A DNA stretch of 63,959 bases, filler included, from Neolecta irregularis DAH-3 (taxonomy: Eukaryota), in NCBI GenBank assembly GCA_001929475.1. It is 8 parts of 8 records of this genome, joined end to end, with 100 filler letters (N's around TTAATTAATTAA, not from the genome) between each part and the next. Parts side by side here need not be neighbours in the genome. Positions count along the whole stretch, not along the records: positions 1 to 19,930 come from LXFE01004370.1; positions 20,031 to 31,462 come from LXFE01000688.1; positions 31,563 to 35,177 come from LXFE01000692.1; positions 35,278 to 51,228 come from LXFE01000693.1; positions 51,329 to 55,079 come from LXFE01000696.1; positions 55,180 to 57,133 come from LXFE01000698.1; positions 57,234 to 59,045 come from LXFE01000701.1; positions 59,146 to 63,959 come from LXFE01000703.1. One strand, given 5' to 3'. Below, one piece after another: positions 1-63,959 of this stretch. The notes beneath the pieces were generated by a model, which saw nothing but the letters and a program-made list of their open reading frames with translations, ran no database searches and was not told the DNA's origin. Each line of letters opens with the position of its first letter. The first letter of the stretch is position 1. Position numbers and translations under genes: made by a program.

Positions 1-169
1 CCTCGTGGATACTTAATGACCGACTTCATGGCACAGGGCTCCTAAAGCCCTCGTAAAGCAGACATTTTGGACTACTGTGACCGACATCTGCCGACTTTTC
101 TCTACAATTCGCACCGGGTTCTGGAATGACTGGTCAAAAACCGGCACTGAATTTTCTCGATGTGCCACC
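1..169 (+). repeat. Near-identical copy of 17378..17546 (upstream region and first codons of an F-box-like gene), cut by a gap
   Basis: Direct comparison shows 2 mismatches in 169 nt; includes ATG and MTGQKPALNFLDVP. Confidence 0.9.
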
Positions 170-264
170 NNNNNNNNNNAAAGAATTATATACATAATAT
201 AGTAATTTAATCCTGCTCTGCCCATTTCTGCCATGCACACTACCACCCAAAATGGTTGTCACAT

Positions 265-341
265 GTTAGGCCCGGCCCATGGGTCAGTCAATGGGCTGGG
301 CTTTTTAAAAAGCCATGGGCTTTGGCCCGTCCCCAACACTG
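265..341 (-). mobile_element. Putative hAT-like transposon end with CCCATGGG/GGCCC subterminal motifs
   Basis: Minus strand starts CAGTGTTGGG; a similar end lies at 61518; the flank is CpG-poor. Confidence 0.4.
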
Positions 342-844
342 AAGCAATACCGAACAGGAAAATTGATTACAACATGTAGGCTGGTTTCTTCCTGACTCTG
401 CCATGTTCCTTTTGCCAGTAATGCCCAACCCGAGTCTTGCTCTCCTCATTGCTTCTTCTGTATGCCATAATGCATGTATATGTGAAAATGTTTCTGGCAG
501 TCTTACTGGACTATAGTCTGCAGGTGCAGTATAAGCCTTGCAGCAATTAGAGGGATTGCTAGGCAAGGACACTAATCGAGAGAAAACACTGAGCAATTTA
601 GAACCAATTATATTCCTGGACCAATGAAAAAATTAGAATTCGTAAAATCACCAAATATCATGATACAAATTTTGGGTCAATCTGGTGGCTGGCGAACGCA
701 CCTTAAAATAAATAATAATAATAGTGGTATGTCGGTGGTTCTAGTTGAGGTGGGGTAGTATCGAGTTCCCCAATAGCAGACAATCCCTTACATCACCAGT
801 CGAATCGCCGACTTTTGAACTTGCGGATCGTCGTAATTGAGTCG

Positions 845-3096
845 ATGCCCGAACATAACACAGCAATAAATGATTCTGAAGTCGAGGTTTTCAGCGTTCC
901 CCAGCGATTGTTCGATGAATCCAAGCACCCAAAGCCTTTCATTTCGAGTTTCAATCAGTATCAAGAAATGTATGAGCGTTCAAACAATAAACCCCATGAG
1001 TTCTGGGGAGATCTTGGCCGAGAGCTTCTTGACTGGCAAACTCCATTCAAGACCGTTCAGAGCGGCAGTTTTGAACATAGTGATGTAGCTTGGTTCCTAG
1101 AGGGAGAGCTGAATGCCTCATACAATTGTGTTGATCGACATGCCATCGCTCGACCTGATGCCGCATCGTCTAACTTTTCCGTCCAAAGGCTCACTGCATA
1201 GATTGCAATTATCTACGAAGCAGACGAACCAGGTCATGGGCGAGAAATTACCTATTCCGAATTATTGCGAGAAGTCTGTAAAGCAGCTAATGTCCTCAAA
1301 AAGATGGGAGTCAGAAAAGGCGACACCGTAGCCGTCTATATGTCCATGATTCCAGAAATAGTCATCGCACTGTTGGCCATTGTTCGAATTGGTGCTGTTC
1401 ACTCTGTGATTTTTGCCGGGTTTTCCTCAGAGTCGCTCCGTGATCGGATTCTGGACGCAGATTCTCGTGTTGTTATCACCACCGATGAAGGACGCCGAGG
1501 AGGAAAGACTATTGGAACAAAACATATTGTAGATGATGCCCTAAAACAGTGCCCTCATGTTAAGCATGTCCTCGTCTTCAGGCGTACTGGGAACCAAGTT
1601 CATATGCAGAAAGGGCGGGACTATTGGTGGCACGAAGAACTTCCCAAATACCCCCCAATTTGTCCTCCCGAACGAATGAAATCTGAAGATCCCCTTTTCC
1701 TGTTGTATACCTCCGGTTCTACCGGAAAGCCAAAAGGCCTTATGCACACAACTGGTGGATATCTCGTGGGGGCAGCTGCATCTACGAAATACGTCTTTGA
1801 TGTTCATTCAACTGACAAGATCGGAACCGCGGGCGATATTGGATGGATCACTGTAAATGTGCTATCTTGTAATATACTAAACATTTTAGGGTCATACATA
1901 CATTCTTTATGGGCCTCTTCTTCTCGGAACGGCCACGCTTGTATTTGAAGGGACACCGGCTTACCCTTCATTCTCTCGTTACTGGGAAATTGTGGAAAAA
2001 CACAAGCTTACCCATTGGTACGTCGCTCCAACAGCAATTCGCCTCCTTAAACGAGCCGGAGACACTCATTTCAAACATGATATTACCTCTTTGCGGATTA
2101 TAGGCTCAGTTGGAGAACCAATTGCTCCAGATGTATGCACATATACATGAGTAGACTGATTATTAGATCTGGAAATGGTACTACGGAAAGGTTGGGAACA
2201 GTCAATGTCAGATAGTCGATGTATACACAATTTCGAGAAACTTTGCTGACGAACAAGACCTACTGGCAAACTGAAAGTGGATCCCATACAATTACTCCCT
2301 TCGCATGTGCCACACCCACAAAGCCTGGTAGTGCAACCCTCCCATTCTTCGGTATTCAACCAGTTATTCTCGATCCAGAAAACGGGAAAGAACTTACTGA
2401 TCCAAATGTTGAAGGCGTCTTAGCTTTTAAGAAACCGTGGCCTAGCATGGCTCGAACCATATGGGGGGCCCATGAACGATACTTTGATACTTATATGAAG
2501 CCTTATCCAGGCTATTATGTACTCAAGCAAACTTGGACGTTTTTGATGAGTTTAGTTCACGGGTGATGGTGCTAGTCGCGATTATGACGGATATTATTGG
2601 ATCAAGGGGTAAACATATTTCCCAAATCCCTCAATTCAATTCATAGACGAGTTGACGATGTCGTCAATATATCCGGTCATCGACTTAGTACAGCAGAAAT
2701 CGAGGCGGCGTTAACTAACTATCCCGGAATTGCGGAAGCCGCATGTTGTGGCATCCCGGACGAATTGACTGGCCAAGCTGTAGTTGCTTTCGTTTCGCTC
2801 AAATCTGGCATTGATGCTTCAGAAAATTTGAACAAGGAATTGACTCTCCAAGTCCGAAAAGCAATCGGACCATTTGCAGCCCCGAAGAAAATTTATCTAA
2901 GCATATCTCTCCATGTTGAACGACGCTGACGTTTGAAGTCGACGATCTTCCTAAAACTCGAAGCGGAAAGATCATGAGACGAGTCCTGCGAAAGATACTT
3001 GTGGGAGAACAAGATCAGTTAGGAGATTTGTCAACTCTCGCCGATCCGTCTACGGTTGAAGACTTGGTGAAAATCGTTCATGGTTCAAGTAACTGA
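845..3096 (+). CDS. ACS1: Acetyl-CoA synthetase, 7 introns (1163-1201 GC-AG, 1853-1889, 2133-2166, 2221-2257, 2519-2555, 2609-2646, 2901-2938 GC-AG)
   Basis: [14 protein letters not shown]-binding motif, [31 protein letters not shown]. Confidence 0.97.
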
Positions 3097-3546
3097 GGAG
3101 TCTTTCAATCTGCATTCTCTTCATCTTCTTATTAATCGATCATGATTGAATAAGTTGTATTCAGTTGACTCTACTTTTCAAAGGTACTGGATGTGATTCT
3201 TTGTTTAAATATTTTCCAAAATTATTTTTGTCTATCCCAAAGGATTTAAAGTAGCGCCCTTCAAACATGTGGAAATGCATAAAACTAGAACTTGTTCCAC
3301 TAATGTTATTGAACTCCATTCAAGTCGATTTACTCTTGGTGCACCCGGTCCGTCTTTATCTCGACCCCGCCCTACAGTCACTCTTTTGATTATTTGTCTT
3401 AGCCACAGTTTCTCTCGGTCTTAGCTCCTAATTACTAAACACTTGTGGCATTTCGACTGTTTCCACCTGACCACCATAGCCTCGCTTGGCTCATATTGCC
3501 AAGCATTTCAGCGAATCGTCCTTCCAGCTCGTCAGATTTATATCGA

Positions 3547-6099
3547 ATGGTCAAGCTATTCTCTTCAATGTGGCTGCCATGTTTCATAATAGGTTGTGCT
3601 CTGATGTCAGTAGAAGGTAAATACTATTGAGTTACAGAGGTGATACTACAGCTCGTTCATCGCGTCCCCCTCCCATTCGCTATGTATCGCATCTAAAAGA
3701 TATTATAGCTTTGGAGAAGAATGATCGATCATTGCATATTTCCTTTAGGCTGCCTTTCTTGGAAACACAGAGCCATACTAAATTGATTCTCGAACCAAAT
3801 AACGATATATTACAGCATCCAGAAGCATCAATAGAGTATCATGACTTAGAAGGGAACGTTAGAAAAGAGCCTATTACGAGGCAAGGGGTTCAAACATATC
3901 GAGGAACATGTTGGGTAGCGGATCATGAGCATGATTGGCGTGAAGCGGGATGGGCTGCGATTACTCTCATCCAAGACGGACCTTTGTTTGAAGGAGCATT
4001 CATGATAGATGGAATGGCTCACCACGTCCAGCCATGGCGGAAATACTCTGCCCGTAGAGGCGCTCTCGACTACAATGTCCGCGGAACGAATGAAAATATG
4101 GTTATCTGGACCGACTCCCATATCGAAAGTTTACCAGAACTTCTCGTCAACGGCCATTCATGTCCCGCCGATAGGCTCCCTTATAACATCGATCCAGAAA
4201 ATTCAATCAACAAATATTTTAGCTATCAGCAACCCAACACATTATTTGATTTCTGGAGTAGTAATAAAGCTTTTGGATATGGTTCCCGATTGATGAAACG
4301 TCAAAATATCGATGGGAGTTCAGCCTTATTACCGGGTTTTACGAGTAGTACGACCCTTGTCTCTACTATCGGAAATACCGATGGATGTCCAAATGTTAAA
4401 AAGGTTGCTCTTGTAGGTGTTGCCGTGGATTGCGAGTACGCCCAAACTTTTTCAAATTCTTCCGAGACGAGAGAACATATTATCACACTCTTCAATACTG
4501 TCTCAACTGTTTTCGAATCGACATTCAACGTTACACTTGGATTGCTTCAGCTCGTTATATCGGATACAAATGCTTCATGTCCGTCTTCACCGCCAAGCAA
4601 CCAGCCTTGGAATGCCAATTGCAACTCGAATTTATCTTTAGATGATAGATTAAATCTGATTAGTACATGGCGAGGAACTCGGTCTGGAGATGGTATCGCA
4701 TTCTGGACTCTTCTTACAAAGTGTAATAGCGGAACTGAAGTTGGCGTAAGTCAATGCCTTGCTACGATTTAATGTATTTAGGTTGCTTGGCTCGGAACCT
4801 TATGTTTTGATGAGACCCAGACTCAAGGCAATACTCAGGTAAGCGGAGCGAACGTTGTTACCCAGGGGAGCTCAGAATGGAAAGTTCTCGCCCATGAAAC
4901 TGGACATGTGTTTGGTGCTGTGCATGATTGCAGTATGTAACTTTTGGGTATATTTGTTGACCTTGTAGTGAGTGGATGTGCTGCTGTAAACACGACTTGC
5001 TGTCCATTCACTAGAACTCAGTGCGACGCAGGTAGTCAATTCTTGATGAATCCCACTACTGTTCAGAGATCAAATTCCTTTAGCCCTTGCTCAGTTGGGA
5101 ATGTGTGTTCCGCAATAGGGAGTCGAGCTGTCACTTCATCATGTCTTACAACGAATAAGAATATCAAGTTGATAACTGCCGGCCAGTGCGGTAATGGAAT
5201 TGTAGAAGAGGGAGAGGATTGCGATTGTGGAGGTGAAGAAGCCTGTGCTGGCAATAAATGTTGCAATCCTAAGACCTGCAAGTTTACAACAGGATCCGTT
5301 TGCGAGTATATCTATCTTATGCTATGAAATCTAATGGCATAGTGACTCGAACGAATCATGCTGCAAAAACTGTCAGTATGCTCCATCCTCGCAAATCTGT
5401 CGAGGGAGTCGAGATGAAAAGTGTGACCCATCTGAATTTTGTACCGGGACGTCATCGGCATGTCCAGAAGACCAGTTGGTATCAGATGGCACATCATGTG
5501 GTGCAGGTAGTCTGGCCTGTGCTAGTGGTCAGTGTACTTCGCGGTATCTATGTCCTCCTTTGCTTTTGCTGATGACTTTTCTGCAGAGATCTGCAATGTA
5601 CAACACAAATCAATGGAACAACTGGAGATTGTGGTCTTCTTGACTGCCAGGTTACATGCAGAGCACCTGAATTTGGGCCTGCAACTTGTGTTTCGCTACC
5701 TCAATACTTTCTTGACGGAACACCCTGTGGAATTTCGGGGACATGTGGTAAAGGTATTTGCCGGAATCAGAGCGAGATTCGTGCTGTCAGTACTTGGATC
5801 AAACAGGTTTCCCTTTCGATGACGCTCTCGTTAACATTTTCCAGAATAAGACTATCGTTATCATCGTAGCCGCAATCGTAGGAGGCCTGCTTATCTTTTG
5901 TGGCGCCCTGTCTTCACTCCAGAGACTACGAAGAAAACCGACTGCACAAATACGACCTCGTCATATTCAATCTCGAAGATATCAAACTCGCGCGAATATG
6001 TTTCAGGTTCCTCCTGGTCCACAGCACCCAAATCAAGTCTTATATGCGCCTTATCCACAATATCCCGGTCGCAATGCTCCTCCAGAGTACTACAGATGA
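3547..6099 (+). CDS. ADAM-family metalloprotease (prodomain, reprolysin, disintegrin, Cys-rich, TM), 6 introns
   Basis: Signal peptide, KR processing site, HETGHVFGAVHD zinc motif, CGNGIVEEGEDCDCG, C-terminal TM and Pro-rich tail. Confidence 0.93.
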
Positions 6100-6266
6100 G
6101 TCCTCTTCATTCCCGAGTTGGCAAAGTCTTTCTTTTCGTGTATGGTTATAGATTGGAGTTATTTTAAATACATTTATTATCACACGCATCGTAACAATAG
6201 CGTAAACATGAAAAATGCAATGTGTGCTAACTCTACAGCGCCCCTAACTGAAATACGGAAATTTGC

Positions 6267-6945
6267 TTATGCCATGTTCTCAGTGGTGTCGCTCGGATTT
6301 CGGTCGAGCCAAAAGAGCAGACAATTATACCAAATTCTCGTTGTTTGATTGACTTCGTCGTGATCTGGTTCTTCAAGGATCACATTGTAAACATGACTAA
6401 AGGCCATAAAAGTCGACACGACTGTCATGACGATCGACATTATAGGAAGAAAAAAGAGCACTAGTACAAACCGCATTGTTGAAGATTTGGGAGGGCAATC
6501 TTTAATCATTCGAAAATGCAGATTTATGATAGACTGGTAACTCGAAGAAATCAGATTTCGAAAGGTTCCTGGGAGTGGTTGGATAGGAACAACAGACAGA
6601 ACGAAACCGAATGAACTGAACAGCAGCCAAATGAGGCCTGAAATACTGAGAATCATGTTGAAGAACAAGAAATAAAACTGCGAGTTCATCAAGAACGCTC
6701 CAGACAACCATTGTTACCCAAGCCAATCCATGAAACTCGCCATCGATATCGTTACAAATCAACATTGACTCTGAGTAGTACAGCGTTGTATCTCCCCCGG
6801 AACAGAGCGATAAAGAACGAGGCTGTGTATACTTCTCATTTGTGAATAGTGAGACAGGACCAGGTGACTTTTCTTGCGGAGAAGGATGGTAAGTCGCTGG
6901 TGGAGGCGTAAGAGGCAGAACTTGCTTATTCTGGCTAGTATTCAT
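6267..6945 (-). CDS. Hypothetical membrane protein (two ORFs, perhaps joined by a GC-AG intron at 6698-6740)
   Basis: Pro-rich N-terminal ORF followed by a hydrophobic ORF; the frames join through a GCGAGT donor. Confidence 0.45.
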
Positions 6946-7618
6946 AAGCCTTGGATCCAAGCGGATTGCTGGAAATAGCTGGAAAGACCGGAAAGGCGAG
7001 GATAAATAGCAGACTGGCCGGTTAAGAAAAGCGAATTCGTCGGGGTTTGCCCCTTCCCACTATTGCTTGGCATTAGAGATTGCCGGCCTTGGCAAATGCA
7101 ACATCAGGAATTTGAAGCTTTGTAACCATACCGAGTCTTTCCCTGTATTTTCCATGCGGGAAAAATACGCCATAGAACCCTGGGGTAAGCGAATCATGCT
7201 GAATAGCCCAGACCTGGAGGTTTGGAAAATTGAATATTAGGGAGGACCACCGATTGGTTGACTCTGCGATCTCGGAAAATGCCTCCTCACCTTTACCTCT
7301 GAAACATCAGAAAGATGTCCCCAAACTGAGATTCGCAAGTGAATGTGTCCAAGCCACCCTACAGAAGGGCTGTGCAAACCCCACTTGAATATCTTTTCGG
7401 GGTATTCATCTGAACACTTTAAAGGTGGAAAATATTAACCTTTTCGATCCCTTAACATGAATCATTGGAGTCACATTGCTCGAGATATCTCAGTTCTAGA
7501 TTTCTACTAAATTCTTCTGATGCTGCCCCTGTGCACTGCCTTCGTTTCTCCACATCTTATTCGCAGCTATATACCCCGTGTATTTCCATCATCTGGGTCC
7601 CTTGACCAGTTCAGAGTT

Positions 7619-9572
7619 ATGTTATCAAGACTTCTTGGCCTTGTTGTTGCTATTGGTTCCGTCCTGTCCGTTCCCGTGTCCGAGTCACCTTCAGTACCGC
7701 TGGGACTTAAATGGACCGAAAGCAATGCGCTTCCAGTCGTCAGTCTAGGTTATGCTCAATATCGAGCTTCGGAATATGACCCGATACAAGATTTCTATAT
7801 TTTTAGGAATATTCGGTAGGAAGATCGACTAGACATGATCGGGAAGGCTAACCCGGCAGATTTGCGGCACCTCCCGTTGGTAATCAGAGATGGAAATATC
7901 CTGCTCCTCCTCTACACGAAGATGGAATCCAGGATGGCAGTATTGGGTATGGGTGCTACAATTCTGCCCCTGGAATCCTTTCAATTGCTCTACCTGCTCT
8001 TAAATTCTTTCCTCAAAAAGAGGACTGCTTATTCCTTGATCTCTGGGTCCCTGGAAATTCTGCAAGACTAGCAACTACGTCATCATTACCGGTTTTAATC
8101 TTCATTTTTGGCGGTGGATATGGTTTGATTGATCCCCGTAAGGGTATTACTTACCATCAAGTCATTGGAACCAAAGATATGTATTCTGGCGGCCCATTAG
8201 TCAAGGCTGCAGATAACCAAATCATCTATGTCCGCATTAATTATAGAGTAAGCTTATTTCTCCCGGAATTAATTTAAAATTTTAGCTCGGAGCTTTCGGT
8301 TGGCTTGCGGGAGAAACGCTTCAGAAAGATGGCCTTGCAAACGTTGGTTTGCATGATCAACGTGTATATCTCTTTGGATGACACAACCCTCTGAGCAAAT
8401 AGGCCGCTTTTCAATGGGTCCAAGATTACATTCACCTCTTTGGCGGCGATCCAAAAATTGTGACAGTAATGGGTGAATCCGCTGGCGCCGGCTCGATATT
8501 TCACCATATCGTTTCTCCCATAAAGCCCCAATTTAAACGCGCAATAATGCAATCGCCTGCCTGGTATCCCCAGTTTGATAGGTATGGACTGGAACACCAA
8601 TACCAGAATTTTGCTATAGCTGCTGGTTGTTCAACATTCGATCTTCATTGCCTTCGAACGCAGACGGAAGAAAAGCTTCAAGAAGCCAATCTGGCAACTA
8701 CTTTGCATTCACAATATGGGACATTTCAGTATGGACCAGCGATTGATGGTGTTTACGTGCTCGATGAGCCGGATAAGAGATTGTCTAGCGGACATTTTGC
8801 TCACGATGTTGAAGTCATGATGGGATATAATTCGGACGAGGGAGCTATCTTTACAAATCCTACTATAATTACAAGCAAACACGTCGATGAGATGTTGAGA
8901 CTGAACTTTCCGTACTCGAATGAGACCTTCTTCAACGAGGTATTGTTATCAAGTTGGGTTTTAAGGAGTTAATGAGTAGGTCAAAAGGTTGTATCCTCCA
9001 CCGCCCACTAGACGATACTATACACAATTCGGTCGAGTTAGTGAAATGATTTCAGAGTTTATTGTCACTTGCAACGTATATATGATTAATCTCTTTCCTA
9101 AGAAATAGTCACGATATTTTGGACAAGCGTTCAACGGAAGGACCTTTAACTATAGATTCGCGATTCCTCCTGCATTACATGGAATGGGTATAAGACCTCT
9201 TAGTCAATTCTATTGACTTTTAAAGATCTTCTCTTCACTTTCTTTGGTGTTGACCTTGATTTTCCAGATTTAGGCTTATCGGTATTAATATCTCCAGACT
9301 TTCAAAGATCTCTGGCATGGGCTTTACAACGATATTTAGTATCCTTTGTCCGCTCAGGGGACCCCAATACCTATCGTGTAAAAGATGGTGTTGGTAACGT
9401 CCAGTTTCCTCGCTATGGTTCAGAACAAACAATTTTGAATATGGATATTATTGGATTTGACGCTCGTCCAGATCCGCAGGTACCCTCTGATAGATGTGAC
9501 TTCTGGGTAACGGCACCATATGTCGATAACACGATGAATGAAATAAATGACAAGGTTGGATTAGTCTTTTAA
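7619..9572 (+). CDS. Secreted type-B carboxylesterase/lipase, 7 introns
   Basis: Signal peptide, RFAAPP, EDCLFLD, GGGY oxyanion loop, NYRLG, GESAG nucleophile. Confidence 0.93.
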
Positions 9573-9813
9573 TAAAATTTGCCTAGAATTTCCTGTACAT
9601 TCATGTTTCATTTTAGATAAAGCAAAGAATGAAGTCAACTTTTGCTCGTACATATGCAATAGCCTTGAATAACTGAAATTGAAAAAAAGATCGGAGGCAA
9701 AGGAAGAACCTTTAAGTATCTTACAAAAGGGAAATTGAAACGATCATTTTTCGACGAACACGAAGCCAATAACCAGCCTATTAACTGTTAAGTAATACAG
9801 GGTCTAATAATGT

Positions 9814-12266
9814 CTATGGGTCGCCTTCGCCCTCGCCGTCTTCATCGTCGTAATCCTCGTCGACTTCGATGTTTCTCGAGGGAGGCTCGATCTCGTCATC
9901 CGGATCTTCTTGCCTAATTTCTTCCTCGCGAGGCCAACGATTAATTGATGTCCGTCGCTGAGGTTCATGAGGATATGGTGGCAGTTCTCTGGGACGATCC
10001 ATAATGGAAGAATTCATTTTGGGCCGAGGTGGCTCGTCTTCATCCCGGCGTCGTTTAATTCCCGATTGGCCGTTTTCGCTAGCAAGAGGATCACGAAGGT
10101 CAGATGTATATCGGGTTCCACGTGGGGAGATAAGTGGACCATTATCCATATGTACTCTCTCGTGGTTGGGACTGTTTCCCCGGCCAAGAATAGGAGCAAG
10201 ACTTCCTCCGGGCGGGGCCGGTCGATTGGACTGTGATTGCATATTTTGTGGTTGTGGTTGATTTTGGGAGTTTGGTGGGTAAGACAAGGCAGAAACGGGT
10301 CCGGGTTGCTGTTGCGAATGATGTGACTGAGGGTATCCAACACGAAGTTGAGGAGGAAGTTGTTCTCGAGGTAGTTGCTGGCTGTAATGCTGAACTGGAG
10401 GCCCCTGTTGTACAGGCGGGGGACTCCGTCGAATGGGTGTTGGCATTTGTTGTCGAAGACCGTTCATTGGCGGTGGTCCATTGGCCAACGAAGGTACAGG
10501 TTGCTTGGATAACTCGGGGCTAGTCATGTGTCTCAGAGGAGGCTCCTGGCGGTACTTTGAAGGTGGTTGATGCGGCAAATGAGCAGGCATAGGGCCGCGA
10601 TCAGAAGGACGATCTGTACCATTTGGTCGAGATGTCTCTACTGATGGCTGTGTCCAATGTGTAGGCGGGCCTGCAATAGCAGGCTGGTAAGCAGTGGGAT
10701 TAACATCTTGAGGGTGAGGAGCATTGTTTGCATGAGCCCCGGCTTGCCCACCTGAGCGAAGATAGTTTAGACGGCTTTTGATATGATGGTTCTGGGGATC
10801 GAGCTCTGATGCTCGAGTATATGCATCAATCGCATCTTGAACTTGATTGTTGCAAGATTCGTACTAAATTTAATTATCATACATCCCCCAAGGTGACACA
10901 TACCAGTGTTCCCAGGTCGTACCAAACTTCTGAGATATAGGGATTCAACCTTATTGCCCGTGAATATGCATCCAGAGCATCGCGGTATTGATTAATCTGA
11001 TAGTAGAGAACGCCGATGGAACACCAAAACGTTGGATTATGACCGTCACGATACACTGCTTGCTGATATGCTTCGTACGCCTTGTTGTACTTTTGTTGTG
11101 CCATATAACATCGACCAAGGAGGTACCAACTCTGCGCATCGTTGCCGTCTTATTATTAATGTAAAGTAGGCTTAAAAGGGTACGAACCAACTTCAAGACT
11201 TTTAGTCAAGTAAGACACGCCAAGCTCTTGATTAGTAAACGTGGTTCCCGGCTGATGATGCAGCCATCCAAGCTGTTGAAGAACTTTGGCATGGTTGGGG
11301 TTTTCTGTGAGGACACGCTCGTAAGCTTCTTTGGCCGATTTGAACTATATTCAGTAAGCCTGCAAACATTGGGTCGAGAACCTCTTTCTGACTCTCGAAA
11401 ACGTGGCCGATTTGGAAATATACGTCGACTTCGGTAAGCGGCCGAGGGGGGTCATTTAGGATATATTTAAAACACTGATCGTTATCTAGGTTCGACACGA
11501 TGATGCAAACCTCGAGCGCTTGTTGGAATTTGCGTTGTTGCTTATATATTATTCCCAGTCTAAAGTAGATCTCATTTCCCTTTTCGAAATTCGGTTCCAT
11601 CCGGAGAACTTGGGAGAATGCTTCTTCTGCATGATCGTAGGATCCATAGCGATCATAGAGAATTCCAATGCCGTACCATAGCTTGGGCTCCTACACATTA
11701 AAATATGGAGAGCAGTGATCCAACCTTTGGGTTCTGGAGATGGTATAGGGCTTGCTGATAAGCACCATAAGCTTTTTGAAGATCATCCATCATAAGATAG
11801 CAATGGCCTGCTAGTTAGCGTGACCCGAGGGACAAAGAATTGCCTAATGAACTCCACACCTCGCCGTTATTTTGCTCGATTGCGATAATTCTTTGTAGAA
11901 ACTCTATCGCCTGGATATAAGCTGTGGAGCACGGAACAGGGGTCCAGATACGTTCTGGAACTGTTCTTTGGATCTAAGAACGGACGCGATCTGAGTCATG
12001 GCCGGGATGGAATAGGCATTATGTCGCAAAGCGTTTTCGTATGAGGCTAATGCGCGTTCGGTATCGCCCATGAGCTCTGCCGTCTTTCCCAGCTGTATCC
12101 AGACGTCTTCGTTGACGGTAGCGAGTTTCTGGATGCTTGCCGATTGCGGAGGAGCAGAATGCTGGACGCCATTCTGGTAGTGGACATTTGCCTGTTGTTG
12201 CTGCTGCTGTTGTTGTTGTTGCTGTGGATGGGACGGAGGAGGCCTGTTGACGGCTACGTTTGCCAT
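9814..12266 (-). CDS. SSN6: Ssn6/Cyc8 TPR corepressor, 7 introns (11808-11843 GC-AG)
   Basis: PolyQ N-terminus; TPRs including AYEAYQQAVYRDGHNPTFWCSIGVLYYQINQYRDALDAYSRAIRLNPYISEVWYDLG; VDEDYDD tail. Confidence 0.96.
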
Positions 12267-12944
12267 GGGACGGGGAAGAAGGGGCAAGCGCGGGCGGGAG
12301 AGAGGCGCGATGGAGGTTTGGTGGTTGAAAATGCCACTGACGGTCCTGACGGCAACCCGCCGCGCTTGTAGGCGCTTTCTGTTTTGGCGCCTTTGTTTGC
12401 GCATTCTGATTCGCAGCAGCTCGCACAAACACCACACCCGTAGCCGAACGCTGAACCTGGGATTTGTCTGACCTGCACTCCTAGCCCGCACTCTTGTTCA
12501 CCAAGAGCGCAAATAGTGCTGCTGTGCGGTTCTTAGGCCTTGCATCGCATCCCGCTTGGTCTATATTTGCGGCAGCCACCAATCTAGCATCCCTATTATG
12601 TGTACGGGAAAATCTCTCCATGCTCACCCGAATATCTACTCTTTGGTGAAACACAACCCTGCCAAAACATTTCAGCCATGCGGCTTCACCTGCAGCAACT
12701 TTTTCAAGCTCATCTGTCAAAACAATGAATTCAAAACAGCATATAGCCAATCAAATCACAAGTCTGAATGTCTGCACCAGAGTCACAAATACATACCAAA
12801 AGTTGTTGTGTAATAGCCGTGAGCGAACACGTTGTATAACTGTGTGCACCCTAATCTTTGTCAATATCATTATTGGAAAAGGAGGCGCGCGTGATTATCA
12901 ATTGACATCCGGCTATTTGGAGGTTGGGTTTTTTGACCGCTAAT

Positions 12945-12952
12945 TGTGACTG
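12945..12952 (+). promoter_or_regulatory. HomolD box TGTGACTG upstream of RPL3
   Basis: Exact match to the fission-yeast ribosomal-protein promoter element, 70 nt before the ATG. Confidence 0.7.
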
Positions 12953-13021
12953 GGCACTGAACTGGCTTACTTTTTCCCAAACCACCATCTTACACCCCAG
13001 CTTACCTGTAGTATATAGGCC

Positions 13022-14425
13022 ATGAGGTATCATACCCTTTCTTATCTTTTTGCTAATACCAACAAGTCACTGTAAGTTTGAGGTTTGTAAACTCTAACGC
13101 GAACAATCAAAGCCTGATATATCTAGTCCCCCAGAAAGGGTTCCCTCGGGTTTCTGCCCAAAAAACGAGGTATACTTCTTCATTTTTCTAGCCTCTCATC
13201 CGATAGCTGCTCGCCACCGTGGACGAGTACGCTCTTTTCCCCCAGATAAACAAACCGATCCGTGTCATTTGACCGCTTTCATGGCTTACAAAGCTGGAAT
13301 GACACACATCGTCAGAGATTTGAATCGACCGGGATCCAAGATGCATAAGAAGGAGGTCGTTGAGCCAGTCACCATCATAGACTGCCCGCCCATGGTCATC
13401 GTTGGTATTGCTGGATATGTCCAAACCCCCAGGGTACCAATCTAGGCATATTCTTGAGGTACTGATTCCTCTAGGGTCTTCGATCTCTCACCACCGTCTG
13501 GACAGAGCATCTCAGCGAGGAAGTCCGTCGTCGGTTTTACAAGAACTGGTACAAGTCGAAGAAGAAGGCCTTCACCAAGTACGCTAGAAAACATGCCGAT
13601 GGCGCCAAATCTATCGCACGGGAAATAGAACGCATTAAAAAATACTGCACTGTCGTCCGAGTCCTTGCCCATACTCAAATTCGAAAAACACCAATCAAAC
13701 AAAAAAAGGCTCATCTTATGGAAATCCAGGTCAACGGAGGAACAATCGCTCAAAAGGTCGACTGGGCTTACGAACATTTCGAAAAGACAATCGATATTGG
13801 CTCCGTCTTTGCACAAGATGAGAACATCGACATTATTGGTGTAACCAAGGGTAAAGGGGTTGAAGGTGTTACAAAACGTGTATGTTTCTCCTCTCCCTCG
13901 ACGATCATTAAATTACATAGTGGGGCACCAAAAAACTACCCAGAAAGACTCACAAAGGTCTACGAAAAATTGCTTGTATCGGGGCTTGGCATCCAGCCAA
14001 AGTTACCTGGACGGTTGCTCGAGCGGGTCAGGACGGTTATTTCCATCGAACGTCACTCAACCACAAGATCTACCGACTCGGCAAGGGCGATGATCCAAAC
14101 AACGCTACGACATCCATGGATCACACTGCCAAACAAATTACACCTATGGGAGGATTTCCTCACTATGGATTTATTAAGAACGGTTCGACGTCTTTCAGAA
14201 AATTTATGCTCATTAATTTTAGATTTTATCATGATCAAAGGTTGCTGCCCAGGAGTCAGAAAGCGTGTGTTGACTCTCCGCAAGAGTCTCCATGTTCATA
14301 CAACTCGACGTGCCTTGGAGGAAATCACGCTCAAATGGATTGACACCTCTTCGAAATTCGGACATGGGCGATTCCAGACGGCGGCAGAAAAGTCGGCCTT
14401 CATGGGGGCCCGAAAACACGATTGA
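13022..14425 (+). CDS. RPL3: 60S ribosomal protein L3 (uL3), 6 introns
   Basis: [47 protein letters not shown]. Confidence 0.98.
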
Positions 14426-14762
14426 ACGTGTGGTGTTACTTAGAAGGGTTTCTGATGAGCTGCATTATATATGATTTTCTGCTCCTCCATTTATCTTGGC
14501 AACTTTCTGTGGTACCAACATCATTATTCTACATGACTATCCAAATTTCCTATAGAGCCTGGCTTTGCCGTGATACCATCAACAATATCACTTCGCTCCA
14601 TGACTGTCCACATTTTTTGCATTGTCATATTTCTCCTCCTCTAGTAATGAATCTCGGAATTACAGCAATACTGAACTCCAACATAGACACACAATGACAT
14701 CTTTCAGGTTCACAGGGCATAAAACTATGTGCTCTATGGTCGGTACCTATTGCCATACTCCT

Positions 14763-15206
14763 CTAATAATCCAAGTTGATTGCCTTTCCAAATTTCCCAT
14801 AAAGAAGTTTCTTTAGCTCTGCCATTTCCTGTTTTATCTCGTCCAATTCCTTGCTCAGGAAATCTAGTTTCTCGTCCGTCAATTCTTTTGCCGAATCGAG
14901 ACGCGATTGAACTTCTTCCAGACTCATCAACCAAAAGCTATCGCCAACCTGGTATCTACTTCAGTCAGGAAAAAAAGGCTGAATAATATCTTTCCTGATA
15001 AGTTCATCCTCGTCGCTCAAAATGAGTTCGTTGATTGTATCATCTAGCGAATCCTTCTCTTCTTTCTTGGAAGCTATCGTAGTTTCGATTTCGTCTAACC
15101 GTACATTGAGACTTGAGAAGCGATTAATGCGTTTTTGATCCTCCCAGGCTACTTCTGCATCTGTTTCCTCCTGCGATGAAATAAAACTTAGATTCCCGTC
15201 CGACAT
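14763..15206 (-). CDS. GIM3: Prefoldin subunit 4, single GA-AG intron at 14956-14994
   Basis: EVAWEDQKRINRFS, DEDELIR/YQVGDSF, LYGKFGKAINLD. Confidence 0.92.
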
Positions 15207-15558
15207 GTGGTTGCTCGAAAGATCAGTCTCCGGTAATTCCCGAGGTTGGGACTCTAGTTCAATATCCATCCAATAATCATACATATTCGTAGACCTTAAA
15301 TCTCTGGCAGTGGCATTGGGATTGGGTGCAAGTTTTATTTTACAACAGAATCGAGTTGATGCTCTGTCGATTCTTATCTGATAAGTAGCTAAATTACGCT
15401 AGGAAATGCAAGTGAAAATCGGAGATTCGTTCTGCAAGACAATTATTCATGATGAAGCGATCAGATTCATTAGATAACGGAGAATAGTTGACACTATGGG
15501 AAGGAACTGCTGACAAATTAAGAGTAGGCAAAATCATGCAAGGTCTTCAAACTACCAT

Positions 15559-16796
15559 CTATTCTTGCTTTGACCGTTTTTGCATCTCCATGGTGGCATA
15601 CCTCTTTACCTTTCGATCAAAGTCAAACCTCACGAATGGCCAAATGATTCCTCCTAGCACCCCTAGTACTGTATCCACCAAGACATTATTCCGAGGCGAG
15701 AGACCTATATTGTTGACGAATTGTTTTGCAAGAATATACCTTTCATACTATTTCGAGCCATATTACCGAATAACTCTGTCGTTATCAAGAACTCGCCGCT
15801 ATCAAGACCTTTCAAAACCGCTTTGGAAACTTGTTCGGCAGTTTGACCTGCATCTGATCCTTCCAACTCTTTCGTCAAATCCGGTTTGATCAATTGTTCT
15901 TGCTCAAAACCCGGAGTGTATATAGTTGAGGGAAAGCTGCAATGGACCTTGATATTATATATCATACCCTCCTGGCGAAGAGTATCAGCTAACGACCGAA
16001 GAGCAGCCTTTGTTGGAGAGTAAGACGAATAACCAGCAAAAGTAATGAAACCGCAAAAGGATGATACGAACATAATATGGCGAGGCGGTGAATCTTTGGG
16101 TAGAGGATTCTTGGCCATGAGTTTCCAGGTCGCCTGTACTTCAGTTACGATTCTTTAATGACACGCTTACGTGTGTGATGTATAATGCAGTGAAGTAATT
16201 CATTTTCATTGACCAGTCAAAGACGTCTGTTTCCTGATCTATGAATAATTGCGGGTTTGACATTCCTTGCATTAGTAATTGTAATGAATAAAACAATATA
16301 CCAGCACAGCATAGTAATACATCTGGGATACCACCACATTCATCCAATGCCCTCTGAGCCTCTTTTGCACTCGTCAAGTCCGCACTAACAAACCTCACTG
16401 TTTGCTGATCGCTTCTTCGTGCATTCTATAGTCAATTGGCTGGTAGTTTTAGGAGAATACCTCGATCTCCTTTGCAGCCGCTTTCAGCTTTGATTTATCC
16501 CTTGCAACGATTACGATATTTGCTCCCCTTTTTGACAGATCGATAGCCATTGCTTTTCCCATCCCTTGAGAACCACCCGTTATCACGACAAGCTAGCTTA
16601 TCAGCACTTGCTGACTTGAATCAGTTACTCTTCCGTCCACGATGAAATGATTTCGACGCAGAAACATACCGTAACCAACCAGATATGCAATTGATATTAC
16701 TAAAAATGAAAGCAAAGTTGATTTGACAGGTCCAAAGGTGCCTGCGTAGTCTCTGTATGGCGAAAGGTATATTAATACGTCCAGGAGCGAATACAT
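15559..16796 (-). CDS. TSC10: 3-ketodihydrosphingosine reductase (SDR), 5 introns; the start may be further downstream
   Basis: [40 protein letters not shown]-terminal hydrophobic segment. Confidence 0.9.
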
Positions 16797-17041
16797 GGCA
16801 AGGTAGACGGTTATTTGGCAAATTATTTGTGCGGGCGATCTTCGGCGCCATATATTTTAATAACTCTTAACTATGTTCTGAATATTTTGCATTGACCCTT
16901 TCGTATCCCTGCTCCTTTTTACTTTTATATAGCGTCGCTTTGAAGATAACGTCAAACGTTGAAGAATACGACAAGGTCATATTAGCAAATGCGGCGTATG
17001 ATAAAGCGACGCTTGACTGAACAAGCGGATCAATTTAGTCT

Positions 17042-17078
17042 CGCTGCCGAATGAATGCCCGCTGCCGAATGAATGCCC
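17042..17078. repeat. 18-nt perfect tandem duplication
   Basis: CGCTGCCGAATGAATGCC present twice. Confidence 0.9.
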
Positions 17079-17502
17079 AAGCAAAAAACTTGATTGGTGT
17101 GACTCGATAGAACAAATATCCACATTTTTCTCTGAAAGATATTCATGGGGCCTCAATGGCTGTGATTCTTCTCAGCTGTGATTCACTTCAAGCTACAAGC
17201 CATTCACCAAAGTATATGCTCAGGTGTATCGAATCTAGACCCTTGTCAATGCTTATACGTAACGCGTTGTATAAGTTGTGATAATAAGAAAACGAATTGT
17301 GCTATGTGAACGAGGCCGCCAGAGCGAATGACGCAAGACTTTATGTATATTCTAACGTAATCTTGCCATATGATAAGCCTCGTGGATACTTAATGACCGA
17401 CTTCATGGCACAGGGCTCCTAAAGCCCTCGTAAAGCAGACATTCTGGACTACTGTGACCGACATCTGCCGACTTTTCTCGACAATTCGCACCGGGTTCTG
17501 GA

Positions 17503-19255
17503 ATGACTGGTCAAAAACCGGCACTGAATTTTCTCGATGTGCCACCCGAAATCCAGTCGTTAATACTTGAATATTTACATCCTGCATGCATGGACTGCGA
17601 GGATTTGTCCCTGATCAACGTCGCATGTTCGTGTCAATCGCTTCGTGAAATCGCGGAATCGTTACTTCTCGCGCGTACTCAATTAAGAACTGCGAGGGCA
17701 CTGAGCATTCTGGTATCGCATTTGACGGAGCGGAAAGCAGCTCGAATTATTGATCTGGAGTTTAGCAATTCTTGGACCGACTCTGAGGATTTTGATATCC
17801 AGGAACTATTCAAGAAGCTATTTACACTTTGTCAATATCATGTTACTATCCTCAGTTTTGATCGTATGAGTGAAGAGCATATGAATGTATTGGCTTTGAT
17901 TCTGGAGACCGAGAGATATGATTTTCGCAAGTTGGATCAGGTAAATAATCAGTATTCATAGTCTGATCGCCAAGGTATGTATGGATACACTCCAATGGGC
18001 CACAAATGATCCTGACTTTTCTATTGGTACTTGGGATCCGATTTCTCGATTCAAAAGTTTCATTTCTGGACTCCGACAGTTCTTTTATGCCGCCCCTCTT
18101 GGGCTCACATTTACTGAAGAACAGCTTCAGATTTTATTCGAATCATCAATAGAGGCTTTACAACTACAAGTTGCGATAACTCCCGACGTCGCTCTCATGA
18201 TTCTCAAATATCTTCACCGGTGGAAACATCTTAAACGCCTTATCATCGACTATCGGGAGATGGACCAAAGTCCACTGATGGAGTTTATATCAGGAATATG
18301 GTCAACGTACTATCACTTTAGAGAGAAATGCAATGGGTTAGCCGAGCGACATGGACTTGATATATGTCACGTCGTTTTAGCCGAGCCAGAGGAGATACTT
18401 TCACTTCAGGATCTCCACGGATCAACTTATCCGGCATCGCAAGTTCTTCAATGGTATATTTGTGGGTTCCCTTTTTGGAAAAGAGCCTTTGAGCTTTTCC
18501 CAGAGTTTTCGGATATCGAAATTTCGCAATCCTTTGATTTAATTCTCGATAATCGAGAGGCTATCAATATAGAAAGTCTATGTCTATTAATACCTTTTGC
18601 GGCCCGCTTTGTGCGGCCAGCGTTGAACATGATTCCTGAATTAAAAATCATTACTTTGTCATGCCATGACCATGCTCGGACTGTAGACGAAATTCACACT
18701 CTTGACACATTATTCCTCGAAATATGTCAAACATGGGATCTAGTTGCGCTTACACTCGAACTACAAGTACCATCTATAAGCACAGATGGACTGTGGACTG
18801 GTATCCAAAGCATCAAATCCAACCTGGAAGACGTTCTACTCGATGTTGATAGTCTGTATCAAGGGAGTCTTTTGAGTCCTTCAGAAATGTTCAACCCTCA
18901 ACCTGAAATAATTACAAATCTTCTTTGCATTTTATCTCAATGCGAAAACCTGAAACTTCTCGAGATGACCGGCGGGTATCTTGATGCGAAAGAGCATGGC
19001 CGGCCACTTGAAGAATTCCTCGCTATCATGAAACGTCGCGGTCTGCGATCTTGGACCTGGCAAATCCGATCTTTTCGCGGAGAGGATGAAGAGTGGCTTA
19101 TTCCAGGCGAGGATTGCACTCGTATGATTGCCAAATGCGCTGAATTTTTTAAACGGTTTGCGGATCCGATCGTTGAGTGGAATATTCAGCCGATATTGGC
19201 CTACGAGCAAACTTTGCCTGCACAAATGATAGAAGCACTAGAAATTGTCCACTGA
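17503..19255 (+). CDS. F-box protein with LRR-like C-terminus, intron 17941-17974
   Basis: LNFLDVPPEIQSLILEYL...LINVACSCQSLREIA F-box pattern; LxxLxL repeats. Confidence 0.7.
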
Positions 19256-19469
19256 TACTGAGCTTGATGAGAGACAATAAAAGATACGAATAGGTTCAGT
19301 TACCATTGACCGTAGCAGTTTGCCTAGTATGATATAATATATTCCAAGACTGTCTTGTTCATGGAATCTCTATAAACCTTATAAAGTCGGGATTATTCAT
19401 TTCGTTGAGCGAAGTGAAATTATCTAGTTGCGCTTAACATGGCGTTCTCCATTAATTACCGACACAAGC

Positions 19470-19930
19470 ATGCACAGTACAGATCTAGGGTACTCGCTAT
19501 GGTTATGCCCGCCACCAGATTCTCCAATAATACTTATGCTGCGCTCGAAGATGGATATTCTGCACGAGTTGTTTAGCGATACACCGCGTTTTGAAGGACA
19601 TGTGACGCTGAGCAGCGGGATACCAGTATCCGCCGACGATATTAGTATATTTTTGCAAAAAGTAGCAGACAAGGCGAGGACCTGCGTACCGAGGGTTCAA
19701 GCTAATACACTTGTCTTTGGAACAGAATTTTATAAGCGAGTATTTGTCAGATGTGTACGATCGAACGAATTACTTTTTCTCGTACGGTTTATTCTGGAGT
19801 TAATTGGTACTAGTGCTGATAGGATGGAGGGGTTTGATCCTCATGTCAGTCTTGTGTACGCAAATTACTGCAAAAATGAAGGAGAGGTGACAAAGGTGGT
19901 TGGAGAAGTTTGTGGAATTGGCTGGCTTGG
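19470..19930 (+). CDS. CPD1: 2H cyclic-nucleotide phosphodiesterase (Cpd1-like), truncated by gap
   Basis: YSLWLCPP and two HxT/S motifs (GHVTL, PHVSLVY). Confidence 0.85.
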
Positions 19931-20030
19931 NNNNNNNNNNNNNNNNNNNNNNNNNNNNNNNNNNNNNNNNNNNNTTAATTAATTAANNNNNNNNNNNNNN
20001 NNNNNNNNNNNNNNNNNNNNNNNNNNNNNN

Positions 20031-20139
20031 TTTAATTTGTATTATATAAAGTAGATAGGCGTTCATTACCTAGCCAAGTTCAGTCACTCAGGCTAGTATA
20101 ATTAATAAACCTGGTCTTATTCGAACTCGAGCTTCAACA
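20031..20139 (+). mobile_element. 3' part of a putative LTR
   Basis: TATATAAA, AATAAA, ends in CA; reverse-complement copies at 35121-35177 and 59146-59191. Confidence 0.6.
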
Positions 20140-20466
20140 CTCATAGGCGTTAAATTAGTGCCTGTTTCCTGCTTTCGTTTTGCTTGCCACGATGAAACCT
20201 AGTTGATGATTGAAGCGGTTACTTCTTGAATCAAATTGATTGCGAGAATATTTTGATTGAGCGCTGGAAAGATTTAAAGCTCGACAAGAAATGATGTCTA
20301 CTAGTGTACCCACTAAAACCCTAGGGACTCACTTAATAATCGCATGTCCTATGCAGACAGCTTACTCAAGTCATGACTGATCCACGCTTTTAACCTATTT
20401 GTGTACTTGGGTCTCGACTTGATTTTTCTGGTGTGTTTAAATACGAATACATCATCATACTTGATT

Positions 20467-22468
20467 ATGTCTTCTGAACCGGCTGCTGCATCGAGCAGAA
20501 AGTCTGATCAAAGCGCGAATGGGAAAGAAAAAAGCCGCAAACGTATATCGCTCAGCTGTTTATCTTGTCGGAAGAGACGGGTTCGATGCTCGCGCCGCCG
20601 GCCCTGCACAAACTGTGCTCGGCGAAATGAAGATTGCATTTTCGAAGACGAGTGAACAATGTTTTGTCCTGGCGTCTGATCAGATAGATCAGTAATAATT
20701 ATAGACAATCAAGCCGCCCTAACACGGCTCGCGGAAGCCGAAGAGCAGCTTTCCGACTTGATGAAAGTGCGCGAAGCCGCCAACGGCCATACCCACGAGA
20801 CCACGTCAGATGCCCGAAAATCCGAGGATGGTTCGGCAGTCGAGGACATTAGTTCGCATTTCGGGGGTCTGTTGCTAATGCACGGGAAACAGAGATATGT
20901 AGGGAACCAGCCGGTTCGAGCTGGCCTGGTACACAAGACTCGGATATAAGCAGACCGTCTCACTTGGAGAAGCCAGAGCTGCGTATTATTTCCAGTCCGC
21001 TCCTTACCTACCGGAAAAACGCAATCATGCCTAGCATTCTGGGCCAGGAAGACTGCCAATTGCTACTCGGAATCATTACAAAGCTCCTTCCTCCACGGAC
21101 TATCACAGATTCCTTGATCAAAAGCTACAGTGACACCCAGGCCCAAGCGGCGTGGATCCTGGACCCCGAGTTTTCGGAAGATTATCTTCTTTTCTGGAAC
21201 ACAGGCAATATATCCCCGTTCTTCCTGGCCTTTGTCCTGGTTATTGTTTCGGTATCGATTCGGATGTACCCGCGAGATTCAGACCCAGAAGTGAAGCTGA
21301 TTGAAAGCGTCGTTGGAATGGACAGGACCAGTTACAGAACTGCTATTCAGGATGCAATTCACGAATGTATGTGCATCGGCAAGTTTCTTCAAAACTACGA
21401 TCTCACACTTGTGAAACTGCTTTTAGCTAATAGACTAAACAGCGATGTTATCTCGCTTTGTAGGCTTTTCTCACAACAAATACTTACCTTCAGCTCGGTC
21501 ATGGATGGCCCACGCGGTCTTAAGCGGGACTGCTTTAAGTCTTGGGTATGGTGATCACCTAGTCTGGCTAAGGCCATAGGCTACACAGAGACCCTTCTAA
21601 TCTTTGTCTGCCAAAGGAGGAGTGGGGATTACGCAGACGTCTCTGGAAGGCCGTATACACGACCGACAAGTATCACTCCAGCTGCACTGCTGTTTGTTTA
21701 TATGATAGATGTAATTCATGGCATCACGGACTGCCATCCCAACTTTTATTGGTGAATGCAGATTGCCATCCTCCAGCATATGACCCCGAACTGGATGGTC
21801 CAGGAGAAAAAGGCAAGCTGAAATATGAATTCTTTTGCCAATTCTGCTCGATCCTATCAATCCTCGGGGATATCTATCAAACCTTTTTCTCAAGTCAGAC
21901 AATCCAATACGCTTCTGTTCTTGAAATTGACGAAGAACTGCAACGGATTCCAGGCCAGTTGCCAACTTGTCTACAATTAAAGGATGACGAGCCAGATTCG
22001 GAGCAATTTTGGTATCAGTTGGCGATCGAGTCAATGCTCATGAATACAATCATGAGACTACATTTGCCTTATTTTCGACTAGGAGACCGTTCAAGGACGC
22101 TGGAGGCTTGTCGTAGATCAATGCATACGATTTATCTTCTTCAAGCTCGGTCCGTAGATGTCGAACGTTTCCGATCGCTCGGTCAGATATGGATGATGAT
22201 AGCACCTGTTTCGGCCGTAGTTTCGTTCAGCACACATCTTGCCTTGACAAACTCTGATGATACAGCCGACTGGGAATTGGTCCAGTCTACGCTTGAAACT
22301 CTTCGAGGTGTTCCGGAACTACATGGCTATCCAATTGCAGAGACGGCATTTGTATATGTCGAGAAACTGCTGGTTTTCCCGATGTTCAGGTATGAAGCTG
22401 TAGAGCAGCTCGAGACTTTATCCAACTCAGGACGGCTTTGGAACTGGCTTCAAAATTGCTTTGATTGA
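20467..22468 (+). CDS. Zn(II)2Cys6 transcription factor with fungal-specific TF domain; apparently frame-disrupted near 21560
   Basis: CLSCRKRRVRCSRRRPCTNCARRNEDC; LHRDPS motif; introns 20652-20687 and 20929-20972. Confidence 0.8.
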
Positions 22469-22602
22469 TTCTTCAGGGATATCCCGATAGAAAAGATGTT
22501 TATACATTAAAATATTAAAATCCAATGTATTAAATAACGAGCTATTTTCTATCCTGATCCTCGTTTCGACTTTGCTGGTCATTTTCCCAGAAATGCTCCA
22601 AT

Positions 22603-24912
22603 ATGGAAGGACAATCTCTTCAAACACAAAATTCATATTATCTATTCTCTTCTCATGATTTGGATCCAAATATTACATCTTGGAAGGTGTCGCACCTAAT
22701 GAATGATGATATCGAAGCCCAAGTATTCGCAAAGCTTAAAGACTCTGTCGAGCCACTACTCAATGATAAACTATTCATCCCTTCGAGTTCCCTGATTTGG
22801 CTTCAACGATGTCTGACTCTGAGTTGTCCGGAGAACTTCACTGGAAGCAGCAATAACTTCAAAGTGGATATACCTATAATCGAAAACCTAGAGTATTCAT
22901 GGTTTTTGAGTATTCGACCGAAAACACTTGCCAACGTTCAATTAAACCCAATTGATCTTAACGAATATTCAGACGAAGGCTTATCAATCCCAGAGCGATG
23001 GAGATCGACCATGGATCTGGATGACCTCATGATTGTGCCCAAAGAAATCTTCTGGCATATTCGGGAGGCCATTACTCCCAGACAATTCAAGGACATAGAA
23101 TTCAAGGTAAGAAGCAATCTTGATACTACAGCTGAATTCACAGCATCCTCGAGAACTTACGCCTCTCATGATGCCATTAACACCTCCACCTACCTCCCCT
23201 AGGACCTCACCAAAGCTCTCAGTATTAGCCACAGAGCTTGAATATTTAGTCAAAGAAGATAAAAAATCCAGTTATATTGACGAAATCTTTACACCAGATC
23301 AGCAGCTATTGCTACCTCAGGAGATCATGTCTTATATTAACGATACAATTGCACCCCATGTTCCCACTACGCCTAAATGCAAGCGAGGGCGCGAGTACGA
23401 GCTGGAAGATCCTCTCACGCCATCTTCGCCACAGAAAAAGCGATTTACCCCGGATATCCCGGATATCTCTAACTGGAAAATTCCTTTCAAGACATCATCT
23501 CCCCTAGATCTGAGTGGAATTTTTGAAACAAATGAATCTATCATGGAAAGTATCTTTCGAGAAAAACTGAATGAATTTGATGCTTTATTACGAGTGCCAC
23601 TTGCAAAAGTTCCAGAGGTCTCTGGATTGTCAATATTGCCCAAAAGACTGGCGGATCTAACAACAGATTTCAGAGCCTTCGAGGTGCCAAATATTAAAGG
23701 GCTAGATCTCGACGTCTCTTGGAACCCTTTCTCCGAAAAGCCTTCCATAGATTTTGGAACAATGACAGGAGACGATACCCCGGACCTTGTCTTCAAAACC
23801 ACGATTGGGCAAGTCCTCTACAAGTCCAAATTTGATCGCGAAGACTGTGAAATTTTTCTCGAAGAAGCCGAGAGTGTTGAAGCAGCTCCACCTGAAGGGA
23901 CTTTACAGCAAACCAGAAATCATTCAGATACACCAATGGACATTGAACCAGGCTCAGATATTACCTTTTCTACTTTGGATGATCTCGTGAGACGTCGCAC
24001 GAAGAAGAAAGCTCTGGCATCTGAATCTTTGCAATCGCCTTCACGTCACTCTGGTCTGAATTTACAAGATTTCTTATTACTCAGAGGTCAAAAGATTTCC
24101 TTGCAAAAAGGATCTGTTCAAAACCTTGAACTCGGGAAACTCAGCACGATACCATTAAAAGATGTCACCATTATTGAACAACCTGCGCGGAAAACGTTTT
24201 ATCCTGATATACCAAAATTTACAGGCGACCTTATTATTTCTCCCAGAAATTCAAAGCTCTTGCGACAACTCAAAGTTCTTTGTCCACACGCTACTTTCTT
24301 TGAGAGAGACCTTCTACTTCTTCCGAATGACGCAGATGCAGATATTATCCCATCTGTTCAATGTGCGATTCTCATATTCACTATCAGTCAGATTCATCAA
24401 CTTGGAGATACTGTAGCTAAACGACGTATTCAGAGTTGCAGAATTAAATTCGACATCATCGAACTTGTCGTCACTTACTCGGAAAGTATTTCTTCCGCAG
24501 AAATGAGGTCCTTATCTTTGCTTTCTTCAATGAAGGTACGTTGGACATTGGCGAGAGGAAATGAAGCTACTACTGCTTGGGTTGCTTTTCTCTGTGCGAA
24601 AAGAATTGGTCGAACTAAATTGACGGAGGAAGAATCATCGGAATGTTGACTTACTGGAGCATTAAGCTAACAGCACAGCATGAGAGATGGTTAAGAGCGT
24701 TCCCTTGGGTCAATGCTTATGCAGCAATGGGAATTCTTAGAGAAGTTTCTCTTTACGAGTTCTGTCTGATGGAATGGGACGAGTTATTGTTAAGATTTGA
24801 AGATTTATTGCCGCGAGATAAACTGGTATGCCATCCTTCTTTAGAAATTATTCCAAGATTTCTAGGAATGTATCTTCAAGACTTTACGATCATGGTCCGA
24901 CATTGCTATCTG
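22603..24912 (+). CDS. Zip2/SHOC1-like meiotic XPF-like protein; introns 23107-23143, 24641-24678 (GA-AG), 24826-24864
   Basis: LEDPLTP, FERD...DADII, EESSHERWLRAFPWVNAYAAMGIL...LYEFCLM HhH-like tail; family recognised from memory. Confidence 0.55.
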
Positions 24913-25378
24913 ACTATAAATCTCAATTATACAAATATATACCAACATGTTTGTGTTTCAATTCAGTGACGATGTCTTGTCAATAGTCACATCCACGAGA
25001 CACGTCATAAAGAGTGTGGTTGTCTAAAGTCCTTTTAGCCGGTAACCATTTAGGGCTGGAGTATGGATCTATGCGCTCTCCTTATGTCATCAAGGGCTCA
25101 CATAGACTGTTCTCCAAATGTTCTTTGCTCCACATCATTTATTTATTTCCAAACTATGAGGCTGATCCAGATTTTGTTTTTCCGTCATTGATACTGCTGT
25201 TTTTAGCTATGATGCTAACTAAACATGATACTCCTCCAAATCCCTCAAAAATACACTAAACAATATTTCCAATAGTAATATATGTTGTTCGTGGAGAAAC
25301 AAGATAACTCGCTTATACCAAGCTACTGGCCAAAAGTCCAAGCCCACAAATAAGTCGTCGTCGATCCACAACTTAACC

Positions 25379-26636
25379 ATGATGCCCTTGCAGCATACAA
25401 TGATGGACCTCTGGGCAAAATCTACAGCTGCATGGCCGATTTATAATAACCTGAGCCTCGATACTATCGCAGATATGTTGCAGAAAGCTCCACAGTTGTG
25501 CCAGCAGGTAATTGAGAAATGTAACCTTACTAACTGGTTCTCACAGCACCCGTTCGTGTGGTCATATATCGATAAGCCCACTGACGGACAATTATTCTTG
25601 GTCTTCATTCCTCCTCAGATGGTTGCTACTCCCCCTGGAGATGGGTTCCAATATATGGATCCAGAAAAAAGGATGGTTTTCGAGCTAGGGAACCGTGTAT
25701 ATTGTGTGATTTGTACACGCTGTCTCATAGTTTCCTAGGCCATCGAAGTTTTTGAGCATAAATGTGGATTTATTCCTGGTCAAGAACAGTTCACGTCGCG
25801 AGTTCGGCGTCGCTTTCATCTTGTTAGAGGAGGAAACGAACAACTATGGTTTCTCTATTATCTGCGGTCCGAACAACATGGTAGCCGTTCTTTAAACATC
25901 TACTGACTTTATAGAACGTGTGCCTGTCAATCCAGCCCTTGCGATTCCTCAACCTGCTCGTCGATATCCACTTCCGCCCATTAGCCAGAAAGAATTATGG
26001 TTATTCGGTCCGCCTCAAACCCAATCCACTGGGCAATGGCAAGTGCGCCCACCTCCTACCCAGGCGACCACTCCGACACACCACATGGGAATGCTTCCGG
26101 CCAGTGTGATGCAAGGTTTACCTTCGCAGGGATCGCATTTGGCTACGGCTTCAGTGAATGTTCAGCAACCGCAAATTGCTCAAAAACGGCAAAAGACTGA
26201 ACAAGATGATGATCTTGAGTTTATGAGCGTGAGAGATATTGCAAAAACTAGATATATGCGGCATCACGATTGGATGGAAGAAGTCTTGGGAAGCATTTAC
26301 AGCACGAAAGATATCACTCCTTCGAAATTGGAGTTTGGCGGGTTGACAACAGAACAGTATGAAGACAAGATCGTGAGGCTTATTACCAGTGCATATTCTA
26401 ATCAAAATGTGCAGAAATCTATCGAAGATGACTGCAAAAAGATGGAAGCTGAACATGCAGAGAAACTGGAAAAGTTTCAAAACAATTCCAGTGTATGGAA
26501 ACTTGCTGAACGCGAACTTGAACAATGCAAAACACTAGAAGAAATTGAAGCTGTTGAGCAAAGGACGACCGAAAAGACCAAAACGAGGGCTGTTAGCCGG
26601 CCGCGAGTGCGAAAAGTCCCAGTTCCTGCTGTTTAG
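25379..26636 (+). CDS. SSR4: SWI/SNF-RSC subunit Ssr4, 4 introns
   Basis: PFVWSYIDKPTDGQLFL, DGFQYMDPE, RDIAKTRYMRHHDWMEEV. Confidence 0.85.
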
Positions 26637-26699
26637 ATGACTTTGACAGGTGTTTATGGGTATGTTTTTGTAAGTGTACAGTTGAAATGCGCTCAAAGT

Positions 26700-27276
26700 T
26701 TTGTTCGAGCGTCCTTAATCAAAATTGCCAAGTCTTTGTCTAGAAACTCTAAGTACACGATGCGCATTTATGGAGAATACCCATTTCATTGACTTGAGTC
26801 TTTAATTCCAAATGTTCAATCTGTAATCCATTGTAGATATTTTTCATTTCTTCACGCAGACTTTCAACATCTTCCTGCAAGACGCCATCCTTATTCAATC
26901 TTCTCACTTGTTTTTCTAGCTCATCGATACGTTTGAGATAGGCACTGATCTTGATTGTACTGCGCTTGAAATATCAGATTGGGTAGTAATTGTCAGTATG
27001 CTTGAAGTTCCTCGACGCTGCTCATCAAAATCTCGCTTGCTGAGCGATATTCTTGAATAAGGAAGCTATAGCCGGCGATTCCTGCAACAGTTGTTCCTAA
27101 GAAAAAGCCTAGTATTCTGCAGTTACAGCATCTTCACTATGATTGACATACGATCCCCGAAACCTCCCAGCTGTCTTTTTCCTCACAAACACAGAATTAC
27201 TAGGCGCAGACACGTACGCAGTTGTTTGTGCATTGAAATTGCGTAAAGAAGTAGAGAGCAGGCGACGGAAAATCAT
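26700..27276 (-). CDS. Small single-TM coiled-coil protein, probably mitochondrial; intron 26965-27001 is GC-AG; 3' end approximate
   Basis: Presequence-like MIFRRLLSTSLR, RFRGSILGFFLGTTVAG TM, coiled coil. Confidence 0.7.
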
Positions 27277-27580
27277 CTTGGTGGTGAGAATCAGTCTCAA
27301 CTCTTCAGTATCAACTTCAGGTTGAATATTATTGGATTCTGATTCTAACGTTGTCGGGTTCCAGATGATTATACTGTGCGTGTTCATTTTACAGCTACGT
27401 AGTTACTAAACTGTTGAATAGCATGGTACTACTTAAGCGTCTTTACTCATTAAAGCGCTCGTTGATTTTATACCAGACTCCCTCTTCTAATAATTTACGT
27501 CTTTATGTGCGGATTTTCTAATCTCGGGCTGAATCCAACTCCTGTTTGAGAACAAACGCCATTTGGTTTCAATCACCAAG

Positions 27581-28785
<1,205 letters not shown>

Positions 28786-29239
28786 GCTGGGGGGATAAAA
28801 TGTGTATAGCAATAGTATGAAGGGTCACCTATCTTTTTCTTCAGTTCTCAATGGAGACCCATGGCTGCCGATCGGGGGAGCGAGGCTTACGAATTCTCAT
28901 TACCATTAAATCTCCTTTACAACATATGCATGAATATCAGTTCTGTACAATCAGCTTGTTTTAGATATTGTCTGAGTTGCTAACTCTTTTCTTGCATCTA
29001 GCAAGAATCTATGCAATTCATATTGGTATAGTCAAAATCCATCATAATTTTGGGCTCACAGAAATAAATTCGCCTATTTTAATTATAATAGTAATAAGAT
29101 AATTGTTCTATTCTATGGTTTGTGTTCCTGTAGATCGCTGATCGGAGGATTTTAGAGTTCGCGGAACGCCAAAACAAACTATTATAAACAAACACCCGCG
29201 TCTTATTCCGTCTTATTCTCCGTATCCATATCTCCAAAG

Positions 29240-31229
29240 ATGAATATTTTTCCGTATCTTTTCTTAGTGTTCAAACATTCTAAACCTCCTAGCTCGCGTA
29301 TTCTTTTCGTAAGCTGGTTCTTATTCGTTGTAAGCAACAATACCTCTTTGGTTCCTGGGCCATCTTTATACCGACCTGTAAATACATCGTGTCCTTCGTA
29401 TCCTCTTGTTAGAACTGCTTCGGTATGCTTTTCAGCTTGGAGCCAACTTACACAGAAGTCTTTAAGCAGCAACGAAACAAGCTATGTTAATGGCCGAGAC
29501 AAGATTACCAATCCACTTCTTTCTGACCTTCTTACGCGTCTAAACCTCTCAGACTTCGATGTCTCGAAATTCTTATCCAATTACACTCCAAAAGTCGCAC
29601 TTTCCTTCTCGGGTGGCGGATATCGAGCCATGCTTAACGGAGCAGGCACTTACATGGCAATGGATTCTAGGACGGACGGATCTGAACAACCAGGACATTT
29701 GGGTGGACTATTACAAGCTGCCACTTATCTCACAGGGCTTTCTGGTGGTTCGTGGCTTATCGGTTCTTTAGTTGTAAATAACTTCACGACTGTTCAAAGG
29801 CTACAATCCACGATTTGGGATTTCAGAAATTCGATCTTTGCACCGTTCGGAAGTTCTAATGTAGCGGAGAATGTTAAATACTACGAAGATATATTACAGG
29901 CAGTCCAAGCCAAATCTAAGGCAGGATTTGAGGTCACTCTGACCGATTTCTGGTAACCCAACTAATGTGAGGATATGCTGACAGAGCAGGGGCCGCGCGC
30001 TTTCGCGTCAATTAATTGACGATCCTAACGAAGGCCTTGCAGTGTCATTTTCTAGTATTCTTAACATGGAAGCGTTCATGACGAAGAATATGCCTTTCCC
30101 GATCATCGTGGCCGATGGACGAGCACCAAATGAAGTAACCATTTCCGTCAACACCACCGTAGTACGTCGTTTTTCCGACCAGTGTTTAGCTTACAATTAG
30201 TTTGACATTAATCCGTATGAGTTTGGATCATGGTCTCCTGATTTATTTGCTTTTACAAGCACAACTTATCTAGGAACTAACCTGACCGGCGGAATGCCCA
30301 CCACGAGCAATCACTGTGTCACAGGATTTGACAATGCGGCATTCATTATGGGTACATCCTCTTCACTATTTAACGAGTTCCTCCTTCGTATTAATTCGTC
30401 TGGGTCTACTTCGCCCACACTAGAGACTTTGGGCTCGATTCTTAGCGCCCTTTCAACTGAAGAGGATGACATTGCTGCTTATCCGAATTCGTTCTATAAT
30501 TATAGCTCTATGCGAAAAGGGAATTTGTCTAGGATTTTGACCCTCGTCGACGGTGGAGAAGATCTTGAAAACATACCTCTGGATCCGGTTGTCCAACCAG
30601 CTCGTGCAGTCGATGTTGTCTTCGCAATAGATTCTTCTGCTGATGTAAACACATGGCCAAATGGCACAGCTTTAGTAGCCTCTTATGAAAGAAGTCTCAA
30701 TAAAATCGCAAACGGTACTACTTTCCCTTCTATTCCAGACCAGCAAACGATCGTCAACCTAGGTCTCAATAGCCGTCCAACTTTCTTCGGTTGTAATGCT
30801 ACCAATTTTACAAGCCACGTTTCCCCTCTGATTGTCTATGTACCAAATCATCCAATGACATTCTATTCCAACATAACGACATTCACCTTCAAATATGACA
30901 ATGCGACGAGAGATAACGTCATTGGAAATGGCTACAACGTTTTCACGCAGGGTAATAGTACAGAATGGGCAAGTTGTGTTGCTTGTGCCATCATACATCG
31001 AGAAGTTGAACGTCAAGGACAAGTCGTAACGAATCAATGTCAATCATGTCTCAACAAATACTGCTGGAACGGAACTTTGAAATCATCGACAAATACAACT
31101 TTTGCGCCGAGTATTGTATTTCCGAATAAACAAGCTGTTTCGGCAGGCAGCGGTGGACCAAATAGGACGCAAACAGCAATTTTCATGTGTTTTATTGCTT
31201 TAATTGCAAGTGTATTGGTGCTCTTATAG
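29240..31229 (+). CDS. PLB: Lysophospholipase / phospholipase B, probably GPI-anchored, 3 introns
   Basis: SGGGYRAML, GLSGGSWL, LVDGGEDLENIPL, hydrophobic C-terminus. Confidence 0.95.
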
Positions 31230-31396
31230 TTATTAGAGATATGTCATAAGTTTATACGGGATTTTACAAAGAAGAGTTACTTGTGATCCATAGTTTTGAT
31301 TGAATTTTGGTGGGAGTCGATAGTTTTCATAGTTCTTCAATGTAAGCTTGTGTTAGTGTTGTTATTTTTACAAGTCCTGGTACCGCCAGTATCAAT

Positions 31397-31462
31397 CAGT
31401 GTGTCCATCAATCAATCGGATTATCAATCCGGGATTGATTGATTGATTATGTAATCAATCAA
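31397..31462 (+). mobile_element. Putative hAT-like end with ATCAATC/GATTGAT subterminal repeats, running into a gap
   Basis: Starts CAGTGTGTCCA, identical to 34738. Confidence 0.45.
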
Positions 31463-31699
31463 NNNNNNNNNNNNNNNNNNNNNNNNNNNNNNNNNNNNNN
31501 NNNNNNTTAATTAATTAANNNNNNNNNNNNNNNNNNNNNNNNNNNNNNNNNNNNNNNNNNNNCTATCTTCCACATAGGTGCTATATATACATGATACTTA
31601 GTGTCTACGCTATACCTCTCTCATACGCCGAGGGAGTCTCCGCTCTCTGTACAGATATCCAGGTTTACCCCAAGGGAGTATCTCCGTTACAGAAGATAA

Positions 31700-32715
31700 T
31701 TGGGCAGTTATTTGGACTGTGTTGAGTCAACAGAGTTGCACTTCTTCGCCACTGGTATGAGTGATCCTGCAAGCAAGTAATTGACCTTACAAATTCTCAA
31801 GCCTACTATTTGCTTTTCAAACCCATGAGAGAGCTGTGTAATATCATGAGAACGTGGACCCCAAAGTTAGTCTATCCCTGTCTGCCACTATTTCAATGGC
31901 CATCTCAGAAGTTTCAACTAATTGACCTGATAGTACGGCAATCATGTCTTCTTTCAGGAAAAGAAAAGGTAATATGTGTGGAAGCTTATGCCAGAATGTC
32001 TAAATAATAATTAAGGCCGTACCAGCAACTGGAGCAGCGAGCATAAAAGTTGGTAAACTTATATACAAGATCAAGGGTCAGAGTGACGAAAAATTACTCT
32101 GTCCAGTATATTCCTTCATGAGCTGTATATATTCGCATTTTTGATATAGATGCGTTCTGAGGAAAATTTTCTGGGATGCTAACAGCTATATTTCTCAGAT
32201 CCCAGCCCAGACAAATCAGACTCTTTGATCCCCGTAAATTTCTCATACAGGATAAAAAAGCTTACTTATAGCTCTGGATGATTGTTCACCGAAATCGGGA
32301 TGAAATTAAATTAGAGTTTCTTGTCTCGGTAACTTCGAGTGTTCAGAGGGAGCGTTCAAAGGAACTTTCATCGAGACCTGCGGTGGGAAATGGAAGTTCT
32401 CGTCCTGATCGATATTCATCATTCCCAAATACGTTGCCTATCTCGGAATCTGACGAATTCTTTTCATCCAATGGTTGCTCCTCTTCAATACCAATTGAAA
32501 GAGGGGTTTCGTATCCTAATTACATTTCCCGTAAACAAAATGCTATTGCCTATCCAACATTAAGCTGCAGGAAGCAAGAACTCAAGAATTTATATCTCGC
32601 ATTTTTGGGAGTGAAACGAGAGGAGATTGAATGCGCATCCGAGATAGTAGCGCTTCAAATTCTAACAAAGAAATCTAGACCAAGTTCTTTTACATTCGAG
32701 TCTCTTGGGAAGTGA
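31700..32715 (+). CDS. Hypothetical multi-exon gene; structure unresolved
   Basis: ORFs 31810-32007 and 32278-32715 separated by short intron-like segments. Confidence 0.3.
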
Positions 32716-33102
32716 CAATTTTCAACTTTGGGTAAGGATTGTGGCTTTCCTTCAGTTTGTAGGATGTATGTGCCGGAGTTGTTATTCTTTTCCCTCTTAG
32801 ATAAAGTTTCATAATATTGAACACGCTCATGTGCCAAAGATCATCAATGCATGTGTGCACAGTTCAGTAACCTCGACTAGATATTGCTTTTTCAAAAGAG
32901 TAAATTATCATCTGTTGACAATTCAACGATATGGTTACCTATTTCAAGAGCATCAACCTACTCTTCCTTGATAGCAATTCGTTTTCCGATCATCTCAAGG
33001 TTATTCCTGCTGAAAACTGAGTTCAAGTCATGGTGACAGAAAGGGGCTTATGCATTTTCAAACTCCGCCACGGCTCCAATAACAACAACCCTCCACCCAA
33101 TA

Positions 33103-33155
33103 TAACCCTAACCCCAAACTACCTCCAAACGAACCCTAACCCTAACAAACCCTAA
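33103..33155 (+). promoter_or_regulatory. Cluster of telomere-like AACCCTAA repeats just upstream of the telobox gene
   Basis: TAACCCTAACCCC, AACCCTAACCCTAAC and AAACCCTAA within about 65 nt of ATG 33168. Confidence 0.75.
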
Positions 33156-33167
33156 ATATTTTATACA

Positions 33168-34616
33168 ATGTCTCGAACATTGCGTTCAAGTCGGACAAGC
33201 GAGTTATCAGTATCTTTGCCATATAAGATAGCTCGTCTAGCAAAAAAAAACCAATCAATTGAACACAAAACACTTTTGACCCGGTCCGTATCCCAAGAAA
33301 TGGAGTTACAAGTTAAAGAATCGCGCTCGAGAAACTCACCTTCTCACTCGGAAAGCATTGCCGATGAAGATGTTATGGAACAAGTCATTGATAATAGTGT
33401 GAACACACGGCGACAAACCATCAATAATCCAGTGAAAGAATCTGAGGATGTTCAGGCTGAAGCAAGTGGGTCGAGCAACGCCGACGAAGACGATGCTTTG
33501 TCTCAACCGTCAATGTATGTAGTCATACCCTTTAGTTCTATAATGTCCCTAGGAAGGAATTCCCGCCTACAAGCATAGCTCGGCATCTTCGACGACTATC
33601 CAGTCGTGTATTCGAGTCTTCTTCTCCACCAAACCCTACCAGTGAACCGCAAGAAATAAGAATCACACCGACGAATGGCAATAAGGGCAAGCAAAAGGCT
33701 GCTGCGCGATCTCCATCCCCAGAACAGGATCCAATAATAATGGACAACAATGAGCCAATTTCAGGAGAGTCAGATAATCCATCTGCTCAAAAACCATTCT
33801 TTCAAGATGAAGATGAATCGCAAGAAACAGAGATAGCAAAGGGAAGCTGGGCTGCTTTCAAGGATATTGATCTTCGCGACGATTCTTCAAGACCATCAAG
33901 TGCACGGAAAACCAAGAAAACATCCCGCTTCAATGAAACGCAGGAAGACGCTCAACAAATAAAGTTTTCGACCCAGGAAGAATGGGAGAGTCGCATAAGC
34001 CCGAAGCCGAATAAGCGAAAACGATTGCCCATGAAACTCATTGAATCTGAAATCGAAGATGATTTCGTCGATCCAAGCGATGAAGCTCGCGAATCTAATT
34101 CTCGCAAGATGAAGTCGCGACAAAATTTACCAACTAGTCCCCTCTGGAGACAATCTCCATCTCCATCTCCAGCCCTTCCAAGTCCTTCGAGCGATCAGCA
34201 AGATCAGAATGACCGGGATATTGAGCGAATTGAGCAGCTCAATGCTGGAGCTCGACGTCGTGAAATCAGAAATAATCGCCGGGAAGAAGAGAACAGAAGA
34301 CGAAGAGTGATTCGAAGAGAGTGGAGTAATGACGAGTCAAAGTTGATTCTTCGACTTGTAGGCGTTTATGGTACCCAGTGGAGTTTAATGGAGAAGGTAT
34401 TTGTTATTTTACAGCTGACAAGTGACAATATAGCTCCATGGCACCAATGGGACAGAAAGCAAGGTACTAACTGGGCGGAATCAAGTTGCGATCAAGGATA
34501 GAGCACGAACTTTGAAGAAACAGTATTTGAGGTATTGACTTTGGAGGATTAGCTGATTTTCCAGCAGTGGGATGGAGTTACCAGAAGGTTTTGATATGGT
34601 GACGTGCACTCGATAG
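33168..34616 (+). CDS. Telobox (TRF/Tbf1/Taz1-type) Myb-domain protein; introns 33515-33552, 34397-34433 and one near 34533
   Basis: Spliced C-terminus RREWSNDESKLILRLVGVYGTQWSLMEKLHGTNG...GRNQVAIKDRARTLK. Confidence 0.8.
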
Positions 34617-34737
34617 CAATTGCTATGAGTTATTCTATGGAATCGAATGTCAGTAATTGTTTATATGTAATTAGTTTGGGCATCAGGAAGGAGTTGCCGA
34701 ATATCATGGTTTCTTCTATTTCATATTCAGTTAGGGT

Positions 34738-34792
34738 CAGTGTGTCCAACCGCTCGCCCGCCGCCATCGGAGACCCTCCGGCGGGCGGGCAG
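34738..34792 (+). mobile_element. Putative hAT-like end with GC-rich inverted repeat
   Basis: CAGTGTGTCCA followed by GCCCGCCG...CGGCGGGC. Confidence 0.4.
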
Positions 34793-35120
34793 GTCAGTAG
34801 TTCTCCTGTGGCACTAATACTTTACATAGGTGCAATGATCCAACCACCCTCCTGGAGAATGCTCTGGCAGGCTGTTGGGTTGTATGGCGGTTTGGTAGTT
34901 TCCTCCATGTGATGTTTCTTCAAAGGTCCCCTGCTGATTTTCTTGTATTGAATTTGTTGGTAGACCATTCGTTTTGCCTTTAAATTCTGATTCCGATAGT
35001 GTTTGTTTCGTTTGAATACATTGATTTGTTGTTCAACTATGAATTGATTTGCAATTTGCTCAAAGTTATACTCGCAAGATTTGTCACGGATCACGTGATA
35101 TAGTGATCAGGATGTGTAAG

Positions 35121-35177
35121 TGTTGAAGCTCGAGTTCGAATAAGACCAGGTTTATTATACTAGCCTGAGTGACTGAA
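35121..35177 (-). mobile_element. LTR-like end, same family as 20031-20139
   Basis: Reverse complement of about 20079-20139 with a small indel. Confidence 0.65.
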
Positions 35178-35659
35178 NNNNNNNNNNNNNNNNNNNNNNN
35201 NNNNNNNNNNNNNNNNNNNNNTTAATTAATTAANNNNNNNNNNNNNNNNNNNNNNNNNNNNNNNNNNNNNNNNNNNNTTCGTCCTAAACTTCTTCAATGA
35301 GAACTGACCGGAGGACTTTATGTATTGCTTTCTTGATTGTTGCATTGCAACATTGTAAATGTTGCTTCATTCTGACAGAAGGTGAATTTTGCAAAACAGC
35401 TGATGAGATTGCTCAATGATATTGTAGTGTACCAAGTGAACTAGGATATACAAGCTGCTATGCGTCTACTAAAATTGTAAAATATGAAAAAATTGATGAC
35501 CCGCCATCAATAACCAAACACCTGAACCAAGTACAGTCCATAGATAGACCTGCGAGAAAAAAAAACACAATGCACCAAGCCCCAGATCCTCATTATGCCA
35601 AACCAGCTGAAAGTAATCACGAAAAAAGGAAAAAAATAATACCAGCAGATTTGGACAAC

Positions 35660-38600
35660 TTATTTTGACTTATATTTCTAAACAATGTCAGCTTCCCATA
35701 CATTGTAGCACACACGTCCGAAACTCGTTTCCTTTGCGTTGGATCAATTTGGTTTGACACACCCATTAGGGTCTTTCCAACTGCTTCAGAAGCGCCTATA
35801 ACGGGACGGATAAGAATTGGAGGAATAGCTTTAAGAAGAACTTCAGCTGCACCCACTGCACTTCCTCTCTTGGCGATTTCCTTGGGAACAGCTTTCATGG
35901 CATCTCTTGCAGAAGCGAGATTTTTCGAAAACTGTTTATAACCCTGTTGTATACCTAGCAAAGTCAACTAGCACAACAAGATGAAATACCAGAAGCAACG
36001 TTTTTCGGCTGGTCTGCATACTGACTAATTGCTCGTTGGTCGCCCGTAACACTTCTGGATCGAGAACTAAGGAGTTCTTCTGTATTCTCAAGAACACCCT
36101 TGGTTCCAATGGCAAGCTTAGTACCAAATCTGGCGCCTTCAATAGCTGTGCTTTTGGCAAAAGTCGAGAACCCCTTTTGAATGCTTCTTACTACACGACC
36201 ATCTTTCCTATATTCTTTAACAGGAACCATAATGAGGTTTTTGACGCCATCACCTAGTCTGACAACTTCGCGCACGCATGAAATCCCACCAAGGACGCCA
36301 GGTAGTTGCTCTCTTTGAATAATTGGCATCCAGAAGTTGTTAAGTTGTTGGCCAAGCCGCTCAAACCCCGAAACCCCTCGAAACACAACACGATCCATAG
36401 TCATCTCCGATTCCTCGAGAATGACAAAATTCATGAATTCTGTTGTCTTCCCGGATTTTAGACCAATGTAATCAACTTTTCTTGGTTTGTAATCTAATTT
36501 GACTGGAATAGACGCAATCTCGAAGTATTCTGAATATTAGAGTTGCTATTGAATGCAAGTTTACGAATAAAGGGAGGTTCTCCAACAGGTTGATTTTCAC
36601 TTTCCGTGCCTTCAAATGTGAAAAATCTAGCGAAGAAGTCCAAAGCATCTTGATCAACGTGAAACCTTAACGGGGCGACATCGGCCTTCATCCACAATTC
36701 GGAAGCGGACAGCCCTTCGACTGGTTTGACGACCTTGACAAGGAAATCCAACATGTCAATGCTCCCTGCATGAGATCTCATTGTGGTTAAAAATTTGTTC
36801 CAAGTTGAAGTTGGAATCTCATCGTACACATCAACGTTCTGAATAGTAAGATGTAATGAATTTTGAAAATGCTGGCTTGACGACGAAAGAACCATGAAGT
36901 CGGTTGAAACCCCTTTCGCATGGATTCCAATCTTCCGCTTCGAAGATCGAGTCAGCCTGAGTTGCTTCTCCCGCATCACTTGAGTTTTTCGAGATTTCAC
37001 CGTTTCTTCCTCTGAATCACTTTCATCGCAGAGACCCCGATTGATTGCTTCTCGAAGTCGTCGACGATCCTGGCCTTTTGGAATAGAGATCATAATACTC
37101 TTGAAAAGTAATTCGCCTGTTTGTTCATGTTCACTGCCATCTTCATGAAAGTTTAATTCTTCACTATTAGAGTCACTGGACTTGAATTTATTATTCTCAG
37201 CCATCCATGCTGACCTATTTTCAATTTTGTCCACAGCAGATGTGATTTTATCTCTAGTAGATTTCCAATCGTAGCCATCATGCAAGTCCCAGATCAAGTT
37301 CGACTTTCTAACACGAATAAATACCGGAAAATTCGCATCCCTAAGAGTGAGAAACTACTCAGAGAGGTCACGAACTTAACGGAAATCTCGGTGACAATAT
37401 TTTGATCGAGCATATGACTACGCGTCATCCCAAACGTGGTGTCCTCTTCTAATGGGATAACATTTTCTTCGAAAGTCGCAAGAAGTGCAGTTGGATGAGG
37501 CTTCAAGACTGTACAATCAGCACGAGTGCCGAGAATGTCAAAGATACCCTTATCAAACTCCCCATTCTCCCCAAAGTAGCTATCGGTAAGGTTACCATCC
37601 TGGCTTCCATCGTCAATGGGAACCGGAATAACCATTGTCTCTGTAGGCCTGAACGTCGATTCTTCGAGGCCTTCAAATATATTGACACTTTTTTCCAGAG
37701 ATACGCGGTATCTTCTATACATTAGTGATAATCCATGGAGAAACAAAAATACTCCTTAGTTTCGTCAGCAGCCTGTGTTAACAACCCGGCCAAGCTGATG
37801 AGAGTAGCCATACTATCCGCACAACTCTCCAGTTTGATTAATTGTGCTGAGATTTCCATATCAAAGTTGCCCTTTTTCATTCTGATCTGACTATTCATAT
37901 CTTTGATATATCCCATAGAAACATAACCAGATCGTTTGGCCCACTCTATAGGTCCTCTGGAGAATCGACATTCCTCAGAAGAAATAAGAGTCTCGACATC
38001 GTTAATGAGGAAGACCGAGGCTTTTTCAAGGTTAAAATCGAGGGTGATATCAACGATCTTGGCCTTGGCGAAATCCACCAGGACGACTGCTTGAGCAGGG
38101 ATACGTAAAGGGGTCAGTGATAGTCCACAATTTTCGAGTTCAATAGTCAATTCAGTTGGTGCTACAGATAGTTTGTCGCTACTTGAGGTTTTTGTAACGG
38201 AAGGTGAATTATCTGGAAACTCGACACCCGTGAGCAGTGTATCGAAAAAAGATTTGTCGGGATGATAATTCATTCTAATATTCCGCAAGAGAATATCAAC
38301 ATTCCGTCTTTGAAACCGCATTTGACCAAGAACATGGTTCGATATCTAAAGCGTCAGGGAAAATGCTTAATAGAGTCAAGCGCACTCTTGGAACTAGCTG
38401 CTCAACAAGAGGATGCCCATTCCGGCACATTTCCAACTCGGAGAAGACTAAATGACAAGCATCATACTTCCAGATCCCACTAGTGGCAAAGAAATCAACC
38501 TGGCCTACGCTCGCAGTTATATGTTCATCATCACCCAAAATTAATTGGATAGACAAGTCAACACAACCACTTATAGTGATAGGAGTTGAGCCTTCTTTCG

Positions 38601-40326
38601 TAGTCCTCATTTCGCTTAATCCATCTTTCCATTTTCGGGTGAATTCAGCAAATTGAACGATTTTTTCCCGATCAAGGGCAACGTCAATTTTAGCGTCAAC
38701 TTTGACATCGAAAGCAGAGCTTTCCCGACTTTCTTCCTGAAGTTGTAGCATAGTGGTCGGAGTGGGTCTCAAATAGTCAACTTCATCAATGTCGTAATGT
38801 CGATAAACTTTTGTACTCCCTGATATATGCAGTATACCCGGAATTTCAATAGAATCGTAATCAATTGTCGTGATATCATCCCGCAGTTGAATATCTAATC
38901 CAACTATTTCTAGCGAAAACGAGTCCAGAATCCGTACTGCTGGTATCCCAATAGATCCACGAAACACTGGCTTCGAGGGTGGTGTATCATCTCCATCGTC
39001 ATCGTTGTTGGAATCATCATATGCTTGCGGTGGTATAACTGAAGGCAAAGAAAAGAGAAAATATAAATCTTCCGGTTGTGGAGTAAGAGTGACCGGACCA
39101 ATCGACAATTTTAGGTCCCGATGTTCTGTAGTTATGAGGATCTCCAGATTCAACTTACTAATTTCAACTAGCGAGGTGTGTAAAGTGGACAAAGCTATCC
39201 TTTCGGTTTCAAGGGTGTATTCCATACGCGATGACGTTGAAGACAAGGTAAAGGTGGCAGATGCAACTGTAAGATGATAGGGCGAGTCGAGCCATTGAGT
39301 GCGACCTGGGGAGACATGTACTTTTGTTGTGCCAATCTTTACACTAATCATCGAGTCCTTAAACTCCTTGGATGTTGGAGATTTTTGGAATGATAATTCT
39401 CGGAAAAGGTTGAGTAACATTGCGAAATCTTCCGTTCCGATAGACGCCTCGATATCTGGAACAACTATTTCAACAGAATCTCCGAAAGTAACAGTGATTT
39501 TGTCTTCAATATCAAATATCTTGCGTGTAGGCATTAAAGAATCTTCAATTGCAGACATGTATACGCTCTGCATCAAGCCTTGTGCCTCGGCGTGACTGAA
39601 TAGCATACTTTGCATCAACTCTCTCGGCGGGGCTTCTGAAGCTGAGCTTGCCCGTGAAGATGGAAGAGAAGGTTGAGGAGCGGTTGGAGTTATGCATGCT
39701 TCGAGGCCTTTGATGATAAATTTATGGCTCGTGTAAGAGGCTTCTTTGATGTCGAACTGTACGTTCGAGTAGGCTATCGAAAGACCTGATATAGAGACTT
39801 GTAATTTAGATGAGAAAAACTCTTTCAAACGATCCATTAAAGCCGTCTGCAAAGTGGGCCCGTCTAAATCAAAGGACTCAAGCTGTGGTTCCATTCCTAA
39901 CTCGGTCGAGTATAATAAAGGGTCTTGTTCAGAAAGATCTGAAAGGAAGCTTTGAGCGATTGACATACTTTCCACAGGATGCGATTTCTCTAAAACAATA
40001 TTTATCCCTGATATCGAAAGAGAGATTCCCGAAGACAAAATATTCGACCACGGGATTGATATGTTAATATTCTCAACCTTTGCGCTTCGGATTTTAACTG
40101 GTAGTTCAGCGATAAGTTCATTAATAGCCTATATTTATCAATAATGACGATTCAATCAACTATATACAGCAGCATTGAGTAGTATATTGCACAGATCCAA
40201 CCGACCATTGGTTACTTGAAGGTCGATGTTGTGATCAGGGATCGACTGGACAAACCTTCCGAGACACTGCTTCAATGCAAACAGCAGCAGGCGGTTCGTT
40301 ACTTTTGCAGTAATATACGAGGCCAT
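35660..40326 (-). CDS. ATG2: Autophagy protein Atg2, 7 introns
   Basis: Chorein-N start, LESCADS, IWDLHDGYDW, LRFHVDQDALDF, LDYKPRKVDY, ISQYADQP. Confidence 0.93.
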
Positions 40327-41128
40327 GCTTATGAATGCTGATATTGAGGAGTCGACGACGGGGGCAACATGACGAGAACCCGTTTGGTTCGGTGGTAGGA
40401 TGACCCTCACAACCATGACCTGATCATACAGCTCCACTCCCTATATGAATGACGGAAACATCGTACGATTTTTCTCATTCAGGAATATTAGACATTATTA
40501 TATGTATTGTATTACATAAATCATTTGATCTTTTTCGTGAATGGCCTGGTATACTGAACAAGTCTTAGCATTTGCATACAGTAGGATAGCTCGATATCTT
40601 CATTTCCGCCAGTATGATGTTCTTTGGGTTGAGCGCACAATTTCAGTGATAGTCTGGATGTTTCAGGCTTACTAACTTTGAAAGTAAAAATTGTCAACAC
40701 TTTTAATCCTTGATTACTGTTTTTTGTTGATTCATTTCTTCTCGGAAGCCCGGCAGAGTCGGGATCTTTGCCCTAAAGCCCAACATGCCCTGAAGATAAA
40801 GTGTTAGAATTATCTCAATCTTGTACTACAGTAACTTAACCAGATGTTACCGTTTCATGAGTAGAGATTGATGCAAGATAGATAATATGACTGCAAAGTC
40901 AGCTGGAAAAATTGAAGAGCAGTAAAAAGTATTTCCAAGCTGTTGTTTTATCTACTAATGCAGACAATGGCAAAAGCAGCGGGAACTATGCCTGCGAGAG
41001 AGGATTAAGACAGTGATACAGATAGGTGACAAGAAGTATAATATGAACCATATTTTTATATGAAATTGCCAGTGTTTATTTCTTCGATTTGAGCCTAGAG
41101 AATTAATATATTGGAAGTTTCTCGGGTG

Positions 41129-42129
41129 TTTACTTTTCGGCTTCGGCAACGTTTAGCAAGAGCGCATTTGCATCTAAGAAAACTCTATTCTGTCCAGACG
41201 CAATGGTTGCGGCATTTTCTCTAGCCTGTTTTCATTAAACGCTTGTTCAGGGAAGATATAGTACAGTTTCGAGTTCTCTCAACTGTACAACACCGGGATT
41301 ATTTTTCAGTGCAATCCCAATGAGTTCTGCACTCTGAGCTTCACCCTGTGCCCGGACAATCATCCCTTGTTTTTCTTGGCGAGCTCTGTCAACAACGAAA
41401 GCAGCTCTTTGAGCATCTTGCTGAGCAATTTGTTTAGCTTCAACAGCCTGAGTGAACTCGGGACTGAACTGAACATGGGTCAGACTGACATCATCGAGAA
41501 GAATGTTAAAGACGGATGCGCGCTGCATCAGTTGTTCGCGGACTAATCTACTGACTTTCTCTCGCTGGGTGATAAGTTGGGAAGCATTAAATTGAGCCAC
41601 GACAGATTTGAGAACCTCGTTGACAATACTTGGAAGGACTCTCTCATCGTAATCAAGCCCCAGTGTTCTGTATATTTGAGGCAGAGCATTCATATTCGGC
41701 TTATGAAGAACTCGGCAGGTGATATTGACCATCTGTAAATCTGAGCTTTGAGCATGGTCTGAAAATGGCTGCTAACCCTTTGTCCCAGTAAGACTGGCCA
41801 CATTTCTAGGTTTTGCGCGGACATTGTAGATTACAGGAGTTTCCAGCCAGGGCATTTTAAGGTGTGTTCCTTCGGGATAGGTACGCTCCTTTACGCCAGA
41901 AAGTCTCGAATACATAACAGCGCGGTGTCCACCCTCGACTACACATTTAGGGAATTTTCAGATCTTAGAAAAATAAACCATTAAAAAGACATGAATTGAA
42001 TCCGTAAGCTGCCAAACCCAGCGAAATCAATCCACCGGCACCAGAAATCATAGCCAAAGGCGACCGCTTGGAACCTCTAGAGCCGCCACTCGGGAAAAGC
42101 TGTTGCATTCTTTGGAAAGGGTCGGACAT
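41129..42129 (-). CDS. PHB2: Prohibitin 2, 3 introns
   Basis: [50 protein letters not shown]. Confidence 0.96.
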
Positions 42130-43630
42130 CGCAAACAGATGTTTTTGTGGCGGGAGGGAAATTTCTGTCCAACTTTTCTCGGCCACCAAATGGGCAATGC
42201 GTTAAATACATTGGGGGACAAGTTCATAAGGACGCTATTTTCTGTAGTAATTTTACTCTTCTGGAATATATATTTGTGTCAAATACTATTTCTAGCAGTT
42301 GGATCCGAAACCCTAAATTTATGACCTTTGAATAACTGAAATTCAAAGTCTAGTATGACAATAGAGGCTGTATTATTCTAGCATATGCCATCACCCCGTT
42401 CATCCCAAGAATATTTTTCAACAAGGTCGTAGAAAAAAATAGCTCTGTGACTAATGAAGACGATATTCCATCGATCAGTAAAACCTCGCAAATCTTGATG
42501 AGTAGTATCACCTTCGCTGCCCTCAGTGAAATCAACAAATCGTAACCATAAGGAGTTGCTTATGTGTCCCAATGCACTGATGAGGTTTTCATTATTGTGT
42601 TGAATCCGGACCGATTGTCTATGTTAAATGAGCATGGTGCTTTTTGAAATGCTGCTCTTTAGACTGTTCACATTGGAATTCTCATTATCTAACTCTGGCC
42701 GCTTGTGTAGAAAGCTGGAGACGGGAAGTATCTGGGAGGGAGAGGGGTTTACCGAAATTTAATCAGTGTGATAAGAGAAGCCTTCGATCAGAATCTTCTC
42801 CGGCTCACAAGTGCATCAATATCAAGTTCTACCAATAGTGATGGCCTGAATTTGATATCTTCCGATCATTCTGCTCCTGAGCTTAGTGTTTAAGCTCAGA
42901 TGCAAGTCATCGCCTCCACTAATATGTTGGTCAACTTCGATCGGATGAAAAATCATCTAGCCGTTCTGTGCATCGAAAATGGGCTGCAGGGGCAGGAATT
43001 AGAAAAGAGCTATTCCACAACATCTCTTGGCTACTAAGCTGAAAAGAACAGGATATGGAAATATGGCGAATACAAAAGCAAAGACAGGACAAGCCAACAG
43101 AATCACTCTTTCACGAAGCCAGAATTTTCAACGGTATTCAGAGTGAAAACTGACATAAGTTGCTTCTGAGCTTTCAAAATCAAATACGATTTGTGGATAG
43201 GTTGCGGTGCACATGGATCTGATTGGTTCAGGAGTTCACGAATGCAGGACAAGGTAATGAACTCGGCTCCTTTTCATTTTCTAGGGAGGAAAGATATGTC
43301 AAACTTATCTCAAGATATAATCGAACCCCCTTTGTAAAGTTATTCAAGGCATATCAAGTGAAACATGCCATAATCGGGTTTGAAGAATGCTTTTAACTGA
43401 AGATCATTGTTCTATACCAGCTGCTTTAAACCGCTCGTTAAACCGCGTGGCAGCGCGTGGCATGGAAGAACAATAAATCCCAAACGAGAGTATTGTCTAC
43501 AAGGTTCCAACCTTTTTGGTAAGACGTCAAACAACAATTCATCTCAGGGGACGATCGTTATTGAAACACTAATGTCAATTTGAGTAATAAATATCTCCAC
43601 TGTCTTCATCACAATTTTCCTTCATCGCCA

Positions 43631-44584
43631 ATGGCATCTATTGTTTTGTTTATTCCGGAGCTCCTTGATCGAATCCTTCTGTTCGTACACGATGAGCAGT
43701 TTCCTCAAAACATCTTCCATTTCTGCGGAGTAAATCGACGATTTAGAGCAGTCGGACTACAACATGACTTTTGGAATAGCATCAATTACTGTGCATGGAC
43801 AATGAAAGATGTTGAAACTCCAAAAAATGCTTTCGAAATGATTCGAGCGATGCTTTCGAGACTCATCCAGGTTTCATCAGTGGTCATACAAAAGGAGCTC
43901 CTTCAAACTCAAGAAGATTGGGAGTTTTGGGCCAGTATTCTGCGCCGGTGTCCTCGCCTAGATAGCCTGGAGATCTGCCTGGGATTTACGGAACCTCTTC
44001 GTATTCAGTGGAACATGCGGATGCTTATTGAGACAGTGATCATCGATGCCGAAGACTTCAATATCGCAAGTTGTGGAATATTTCGACTTCTGAACTCGAT
44101 CGCTTGTCGTACAAAGGTTATTCATGTGCCAACTTGTGCGGGGCCGGAAGAAACCATAGCCTTCGACTGTCTCTTTTCTGGCAGCCAAGAGAGCCTTCTT
44201 CTTGATGGGACAGCCTCGAATTCTATGACGGATCTCTTCATGAGCATTGATCATGACAGCGCTAGTCGATTAGCCGAACCGATCACTGGACTTCACGTTG
44301 CTGCAACAGTTGACGATTGTTGGGATGATATGCCCATCTTTCCAAACGTGCGAAATGTAAAGATTGAGATGACCCAAGATCATGATTCCGTTGAACGAGT
44401 ATGTGTAATGGTCGCAAAATGTCCAAATATCAAGATGCTCAGCGTTGTCGTAGTGAAATCGGGGTCGGGTGATTCGGTGGATATTATTGAGGAGATTTTT
44501 ATGGACGATGTACTGAACGAGTTGCAAATGTCCAAACCGTCACTTGGTATTATTTATGAAAAACAGAATTTGAGCGTTTATTGA
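43631..44584 (+). CDS. Intronless F-box-like/LRR protein
   Basis: FIPELLDRILLFV...GVNRRFRAV; RCPRLDSLEI and KCPNIKMLSV repeats. Confidence 0.65.
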   Translation: MASIVLFIPELLDRILLFVHDEQFPQNIFHFCGVNRRFRAVGLQHDFWNSINYCAWTMKDVETPKNAFEMIRAMLSRLIQVSSVVIQKELLQTQEDWEFWASILRRCPRLDSLEICLGFTEPLRIQWNMRMLIETVIIDAEDFNIASCGIFRLLNSIACRTKVIHVPTCAGPEETIAFDCLFSGSQESLLLDGTASNSMTDLFMSIDHDSASRLAEPITGLHVAATVDDCWDDMPIFPNVRNVKIEMTQDHDSVERVCVMVAKCPNIKMLSVVVVKSGSGDSVDIIEEIFMDDVLNELQMSKPSLGIIYEKQNLSVY

Positions 44585-45458
44585 TGATTATGCTTATAGA
44601 ATCGAGTTGAGAGCATTGGAAAGAAGTCCTGATGTATAAATGGGAATTAGGGAATATTCTGTTTGATGGTTGCAAATACAAATTTACTGTTACCAGCCAT
44701 ATCTCGACAATTCAAAGTCAGTTATGTGAAAGACCCAAATTCTTTCCTTATCCCACGAGGTCTTGCGCATATGGGTTGGTATCTTGGCGAAAATTTCATC
44801 CTCTTCAGCGCCAAATATTCCGTTGTGGGAAAATCCTCCTATAGTCGGATAGATTAGGCAATTCATTAAGAAATGGTTGGGATCGGAAGCTGCTATGACA
44901 TTGACTGATTTGTCAGACAAAACATTTGCGACACACTCGAATCGGATTCTTCCGTGCCCTTGACTATTCGACTCCCATCCGTCGTCTTATCATGAAGCTG
45001 GTTTCTGAAAAGACTTTGAGAATTAGCAACGAGCGAAGTGGTTGCAATGATGTGCCGTTCAAAATTTAGAGCGGTAGCCTGTAAAGGCAATTATCGCTTT
45101 CTCACCACGAGCCATAGTCTAACCGAAATTAAATATATTTATTATATTAGCTCTAAATGAATGCCACCGTTTAATAATCATTCGAACTTTTCCAGTTTTT
45201 CATATCACATAGTTCACGAGAAGAATGCTGTACAGTCTAATAAAGTAAAAATTGCAGGAAATATCTATGCACAGAGGAAGCTTCTGCTTTGGAATCTTTC
45301 ATCTGGGGCCTAAGGGGTTCAATGCATTAGTCCGCAATGCAATGTTATTCAATAAGTCAACATGAATATCACAATCGCTATATTGACTCAGTATCGAGAC
45401 CTCTGATATAAATACAGTCCCACGTTACCCTCCTCCCTCTTTCTCAAACTTGAAATGA

Positions 45459-46103
45459 TCAAACTGCAGACTGAGCATTTTTTGTGCTTGTGATCTGGGT
45501 CGATGACGATGTGTTGCTGATCGATGACGATGTGCTCGCAGCTTGATGATATGATTTCTTAGCCCCCTTCACTTGCGGTTTGACTGCTCTGACGAAAGCT
45601 TTTGCATCTTCACCCCGCCCAATTCTCTTAAGGCTTTTGGCAATGTCTTTAGCACTATCCACAGTAGCCACGAGTATGCCGCGTAAGGCGTGAACTTTGT
45701 CTTCTGAGAATCCGAAGGAATCAGTCCTCGAGGAGGCTTTCAGGATCTCCGTGTTGCACTGTTCAAACAAAGACGATACCTGAGACGATACTTGATTAAT
45801 GTCCAGATCCTCATAACTGCCGAAAGGACTATTGCTGGATGAATAATCTATGAAATTAGTCGAACGACGTCAACAAGGACAACTGACCGACTGTTAGAGA
45901 AAAAGAGGTTATTTGTTGTTTGACTGTTGTGCATACTTCTAAGGCATGGTCTGCACAATCCATGCAGTCATAACCATAATCATTTGACTCGTCGCTGTCG
46001 ATCGGCGCGGCAAAGACTAGGAAATGAGACTTAATCGACTGAGAGCAAACACACCCGAAATGAACAAGGTGAACACAGCGAAGGAGATGTTGAGAAATTT
46101 CAT
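45459..46103 (-). CDS. Small secreted protein (about 190 aa), 2 introns
   Basis: Spliced start MKFLNISFAVFTLFISVFAAPID (signal peptide), 4 Cys, Ser/Thr-rich tail. Confidence 0.7.
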
Positions 46104-47503
46104 GATTGCCGAGTCGAGTGGAATAAACTTGAGGATGGATGATTCAAACTCGAGAAATATTGACCATCATTTATACGTGTTTCGGCAATCCATTTCTCCG
46201 TGATGGATAAAAAAAGTACGCACCAATTCGTTTGGCACGAAAGCTGCGCAAGTACGTGTCTTTCGGTTCGACTTGATCCCGTCGAATCATAGAGCAGGGA
46301 GTAATCGGTTGTTCTCAGTGCGATGCTAGTCAGGATAACACCTCGATAAAAATAGACATCTCGACGACTTGCCATTGCTCATTTTTAGGGATTTCTCGTT
46401 TGACATGGACCCTGTCGATCGCGCAGTCACTTTCGAGACACTACATATATAGAACCCTCTCATGACAATAAAATGATGAAAATTACAGTCTGTAGAAGGC
46501 GTTAAGTTGAGGCAAGATAGAGCGCGAAATAACTCAAAAATAGCTCGTTCCATTGCAGTGACTGTGTTTAGGGTTAGACAAGGAGAGGAATCGGATCAAT
46601 AAAAATAGGTTATAATTGTGGTTGATGATGGAGTCTATTTGTGACATGCGGTCGTATATAATGGACGGGTCACGCTTTTGGGCATACCACTTAAAGATTC
46701 GGATATAACCCATGTATTCCTGCTGATCGAGAAAACCAGAGACAAAGGCGCATGGCTGATACGCCAGAATATTTTAGAAAAAATTCATTGGCTGGCACAT
46801 CTAAGTCGGCTGGACTATGGAGAAGATAAAGTCTCCCTTTTCATTTTGAAAGTGTGGAACAGCGGAATGTGTTCGTTGATGGCGAATAAACAGGTTCTTA
46901 CTAAGGCCAGAAATACTGGTGTCAATTATCTCGAGCTAAACTTTGACTACAGCCACCTGCTGAGCAAGGGAGCACGAATCAACCTGCTTTGACTAGACAT
47001 CGTACCACACAAATAGAATGATTGACAAGAACGATGACGCCGAGCTACTGTTTGTCTGATGGACCACGAGTGCATTATCTATAGTAACGATCCAGTTAAC
47101 CATGTGAGAATCCAGCTGGATAGCCTAGAAAGTCAAAATATCTAGAAATAGCTCAATTATCTGTCCATGAGCGTGAACGCATTTTGGGCGGGTTGCCACT
47201 ATATATAGCAGAAACCAACTCAAACAATCTTATAAAACTAATCAATCTATTGAGCTTGGAATTCTAAAGAATTCATTATATATAGAGAGAGATCTTCAAC
47301 TGGTCCCAATCCAGCATTACCCAAAAACTTGCTCCGTTCGTCTAAAGGAAAAGAAAAGAAGAAAACCCTAATCTTGTCGAAATGAGCTTGTCAAGATAGG
47401 GGAAGGAGGGGAAGCTAAAGTCGAGGAACGTCTAATTTTCTACTTTTCACTGAGAATCAAAAACCTACAAACTCATCAATCACCATTTCACACCGAATCA
47501 AAA

Positions 47504-50500
47504 TCAAACCGCACACCTAGATTTCATGCCCCTGTTCTTGTTGACCCATTTTCTTGCTTCGTCAATCCACATGACCGAACTGGCTAGGAAGGTCAATCCT
47601 ACAAGGTCCCACAGTCCAATTGGTTCCGTTTGAAAGACGTTACGTAGGAAAGGAGTGTAAATTACCAACAGTTGACCGAGAAGAGAGCCACCGACGGCGT
47701 AGTTAAACACGGTATTCGTAGGCATCGAGAAGACTGATTTTGTGGCCGATCGGCATGATAATGCATTAAACATATCAAACAGCACGAAACACGTGAATGT
47801 CTATGGACAAAGGTCAGTTTTTGCACGAGATATATCGGGGGTAAATAAGCGAACCATTGTTGTGTCTCGAGAAGTAACTTGTCCGTCGACGAGATTGTAC
47901 ATGTAGACGATTAATGTGCCGAGTAAAATGACGCAAGCCTGTGTACATACGCGGAAAAGGACCTTTCGAGTAAGAATAAGGGCGTCTCTGGATCTAGGAG
48001 GTTGAGACATGACTTCTGGGTCGACTGATTCTACTCCCAATGACTGCGCAGGCGGACCATCCATAAGAATGTCTAGCTTATCAGCACCCAGAAGAGAATA
48101 AATAGTGGAATTACTGATCCAAAGGATTTGCATAGCGTTGAGGGGGTTGGGAAGACCAAAGAGGGTTGAAATAGCGATCAATGAGAGAGCAGCCATACTT
48201 GTACTCAGCTGAAAAGTCACAAAATTCCGAATGTTATAAAAGATTGCTTTTCCTAATATTGGGTTAGATGGAGCTGATAAGAGTTTAGAAGGAGTTCAAA
48301 CCTTCTTCGATGGCACCCAGAATGGTGGTGAAATCGTCGTCGGTGAGAATCATATCTGCTGCTTCTTTGGCCACATCTGTACCCAATTTTCCCATACTTA
48401 TCCCTATATCAGCTAATTTGAGCGCGGGGGCATCGTTCACGCCATCCCCTGTCATTGCAACAACTTCTCCTGAAGCTTGTAGTGCCTTTACAATTTTCAT
48501 TTTATGGCGCGGTGTGGTCCGTGCAAATATTGTGACTCTGGAGATAAGTTCTTGGAGTTGTCGCTCAGACAGGTTATCTAATTGTTCTCCTGAGCAGACG
48601 GAATGGAATTGCGGGATTCCAAGGGATTGAGCTATCGATACGGCGGTTTGCTCCGAATCGCCGGTGATCATGATGACTTTGACTCCTCCATGTAGTAATT
48701 TCGAGATACTTTCGGCGACATGAGGACGCGGAGGGTCATACATTCCGACGAGGCCGCAAAATGTAAGATCTTGTGGCGATGACGAGCGACCGAGAGCGAG
48801 AGCTATCACCCGGAGACCCTGTTGTGCCATTTTCGATGCTGCAATGTTGATTTTTTTAGGATCGAGGGGTTCAGTTTTCCCATCACGGTATAACTGGTTT
48901 GTGCAATTTTGAAGAACGCAGTCGTGTGCTCCTTTTACGATACAGAATTGTTCGGTAGAGCCATAAGTATTTCCAGTGACTGCCTGCCACTTTCGTTCAC
49001 TTGAAAAAGGAATTTCTTTTGTCCGTTGGAAAGTCTGCTAATTAGGTAAGAGCAAGTTAACATATACATCTCGATTGTCTGTGAGACCGAAGGATGAGAG
49101 AATTTCCATGAATGCAACGTCTGTAGGCTGACCCACAATTTTTCCATATTCGTTTATTCGTGAATTATTGCAAATATTTCCTATCCAGAGGGCTTTCTTT
49201 AGGGCGACGTTGTGGTTGAGAAGGTAATGGGCACTTTCTACTGTGCAGTCGATGGGCTCATCGTCTCCACAAGTGTAAGTATGCGTGATGGTCATATGGT
49301 TCATAGTAAGGGTGCCTGTAGTAAACATACTGAAGGGAAAAGAGCGGGCTACCAGTTTTATCGCTGCAGACGACACTGACACTGCCTAGGGTTTCCACAC
49401 TGGGAAGTCTTCTAACGATGGCCTTTCTACCAGCCATTCTGAAGACACCCAAAGCGAGGGTGACTGTGACAATGATGGGCAGACCTTCTGGGATGGCAGC
49501 AACGGCGAGGGATACGCCGATGGTGAACATATCGAGCCATGGGCGGCCCTGGACGAGACCAATGAAGACGATGACACCAATGACGCAGAAGCTTAGGAAT
49601 GAGAGTTGTTTTCCGAGGGCATCCATGGACTGTTGGAGGGGTGTTTTTGGTTTCTCGACCTGGAGTCAGTTTGGGGGGCTCAATATCTGAAGACTTGCCG
49701 TCTGCATCAATGAAAAGACTCCGCCAAGCTCTGTATCCATGCCAGTGCCAACAACAAGCCCCTTTCCATGGCCTGGTGTGAGGGGCAGTATGGGGGGATA
49801 GGAGTATACCATGACGGACCAGAGTGCCCATGAAGGCTATGTTTCTGCGGTCTGTGACGGGGAGAATTTCGCCGTTAGACTGGATGGCATTTACATGTTT
49901 TTCTGTGGGCTCGTTCTCGCCTGTCATGTTGCTTTCATCGATCTGGAGATGGACAGCCTGGTGGTGAGCTATTAAAAAGAAAATAGAGGAAGGGGGCACC
50001 TCTAGGAGACGCAGGTCAGCGGGGATGCGGTCGCCAACATGAATCTTTATTATGTCGCCCGGGACGATTTCATTTGCGAGGAGGCGGATGCTGTGGTCGC
50101 CGCGGAGAACGGAGCAGTAATGGGGCACGAGCTTGTTCAGCTCTTCGAGTGATTTTTCTGAGCGGTACTCTTGGACGAAGCCAACTGCGGTCAGCGAGAT
50201 GATTCAGAAAAGAGTCTGCGTACCTGTGGTGACGATGAGAATGGCGAGCGAGATGCTGAGGGCGTCGTCGGTGTTGCCCATGAGCAGCGATACTGCTGCA
50301 CTGCCCAGCAGCAGCAGAATCAGCGAGCTCTCGTAAAACTGCTTGACAAAGCGCAGCAGCAGGCCTTCGTGCTCGGGGGCATCCAGCTCGTTTGCACCGT
50401 GGACAGCGCGGCGGTGGGCGGCCTCGCGGGGACTCAGGCCGTGCGGATCCGCAAACAGCTGGGCGAGAGCATCGGCGACAGACAGCTCGCAGAAGCGCGC

Positions 50501-50554
50501 GCTGGCATTAGCAACAGGCACAGGCAGCAGGCGGGCGGGTGGTGATCCGGTCAT
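47504..50554 (-). CDS. PMR1: Golgi Ca2+/Mn2+ P-type ATPase, 9 introns (49660-49698 GC-AG)
   Basis: [43 protein letters not shown]. Confidence 0.97.
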
Positions 50555-51329
50555 GGGCGTGAGAACAAGCAGGATGCGCTTGTTCTGGTGGTTGGACAGC
50601 CTGCTGTCTCACTCTGTCTGGCTCTGTCTCTCGCTGTCTCGTTCCTGAGTAGTGCCCCTTGGCCACAGGCGTAGACGCACCTGCTGCACATGCGTTGCTC
50701 TGCCGTTCAGTCGTCCATCCCGCCAGTCGCGCATCCTTCCTCTCCGAAGGCCCAGTTATTCAGCCTTCAGCTGGTCCCGGCTCGTATTGCTAATCGTACT
50801 GGAAACTATAGGCTGCCACCACAGCCTCACGAGGACACCAGCCCCAGGACGCCAGCACTGCAGCCCACAGCGGGCCAGCCATGCTCCTGTCCTGTCCTGC
50901 TTTCCTGCCGCCTTCAACACCATGTCTTGTAGTTATTATTACGCACAACCAAAATCCATGCAGCGTTTTCTCTCGTCCATTCAGAAACATGTATTTGTAC
51001 CTTTCATCCTTCCTAGCGATGGAGCCTATTATTATTCAAATATTGTTTTGCACTCTATTGTCTACGAGTTTCGACAAGCTCAGTTAGAAGCTTTCAACCC
51101 TGCACCATAACGTTTAGCCCCCAAAATATGACTAAAATTGGGATATTAACTATGATAAGCCTAAGTCCAATTCTGGACTTTGGACTTGCTTGCTTGCATA
51201 TTTCAGGCCTTTGGACTTGCTTGCTTGGNNNNNNNNNNNNNNNNNNNNNNNNNNNNNNNNNNNNNNNNNNNNTTAATTAATTAANNNNNNNNNNNNNNNN
51301 NNNNNNNNNNNNNNNNNNNNNNNNNNNNT

Positions 51330-54300
51330 TTTCCCTTGTTAATTTTTGCTGCAAATTTAAGCTTTCTGTAGCAAAATATACTTGTTGAGATGTTATACAA
51401 GTATGAAAAAGGTTGATATCATCAGAATTTCGGAATCGCTCAGCTGGTGGGGTGGTTGGTGGAACATTTGGTTGATTTTTGACTTGTGACAATCCAATGA
51501 CTTTAGCCGGGTTCCACTGAAATAAACCAGCGGCTTTCCAGCCACCTCTAATAACCCGTTCAGTAAGAGATTCCTGTCTTGCATCATGGTAATATTGAAT
51601 AAACCGATTTTTCTTAACTGGAGCTGCATCATCAATATGAGAAAGTTCAGTGATTTTTTTTCTATGTTATCTGACAGTAGCTATGTAGCTAAATCTACTA
51701 CTGTCCCCATATCTTCTCCATCACATGAAATCATAAATGTCTCCCTGTCTGGCAAAGGCTTAATCAAATTGCCTTTTACCATCAGTCAAAAGAAAGTACA
51801 AGTGGATGCCATAGCACTAAAAGATGACGGAGTGACACACAATTTCATTGCAAGAAAATTTGTTCAAAAACATGGCCTGGAAACCAAGCTTACTGGACGA
51901 TCAGTAAAAGTTGTCATGTCTGATAAGGCTGAGTGTCAAGTTAAATCTCAGCCCCAGGCCCTGGTATTGACTCTGGTATGGATTCCATCCAATCAAGGAC
52001 AACTTTCATTCTTCAACTCATTCGAGGTTGCAGACCTAGGGGCATATGACATGCTCCTAAGTAAAAAGTGGCATGAAAGATTTCAACCAGTCATTGATTA
52101 TCACAATAATGCATGCAAGATTGCAGTCCATGACTTGATTACCCATTCTGCATGAAGTCAAGTTATGACCTGCAACCTGGCAGAAATAATTGATTCAGAT
52201 GAACTCTTTCTAGCAGTAGCAGAAAGAATACTGCCACTAGAATCCAAAGTGCAACTCTCCAGTGGAATGAAAGCCTTATTGGTGGAATATGATGATGTCT
52301 TTAATGAAAACTTCACTTTCCCACCAAAGAGAGAAGAAGATCATAAAATCTCTCATTGATCCAGCTAGACTTCCCCACAACAGACCTGTACCAAGACTCT
52401 CTAATGCAGAAGAAACAGCAATGAGAAAAGAAGTCCAAAGTATGTTGAAGAAGGGGTTTATCCAACATAGTACATCCCCTTATAGAGCAGTGTGCCTCTT
52501 TGTCAAGAAGAAATCTGGCGAATTGAGGATGTGTATTGACTATCGAGACATTAATACCAACACACTAAAGAACAATACAGCACTCCCAAGGATTGATGAA
52601 CTGCTTTACCAGATTGGCAATGCAGGTTGGTTTTCTAAATTGGACTTGGCATCTGGCTATTTTCAGCAATGACTACACCCAGATACTATCCCTCTATCAG
52701 CTTTTAATATGAAAATGGGGCACTATGAGTTTAAAGTGCTACCATTTGGCCTGGCTAATGCACCTGCCATGTTTATGCAAATGATGAATAGGGCTCTAGT
52801 GGGGTTGGAGTATTGCTGTAATATCTTTATGGATGATGTGCTAATATCCGAGTCAGAGAACCAAAGATTTCCAGTCAATCCTACAATGCCTTTGCAAAAG
52901 GAAACTATTTGTGAAACTTAATAAATGTGAATTTGAGAAGAAAGTTATTAAGTGGGTGGGATTTAAAATATCCAAGAAGGGCATTGAAGCCCAAGATTCC
53001 AAGATTGCATCAATTAGAGAATGGAAAGAACTGTCAAATGTCAAGGAAACCCAAGCATTCTTAGGAATGCTAGGGTTTTATCAATGCTTCATTCTGAACT
53101 TTGCAACTATCTCAGCACCCCTCTCAGAACTAACTCGAAAAGATCAACCATGGCAATGGGATATGACTCAAAAAATCACATTCCAAAAGTTAAAACAGGC
53201 ACTGGCTTCTCCCCCAGTGTTAGCATGACATGACCCATCAACACCCTCAATACTAACTTGCAATGCTTCATCAATTGGCATTGGAGCAGTACTGTCACAA
53301 AGGGGGGCTGATGATTTAGAACATCCAGTTATGTTCATGTCCAAGAAACTTGATGTGCTTCAAAGGAACTGGACAACCCATGACAAGGAGTTGTTTGCCA
53401 TCAGAAAAGCACTGGAGAAGTTTAGGCCTCTATTACATAGAGCCAGGTTTACAATCTGAACTGATCGCAAAGCAATTCAGTATATCCTGAAGCAACCAAA
53501 ACTAAATTCTAAGCAGATTTGCATGCTTGTATTTATGGCAGAATTCTCAGACTTCGAAGTTTAATACATCCCAGGGGCAGATAACCTTGTTGCTGATGCA
53601 CTCTCCAGGAAAACCAAATTCGAATGTCTAGCAGTAATGTTAGAGAATGATGACTCTTGGATGGATAAAGTTCAGCAATCTCTCAGTCAGTTAGATTGGA
53701 ATGATACCTGGTAAAAACTGTTGAAAGAAATACCATCTGAGGACTTTGAATTACAAGATGCATTACTTCTATGAGATAATCAGGTTTGCATCCTAGAGAA
53801 TTGTACTCTGGAACTGCTAAAAGTTTACCATGATGACCCATCAAGTGGCCACCCTGGAACCAGGAAATTCTTATCCTCACTGGTGAAAAAGTTTTACTGG
53901 AAAAAGATGTCTAAGCAAGTTGAAGATTTCTGTAACCCCTGCATAGTATGTGATATGGTCAAAGCAGATACAAGTAAAAAAGCTGGACTATTACACCAGC
54001 TCAATATCCCAGAAGAATGCTGGGTAGAAATCACAATGGATTTCATTACCAGACTGCCACTAAAGATGCCACTTCAGGTCCTCAAAGACCATGTGCTATG
54101 AAAAGGATCTTGATAAACAACTTTTAGATCTGTATTTTTCCCTGCATGGCATTACAATGCTGCCACCGAAATGCAAGTATGATATGAAGGGCCATTTACA
54201 ATCACCAAAAAACTGACAGATCTTAACTATGACTAGAACTACCCCCTTCATCTTGTATCCACCCAGTTGTGCATAACAGTAGGTTAAAAAGAAAAATCAA

Positions 54301-54360
54301 AATGACAGAGGCAGGGAGATGAGAACTGCCTCCCCCAGGACCATTGAAAACCATTTATAA
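51330..54360 (+). mobile_element. Degenerate Ty3/Gypsy retrotransposon (gag remnant, protease, RT, RNase H, partly deleted integrase)
   Basis: LRMCIDYR, KLDLASGY, LPFGLANAPA, FMDDVL, NWTTHDKELFAI, ITMDFIT, GPF motif; many stops and frameshifts. Confidence 0.93.
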
Positions 54361-54421
54361 TGACTTTCTTCGAAGGGTTCATATACACAAACTTGAAAAG
54401 AAAAACTACCTAATGAAACAT

Positions 54422-55014
54422 CTATAAACTTATCCATTTCCTCCTCAGACTGTTCTTCCCCACTGTTTCCTTCCCTTGACAAAAAGTCTGCAACTTAATT
54501 ATGAAGTTGTACATCCTGATTAAAGCTAACCACCTAGCCATCATAGCATTAGGCATGTCTTTTGGGGATAGATTAACCATCCAGAGCAGGGTATGGGCAT
54601 CTGTCTCAATCGTAATATGGTTGCCCAAGATCCAGTAGTGAAACTTCTTGAGAGCCTTGGCAAGCCCCAAGCACTCCTTTTGGATATTCGCATACTTTTG
54701 TTTGGCCAAATTCCAGGTTCCTGATGTCATCATCCTCCTGTTGGATGATGGTTCCCCATCCTTGCTCACTGGCACCAGTCATGATAATGATCCAACGAGT
54801 GTAGTCCAATGCTCTGAGGATGGGAGCCTGGCATAGCAGCTCCTTCATGTGGTCCATAGCATGCTGCTCAGTAGGAACCCAGTGAAACCTTGCATATTTC
54901 TTGGTGAGGTTGTATAGTGGCCTCATCATGTGTGAAAATTCCTTAATCCAGACCCTGTAATATGTACAGAGCCTGATGAATCCTCAAACAGCCTTGACAT
55001 CTCGACAGGGTTCC
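54422..55014 (-). mobile_element. RT-connection/RNase H fragment of a second Ty3/Gypsy element
   Basis: RPLYNLTKK, ECLGLAKALKKF, IETDAH, PNAMMARW. Confidence 0.85.
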
Positions 55015-55079
55015 TGTAAGGATTGACTAGCTAGGTGTGTAGCTCAGTGTGATGGTTACACACACAGTCACATGTTAGT
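55015..55079. mobile_element. Probable LTR terminus interrupting the second element
   Basis: pol homology stops abruptly at TGTAAGGA; the segment runs into a gap. Confidence 0.45.
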
Positions 55080-56329
55080 NNNNNNNNNNNNNNNNNNNNN
55101 NNNNNNNNNNNNNNNNNNNNNNNTTAATTAATTAANNNNNNNNNNNNNNNNNNNNNNNNNNNNNNNNNNNNNNNNNNNNTACGGGGAGAGCACGAGATTT
55201 CAATATTATGTTAACAAAAGCCGCCAGCAACGACATTTTATGGATACTATCATTACAACCGACGAATAATACTCAGAGCAGTGCAAATGTTTACAAATCA
55301 CATGATGACGAATAGATTTCTGGATTAATGTTCCTTTTGCTAGTAATTTGTTTAGAATAGAAATATATTTGAATTAAAAATTCAAATATCAGCTTGATGA
55401 GCTCTGTCAGCACGCGACGTTAGGTTGGGCGCTGATGTGGACTTTGATTGGATATGCCGACGTAGATACTGCCAGTAAGAGTAACTATGTATATTGAATA
55501 TGAGGTGAAAGCCTAGCCAGCTAGTCCAGCTAGGCGCTACTTATATACAGATTCGGCACATGTGCTGATACCGTCATCTGCCCGTTTGCCTCCCTACTGA
55601 TCTGCTGGGTGGCGATGCCTGTGACAGGCCTGACTGGGATGACCGGCGACCCTTGCTGCTGCTTGTGCTGGCTCCGATACTTTGGCGGTGGCGGTGGCGG
55701 TGGCAAGCTGGTGGGGGATGCGACGTGGAGGTAAAGTCGTGTCCCCACATAAGGCATAAATGAAATATCTACTAGGCTCTTCAAGAGGAGATTTTAATCA
55801 GACAATTGCGGAGATTAGAAACAATAATTCGAGAAAACAATTAGAAAATCCAGTGTTCACTTGGGAAAAGAATTTCATGACTGAAACATATGATATCATG
55901 TGGTACATATCTAATCTTAACATAGGCCCTAAGAGACTATCTGAGGCTGCATATTAAGATATTAGGTAGTTTTGCTGTATGGAATCCGGTCCTGTAGCCT
56001 AATGTCCATGACTTGATATGATACACAGGTTATAGTTCATGATGTAGTGCCCAATATGAATTCAATTAGTATGATATTGAGAGCATGGTCGCAGTGAGAT
56101 TGAGAAAAGAAGATTTCAAAAGAGCACCACCAATGCATGAGCGACAACAGAATGTGAAACTGAATAGATCCTAATGACAGAACCCGCACGATGGCGTTGG
56201 GGTTCTGAAAATCCGCTCGAAAAAATATGAAACATTCCAGTTCTGAAAATACATAAAAAGAATCTTGGGTGCCAACGGACTATATTTGTTTACTACCATT
56301 CCCACTAGCCAATCAGTTTGCCCTTTATT

Positions 56330-57133
56330 ATGTTTCCAAGGCTCTTCTGGTTGATTGCGCTTTATGCGCTTCATATTCTCGCTGAATCAGATCTCGTTCA
56401 TTTCATTGGTGTAACAGATCGTTATCCTAAAGAAAAATTTCAATTTAGTGGGAAAATGAGCTCTTACAGTATTCTTCCGATAGAGAGCAGCTACGAAGAA
56501 GCAATAGACCAGTGTGCAAAGGAATGCATCCTTGCAGAGTATTTGTGCAATTCATTCATCCTAACAGACAACAACGTTGGTACATTCTGTCTGAAATTTG
56601 TAGCCACCGCATCAGATTTGAGCTGGCAAGAACATCTAGGTGAACATATGAACATAATCGCAATATATGAGTAAGTATTATGACGGAATGGAAAGTTCTG
56701 ACATTGTAGTATCCGTGTGCCGCGAAAATTTGACATGCTACCAGTATTATCTAACGATATTGGAAAGAAATCAGAGGAGCAGTGGACCAATCATTTATTA
56801 AGAGGATACGACCTGAATCCAGAAACTGACCTTGCAAAGAGCTTTTACGTGCCTTTTCTACTCGGTTGCAGGAAATCTGCGATGTTTGGCCAACCATCAA
56901 AAGGAGTCGATTTTGACAGTTTGCTTGCCGAAGGGCTTATTTTGAAGAATCATATTCATGATCCGGAAGAACGACTACGCAAATACAGTCGCATATCTCG
57001 GGAATCAAACTTTGCAAGTCGGGTCTTTAGCTTCAAAGAAGATAAAAAGGGTTTGCAGATATTGCCTGATCCTTCTTCGGAGATTTTTCAGTCTTTTGTG
57101 TTGGATTTTCTCGATATATTGAGCCGGACTATT
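56330..57133 (+). CDS. Secreted protein with PAN/apple-like domain, intron 56672-56709, truncated by gap
   Basis: Signal peptide; QCAKEC...CNSF...C pattern. Confidence 0.55.
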
Positions 57134-57233
57134 NNNNNNNNNNNNNNNNNNNNNNNNNNNNNNNNNNNNNNNNNNNNTTAATTAATTAANNNNNNNNNNN
57201 NNNNNNNNNNNNNNNNNNNNNNNNNNNNNNNNN

Positions 57234-57572
57234 TTCTTTACCTTGTTCACTGAGAATTACGTTGAAGAAAGTGATATTGGCATTACACAAGTGCAATTCC
57301 GAAATATCAAACAAGGGAATCGAACAGTTTTACAGTTCGCTGATGACTTTCGAAGCCTGTGGAGAAAAATCGGACGAAATCATTGTTCTGAGGTATTTGC
57401 CATCGAGAAATTTGCAGTTGGGTTACGTCCAGCAATTTATACCCAATGCATTCCAGAAATGGTTCGCTTGAATATTATAAGGTGTCTTAATTGTTGGCTA
57501 ACTAAGGCCGGACGGGGATATCTCACTTTTTTTCATATGTCCAATTTGGATTGTAAAGAGATTAACTATTAA
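57234..57572 (+). CDS. 3' part of a retrotransposon-gag-like gene with a putative intron at 57462-57506
   Basis: FRNIKQGNRTVLQFADDFRSL...EKFAVGLRPAI gag motif. Confidence 0.6.
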   Translation, partial: FFTLFTENYVEESDIGITQVQFRNIKQGNRTVLQFADDFRSLWRKIGRNHCSEVFAIEKFAVGLRPAIYTQCIPEMVRLNIIRCLNCWLTKAGRGYLTFFHMSNLDCKEINY

Positions 57573-57621
57573 TGCTGATGTGTCTATCCCACATAATGTC
57601 TTCAAGCAATGCATTGAGAGG

Positions 57622-57871
57622 TAGGGTGGCAGAATTTTCCAGTTCGGCAGACTAGCGCAATTTTTCTTTGGTATGAAACAGTTTGAAACAAGACTCCATA
57701 CTATACATTTTATCGCTATCTTCCTTTTATCAAACCTGCCAAACTACCAAACTGCCAAACTGCCATACAACCTAACAGTCTGGCAGAGCACTCTCCAGGT
57801 GGGTAGTTTGGATCTCTTCGTGAAGGCGGACGGCATAAAAATCCATCCGCCGGCGGGCTAGTAGACACACT
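57622..57871. mobile_element. Degenerate MITE-like element
   Basis: Imperfect termini TAGGGTG and CACACTA; internal AAACTGCC tandem motifs; no TSD seen. Confidence 0.35.
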
Positions 57872-58033
57872 ACCTTGAAGCCGATTCTTGATTGACAATT
57901 TCGATAGCCAGGAATTTTTCTTTCACGCACATCACCATAATTTAATAAGTATATGACAAATATCAACGGGATGCATAACTATATCTTGATTGAAGGAGTT
58001 TGTTTTCCATCTCTAGCTTTCTCAATGCTGCCT

Positions 58034-59045
58034 TCATGCAGAATCTCCTTTCAAGGAACGAAATTTAACGAACAGCGGCGGTGTTAACGTGGTCCACTGA
58101 TCTCGAATTTCGTAATGAAATGTGGGATCCTCCAGTTCAGGTCTGAATTGCAAGACGAAATGTGCGAGGAACAAACGGATTTGCGTGTACGCCATACTAA
58201 TAATTAAGACTTCCCCGAATTAGATGATTCCTTACTTGCGTCCCAAGCATCCTCTTGGGCCAAGAGAAAAAGGTTGACTGATATGTCAGTGGATGGAGTT
58301 TTCAAAAATCTTACAAAGCTAGCTTTCCAAGAGTTTGATCGCGTTCGAATGCTGGGTCGATCCATCGTTCTGGGATGAAGCTGTCCGGTCGCGTAAAATA
58401 TCTCGGGTCTCTGTAAATTGCATATGAGGCCACCGAAATAACGCAATTTGGCGGTATCTTCTGTCCAGCGACAACGTTTTCTTCAGAGGATACTCTGGGC
58501 AGAGGACCAACAGCTGCAGGGTATAATCTCATTGATTCCTCAATCACGGCATTCAAATACGGTAGACTTGTCAATTTGTGATCTTCGATTTCGGAAGCTG
58601 GATCAGGGAATCGTTCATTTACCTCTTCCTTAAGCTTTTCAAGTACACTAGAATGAGTTGCGAGTAAATAAATCGATCCGGTCAGCGCAGCTTCAAGTCA
58701 TTAGCTGGATGTAGTAACCAATTTGGAACGTAATACCTGAAGTGGTATCACTTCCAGCAATTCTGGATATGATCAGTTTGGCAGGCAATATAGAAGTCAC
58801 AAACATTAAAAGTACACAGGTCGAATGTAATCGGTCACGAAAGTCTTGAGGTGCTGATTTGAGCCTTTCAGGATCTGTGAGGTAGTAGAAGAAATCCTTC
58901 CTATCGCTTGGGTTTTCCATGCGTTCTTTTATCTTACTCACTGATTGCTAAATGTCAAGAAATTGTTTGTAAATATGACAATACCTGCCCTAGTTGCATT
59001 CGTGCTTTCTTCAGCTGATCCGGCGACAAGCGGAGAAGTGATAAA
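58034..59045 (-). CDS. Cytochrome P450, C-terminal half (5' end lost in gap), 5 introns
   Basis: AGSDTT I-helix, EESMR (ExxR), PERW, FSLGPRGCLG heme motif. Confidence 0.93.
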
Positions 59046-59145
59046 NNNNNNNNNNNNNNNNNNNNNNNNNNNNNNNNNNNNNNNNNNNNTTAATTAATTA
59101 ANNNNNNNNNNNNNNNNNNNNNNNNNNNNNNNNNNNNNNNNNNNN

Positions 59146-59191
59146 CGGCTAGGTAATGAACGCCTATCTACTTTATATAATACAAATTAAA
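59146..59191 (-). mobile_element. Third fragment of the LTR-like family
   Basis: Reverse complement of 20031-20075. Confidence 0.65.
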
Positions 59192-59309
59192 TTGCCGCAA
59201 TATTATTGCAAACCTTCCTTCCGTAATGGTAAGCTCTACCCAAGGGTATATGCTTACACTGTCCATTAGCGAAGAGGTCTCCTGTTGTGATGTAAGGTTT
59301 TTAGCGGGT

Positions 59310-60402
59310 TTAATTTGGAACCTTGAAGTGGGTTCGAGCTTTAGTGTAGCTTGCGATGTAGAAAAAGATGAACAGGACGAGGTAGCTTGAGACGATAGAG
59401 GTGCCAATGATTGATGCGTAGTCATTTATTGCGCAAATTCCGGCGTGTGGGAGCCAAGGCCATCTGGTGAAGGCAAAGTGTCTACGAGTGAATGAGGATT
59501 AAACAAATTAATACGTATAGGTCACAAAGTAGCCGACAGCTAAGGTAAGAAATGAAGGCAAGCGGGCGTGTACCAGCACCTATGACGAACTGGATGATTT
59601 GGGCTCTGGTGACCCATTTTTTCCACCAGACGGAAATTCCTCTCGAGGACAAAAAGTAGTACCAATACTTTGGGTTAGAGGGTTGGAGAGCGGAGTACCA
59701 TTAAGACATGGACGGCGAGATTAAGGACGATTACGACCCAAGACTTGGGATCAGAAGTGTTAGTAGGGAGACGTACAGCACTAGTACGTCCACGAAGCTG
59801 ATTATAGCAGAGGAAGATAACAGTGCCATGATGGTAGGGATGTAGAAAGGCTAGGATTAGCGGAGGAGGGACAATTTGGCATACTGAGTTTTTTCTTTTT
59901 CAAGACCAAAAAGACGGTATCTAACAATTCGACCTGGGGAGAATGAGAAGGAGAGGAGAGGGGACAAGTACGTATTTAATGAGATAGTTCATCTGGAAGT
60001 TAGTATAGCGGAATTTAGGATGAATACGTAGTAAAGGACGAGGAGTTCCTGTGTCCATGCCTCGTCACTGCATATAGCATACAAGAGTCCGTGCGAGTAG
60101 AAGATGGGGATAAGCTGTTCGAGAAAAAGAAGGAGCAAAAGAGCCGAGATGACAGTTAGAAAGAGATTAGTGAGCTGAAAAAGGCGATTGAGCGGCATTG
60201 GAATCAGATTGCGCATAAGAGCCTGCCCCCCGAAAATGAGGGCATAGTAAGAGACGATGGCTACTGCTACCTCAGAATTAGTGGCCAAGAAAGTCTTCCC
60301 GGGAATAAAAGCAAAAGATGCTGTATTATGGGAAGAAATTCGAGAGTAGAGGGAATCAAAGATGGGCCAGAGAAAAGAGTCAGCACTGCTGGAAGGGAGC
60401 AT
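59310..60402 (-). CDS. ELO: Fatty acid elongase (GNS1/SUR4 family), 7 introns
   Basis: [42 protein letters not shown]. Confidence 0.93.
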
Positions 60403-61344
60403 AGGGAATATTTCGGATGCCGGTTGGTTGTTTACTATGCTTTTATCCTGCACTTCCTCGCTCTTTTATAGATATAGGGTGTGTTCGGGCCACCGGAAAA
60501 AGACATCTTGATATTCCAAAACAGGGAATAATTACCTGATTCGGAAAGTGATCACGCCGGAAAGAGTAATGGGTGATGGTGCGCTAGCCACCGTTTTAAC
60601 CCAAATGCAGTTTGTTAGCACACAGGTTCCAATCAGGGTTTACAGTGAATTTTGGGTACTTTGATTAAGGGTAGGGTATTAGTGAGAGTGGGGTTGAAGC
60701 TTTGTTGTGCGAGGCAGTGTCTTATAGTGAGGAATCAGGTTATTAAAGAAAGAACTTGATTCGCTATTCAGACAGTATCCTCGTCTATCTAAAAGGAAAC
60801 CTTCGCAGCCCTTTTATCCTATCCGCAGAACACACGCTTTGCCAAGTGGCTCGGAAAAACAAAGATAAGAAAGTAAGTAAGTAAGTAAAAATAAAAGATA
60901 GGAGCTTCTCTAAACTAGACCCAGTGAGACAACCGGCCGCATTTCCCCAATACGAGAGACCGATGGCGAGCCAGACCGATCCAATGACCTAGTTCTTCAA
61001 AGTTTAAAACGTAGAACGCGTAGTTGTTTTTGGCTGACCGCGTGCTGAAGACGTCTAAAAATGCCGCGCAGGATAGTTGATATAAATAATTGGACGATAT
61101 TAAATGGATAATGATTGGCGTTTTGAAAGAGTGAGAGGAGATAATAATTGAGGGTAGATAAGAATGATGGTAGATGGCAGTGGTGAGGGCGGAATTGAGG
61201 TTTGTCGCTGTAACGGGAAAGTGAGGAAACCGAGTATTTCCATGTTACTTGCGACAAGTTGAGTCGAACGGCGAACCCAGTGTGGTCTACCACCCGACCG
61301 ACCCCATCCACGTCGCTCCTTATAACGAACTGAACACGCTGCCA

Positions 61345-61518
61345 AGCCTGGCCCATGGGCATTTCTGAGGGTCCAGATTTTATGAGAAGAAGCAAGATTC
61401 AAGTAAACTGTGAAATCAATTGAAGCCTTGGCCCTGTGGGGGTTCTGGGAATCCCCATGGCCAGGCTTTTTCCCTAGTCCAGTCCATGGATAAAGTCCAT
61501 GGTCCATCCGCAACACTG
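61345..61518 (-). mobile_element. Putative hAT-like end with CCATGG subterminal repeats
   Basis: Plus strand ends CAACACTG as at 334-341; several CCATGG motifs. Confidence 0.4.
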
Positions 61519-62469
61519 ATCGTGCTCACCAATCAACAATCTATTAATCCTATAAACCGCCTGCAACATCTAGTTACACCCTCTATGCAACAAACAAATT
61601 CTCCTAATAACGAACTCAAACCCTGGCACGTCACATTCCGCTTCGACTATACTCGTATGCGCGCGCCTCAAATGCCCCATAAGCTCTCTCCTCTTCCGGA
61701 TTAGGACTGTCGTCCGCATCCAGGGCTGCTTCTCCGGATTTCGAGATTGCCATCTGCCCTCTGCCTCCTACAGGCCAGATCCAGCCTGTTGTAGGAATCA
61801 ATTAAAGGAGATGCATACCCAGTGTCATCTGCAAAATCAACGGAAGACCCATCTTTTAAGGTACCCTCTTGGTTGTACACGGCCTCGCCCATATACCGCT
61901 TCCCAAAGGTTGCCGCATCGCATAGCTGACATCACCAAGAACATGGGAGTATCCAGCTCTCTCAGTCGCTGCAACACGGAGGAACGAGGTACCTACTAGT
62001 CAACGCAGATGCAATCATCCGACTCACATCTGCTTAGGGCCGACCAAGGACAAGAACCATATGGGGTAGGCTAGATATAGATGGAGTTGCTAAGCTATCA
62101 GATTCAAAAACGATATATCTGTGGGTATGTCTTCATGTGTATCTGAAAGAAAACTATTGAATGTGGACATGGTGTGTGTTTGTGTTGGGAGTGGTTTGTT
62201 GTTTACTCGGAATTGGGGACGAATAATTACCATTTTCTCAACGTCACTGCCGCACCTCCTGATTCCTAACCTGCTCCTGGCTCCACAATTTTTTCACTGG
62301 CTGCTCGTCCTTGTCTTCTTCGACGCTGAATTTTCCGCCAAACCAGAACATGCCCTCAACGAAAATCGTATCCAAAGGTTTCTTTCATTCAACCGATTTC
62401 TAGCTAATTAAAGTCCTTTTGGCTCAGAAATCATCTGCTAATGATTCTGAGAGAAATGAAGTTTATCTA

Positions 62470-63805
62470 CTCAACGCTACCTAACTGAACATCTGGACCC
62501 GAATTTGGAAGATATTGTCGGCTTTCCCACGAAGAAATGGGTATGGCCTCAGGATGGCTGAATGCGGTTGATGAAACGAAACGTGATGCTCATCTTGCAA
62601 AAGCTGTGTCTTGGGATATTAAGAATCGATTACCTCCAAGCATTACAACAATTGAATGGGACGAAACCACATTCGTCTCTGTCTATAGTCGCGATAATCC
62701 CAATCTTCTTCTCGATATGGGTGGTTTTGAGGTCCGAATATTACACAAAGTCCGAGCACAAACAGAAGAATTCAATCAGAAACATGGAATTTGGAGTCTC
62801 ACGAATGAAGAAACGAAGAAACTAACTGCCTTTGCTTTTCTCGGGTAAGCAAAGAAGACGAGAGAAATTTAACCTTCGCGTTCGATAAATCTAGATGTCT
62901 CTGGTTCAACGACATTCACGAAGATCGTCCACAAATGGAACATTGCACTAATCTGTTTATTGACTTATTATCGAGAGTCCGTTATTACAACTCCCGAATT
63001 GCTTGATTGTTCAATGTGAAACGAAGGTTCAAACATGAGTCAAGATTGGTTTGAATTCCAAGGTATCTCTTACTCAGATACTGCCAGATTCTCACCCTTG
63101 TAGATGCCAAGTCGTTTCCCACCATCCGTATTCTATTGTTCTAAAGAACTGGTATGATATGAATGGGTCATGTCCTTTTTCCTCAATCAAATCTGTGATA
63201 TTCGAAACAGACTGATGCTGGGATCACCCATTTCACAGCAAGTATGTCACACGATGAAGACCAACAGATTCCGAATTTATACCGATATATCCAGCCATGG
63301 GGAGCTAGCTGAATTCATCGATTACTAGAGAGTATGAGGCCGAATACGCTATGAAACGACAAGAGGCAGCACAACAGAACCACCCACTAACTCTCGAAGA
63401 TCTCGAGGATTCCTGGGATTGGGGAATTCCTCGTATTAACACACTCTTCCAAAAAGATCGGCATACTCTTATCATGGACAAAGGATGGCGAGCGCAGACT
63501 CAGTTCAAAAAATATTACTCAAGAACAATCATGGAATGTCTCGAAGCCTTCGCTCTTGAATGATTCCCGCGATCACATTGATGGAACTACGGCTAATAAG
63601 TTTTGGATCGATGTCCAGCTTCGATGGGGTGACTATGATTCTCATGACATCGAACTATGCACTCGCACCAAGTTCTTAGACTATACGACCAACAACATGA
63701 GTATTTATCCTTCGCCCACTGGTATCATGATTGGAATCTACCTGGCCTACAATTTGTATAGTGATTATGGCCATTGGTTCCCTGGAATGAAGATTTTAAT
63801 GCCGC
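62470..63805 (+). pseudogene. PRP8: PRP8 pseudogene fragment (RT/linker/endonuclease region) with stops, frameshifts and an internal deletion
   Basis: [69 protein letters not shown]; intron 63063-63103 retained. Confidence 0.92.
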
Positions 63806-63809
63806 AAGA

Positions 63810-63959
63810 GTCCCCGCACGCTCTCCTGTCGCGCCCATCTGTTTCGCCCGCCTCTCCCACCTGTTCTGCCCACCTCTCCCATCCTGCCGGTCTTGCCCGC
63901 CTCTCTTGTACTGCCCGTCCACTCTCCCGTCCCGCCCGCCTGTCTCGCTCTCCGACCCG
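63810..63959. repeat. C-rich degenerate tandem repeat
   Basis: Recurring GCCCGCCTCTC-like units. Confidence 0.7.

Follow-up and report, generated by a model that had tools for sequence, protein, structure and literature searches.

The window, by which we mean the whole 63,959-nucleotide stretch of joined Neolecta irregularis DAH-3 contigs analysed here, carries genes for acetyl-CoA synthetase (ACS), SSN6/CYC8, prefoldin subunit 4, a small coiled-coil mitochondrial-type protein and a PMR1-type Ca-ATPase. A sequence-only reading had placed non-GT donors in these genes and at one further site. Inspection of the window DNA found the stated dinucleotide at all seven positions, exactly as had been recorded: GC at 1163, 2901, 11843(-), 27001(-) and 49698(-), and GA at 14994(-) and 24641. 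That reading had also held that all seven were needed to rebuild the encoded proteins. This stood for six of them, the five GC donors and the GA donor at 14994; it did not stand for 24641, where GT-AG alternatives exist and no relatives of the protein were found in Pfam or PDB.

In ACS, homology placed a 39-nt GC-AG intron (GCATCG...CATAG) at 1163..1201 on the plus strand, and a contig assembled from DNA run X1 was identical there. The spliced model aligned without a gap to all 11 full-length relatives. The 21-nt GT alternative at this position would add six residues, which occur in none of the 11. The intron has CTCAC where the branch motif YTRAY is expected. A second GC-AG intron of 38 nt (GCATAT...TGAAG; 2901..2938, plus strand), also placed by homology, has a CTGAC branch site, and its removal gives back the conserved C-terminal 53 residues of the enzyme. 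Reading of the sequence found no in-frame GT alternative to 2901. The X1 contig over this region was identical to the assembly save for one differing letter at 1879. The NCBI model of the gene, P0005, is broken at both places: it uses a GT alternative at the 1163 intron and skips 32 conserved residues, and it has no intron at 2901, running on to a stop and lacking the C-terminal 53 residues.

The SSN6/CYC8 gene contains a 36-nt GC-AG intron (GCAATT...AGCAG; 11808..11843, minus strand) with a CTAAC branch site, placed by homology and identical in the X1 contig. Its model ran without a gap across invariant TPR residues in comparison with 10 of 10 relatives. The NCBI model, P0144, takes a GT 9 nt upstream of 11843, which keeps the frame and loses three invariant residues. 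The same model leaves in a clear in-frame GT-AG intron, translated as 12 additional residues, which indicates that the NCBI models were not guided by junctions. Both P0005 and P0144 match the window exons at 100% identity.

The GA donor required by homology lies in prefoldin subunit 4. A 39-nt GA-AG intron (cag/GAAAGA...AGTAG, the slash marking the exon boundary) lies at 14956..14994 on the minus strand, with a CTGAC branch site; it was placed by homology, and the X1 contig was identical. A search among longer proteins yielded four relatives only, at 47-48% identity, and no proteins from transcripts of the organism itself were found. The junction was free of gaps against three of these four, the fourth having an 8-residue deletion of its own at that place. 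A single residue, R, whose codon is split, separates the exon ends; relatives P0001, P0002 and P0003 likewise have one residue there. The closest upstream GT is 105 nt away.

Two further GC donors were also supported by alignment. The small coiled-coil protein has a 37-nt GC-AG intron (GCATAC...TCAAG; 26965..27001, minus strand) with a CTGAT branch site, placed by homology, and its spliced model showed no gap against P0245, which is 82% identical. The in-frame GT alternative, of 52 nt, would remove five residues that are kept in 5 of the 5 relatives covering the site. In the PMR1-type Ca-ATPase, a 39-nt GC-AG intron (GCAAGT...CTCCAG; 49660..49698, minus strand) with a CTGAC branch site was placed by alignment to human SPCA1. 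The flanking exons abut on consecutive residues of chain 8iww_A: residues 212-233 of the chain correspond to residues 2-23 of the 24-residue query, and residues from 236 onward start at residue 2 of the next exon. The same gene contains an in-frame 42-nt GT-AG intron (49958..49999, minus strand) with the weak donor GTGCCC; reading through it would give a 14-residue insertion relative to SPCA1.

The remaining site, 24641, is a candidate. The parser preferred a 38-nt GA-AG intron (tcg/GAATGT...CACAG; 24641..24678, plus strand), and the alternatives are a 29-nt GT-AG intron at 24645-24673, which keeps the frame, and a GT-AG intron of 34 nt, which shifts it. The protein matched no Pfam family (three exons searched) and no PDB entry (two queries). 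The exon 3' of the site had a codon score of 7.8, which is only weakly informative: coding windows scored 9.9 +/- 3.8 and stop-free non-coding windows 1.8 +/- 4.2.

Errors of assembly or base calling, pseudogenes, or the use of nearby GT donors in vivo to give slightly different proteins could each mimic such introns. The choice of GT alternatives by NCBI at 1163 and 11843, the lack of an annotated intron at 2901, and the in-frame GT alternatives at 11843, 27001 and 24641 would all fit an artefact of this kind. Against it, the GT alternatives drop residues invariant in 10/10, 11/11 and 5/5 relatives, no usable GT exists at 2901 or 14994, the genes are otherwise intact, and the NCBI models, as noted above, were not guided by junctions. 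The sequence-only reading had also asked for DNA reads to be used against assembly error. Contigs from run X1 (word depth 390-500), which amount to a second assembly of the DNA, showed no differing letter at the four donors compared, 1163, 2901, 11843 and 14994; since X1 is perhaps the assembly's own source data, the comparison may not be an independent one. Taken with the alignments, these observations make an artefact very unlikely.

The introns of the window are short and their donors weakly defined. Among 32 validated introns the median length was 37.5 nt (range 34-44), with a YTRAY branch motif 7-15 nt before the AG. The 28 validated GT introns used 21 distinct donor hexamers, and G occurred at +5 in 12 of them; information content was 1.19 bits at +3, 0.50 at +4, 0.12 at +5 and 0.56 at +6. 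The degenerate GT donors reported earlier were borne out: GTTTCC has RNA support, alignment of SSN6 supports GTTCTC and GTTGGA, and the 14-residue gap relative to SPCA1 supports GTGCCC. The accompanying proposal, of a spliceosome that asks for hardly more than G at +1, was right in that the donors are unusually relaxed and overstated in its extent, since about 94-95% of introns have T at +2 and all 34 validated introns have A or T at +3.

The six non-GT introns resemble the rest, with lengths of 36-39 nt. Five of the six had a YTRAY motif whose distance to the 3' end was 5-22 nt, as compared with 16 of 28 GT introns, numbers too small to judge compensation; in four of the five GC-AG introns it lay 7-11 nt from the 3' end. 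GC donors usually carry a strong flanking consensus (AG/GCAAGT). In the window, only 49698 (GCAAGT) has one, and the other four do not. Matches of the five GC donors to CAG/GTAAGT numbered 2, 4, 6, 4 and 6 of 9, and the mean for GT donors was 5.1.

To place these introns in proportion, the whole window was parsed. This gave 92 GT-AG introns, or 97 introns when donors were relaxed. An intron penalty of C = 16 was used; penalties of C = 14 to 11 yielded 145-545 introns, of which 5-37 fell within RNA contigs colinear with the genome, and for this reason C = 16 alone was kept. Adding supported introns that the parser missed and removing unsupported ones gave an estimated total of about 105-110. 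The earlier denominator of roughly 95 was about right. The parser also proposed a GC-AG intron at 7060..7099 (minus strand), which was rejected because transcript contig 10 of run X2 is colinear with the genome there, over 6745-7814; the gene model around it had no Pfam support. A candidate GC-AG intron at 63461..63497 (plus strand) came from the parser only, in a gene without Pfam family support.

Six donors required by homology among about 105-110 introns correspond to a non-GT share of about 5.5% in this single 64-kb window. The 95% binomial interval for 6 of about 108, by our own estimate, is roughly 2-12%. Fungal annotations are 98.7% GT-AG, that is, about 1.3% non-GT-AG, according to PMC7072748 (section 3.1). 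At that rate, at least 6 non-GT introns in 105 would be found with P = 0.0026 for one window.

It could be that the introns are real and the genome ordinary, with about 1% GC-AG introns as in other fungi, and that the window is rich in them by chance. The window was picked because of its non-GT excess, and at a genome-wide rate of about 1.3% roughly one of some 230 such windows would be equally rich. Transcript data also leave room for this. Contigs from RNA run X2 were spliced, with 41 joints over 180-19930, and the 15 of these listed all lie in genes other than those with non-GT sites. They establish that introns of this size are truly spliced, 13 of the listed joints being bounded by GT..AG or CT..AC and one being a composite with a 16-nt microexon; the introns in the 15 listed joints comprised 15 GT-AG introns, one ambiguous joint and no confirmed non-GT intron, which fits a rate of 1% as well as one of 5%. 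An odd joint in TSC10 can be read as 16259/16296 or as 16302/16265. Speaking against chance are the low P value and the spread of the six introns over three separate contigs, which shows that they are not one local cluster. Both NCBI models examined, ACS and SSN6, were broken at a non-GT intron, having been picked for those sites. The weakness of the GT consensus also counts against an ordinary genome, as it makes tolerance of non-GT donors plausible. We therefore regard a chance-rich window as unlikely, if far from negligible.

The class of the introns was considered by comparison with known systems. In fungi, animals and plants, about one intron in a hundred is a U2-type GC-AG intron, and such introns are processed by the normal spliceosome. 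The five GC introns share with them G at +1, C at +2, an AG 3' end, an ordinary branch site, a length typical of the genome and a place in housekeeping genes; GC and AG are present in the DNA at all five sites, and removal of each intron restores the conserved frame. They differ in their share of the window's introns, about 4-5% as against about 1%, and in that four of the five lack strong flanking consensus. Assignment to the minor (U12-type) spliceosome, which non-GT-AG termini might bring to mind, is extremely improbable: the donors GCATCG, GCATAT, GCAATT, GCATAC, GCAAGT and GAAAGA are unlike RTATCCTT, the branch sites are CTRAY and not TCCTTAAC, and every intron ends in AG. Neither the U12-type donor nor the branch TCCTTAAC was found in the six non-GT introns.

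GA-AG introns also occur in Oikopleura dioica and Eurytemora affinis, species in which a variant U1 has been proposed (PMC7072748), and they offer a second comparison. The 14994 donor shares with them an AG before and an A after the GA. In those animals, PMC7072748 reports, GA-AG introns outnumber GC-AG introns and in one of the species make up 3.2% of the junctions with support; in the Neolecta window, by contrast, one or two GA donors stand against five GC donors, so GA is not the commoner. These points bear on whether changed machinery, such as a putative variant U1 5' end or isoform, U6 ACAGAGA box, Prp8, U1C or Luc7, actively licenses GC and GA donors. The AG/GAA flanks at 14994 and the uncompensated GC donors would be in keeping with such a change. 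However, GT is clearly preferred, as the frequency of T at +2 indicates, and a normal spliceosome handles GC-AG introns elsewhere. A search of the window for Rfam RNAs, snRNAs included, returned no matches. We consider actively licensing machinery rather improbable, somewhat more so than chance enrichment.

Probably, then, these are genuine Neolecta irregularis introns of the U2-type spliceosome, with five GC donors and at least one GA donor, which would be accommodated by the way in which short introns are recognized. The introns are close to minimal in length, and little is left of the donor consensus beyond G-T-(A/T). With introns so short, the 5' end would be defined across the intron, set mainly by intron length together with the branch site and the AG, and extended pairing with U1 and U6 would count for little in the choice of donor. 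If donors are defined in this way, a change of T to C at +2, or rarely of T to A, would cost little and could persist in roughly 5% of introns, those of essential single-copy genes included. A bolder form of the proposal is possible, and we lean against it: a donor code of G-N-(A/T), non-GT donors, GA among them, in at least 5% of some 20,000 or more introns, a ruler measured from the branch site that would take the place of U1/U6 pairing in introns of about 37 nt, and lineage-specific changes in U1, U6 or their protein partners. On that reading, a sizeable part of the 5,546 published gene models would be wrong.

Pneumocystis and Schizosaccharomyces, short-intron members of the Taphrinomycotina, share with Neolecta the subphylum and short introns driven by the branch site, and our literature search turned up no account of an elevated non-GT share or an equally weak donor consensus in either. 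Neolecta is intron-rich, with 4202 introns in 1211 orthologues according to PMC7940399. A literature search found nothing in print on non-GT donors in this fungus. The terms intron, splic, RNA-seq and gene model are all absent from the main text of the genome paper; Supplementary Table 1 of PMC5309816 may include statistics on introns or describe how genes were annotated. Neolecta is absent from PMC7072748, and PMC8476143 mentions it once, as a data source only.

Should the whole genome show the rate seen in the window, Neolecta would offer a natural example, in a free-living fungus, of a relaxed donor GU, elsewhere near-invariant, with the usual compensation absent. It would then provide a test case for how far U1 and U6 pairing is needed in 5' splice-site choice at minimal intron length. 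There would be consequences for comparative work as well. The Neolecta proteome has been used in studies of how complex multicellularity arose (PMC5309816) and of intron evolution (PMC7940399, PMC8476143), and model errors of the kind seen in ACS and SSN6, the two of two NCBI models examined, would make too many genes seem 'divergent' or 'lost' and cause introns to be miscounted.

The window has a GC content of 0.40-0.47 throughout, and seven identical spacers, each 44 N + TTAATTAATTAA + 44 N (19931-20030, 31463-31562, 35178-35277, 51229-51328, 55080-55179, 57134-57233 and 59046-59145), split it into eight pieces. It is therefore a chain of eight contigs, and genes on either side of a spacer are without physical linkage. 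Window exons were 100% identical to the NCBI N. irregularis DAH-3 proteins P0005 (acetyl-CoA synthetase, ACS) and P0144 (SSN6); the assembly is described in the text of PMC5309816 as 14.5 Mb, with an N50 of 16 kb, 44% GC and 5,546 genes. An Rfam search of the window gave no match. Positions 180-838, with a word depth in the DNA sequencing run X1 about 4x that of the rest (1662 versus ~420) and many loose ends, form a repeat at the end of the contig. At 52200-54800, broken reverse-transcriptase- and integrase-like ORFs on both strands, named from translated ORFs alone, suggest a retroelement remnant.

The sequence-only reading had proposed seven introns with non-GT donors, six of which were supported by sequence comparison. 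When ACS (845-3096, +) was spliced at the GC donors 1163 and 2901, there was no gap at either junction against 11 of 11 full-length relatives. The NCBI model P0005 (594 aa) takes as donor a GT lying 79 nt upstream of 1163, with the loss of 32 conserved residues, and reads through the second intron, at 2901, to a stop, so that the C-terminal 53 residues, also conserved, are missing. With a 21-nt GT-AG alternative at 1163, the protein would gain six residues that occur in none of the 11 relatives. The SSN6 model (9814-12266, -) with GC at 11843 was gap-free against 10/10 relatives, its junction lying within a TPR helix and the junction residues being invariant. P0144 (738 aa) uses a GT 9 nt upstream, which deletes three invariant TPR residues. 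It also translates an evident GT-AG intron that is in frame (11475-11510), which adds 12 residues; the public models were therefore not junction-guided. Both NCBI models are wrong at the non-GT introns.

In the gene with the GC donor at 27001(-), use of an in-frame GT 15 nt upstream would remove five residues that are kept in all five relatives covering the place (P0245, 82% identical, and four more distant), and the GC model aligned to P0245 with no gap across all four exons. The PMR1 donor at 49698(-) is a classical GCAAGT. Residues 2-23 of the 24 in the preceding exon aligned with human SPCA1 (8iww_A) 212-233, and the following exon, from its residue 2, with 236 onward, so the facing exon ends fall on residues 234 and 235. 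For the GA donor of prefoldin 4 (14994, -), the codon for one residue (R) is split between exon 1, ending in ...DEDELI, and exon 2, starting YQVGD...; exactly one residue occupies this junction in three of four relatives, the fourth having its own 8-residue deletion. The closest upstream GT is 105 nt away, and the sole GT within the intron lies 4 nt from its end. Cutting one or two bases further upstream, at GG..TA or AG..GT, would formally yield the same mRNA. G at +1 plus a terminal AG is given solely by the GA..AG cut. The seventh site, 24641, belongs to a protein for which Pfam and PDB searches returned no relatives. A 29-nt in-frame GT-AG alternative has a poor branch site and is shorter than every validated intron, while with a 34-nt frame-shifting alternative the protein would stop three codons on; the downstream exon leans coding, weakly, by codon score. 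We regard 24641..24678 as a candidate GA-AG intron, at about even odds.

Assembly error at four of the donors, which the sequence-only reading had wished checked with DNA reads, found no support, as X1 contigs (word depth ~390-500) carried no other letter at 1163, 2901, 11843 and 14994. This agreement excludes a consensus slip, not a heterozygous T, and the assembly may itself have been built from X1. In principle, the GC donors could regain GU through C-to-U editing; editing that converts A to U is not known. U12-type introns were ruled out by donor and branch sequences.

Contigs from a second run, X2, matched the window exactly yet skipped stretches of 35-44 nt; X2 is therefore transcript-derived, its kind being recorded only as a guess ('DNA?'). 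Positions 180-19930 held 41 X2 joints, and the findings given here are from the 15 listed. Thirteen of these 15 had GT..AG or CT..AC, after alignment shift was allowed. Joint 13026/13125 in RPL3 (13027-13126, +) was a pair of GT-AG introns (40 and 44 nt) on either side of a 16-nt microexon (13067-13082, +) found in a transcript contig. Joint 16259/16296 in a TSC10-like reductase (16260-16301, -) was reported as AC..CA ('both = 4'). At a distance of 6 nt there is an equally long canonical GT-AG intron with the product in frame, and the joint may be either a placement made by the aligner or a genuinely unusual junction. The 15 listed joints of 41, a sample unbiased by donor type, included no confirmed non-GT intron. 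X2 contig 12 (17481-19238; depth 27.5; five other letters) was unspliced over a well-scoring predicted intron at 17941-17974, which may reflect intron retention, an allelic difference or carried-over DNA.

The validated GT set comprised 28 introns (15 from RNA, 5 from ACS, 6 from SSN6 and 2 from the 27001 gene), among which 21 different donor hexamers occurred. Position +3 was A in 21 and T in 7, and +5 was G in 12; information content was 1.19 bits at +3, 0.50 at +4, 0.12 at +5 and 0.56 at +6. Degenerate GT donors already remarked on were borne out: the SSN6 alignment supported both GTTCTC and GTTGGA, RNA supported GTTTCC, and for GTGCCC the support was a 14-residue gap against SPCA1. Position +3 was A in each of the six supported non-GT donors. 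The proposal that this spliceosome needs little more than G at +1 was overstated, since T occurs at +2 in ~94-95% of introns and +3 was A or T in 34/34 validated introns. Validated lengths (n = 32) were 34-44 nt, with a median of 37.5.

A purpose-written Viterbi gene parser, which combined codon log-odds and a length distribution with matrices for donor, acceptor and branch site, found 92 introns in 34 genes of at least 100 aa when restricted to GT-AG, and 97 when C or A was permitted at +2 (penalties of ~4.6 and 6.2 bits). Its non-GT calls were exactly the seven proposed sites plus GC candidates at 7099(-), ruled out by an RNA contig colinear with the genome there, and 63461(+), seen in the relaxed parse alone. 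Of 16 introns with RNA support the parser got 9 exactly right; it misses stop-free in-frame introns, and it called three in a doubtful gene (7465-6267) colinear with an RNA contig. With missed supported introns added (SSN6 1, PMR1 1, RPL3 ~4, TSC10 2, the 27001 gene 1 and, by eye, an ELO gene 5) and unsupported ones removed, the window total was estimated at ~105-110. By eye, with exons placed by ELO motifs, this ELO-type fatty-acid elongase gene (59310-60402, -) apparently has eight introns, all GT-AG and 31-40 nt long, one of them with donor GTGCTG; the parser found three.

Annotated fungal genomes average 98.7% GT-AG according to the text of PMC7072748, in which Neolecta is absent. Against a 1.3% rate, the probability of at least 6 non-GT among 105 introns is P = 0.0026, and of at least 5 among 115, P = 0.018; the supported sites are spread over three contigs. 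This excess was measured in one window chosen for that very feature, and the listed joints held no confirmed non-GT intron, so a species-wide property needs a genome-wide count. Literature searches for 'Neolecta' with 'GC-AG' found nothing, nor any statement on Neolecta splice sites. The main text of the genome paper (PMC5309816) lacks "intron" and "splic", and PMC8476143 names Neolecta only as a data source. The text of PMC7940399 describes Neolecta as intron-rich (4202 introns in 1211 orthologues), with counts from the same annotation.

The non-GT introns are ordinary-looking and short, with a GC or GA donor, uninformative +4 to +6 positions and, at the GC donors, no compensating consensus. 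Recognition across a minimal-length intron might make extended U1/U6 pairing less important, and substitutions at +2 would then be tolerated; the stronger reading proposed earlier, an altered U1, U6 or Prp8, is possible. The original observation was largely right and its interpretation is partly supported. Sequence comparison in this one window points to a fungus whose introns are of minimal length and in which GC-AG and GA-AG are used at a raised rate.

Follow-up and report, generated by a model that had tools for sequence, protein, structure and literature searches.

The prefoldin subunit 4 gene (PFD4/GIM3) of Neolecta irregularis DAH-3 very probably harbors a genuine U2-type intron that carries GA in place of GT at its 5' end and is removed precisely, giving a protein of 134 residues. 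This intron is a rare, real member of a documented class, as GA-AG introns have already been recorded in fungi and animals. It lies in a stretch of DNA of 63,959 nucleotides, called the window in the following. An earlier note, made from the sequence alone, had proposed an obligatory 39-nt GA-AG intron at 14956-14994 of the prefoldin subunit 4 gene. The minus-strand sequence is as claimed there, and a contig of a public sequencing run (X2, described below) skips the same 39 nt.

Domain profile and homology searches agree with the note in identifying the region 15206..14763 (minus strand) as the Neolecta irregularis gene for prefoldin subunit 4. Taken together, its two halves match PF01920 (Prefoldin_2) with an E-value of 3.2e-17 and 62.9 bits against a Pfam cut-off of 27.6, and each exon surpasses this cut-off singly (32.3 and 38.8 bits); both exons are intact. 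The best solved relative of the encoded protein is human prefoldin subunit 4 (7wu7_4, 6.9e-16, HMMER). The solved-structure matches 7wu7_4 and 6nr8_4 are both named Prefoldin subunit 4, with no other subunit among them, and the UniRef-named matches in the protein database bear this same name. The nearest named proteins, with 40-45% identity, are prefoldin subunits 4 of Glomeromycota, where an acidic D-E-D-E-L-I block is followed by one residue and then by Y-K-I-G. In the HMMER alignment, the human 7wu7_4 chain shows a gap of 12 residues where the window's reading continues through the 39 nt. The parts of the gene and the elements of the proposed intron are the following:

14995..15206, minus strand: coding part of PFD4 exon 1, PF01920 profile positions 1-51, with the ATG at 15206..15204
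14989..14997, minus strand: 5' splice site CAG/GAAAGA, whose GA occupies 14994 (G) and 14993 (A), from the sequence
14956..14994, minus strand: PFD4 intron of 39 nt in phase 2, with 5' GA and 3' AG, from the X2 contig, homologues and fungal loci
14967..14978, minus strand: 12-nt pyrimidine run including 7 consecutive T at 14976..14970, from the sequence
14964..14968, minus strand: CTGAC branch-point-like motif with 14965 as the putative branch A, 9 nt before the intron's final base, from the sequence
14961..14963, minus strand: in-frame TGA, which ends translation upon retention, from the reading of the open frame
14956..14957, minus strand: 3' splice site AG, from the sequence and the X2 joint
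14763..14955, minus strand: coding part of PFD4 exon 2, PF01920 profile positions 49-105, with the stop codon TAG at 14765..14763

Two stop-to-stop open reading frames, 15398..14961 and 14960..14763 (minus strand), lie in one frame, and the TGA at 14963..14961 is all that separates them. Removal of 14956..14994 leaves a coding sequence of 405 nt, whose translation aligns across the junction with six homologues without a gap. Exon 1 ends in AG, the first two bases of a split Arg codon that the first base of exon 2 finishes. Since retention meets the TGA, the term obligatory is a fair one. In a collection of 5.8 billion proteins, the only exact match is a 107-residue open reading frame ending at the intronic TGA, and the spliced Neolecta irregularis protein was not found among its entries of 80-258 residues.

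Read on the minus strand, the region runs ...ATCAG / GAAAGATATT...CTGACTGAAGTAG / ATACCAG, where the slashes enclose the 39 nt from 14994 to 14956. With GA at 14994..14993, the intron departs from the GT or GC donor of U2-type introns, while the precise removal in record 3 of the apparently cDNA-derived X2, the 3' AG and the branch motif are as in that type. The exonic AG before GA and the A at position +3 that mark the GA-AG subclass are both present (cAG/GAAAGA). No GT lies near the donor: the closest one upstream is at 15099, 105 nt off, and the remaining GTs fall at 14959, among the final 4 nt of the intron, and within exon 2 at 14948. The sole GC within the stretch, at 14979, would as a donor create a 24-nt intron; we rejected it, since it leaves an insert of 5 residues and the X2 joint differs. 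In both respects the earlier note had judged the donor region correctly.

Two public runs cover the positions 13000..17000, both labelled 'DNA?' and neither RNA, namely a genomic assembly (X1) and a second run (X2); we compared both as assembled contigs, a level at which rare variants can stay hidden. Record 3 of X2, which is 444 nt long and has a depth of 185.6, matches 14775..14955 and 14995..15257 with 0 mismatches and 0 gaps, and its two pieces are contiguous, with 14955 joined to 14995 and exactly the 39 nt 14956..14994 skipped. On the plus strand this joint has the ends CT..TC, corresponding to GA..AG on the minus strand. As 2 letters can belong to either side, three placements of the cut are equivalent, namely GA..AG, GG..TA and AG..GT. 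Despite its label, X2 behaves as cDNA, as we infer from its skipping the introns of both neighboring genes and from a depth of zero in the intergenic bins. Indeed, it skips four GT..AG stretches of 37, 41, 41 and 40 nt in the plus-strand RPL3 gene and four CT..AC stretches (GT-AG on the minus strand) of 35, 37, 35 and 36 nt in the downstream reductase gene at 15700..16630. In the bin 14876-15009 the depth is 131.6, which equals 185.6 x 95/134; 39 of the 134 bases are therefore uncovered, and no X2 contig spans the intron. An unspliced PFD4 form was not assembled in this one transcript-like data set, and minor intron retention or alternative forms may exist beneath the contig level.

One could suppose that X2 lacks the 39 nt not through splicing but through a genomic deletion, be it in an allele or in a processed copy, and the organism label of X2, which differs from that of X1, as well as the record 'DNA?' would fit such a view. 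However, a run without any intron of two neighboring genes and without intergenic cover is cDNA-like, its exons are identical to the window, and the joined form is absent from the genomic X1 (0 contigs with 14955 next to 14995). Moreover, such a deletion would need to hit, exactly to the base, a site where 16 of 19 other fungal loci have an intron, as described below. We thus hold this explanation to be very unlikely.

The earlier note had raised a miscall of base 14993, where a sequencing or assembly error could hide a true GT donor and hence a canonical intron. X1 provides a single contig over the 4001 bases of 13000..17000, re-assembled as its record 1, which is identical to the window at a word depth of 415.5; as the window itself may have been built from X1, the support of X1 for base 14993 is not fully independent, and a systematic read error might be common to both. 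The published assembly is 199-fold, according to the available part of the genome paper (PMC5309816). In view of these depths, there is only a very slight chance that the A is a miscall.

A further explanation dispenses with splicing altogether and invokes read-through or recoding of the TGA, ribosomal bypassing or a decaying pseudogene, with the X2 junction as an artefact of reverse transcription or assembly. The 39 nt are indeed a multiple of three that keeps the two halves in frame, one recoded TGA would open a frame of 147 positions from the ATG at 15206, and a 2-nt repeat (AG) flanks the junction. Yet a repeat of 2 nt is too short for typical template switching, and the 13-residue insert lacks a counterpart in any homologue compared. 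Furthermore, the X2 contigs contain the spliced form alone, whose depth resembles that of the rest of PFD4, and intact exons that each score as PF01920 speak against a pseudogene. Altogether, an unspliced PFD4 appears extremely improbable, and removal of the 39 nt from the transcript is the reading that we follow.

Evidence for the age of the intron comes from metagenome contigs, in which a scan with PFD4 exon 2 found 19 loci encoding relatives. A close relative of Neolecta is not among these 19 loci, the top matches showing 46-63% identity across all or part of exon 2. At 16 of them, the acidic block and the Tyr motif can be connected by exactly one GT-AG solution, and the resulting introns, which comprise 7 distinct sequences, are always in phase 2, their acceptor preceding the Tyr codon by one base; the sequences themselves were read out at 9 of 10 loci chosen for this. 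At the remaining three (L002, L017 and L018), the upstream exon or the motif is absent from the available DNA. Placed as GA..AG, the window's intron shows this same phase and one-base offset, whereas the placements GG..TA and AG..GT do not. The orthologous introns thus resemble the window's in their phase (2) and place, with a single base between them and the Tyr codon that opens Y-[KRQ]-[ILV]-G-[DE], but they start with GTGAGC, GTGCGT, GTACGT or GTTAAT and measure 46-96 nt, compared to GAAAGA and 39 nt in the window. Judged by these sequence comparisons, the intron position in PFD4 is old and widely conserved in fungi. With a GT-AG intron at the corresponding site, in identical phase, at 16 of the 19 loci, GA would be derived from GT, most likely through replacement of T by A at intron position +2.

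Splicing by other machinery, either the U12-type minor spliceosome or an unconventional reaction of the IRE1/tRNA-ligase type, has some points of contact with the sequence. Near the 3' end, TTCCTGAC bears a loose, partial likeness to the U12 branch consensus TCCTTAAC, and its A lies 9 nt from the intron end; the U12 branch site TCCTTAAC is placed 10-15 nt from the 3' end. The 5' end, GAAAGATA, however, shows nothing of the U12 donor [AG]TATCCTT, and ascomycetes are generally reported to be without a minor spliceosome. As to the IRE1 type, the intron region is able to fold into a hairpin in which the donor region UCAGGAAAGA pairs over 10 bp with UUUUUCCUGA, i.e. with the pyrimidine tract and branch motif (14965-14998, minus strand; MFE -19.5 kcal/mol). 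Yet the 5' junction sits inside a single stem and not in the 7-nt loops of paired stem-loops, and comparison with shuffled sequences gives the fold no significance (z -1.82, with 14 of 200 shuffles as good). At this z-score, the pairing may be a chance complementarity of purine-rich and pyrimidine-rich stretches. With ordinary GT-AG introns in the orthologous genes standing against both routes, we give them next to no credence and regard the PFD4 intron as a substrate of the U2-type spliceosome.

How could such a donor be used? We compared the GA intron with 13 neighboring GT-AG introns, 8 of which are X2 joints and 5 were obtained by threading the public acetyl-CoA synthetase protein on the window. 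These introns are 34-41 nt long with 58-76% A+T, and the GA intron, with 39 nt and 67% A+T, has the usual length that the earlier note had ascribed to it. Outside position +2, its donor matches CAG/GTAAGT at 7 of 8 positions, compared to 3-6 of 8 in the neighboring introns. None of the 14 introns has a longer T run than its 7 consecutive T, and its pyrimidine run is exceeded in a single one of them, the RPL3 intron at 13880..13920 (15 nt). The CTGAC motif that the note had seen is at 14968..14964; the pattern YTRAY, used here to search for branch motifs and matching CTGAT, CTGAC, TTGAC, TTGAT and TTAAT, is present in 7 of the 13 neighbors at a distance of 6-9 nt from the intron's 3' end.

We thus hypothesize that the mismatch at +2 is tolerated by way of other recognition elements that appear unusually good for the Neolecta irregularis genome, namely the exonic CAG, the G at +1, AAG at +3 to +5, the 7-T tract, CTGAC with its A 9 nt from AG, and a length within the typical 34-41 nt. 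The remaining donor positions would pair with U1 and U6, and intron definition might tolerate A at +2. That strong flanks, branch and pyrimidine region compensate for this A is suggested by a correlation across 14 introns. A comparison of the whole window with Rfam returned 0 matches, and with that no snRNA gene.

Apparent non-GT donors account for 2 of the 16 window introns examined, i.e. the GA of PFD4 and an inferred GC-AG intron of acetyl-CoA synthetase. It is conceivable, though rather unlikely, that Neolecta irregularis with its introns of 34-41 nt accepts non-GT donors far more often than other fungi do; if so, Neolecta would be the fungal counterpart of Oikopleura and Eurytemora, and many public gene models would be wrong. 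One acetyl-CoA synthetase exon in the window is 100% identical to a Neolecta irregularis DAH-3 protein. The public model of this protein (P0016) threads on the window with a 117-nt GT-AG 'intron' (1085-1201, plus strand), which removes a conserved block around N-C-V-D-R-H that is present in homologues. A 39-nt GC-AG intron at 1163..1201 (plus strand) would restore collinearity, and the public model seems to be mis-spliced.

Two broader surveys were set aside. In a survey of 148 ORF pairs, junctions of PMR1 and acetyl-CoA synthetase were flagged as having no GT-AG solution where the sequence contains ordinary GT-AG introns, and the approach was too noisy. A screen for introns with each of the 16 dinucleotides found 91 candidates for GT and 54-145 for the other 15; because GT is not enriched, this screen is unfit to gauge the frequency of GA-AG introns.

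Several observations concern the neighboring genes and the rest of the window. At 50185-50223 (minus strand), the gene for a PMR1-type Ca-ATPase is interrupted by a GT-AG intron of 39 nt that contains a GCTGAC motif, and further downstream in this gene a second in-frame stretch resembles an intron without a stop; intron-like stretches that preserve the open reading frame may be common here. One X2 joint of the reductase gene was reported as 16259 to 16296 with the ends AC..CA (region 16259-16302, minus strand). At a distance of 6 nt, 16301..16266 forms a canonical GT-AG intron of 36 nt that contains a TACTAAT motif, and the reported joint probably reflects slippage where an aligned piece ends. 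In the RPL3 transcript contig, X2 passes over 98 nt (GT..CT) at the 5' end (13026-13125, plus strand), and 14 letters without a match stand between the flanking pieces, either because a micro-exon lies there between two introns or, possibly, as an artefact of the contig end. Finally, the window contains 626 N, made up of seven paired 44-N runs, with 12 bases between the members of a pair, and one 10-N run:

19931-20030, 31463-31562, 35178-35277 and 51229-51328, no strand: paired N runs, from the N count
55080-55179, 57134-57233 and 59046-59145, no strand: the other paired N runs, from the N count
170-179, no strand: the 10-N run, from the N count

From these runs it follows that the window is a chain of several assembly contigs, with the PFD4 intron in the first of them (1..19930).

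The PFD4 intron represents a clean natural case of a donor with A at +2 that completes splicing in a fungus, and it is suited to asking what compensates for the lost U at this position. It is a convenient substrate for this question because the intron position is of great age and relatives display the ancestral GT. Its practical relevance lies mainly in gene annotation, as gene finders restricted to GT and GC will truncate PFD4. With PFD4 truncated and the acetyl-CoA synthetase model seemingly mis-spliced, proteome comparisons that use Neolecta irregularis may carry errors.

Neolecta irregularis is rich in introns and has 4202 of them at the compared sites, as stated in the accessible part of the respective study (PMC7940399). 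In the literature searched, we found no statement on non-canonical introns in Neolecta, and the words 'intron', 'splice' and 'prefoldin' are absent from the main text of the genome paper, its supplements aside (PMC5309816). GA donors as such are documented elsewhere. Human FGFR genes contain a natural, efficiently spliced GA donor that needs a canonical site 6 nt upstream (cited in PMC7072748, of which a part was available). Since the closest upstream GT in PFD4 is 105 nt off, this arrangement is inapplicable here.

For Eurytemora affinis and Oikopleura dioica, the accessible portion of the same article describes abundant GA-AG introns with an exonic AG upstream and an A downstream of GA; they are commoner than GC-AG introns, reach 3.2% of the supported sites in one species, and a variant U1 snRNA has been proposed for them (PMC7072748). 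The flank pattern reported there is also seen in the window (cAG/GAA), where, unlike in these animals, the PFD4 intron is the one GA-AG case shown within 64 kb. Among fungi, the sections available to us list 35 GA-AG introns in Ganoderma lingzhi, which are 0.038% of the listed splice sites (PMC11590231), and GA-AG introns among the 0.31% 'other' sites of 2604 introns in Fusarium graminearum (PMC3577648). As far as these sections go, the introns of both fungi share with the window's the GA-AG ends, a place in ordinary protein-coding genes and transcript support. The PFD4 intron differs from them in belonging to the Taphrinomycotina lineage, in being much shorter (39 nt) and in occupying a position that is common to GT-AG introns of other fungi.
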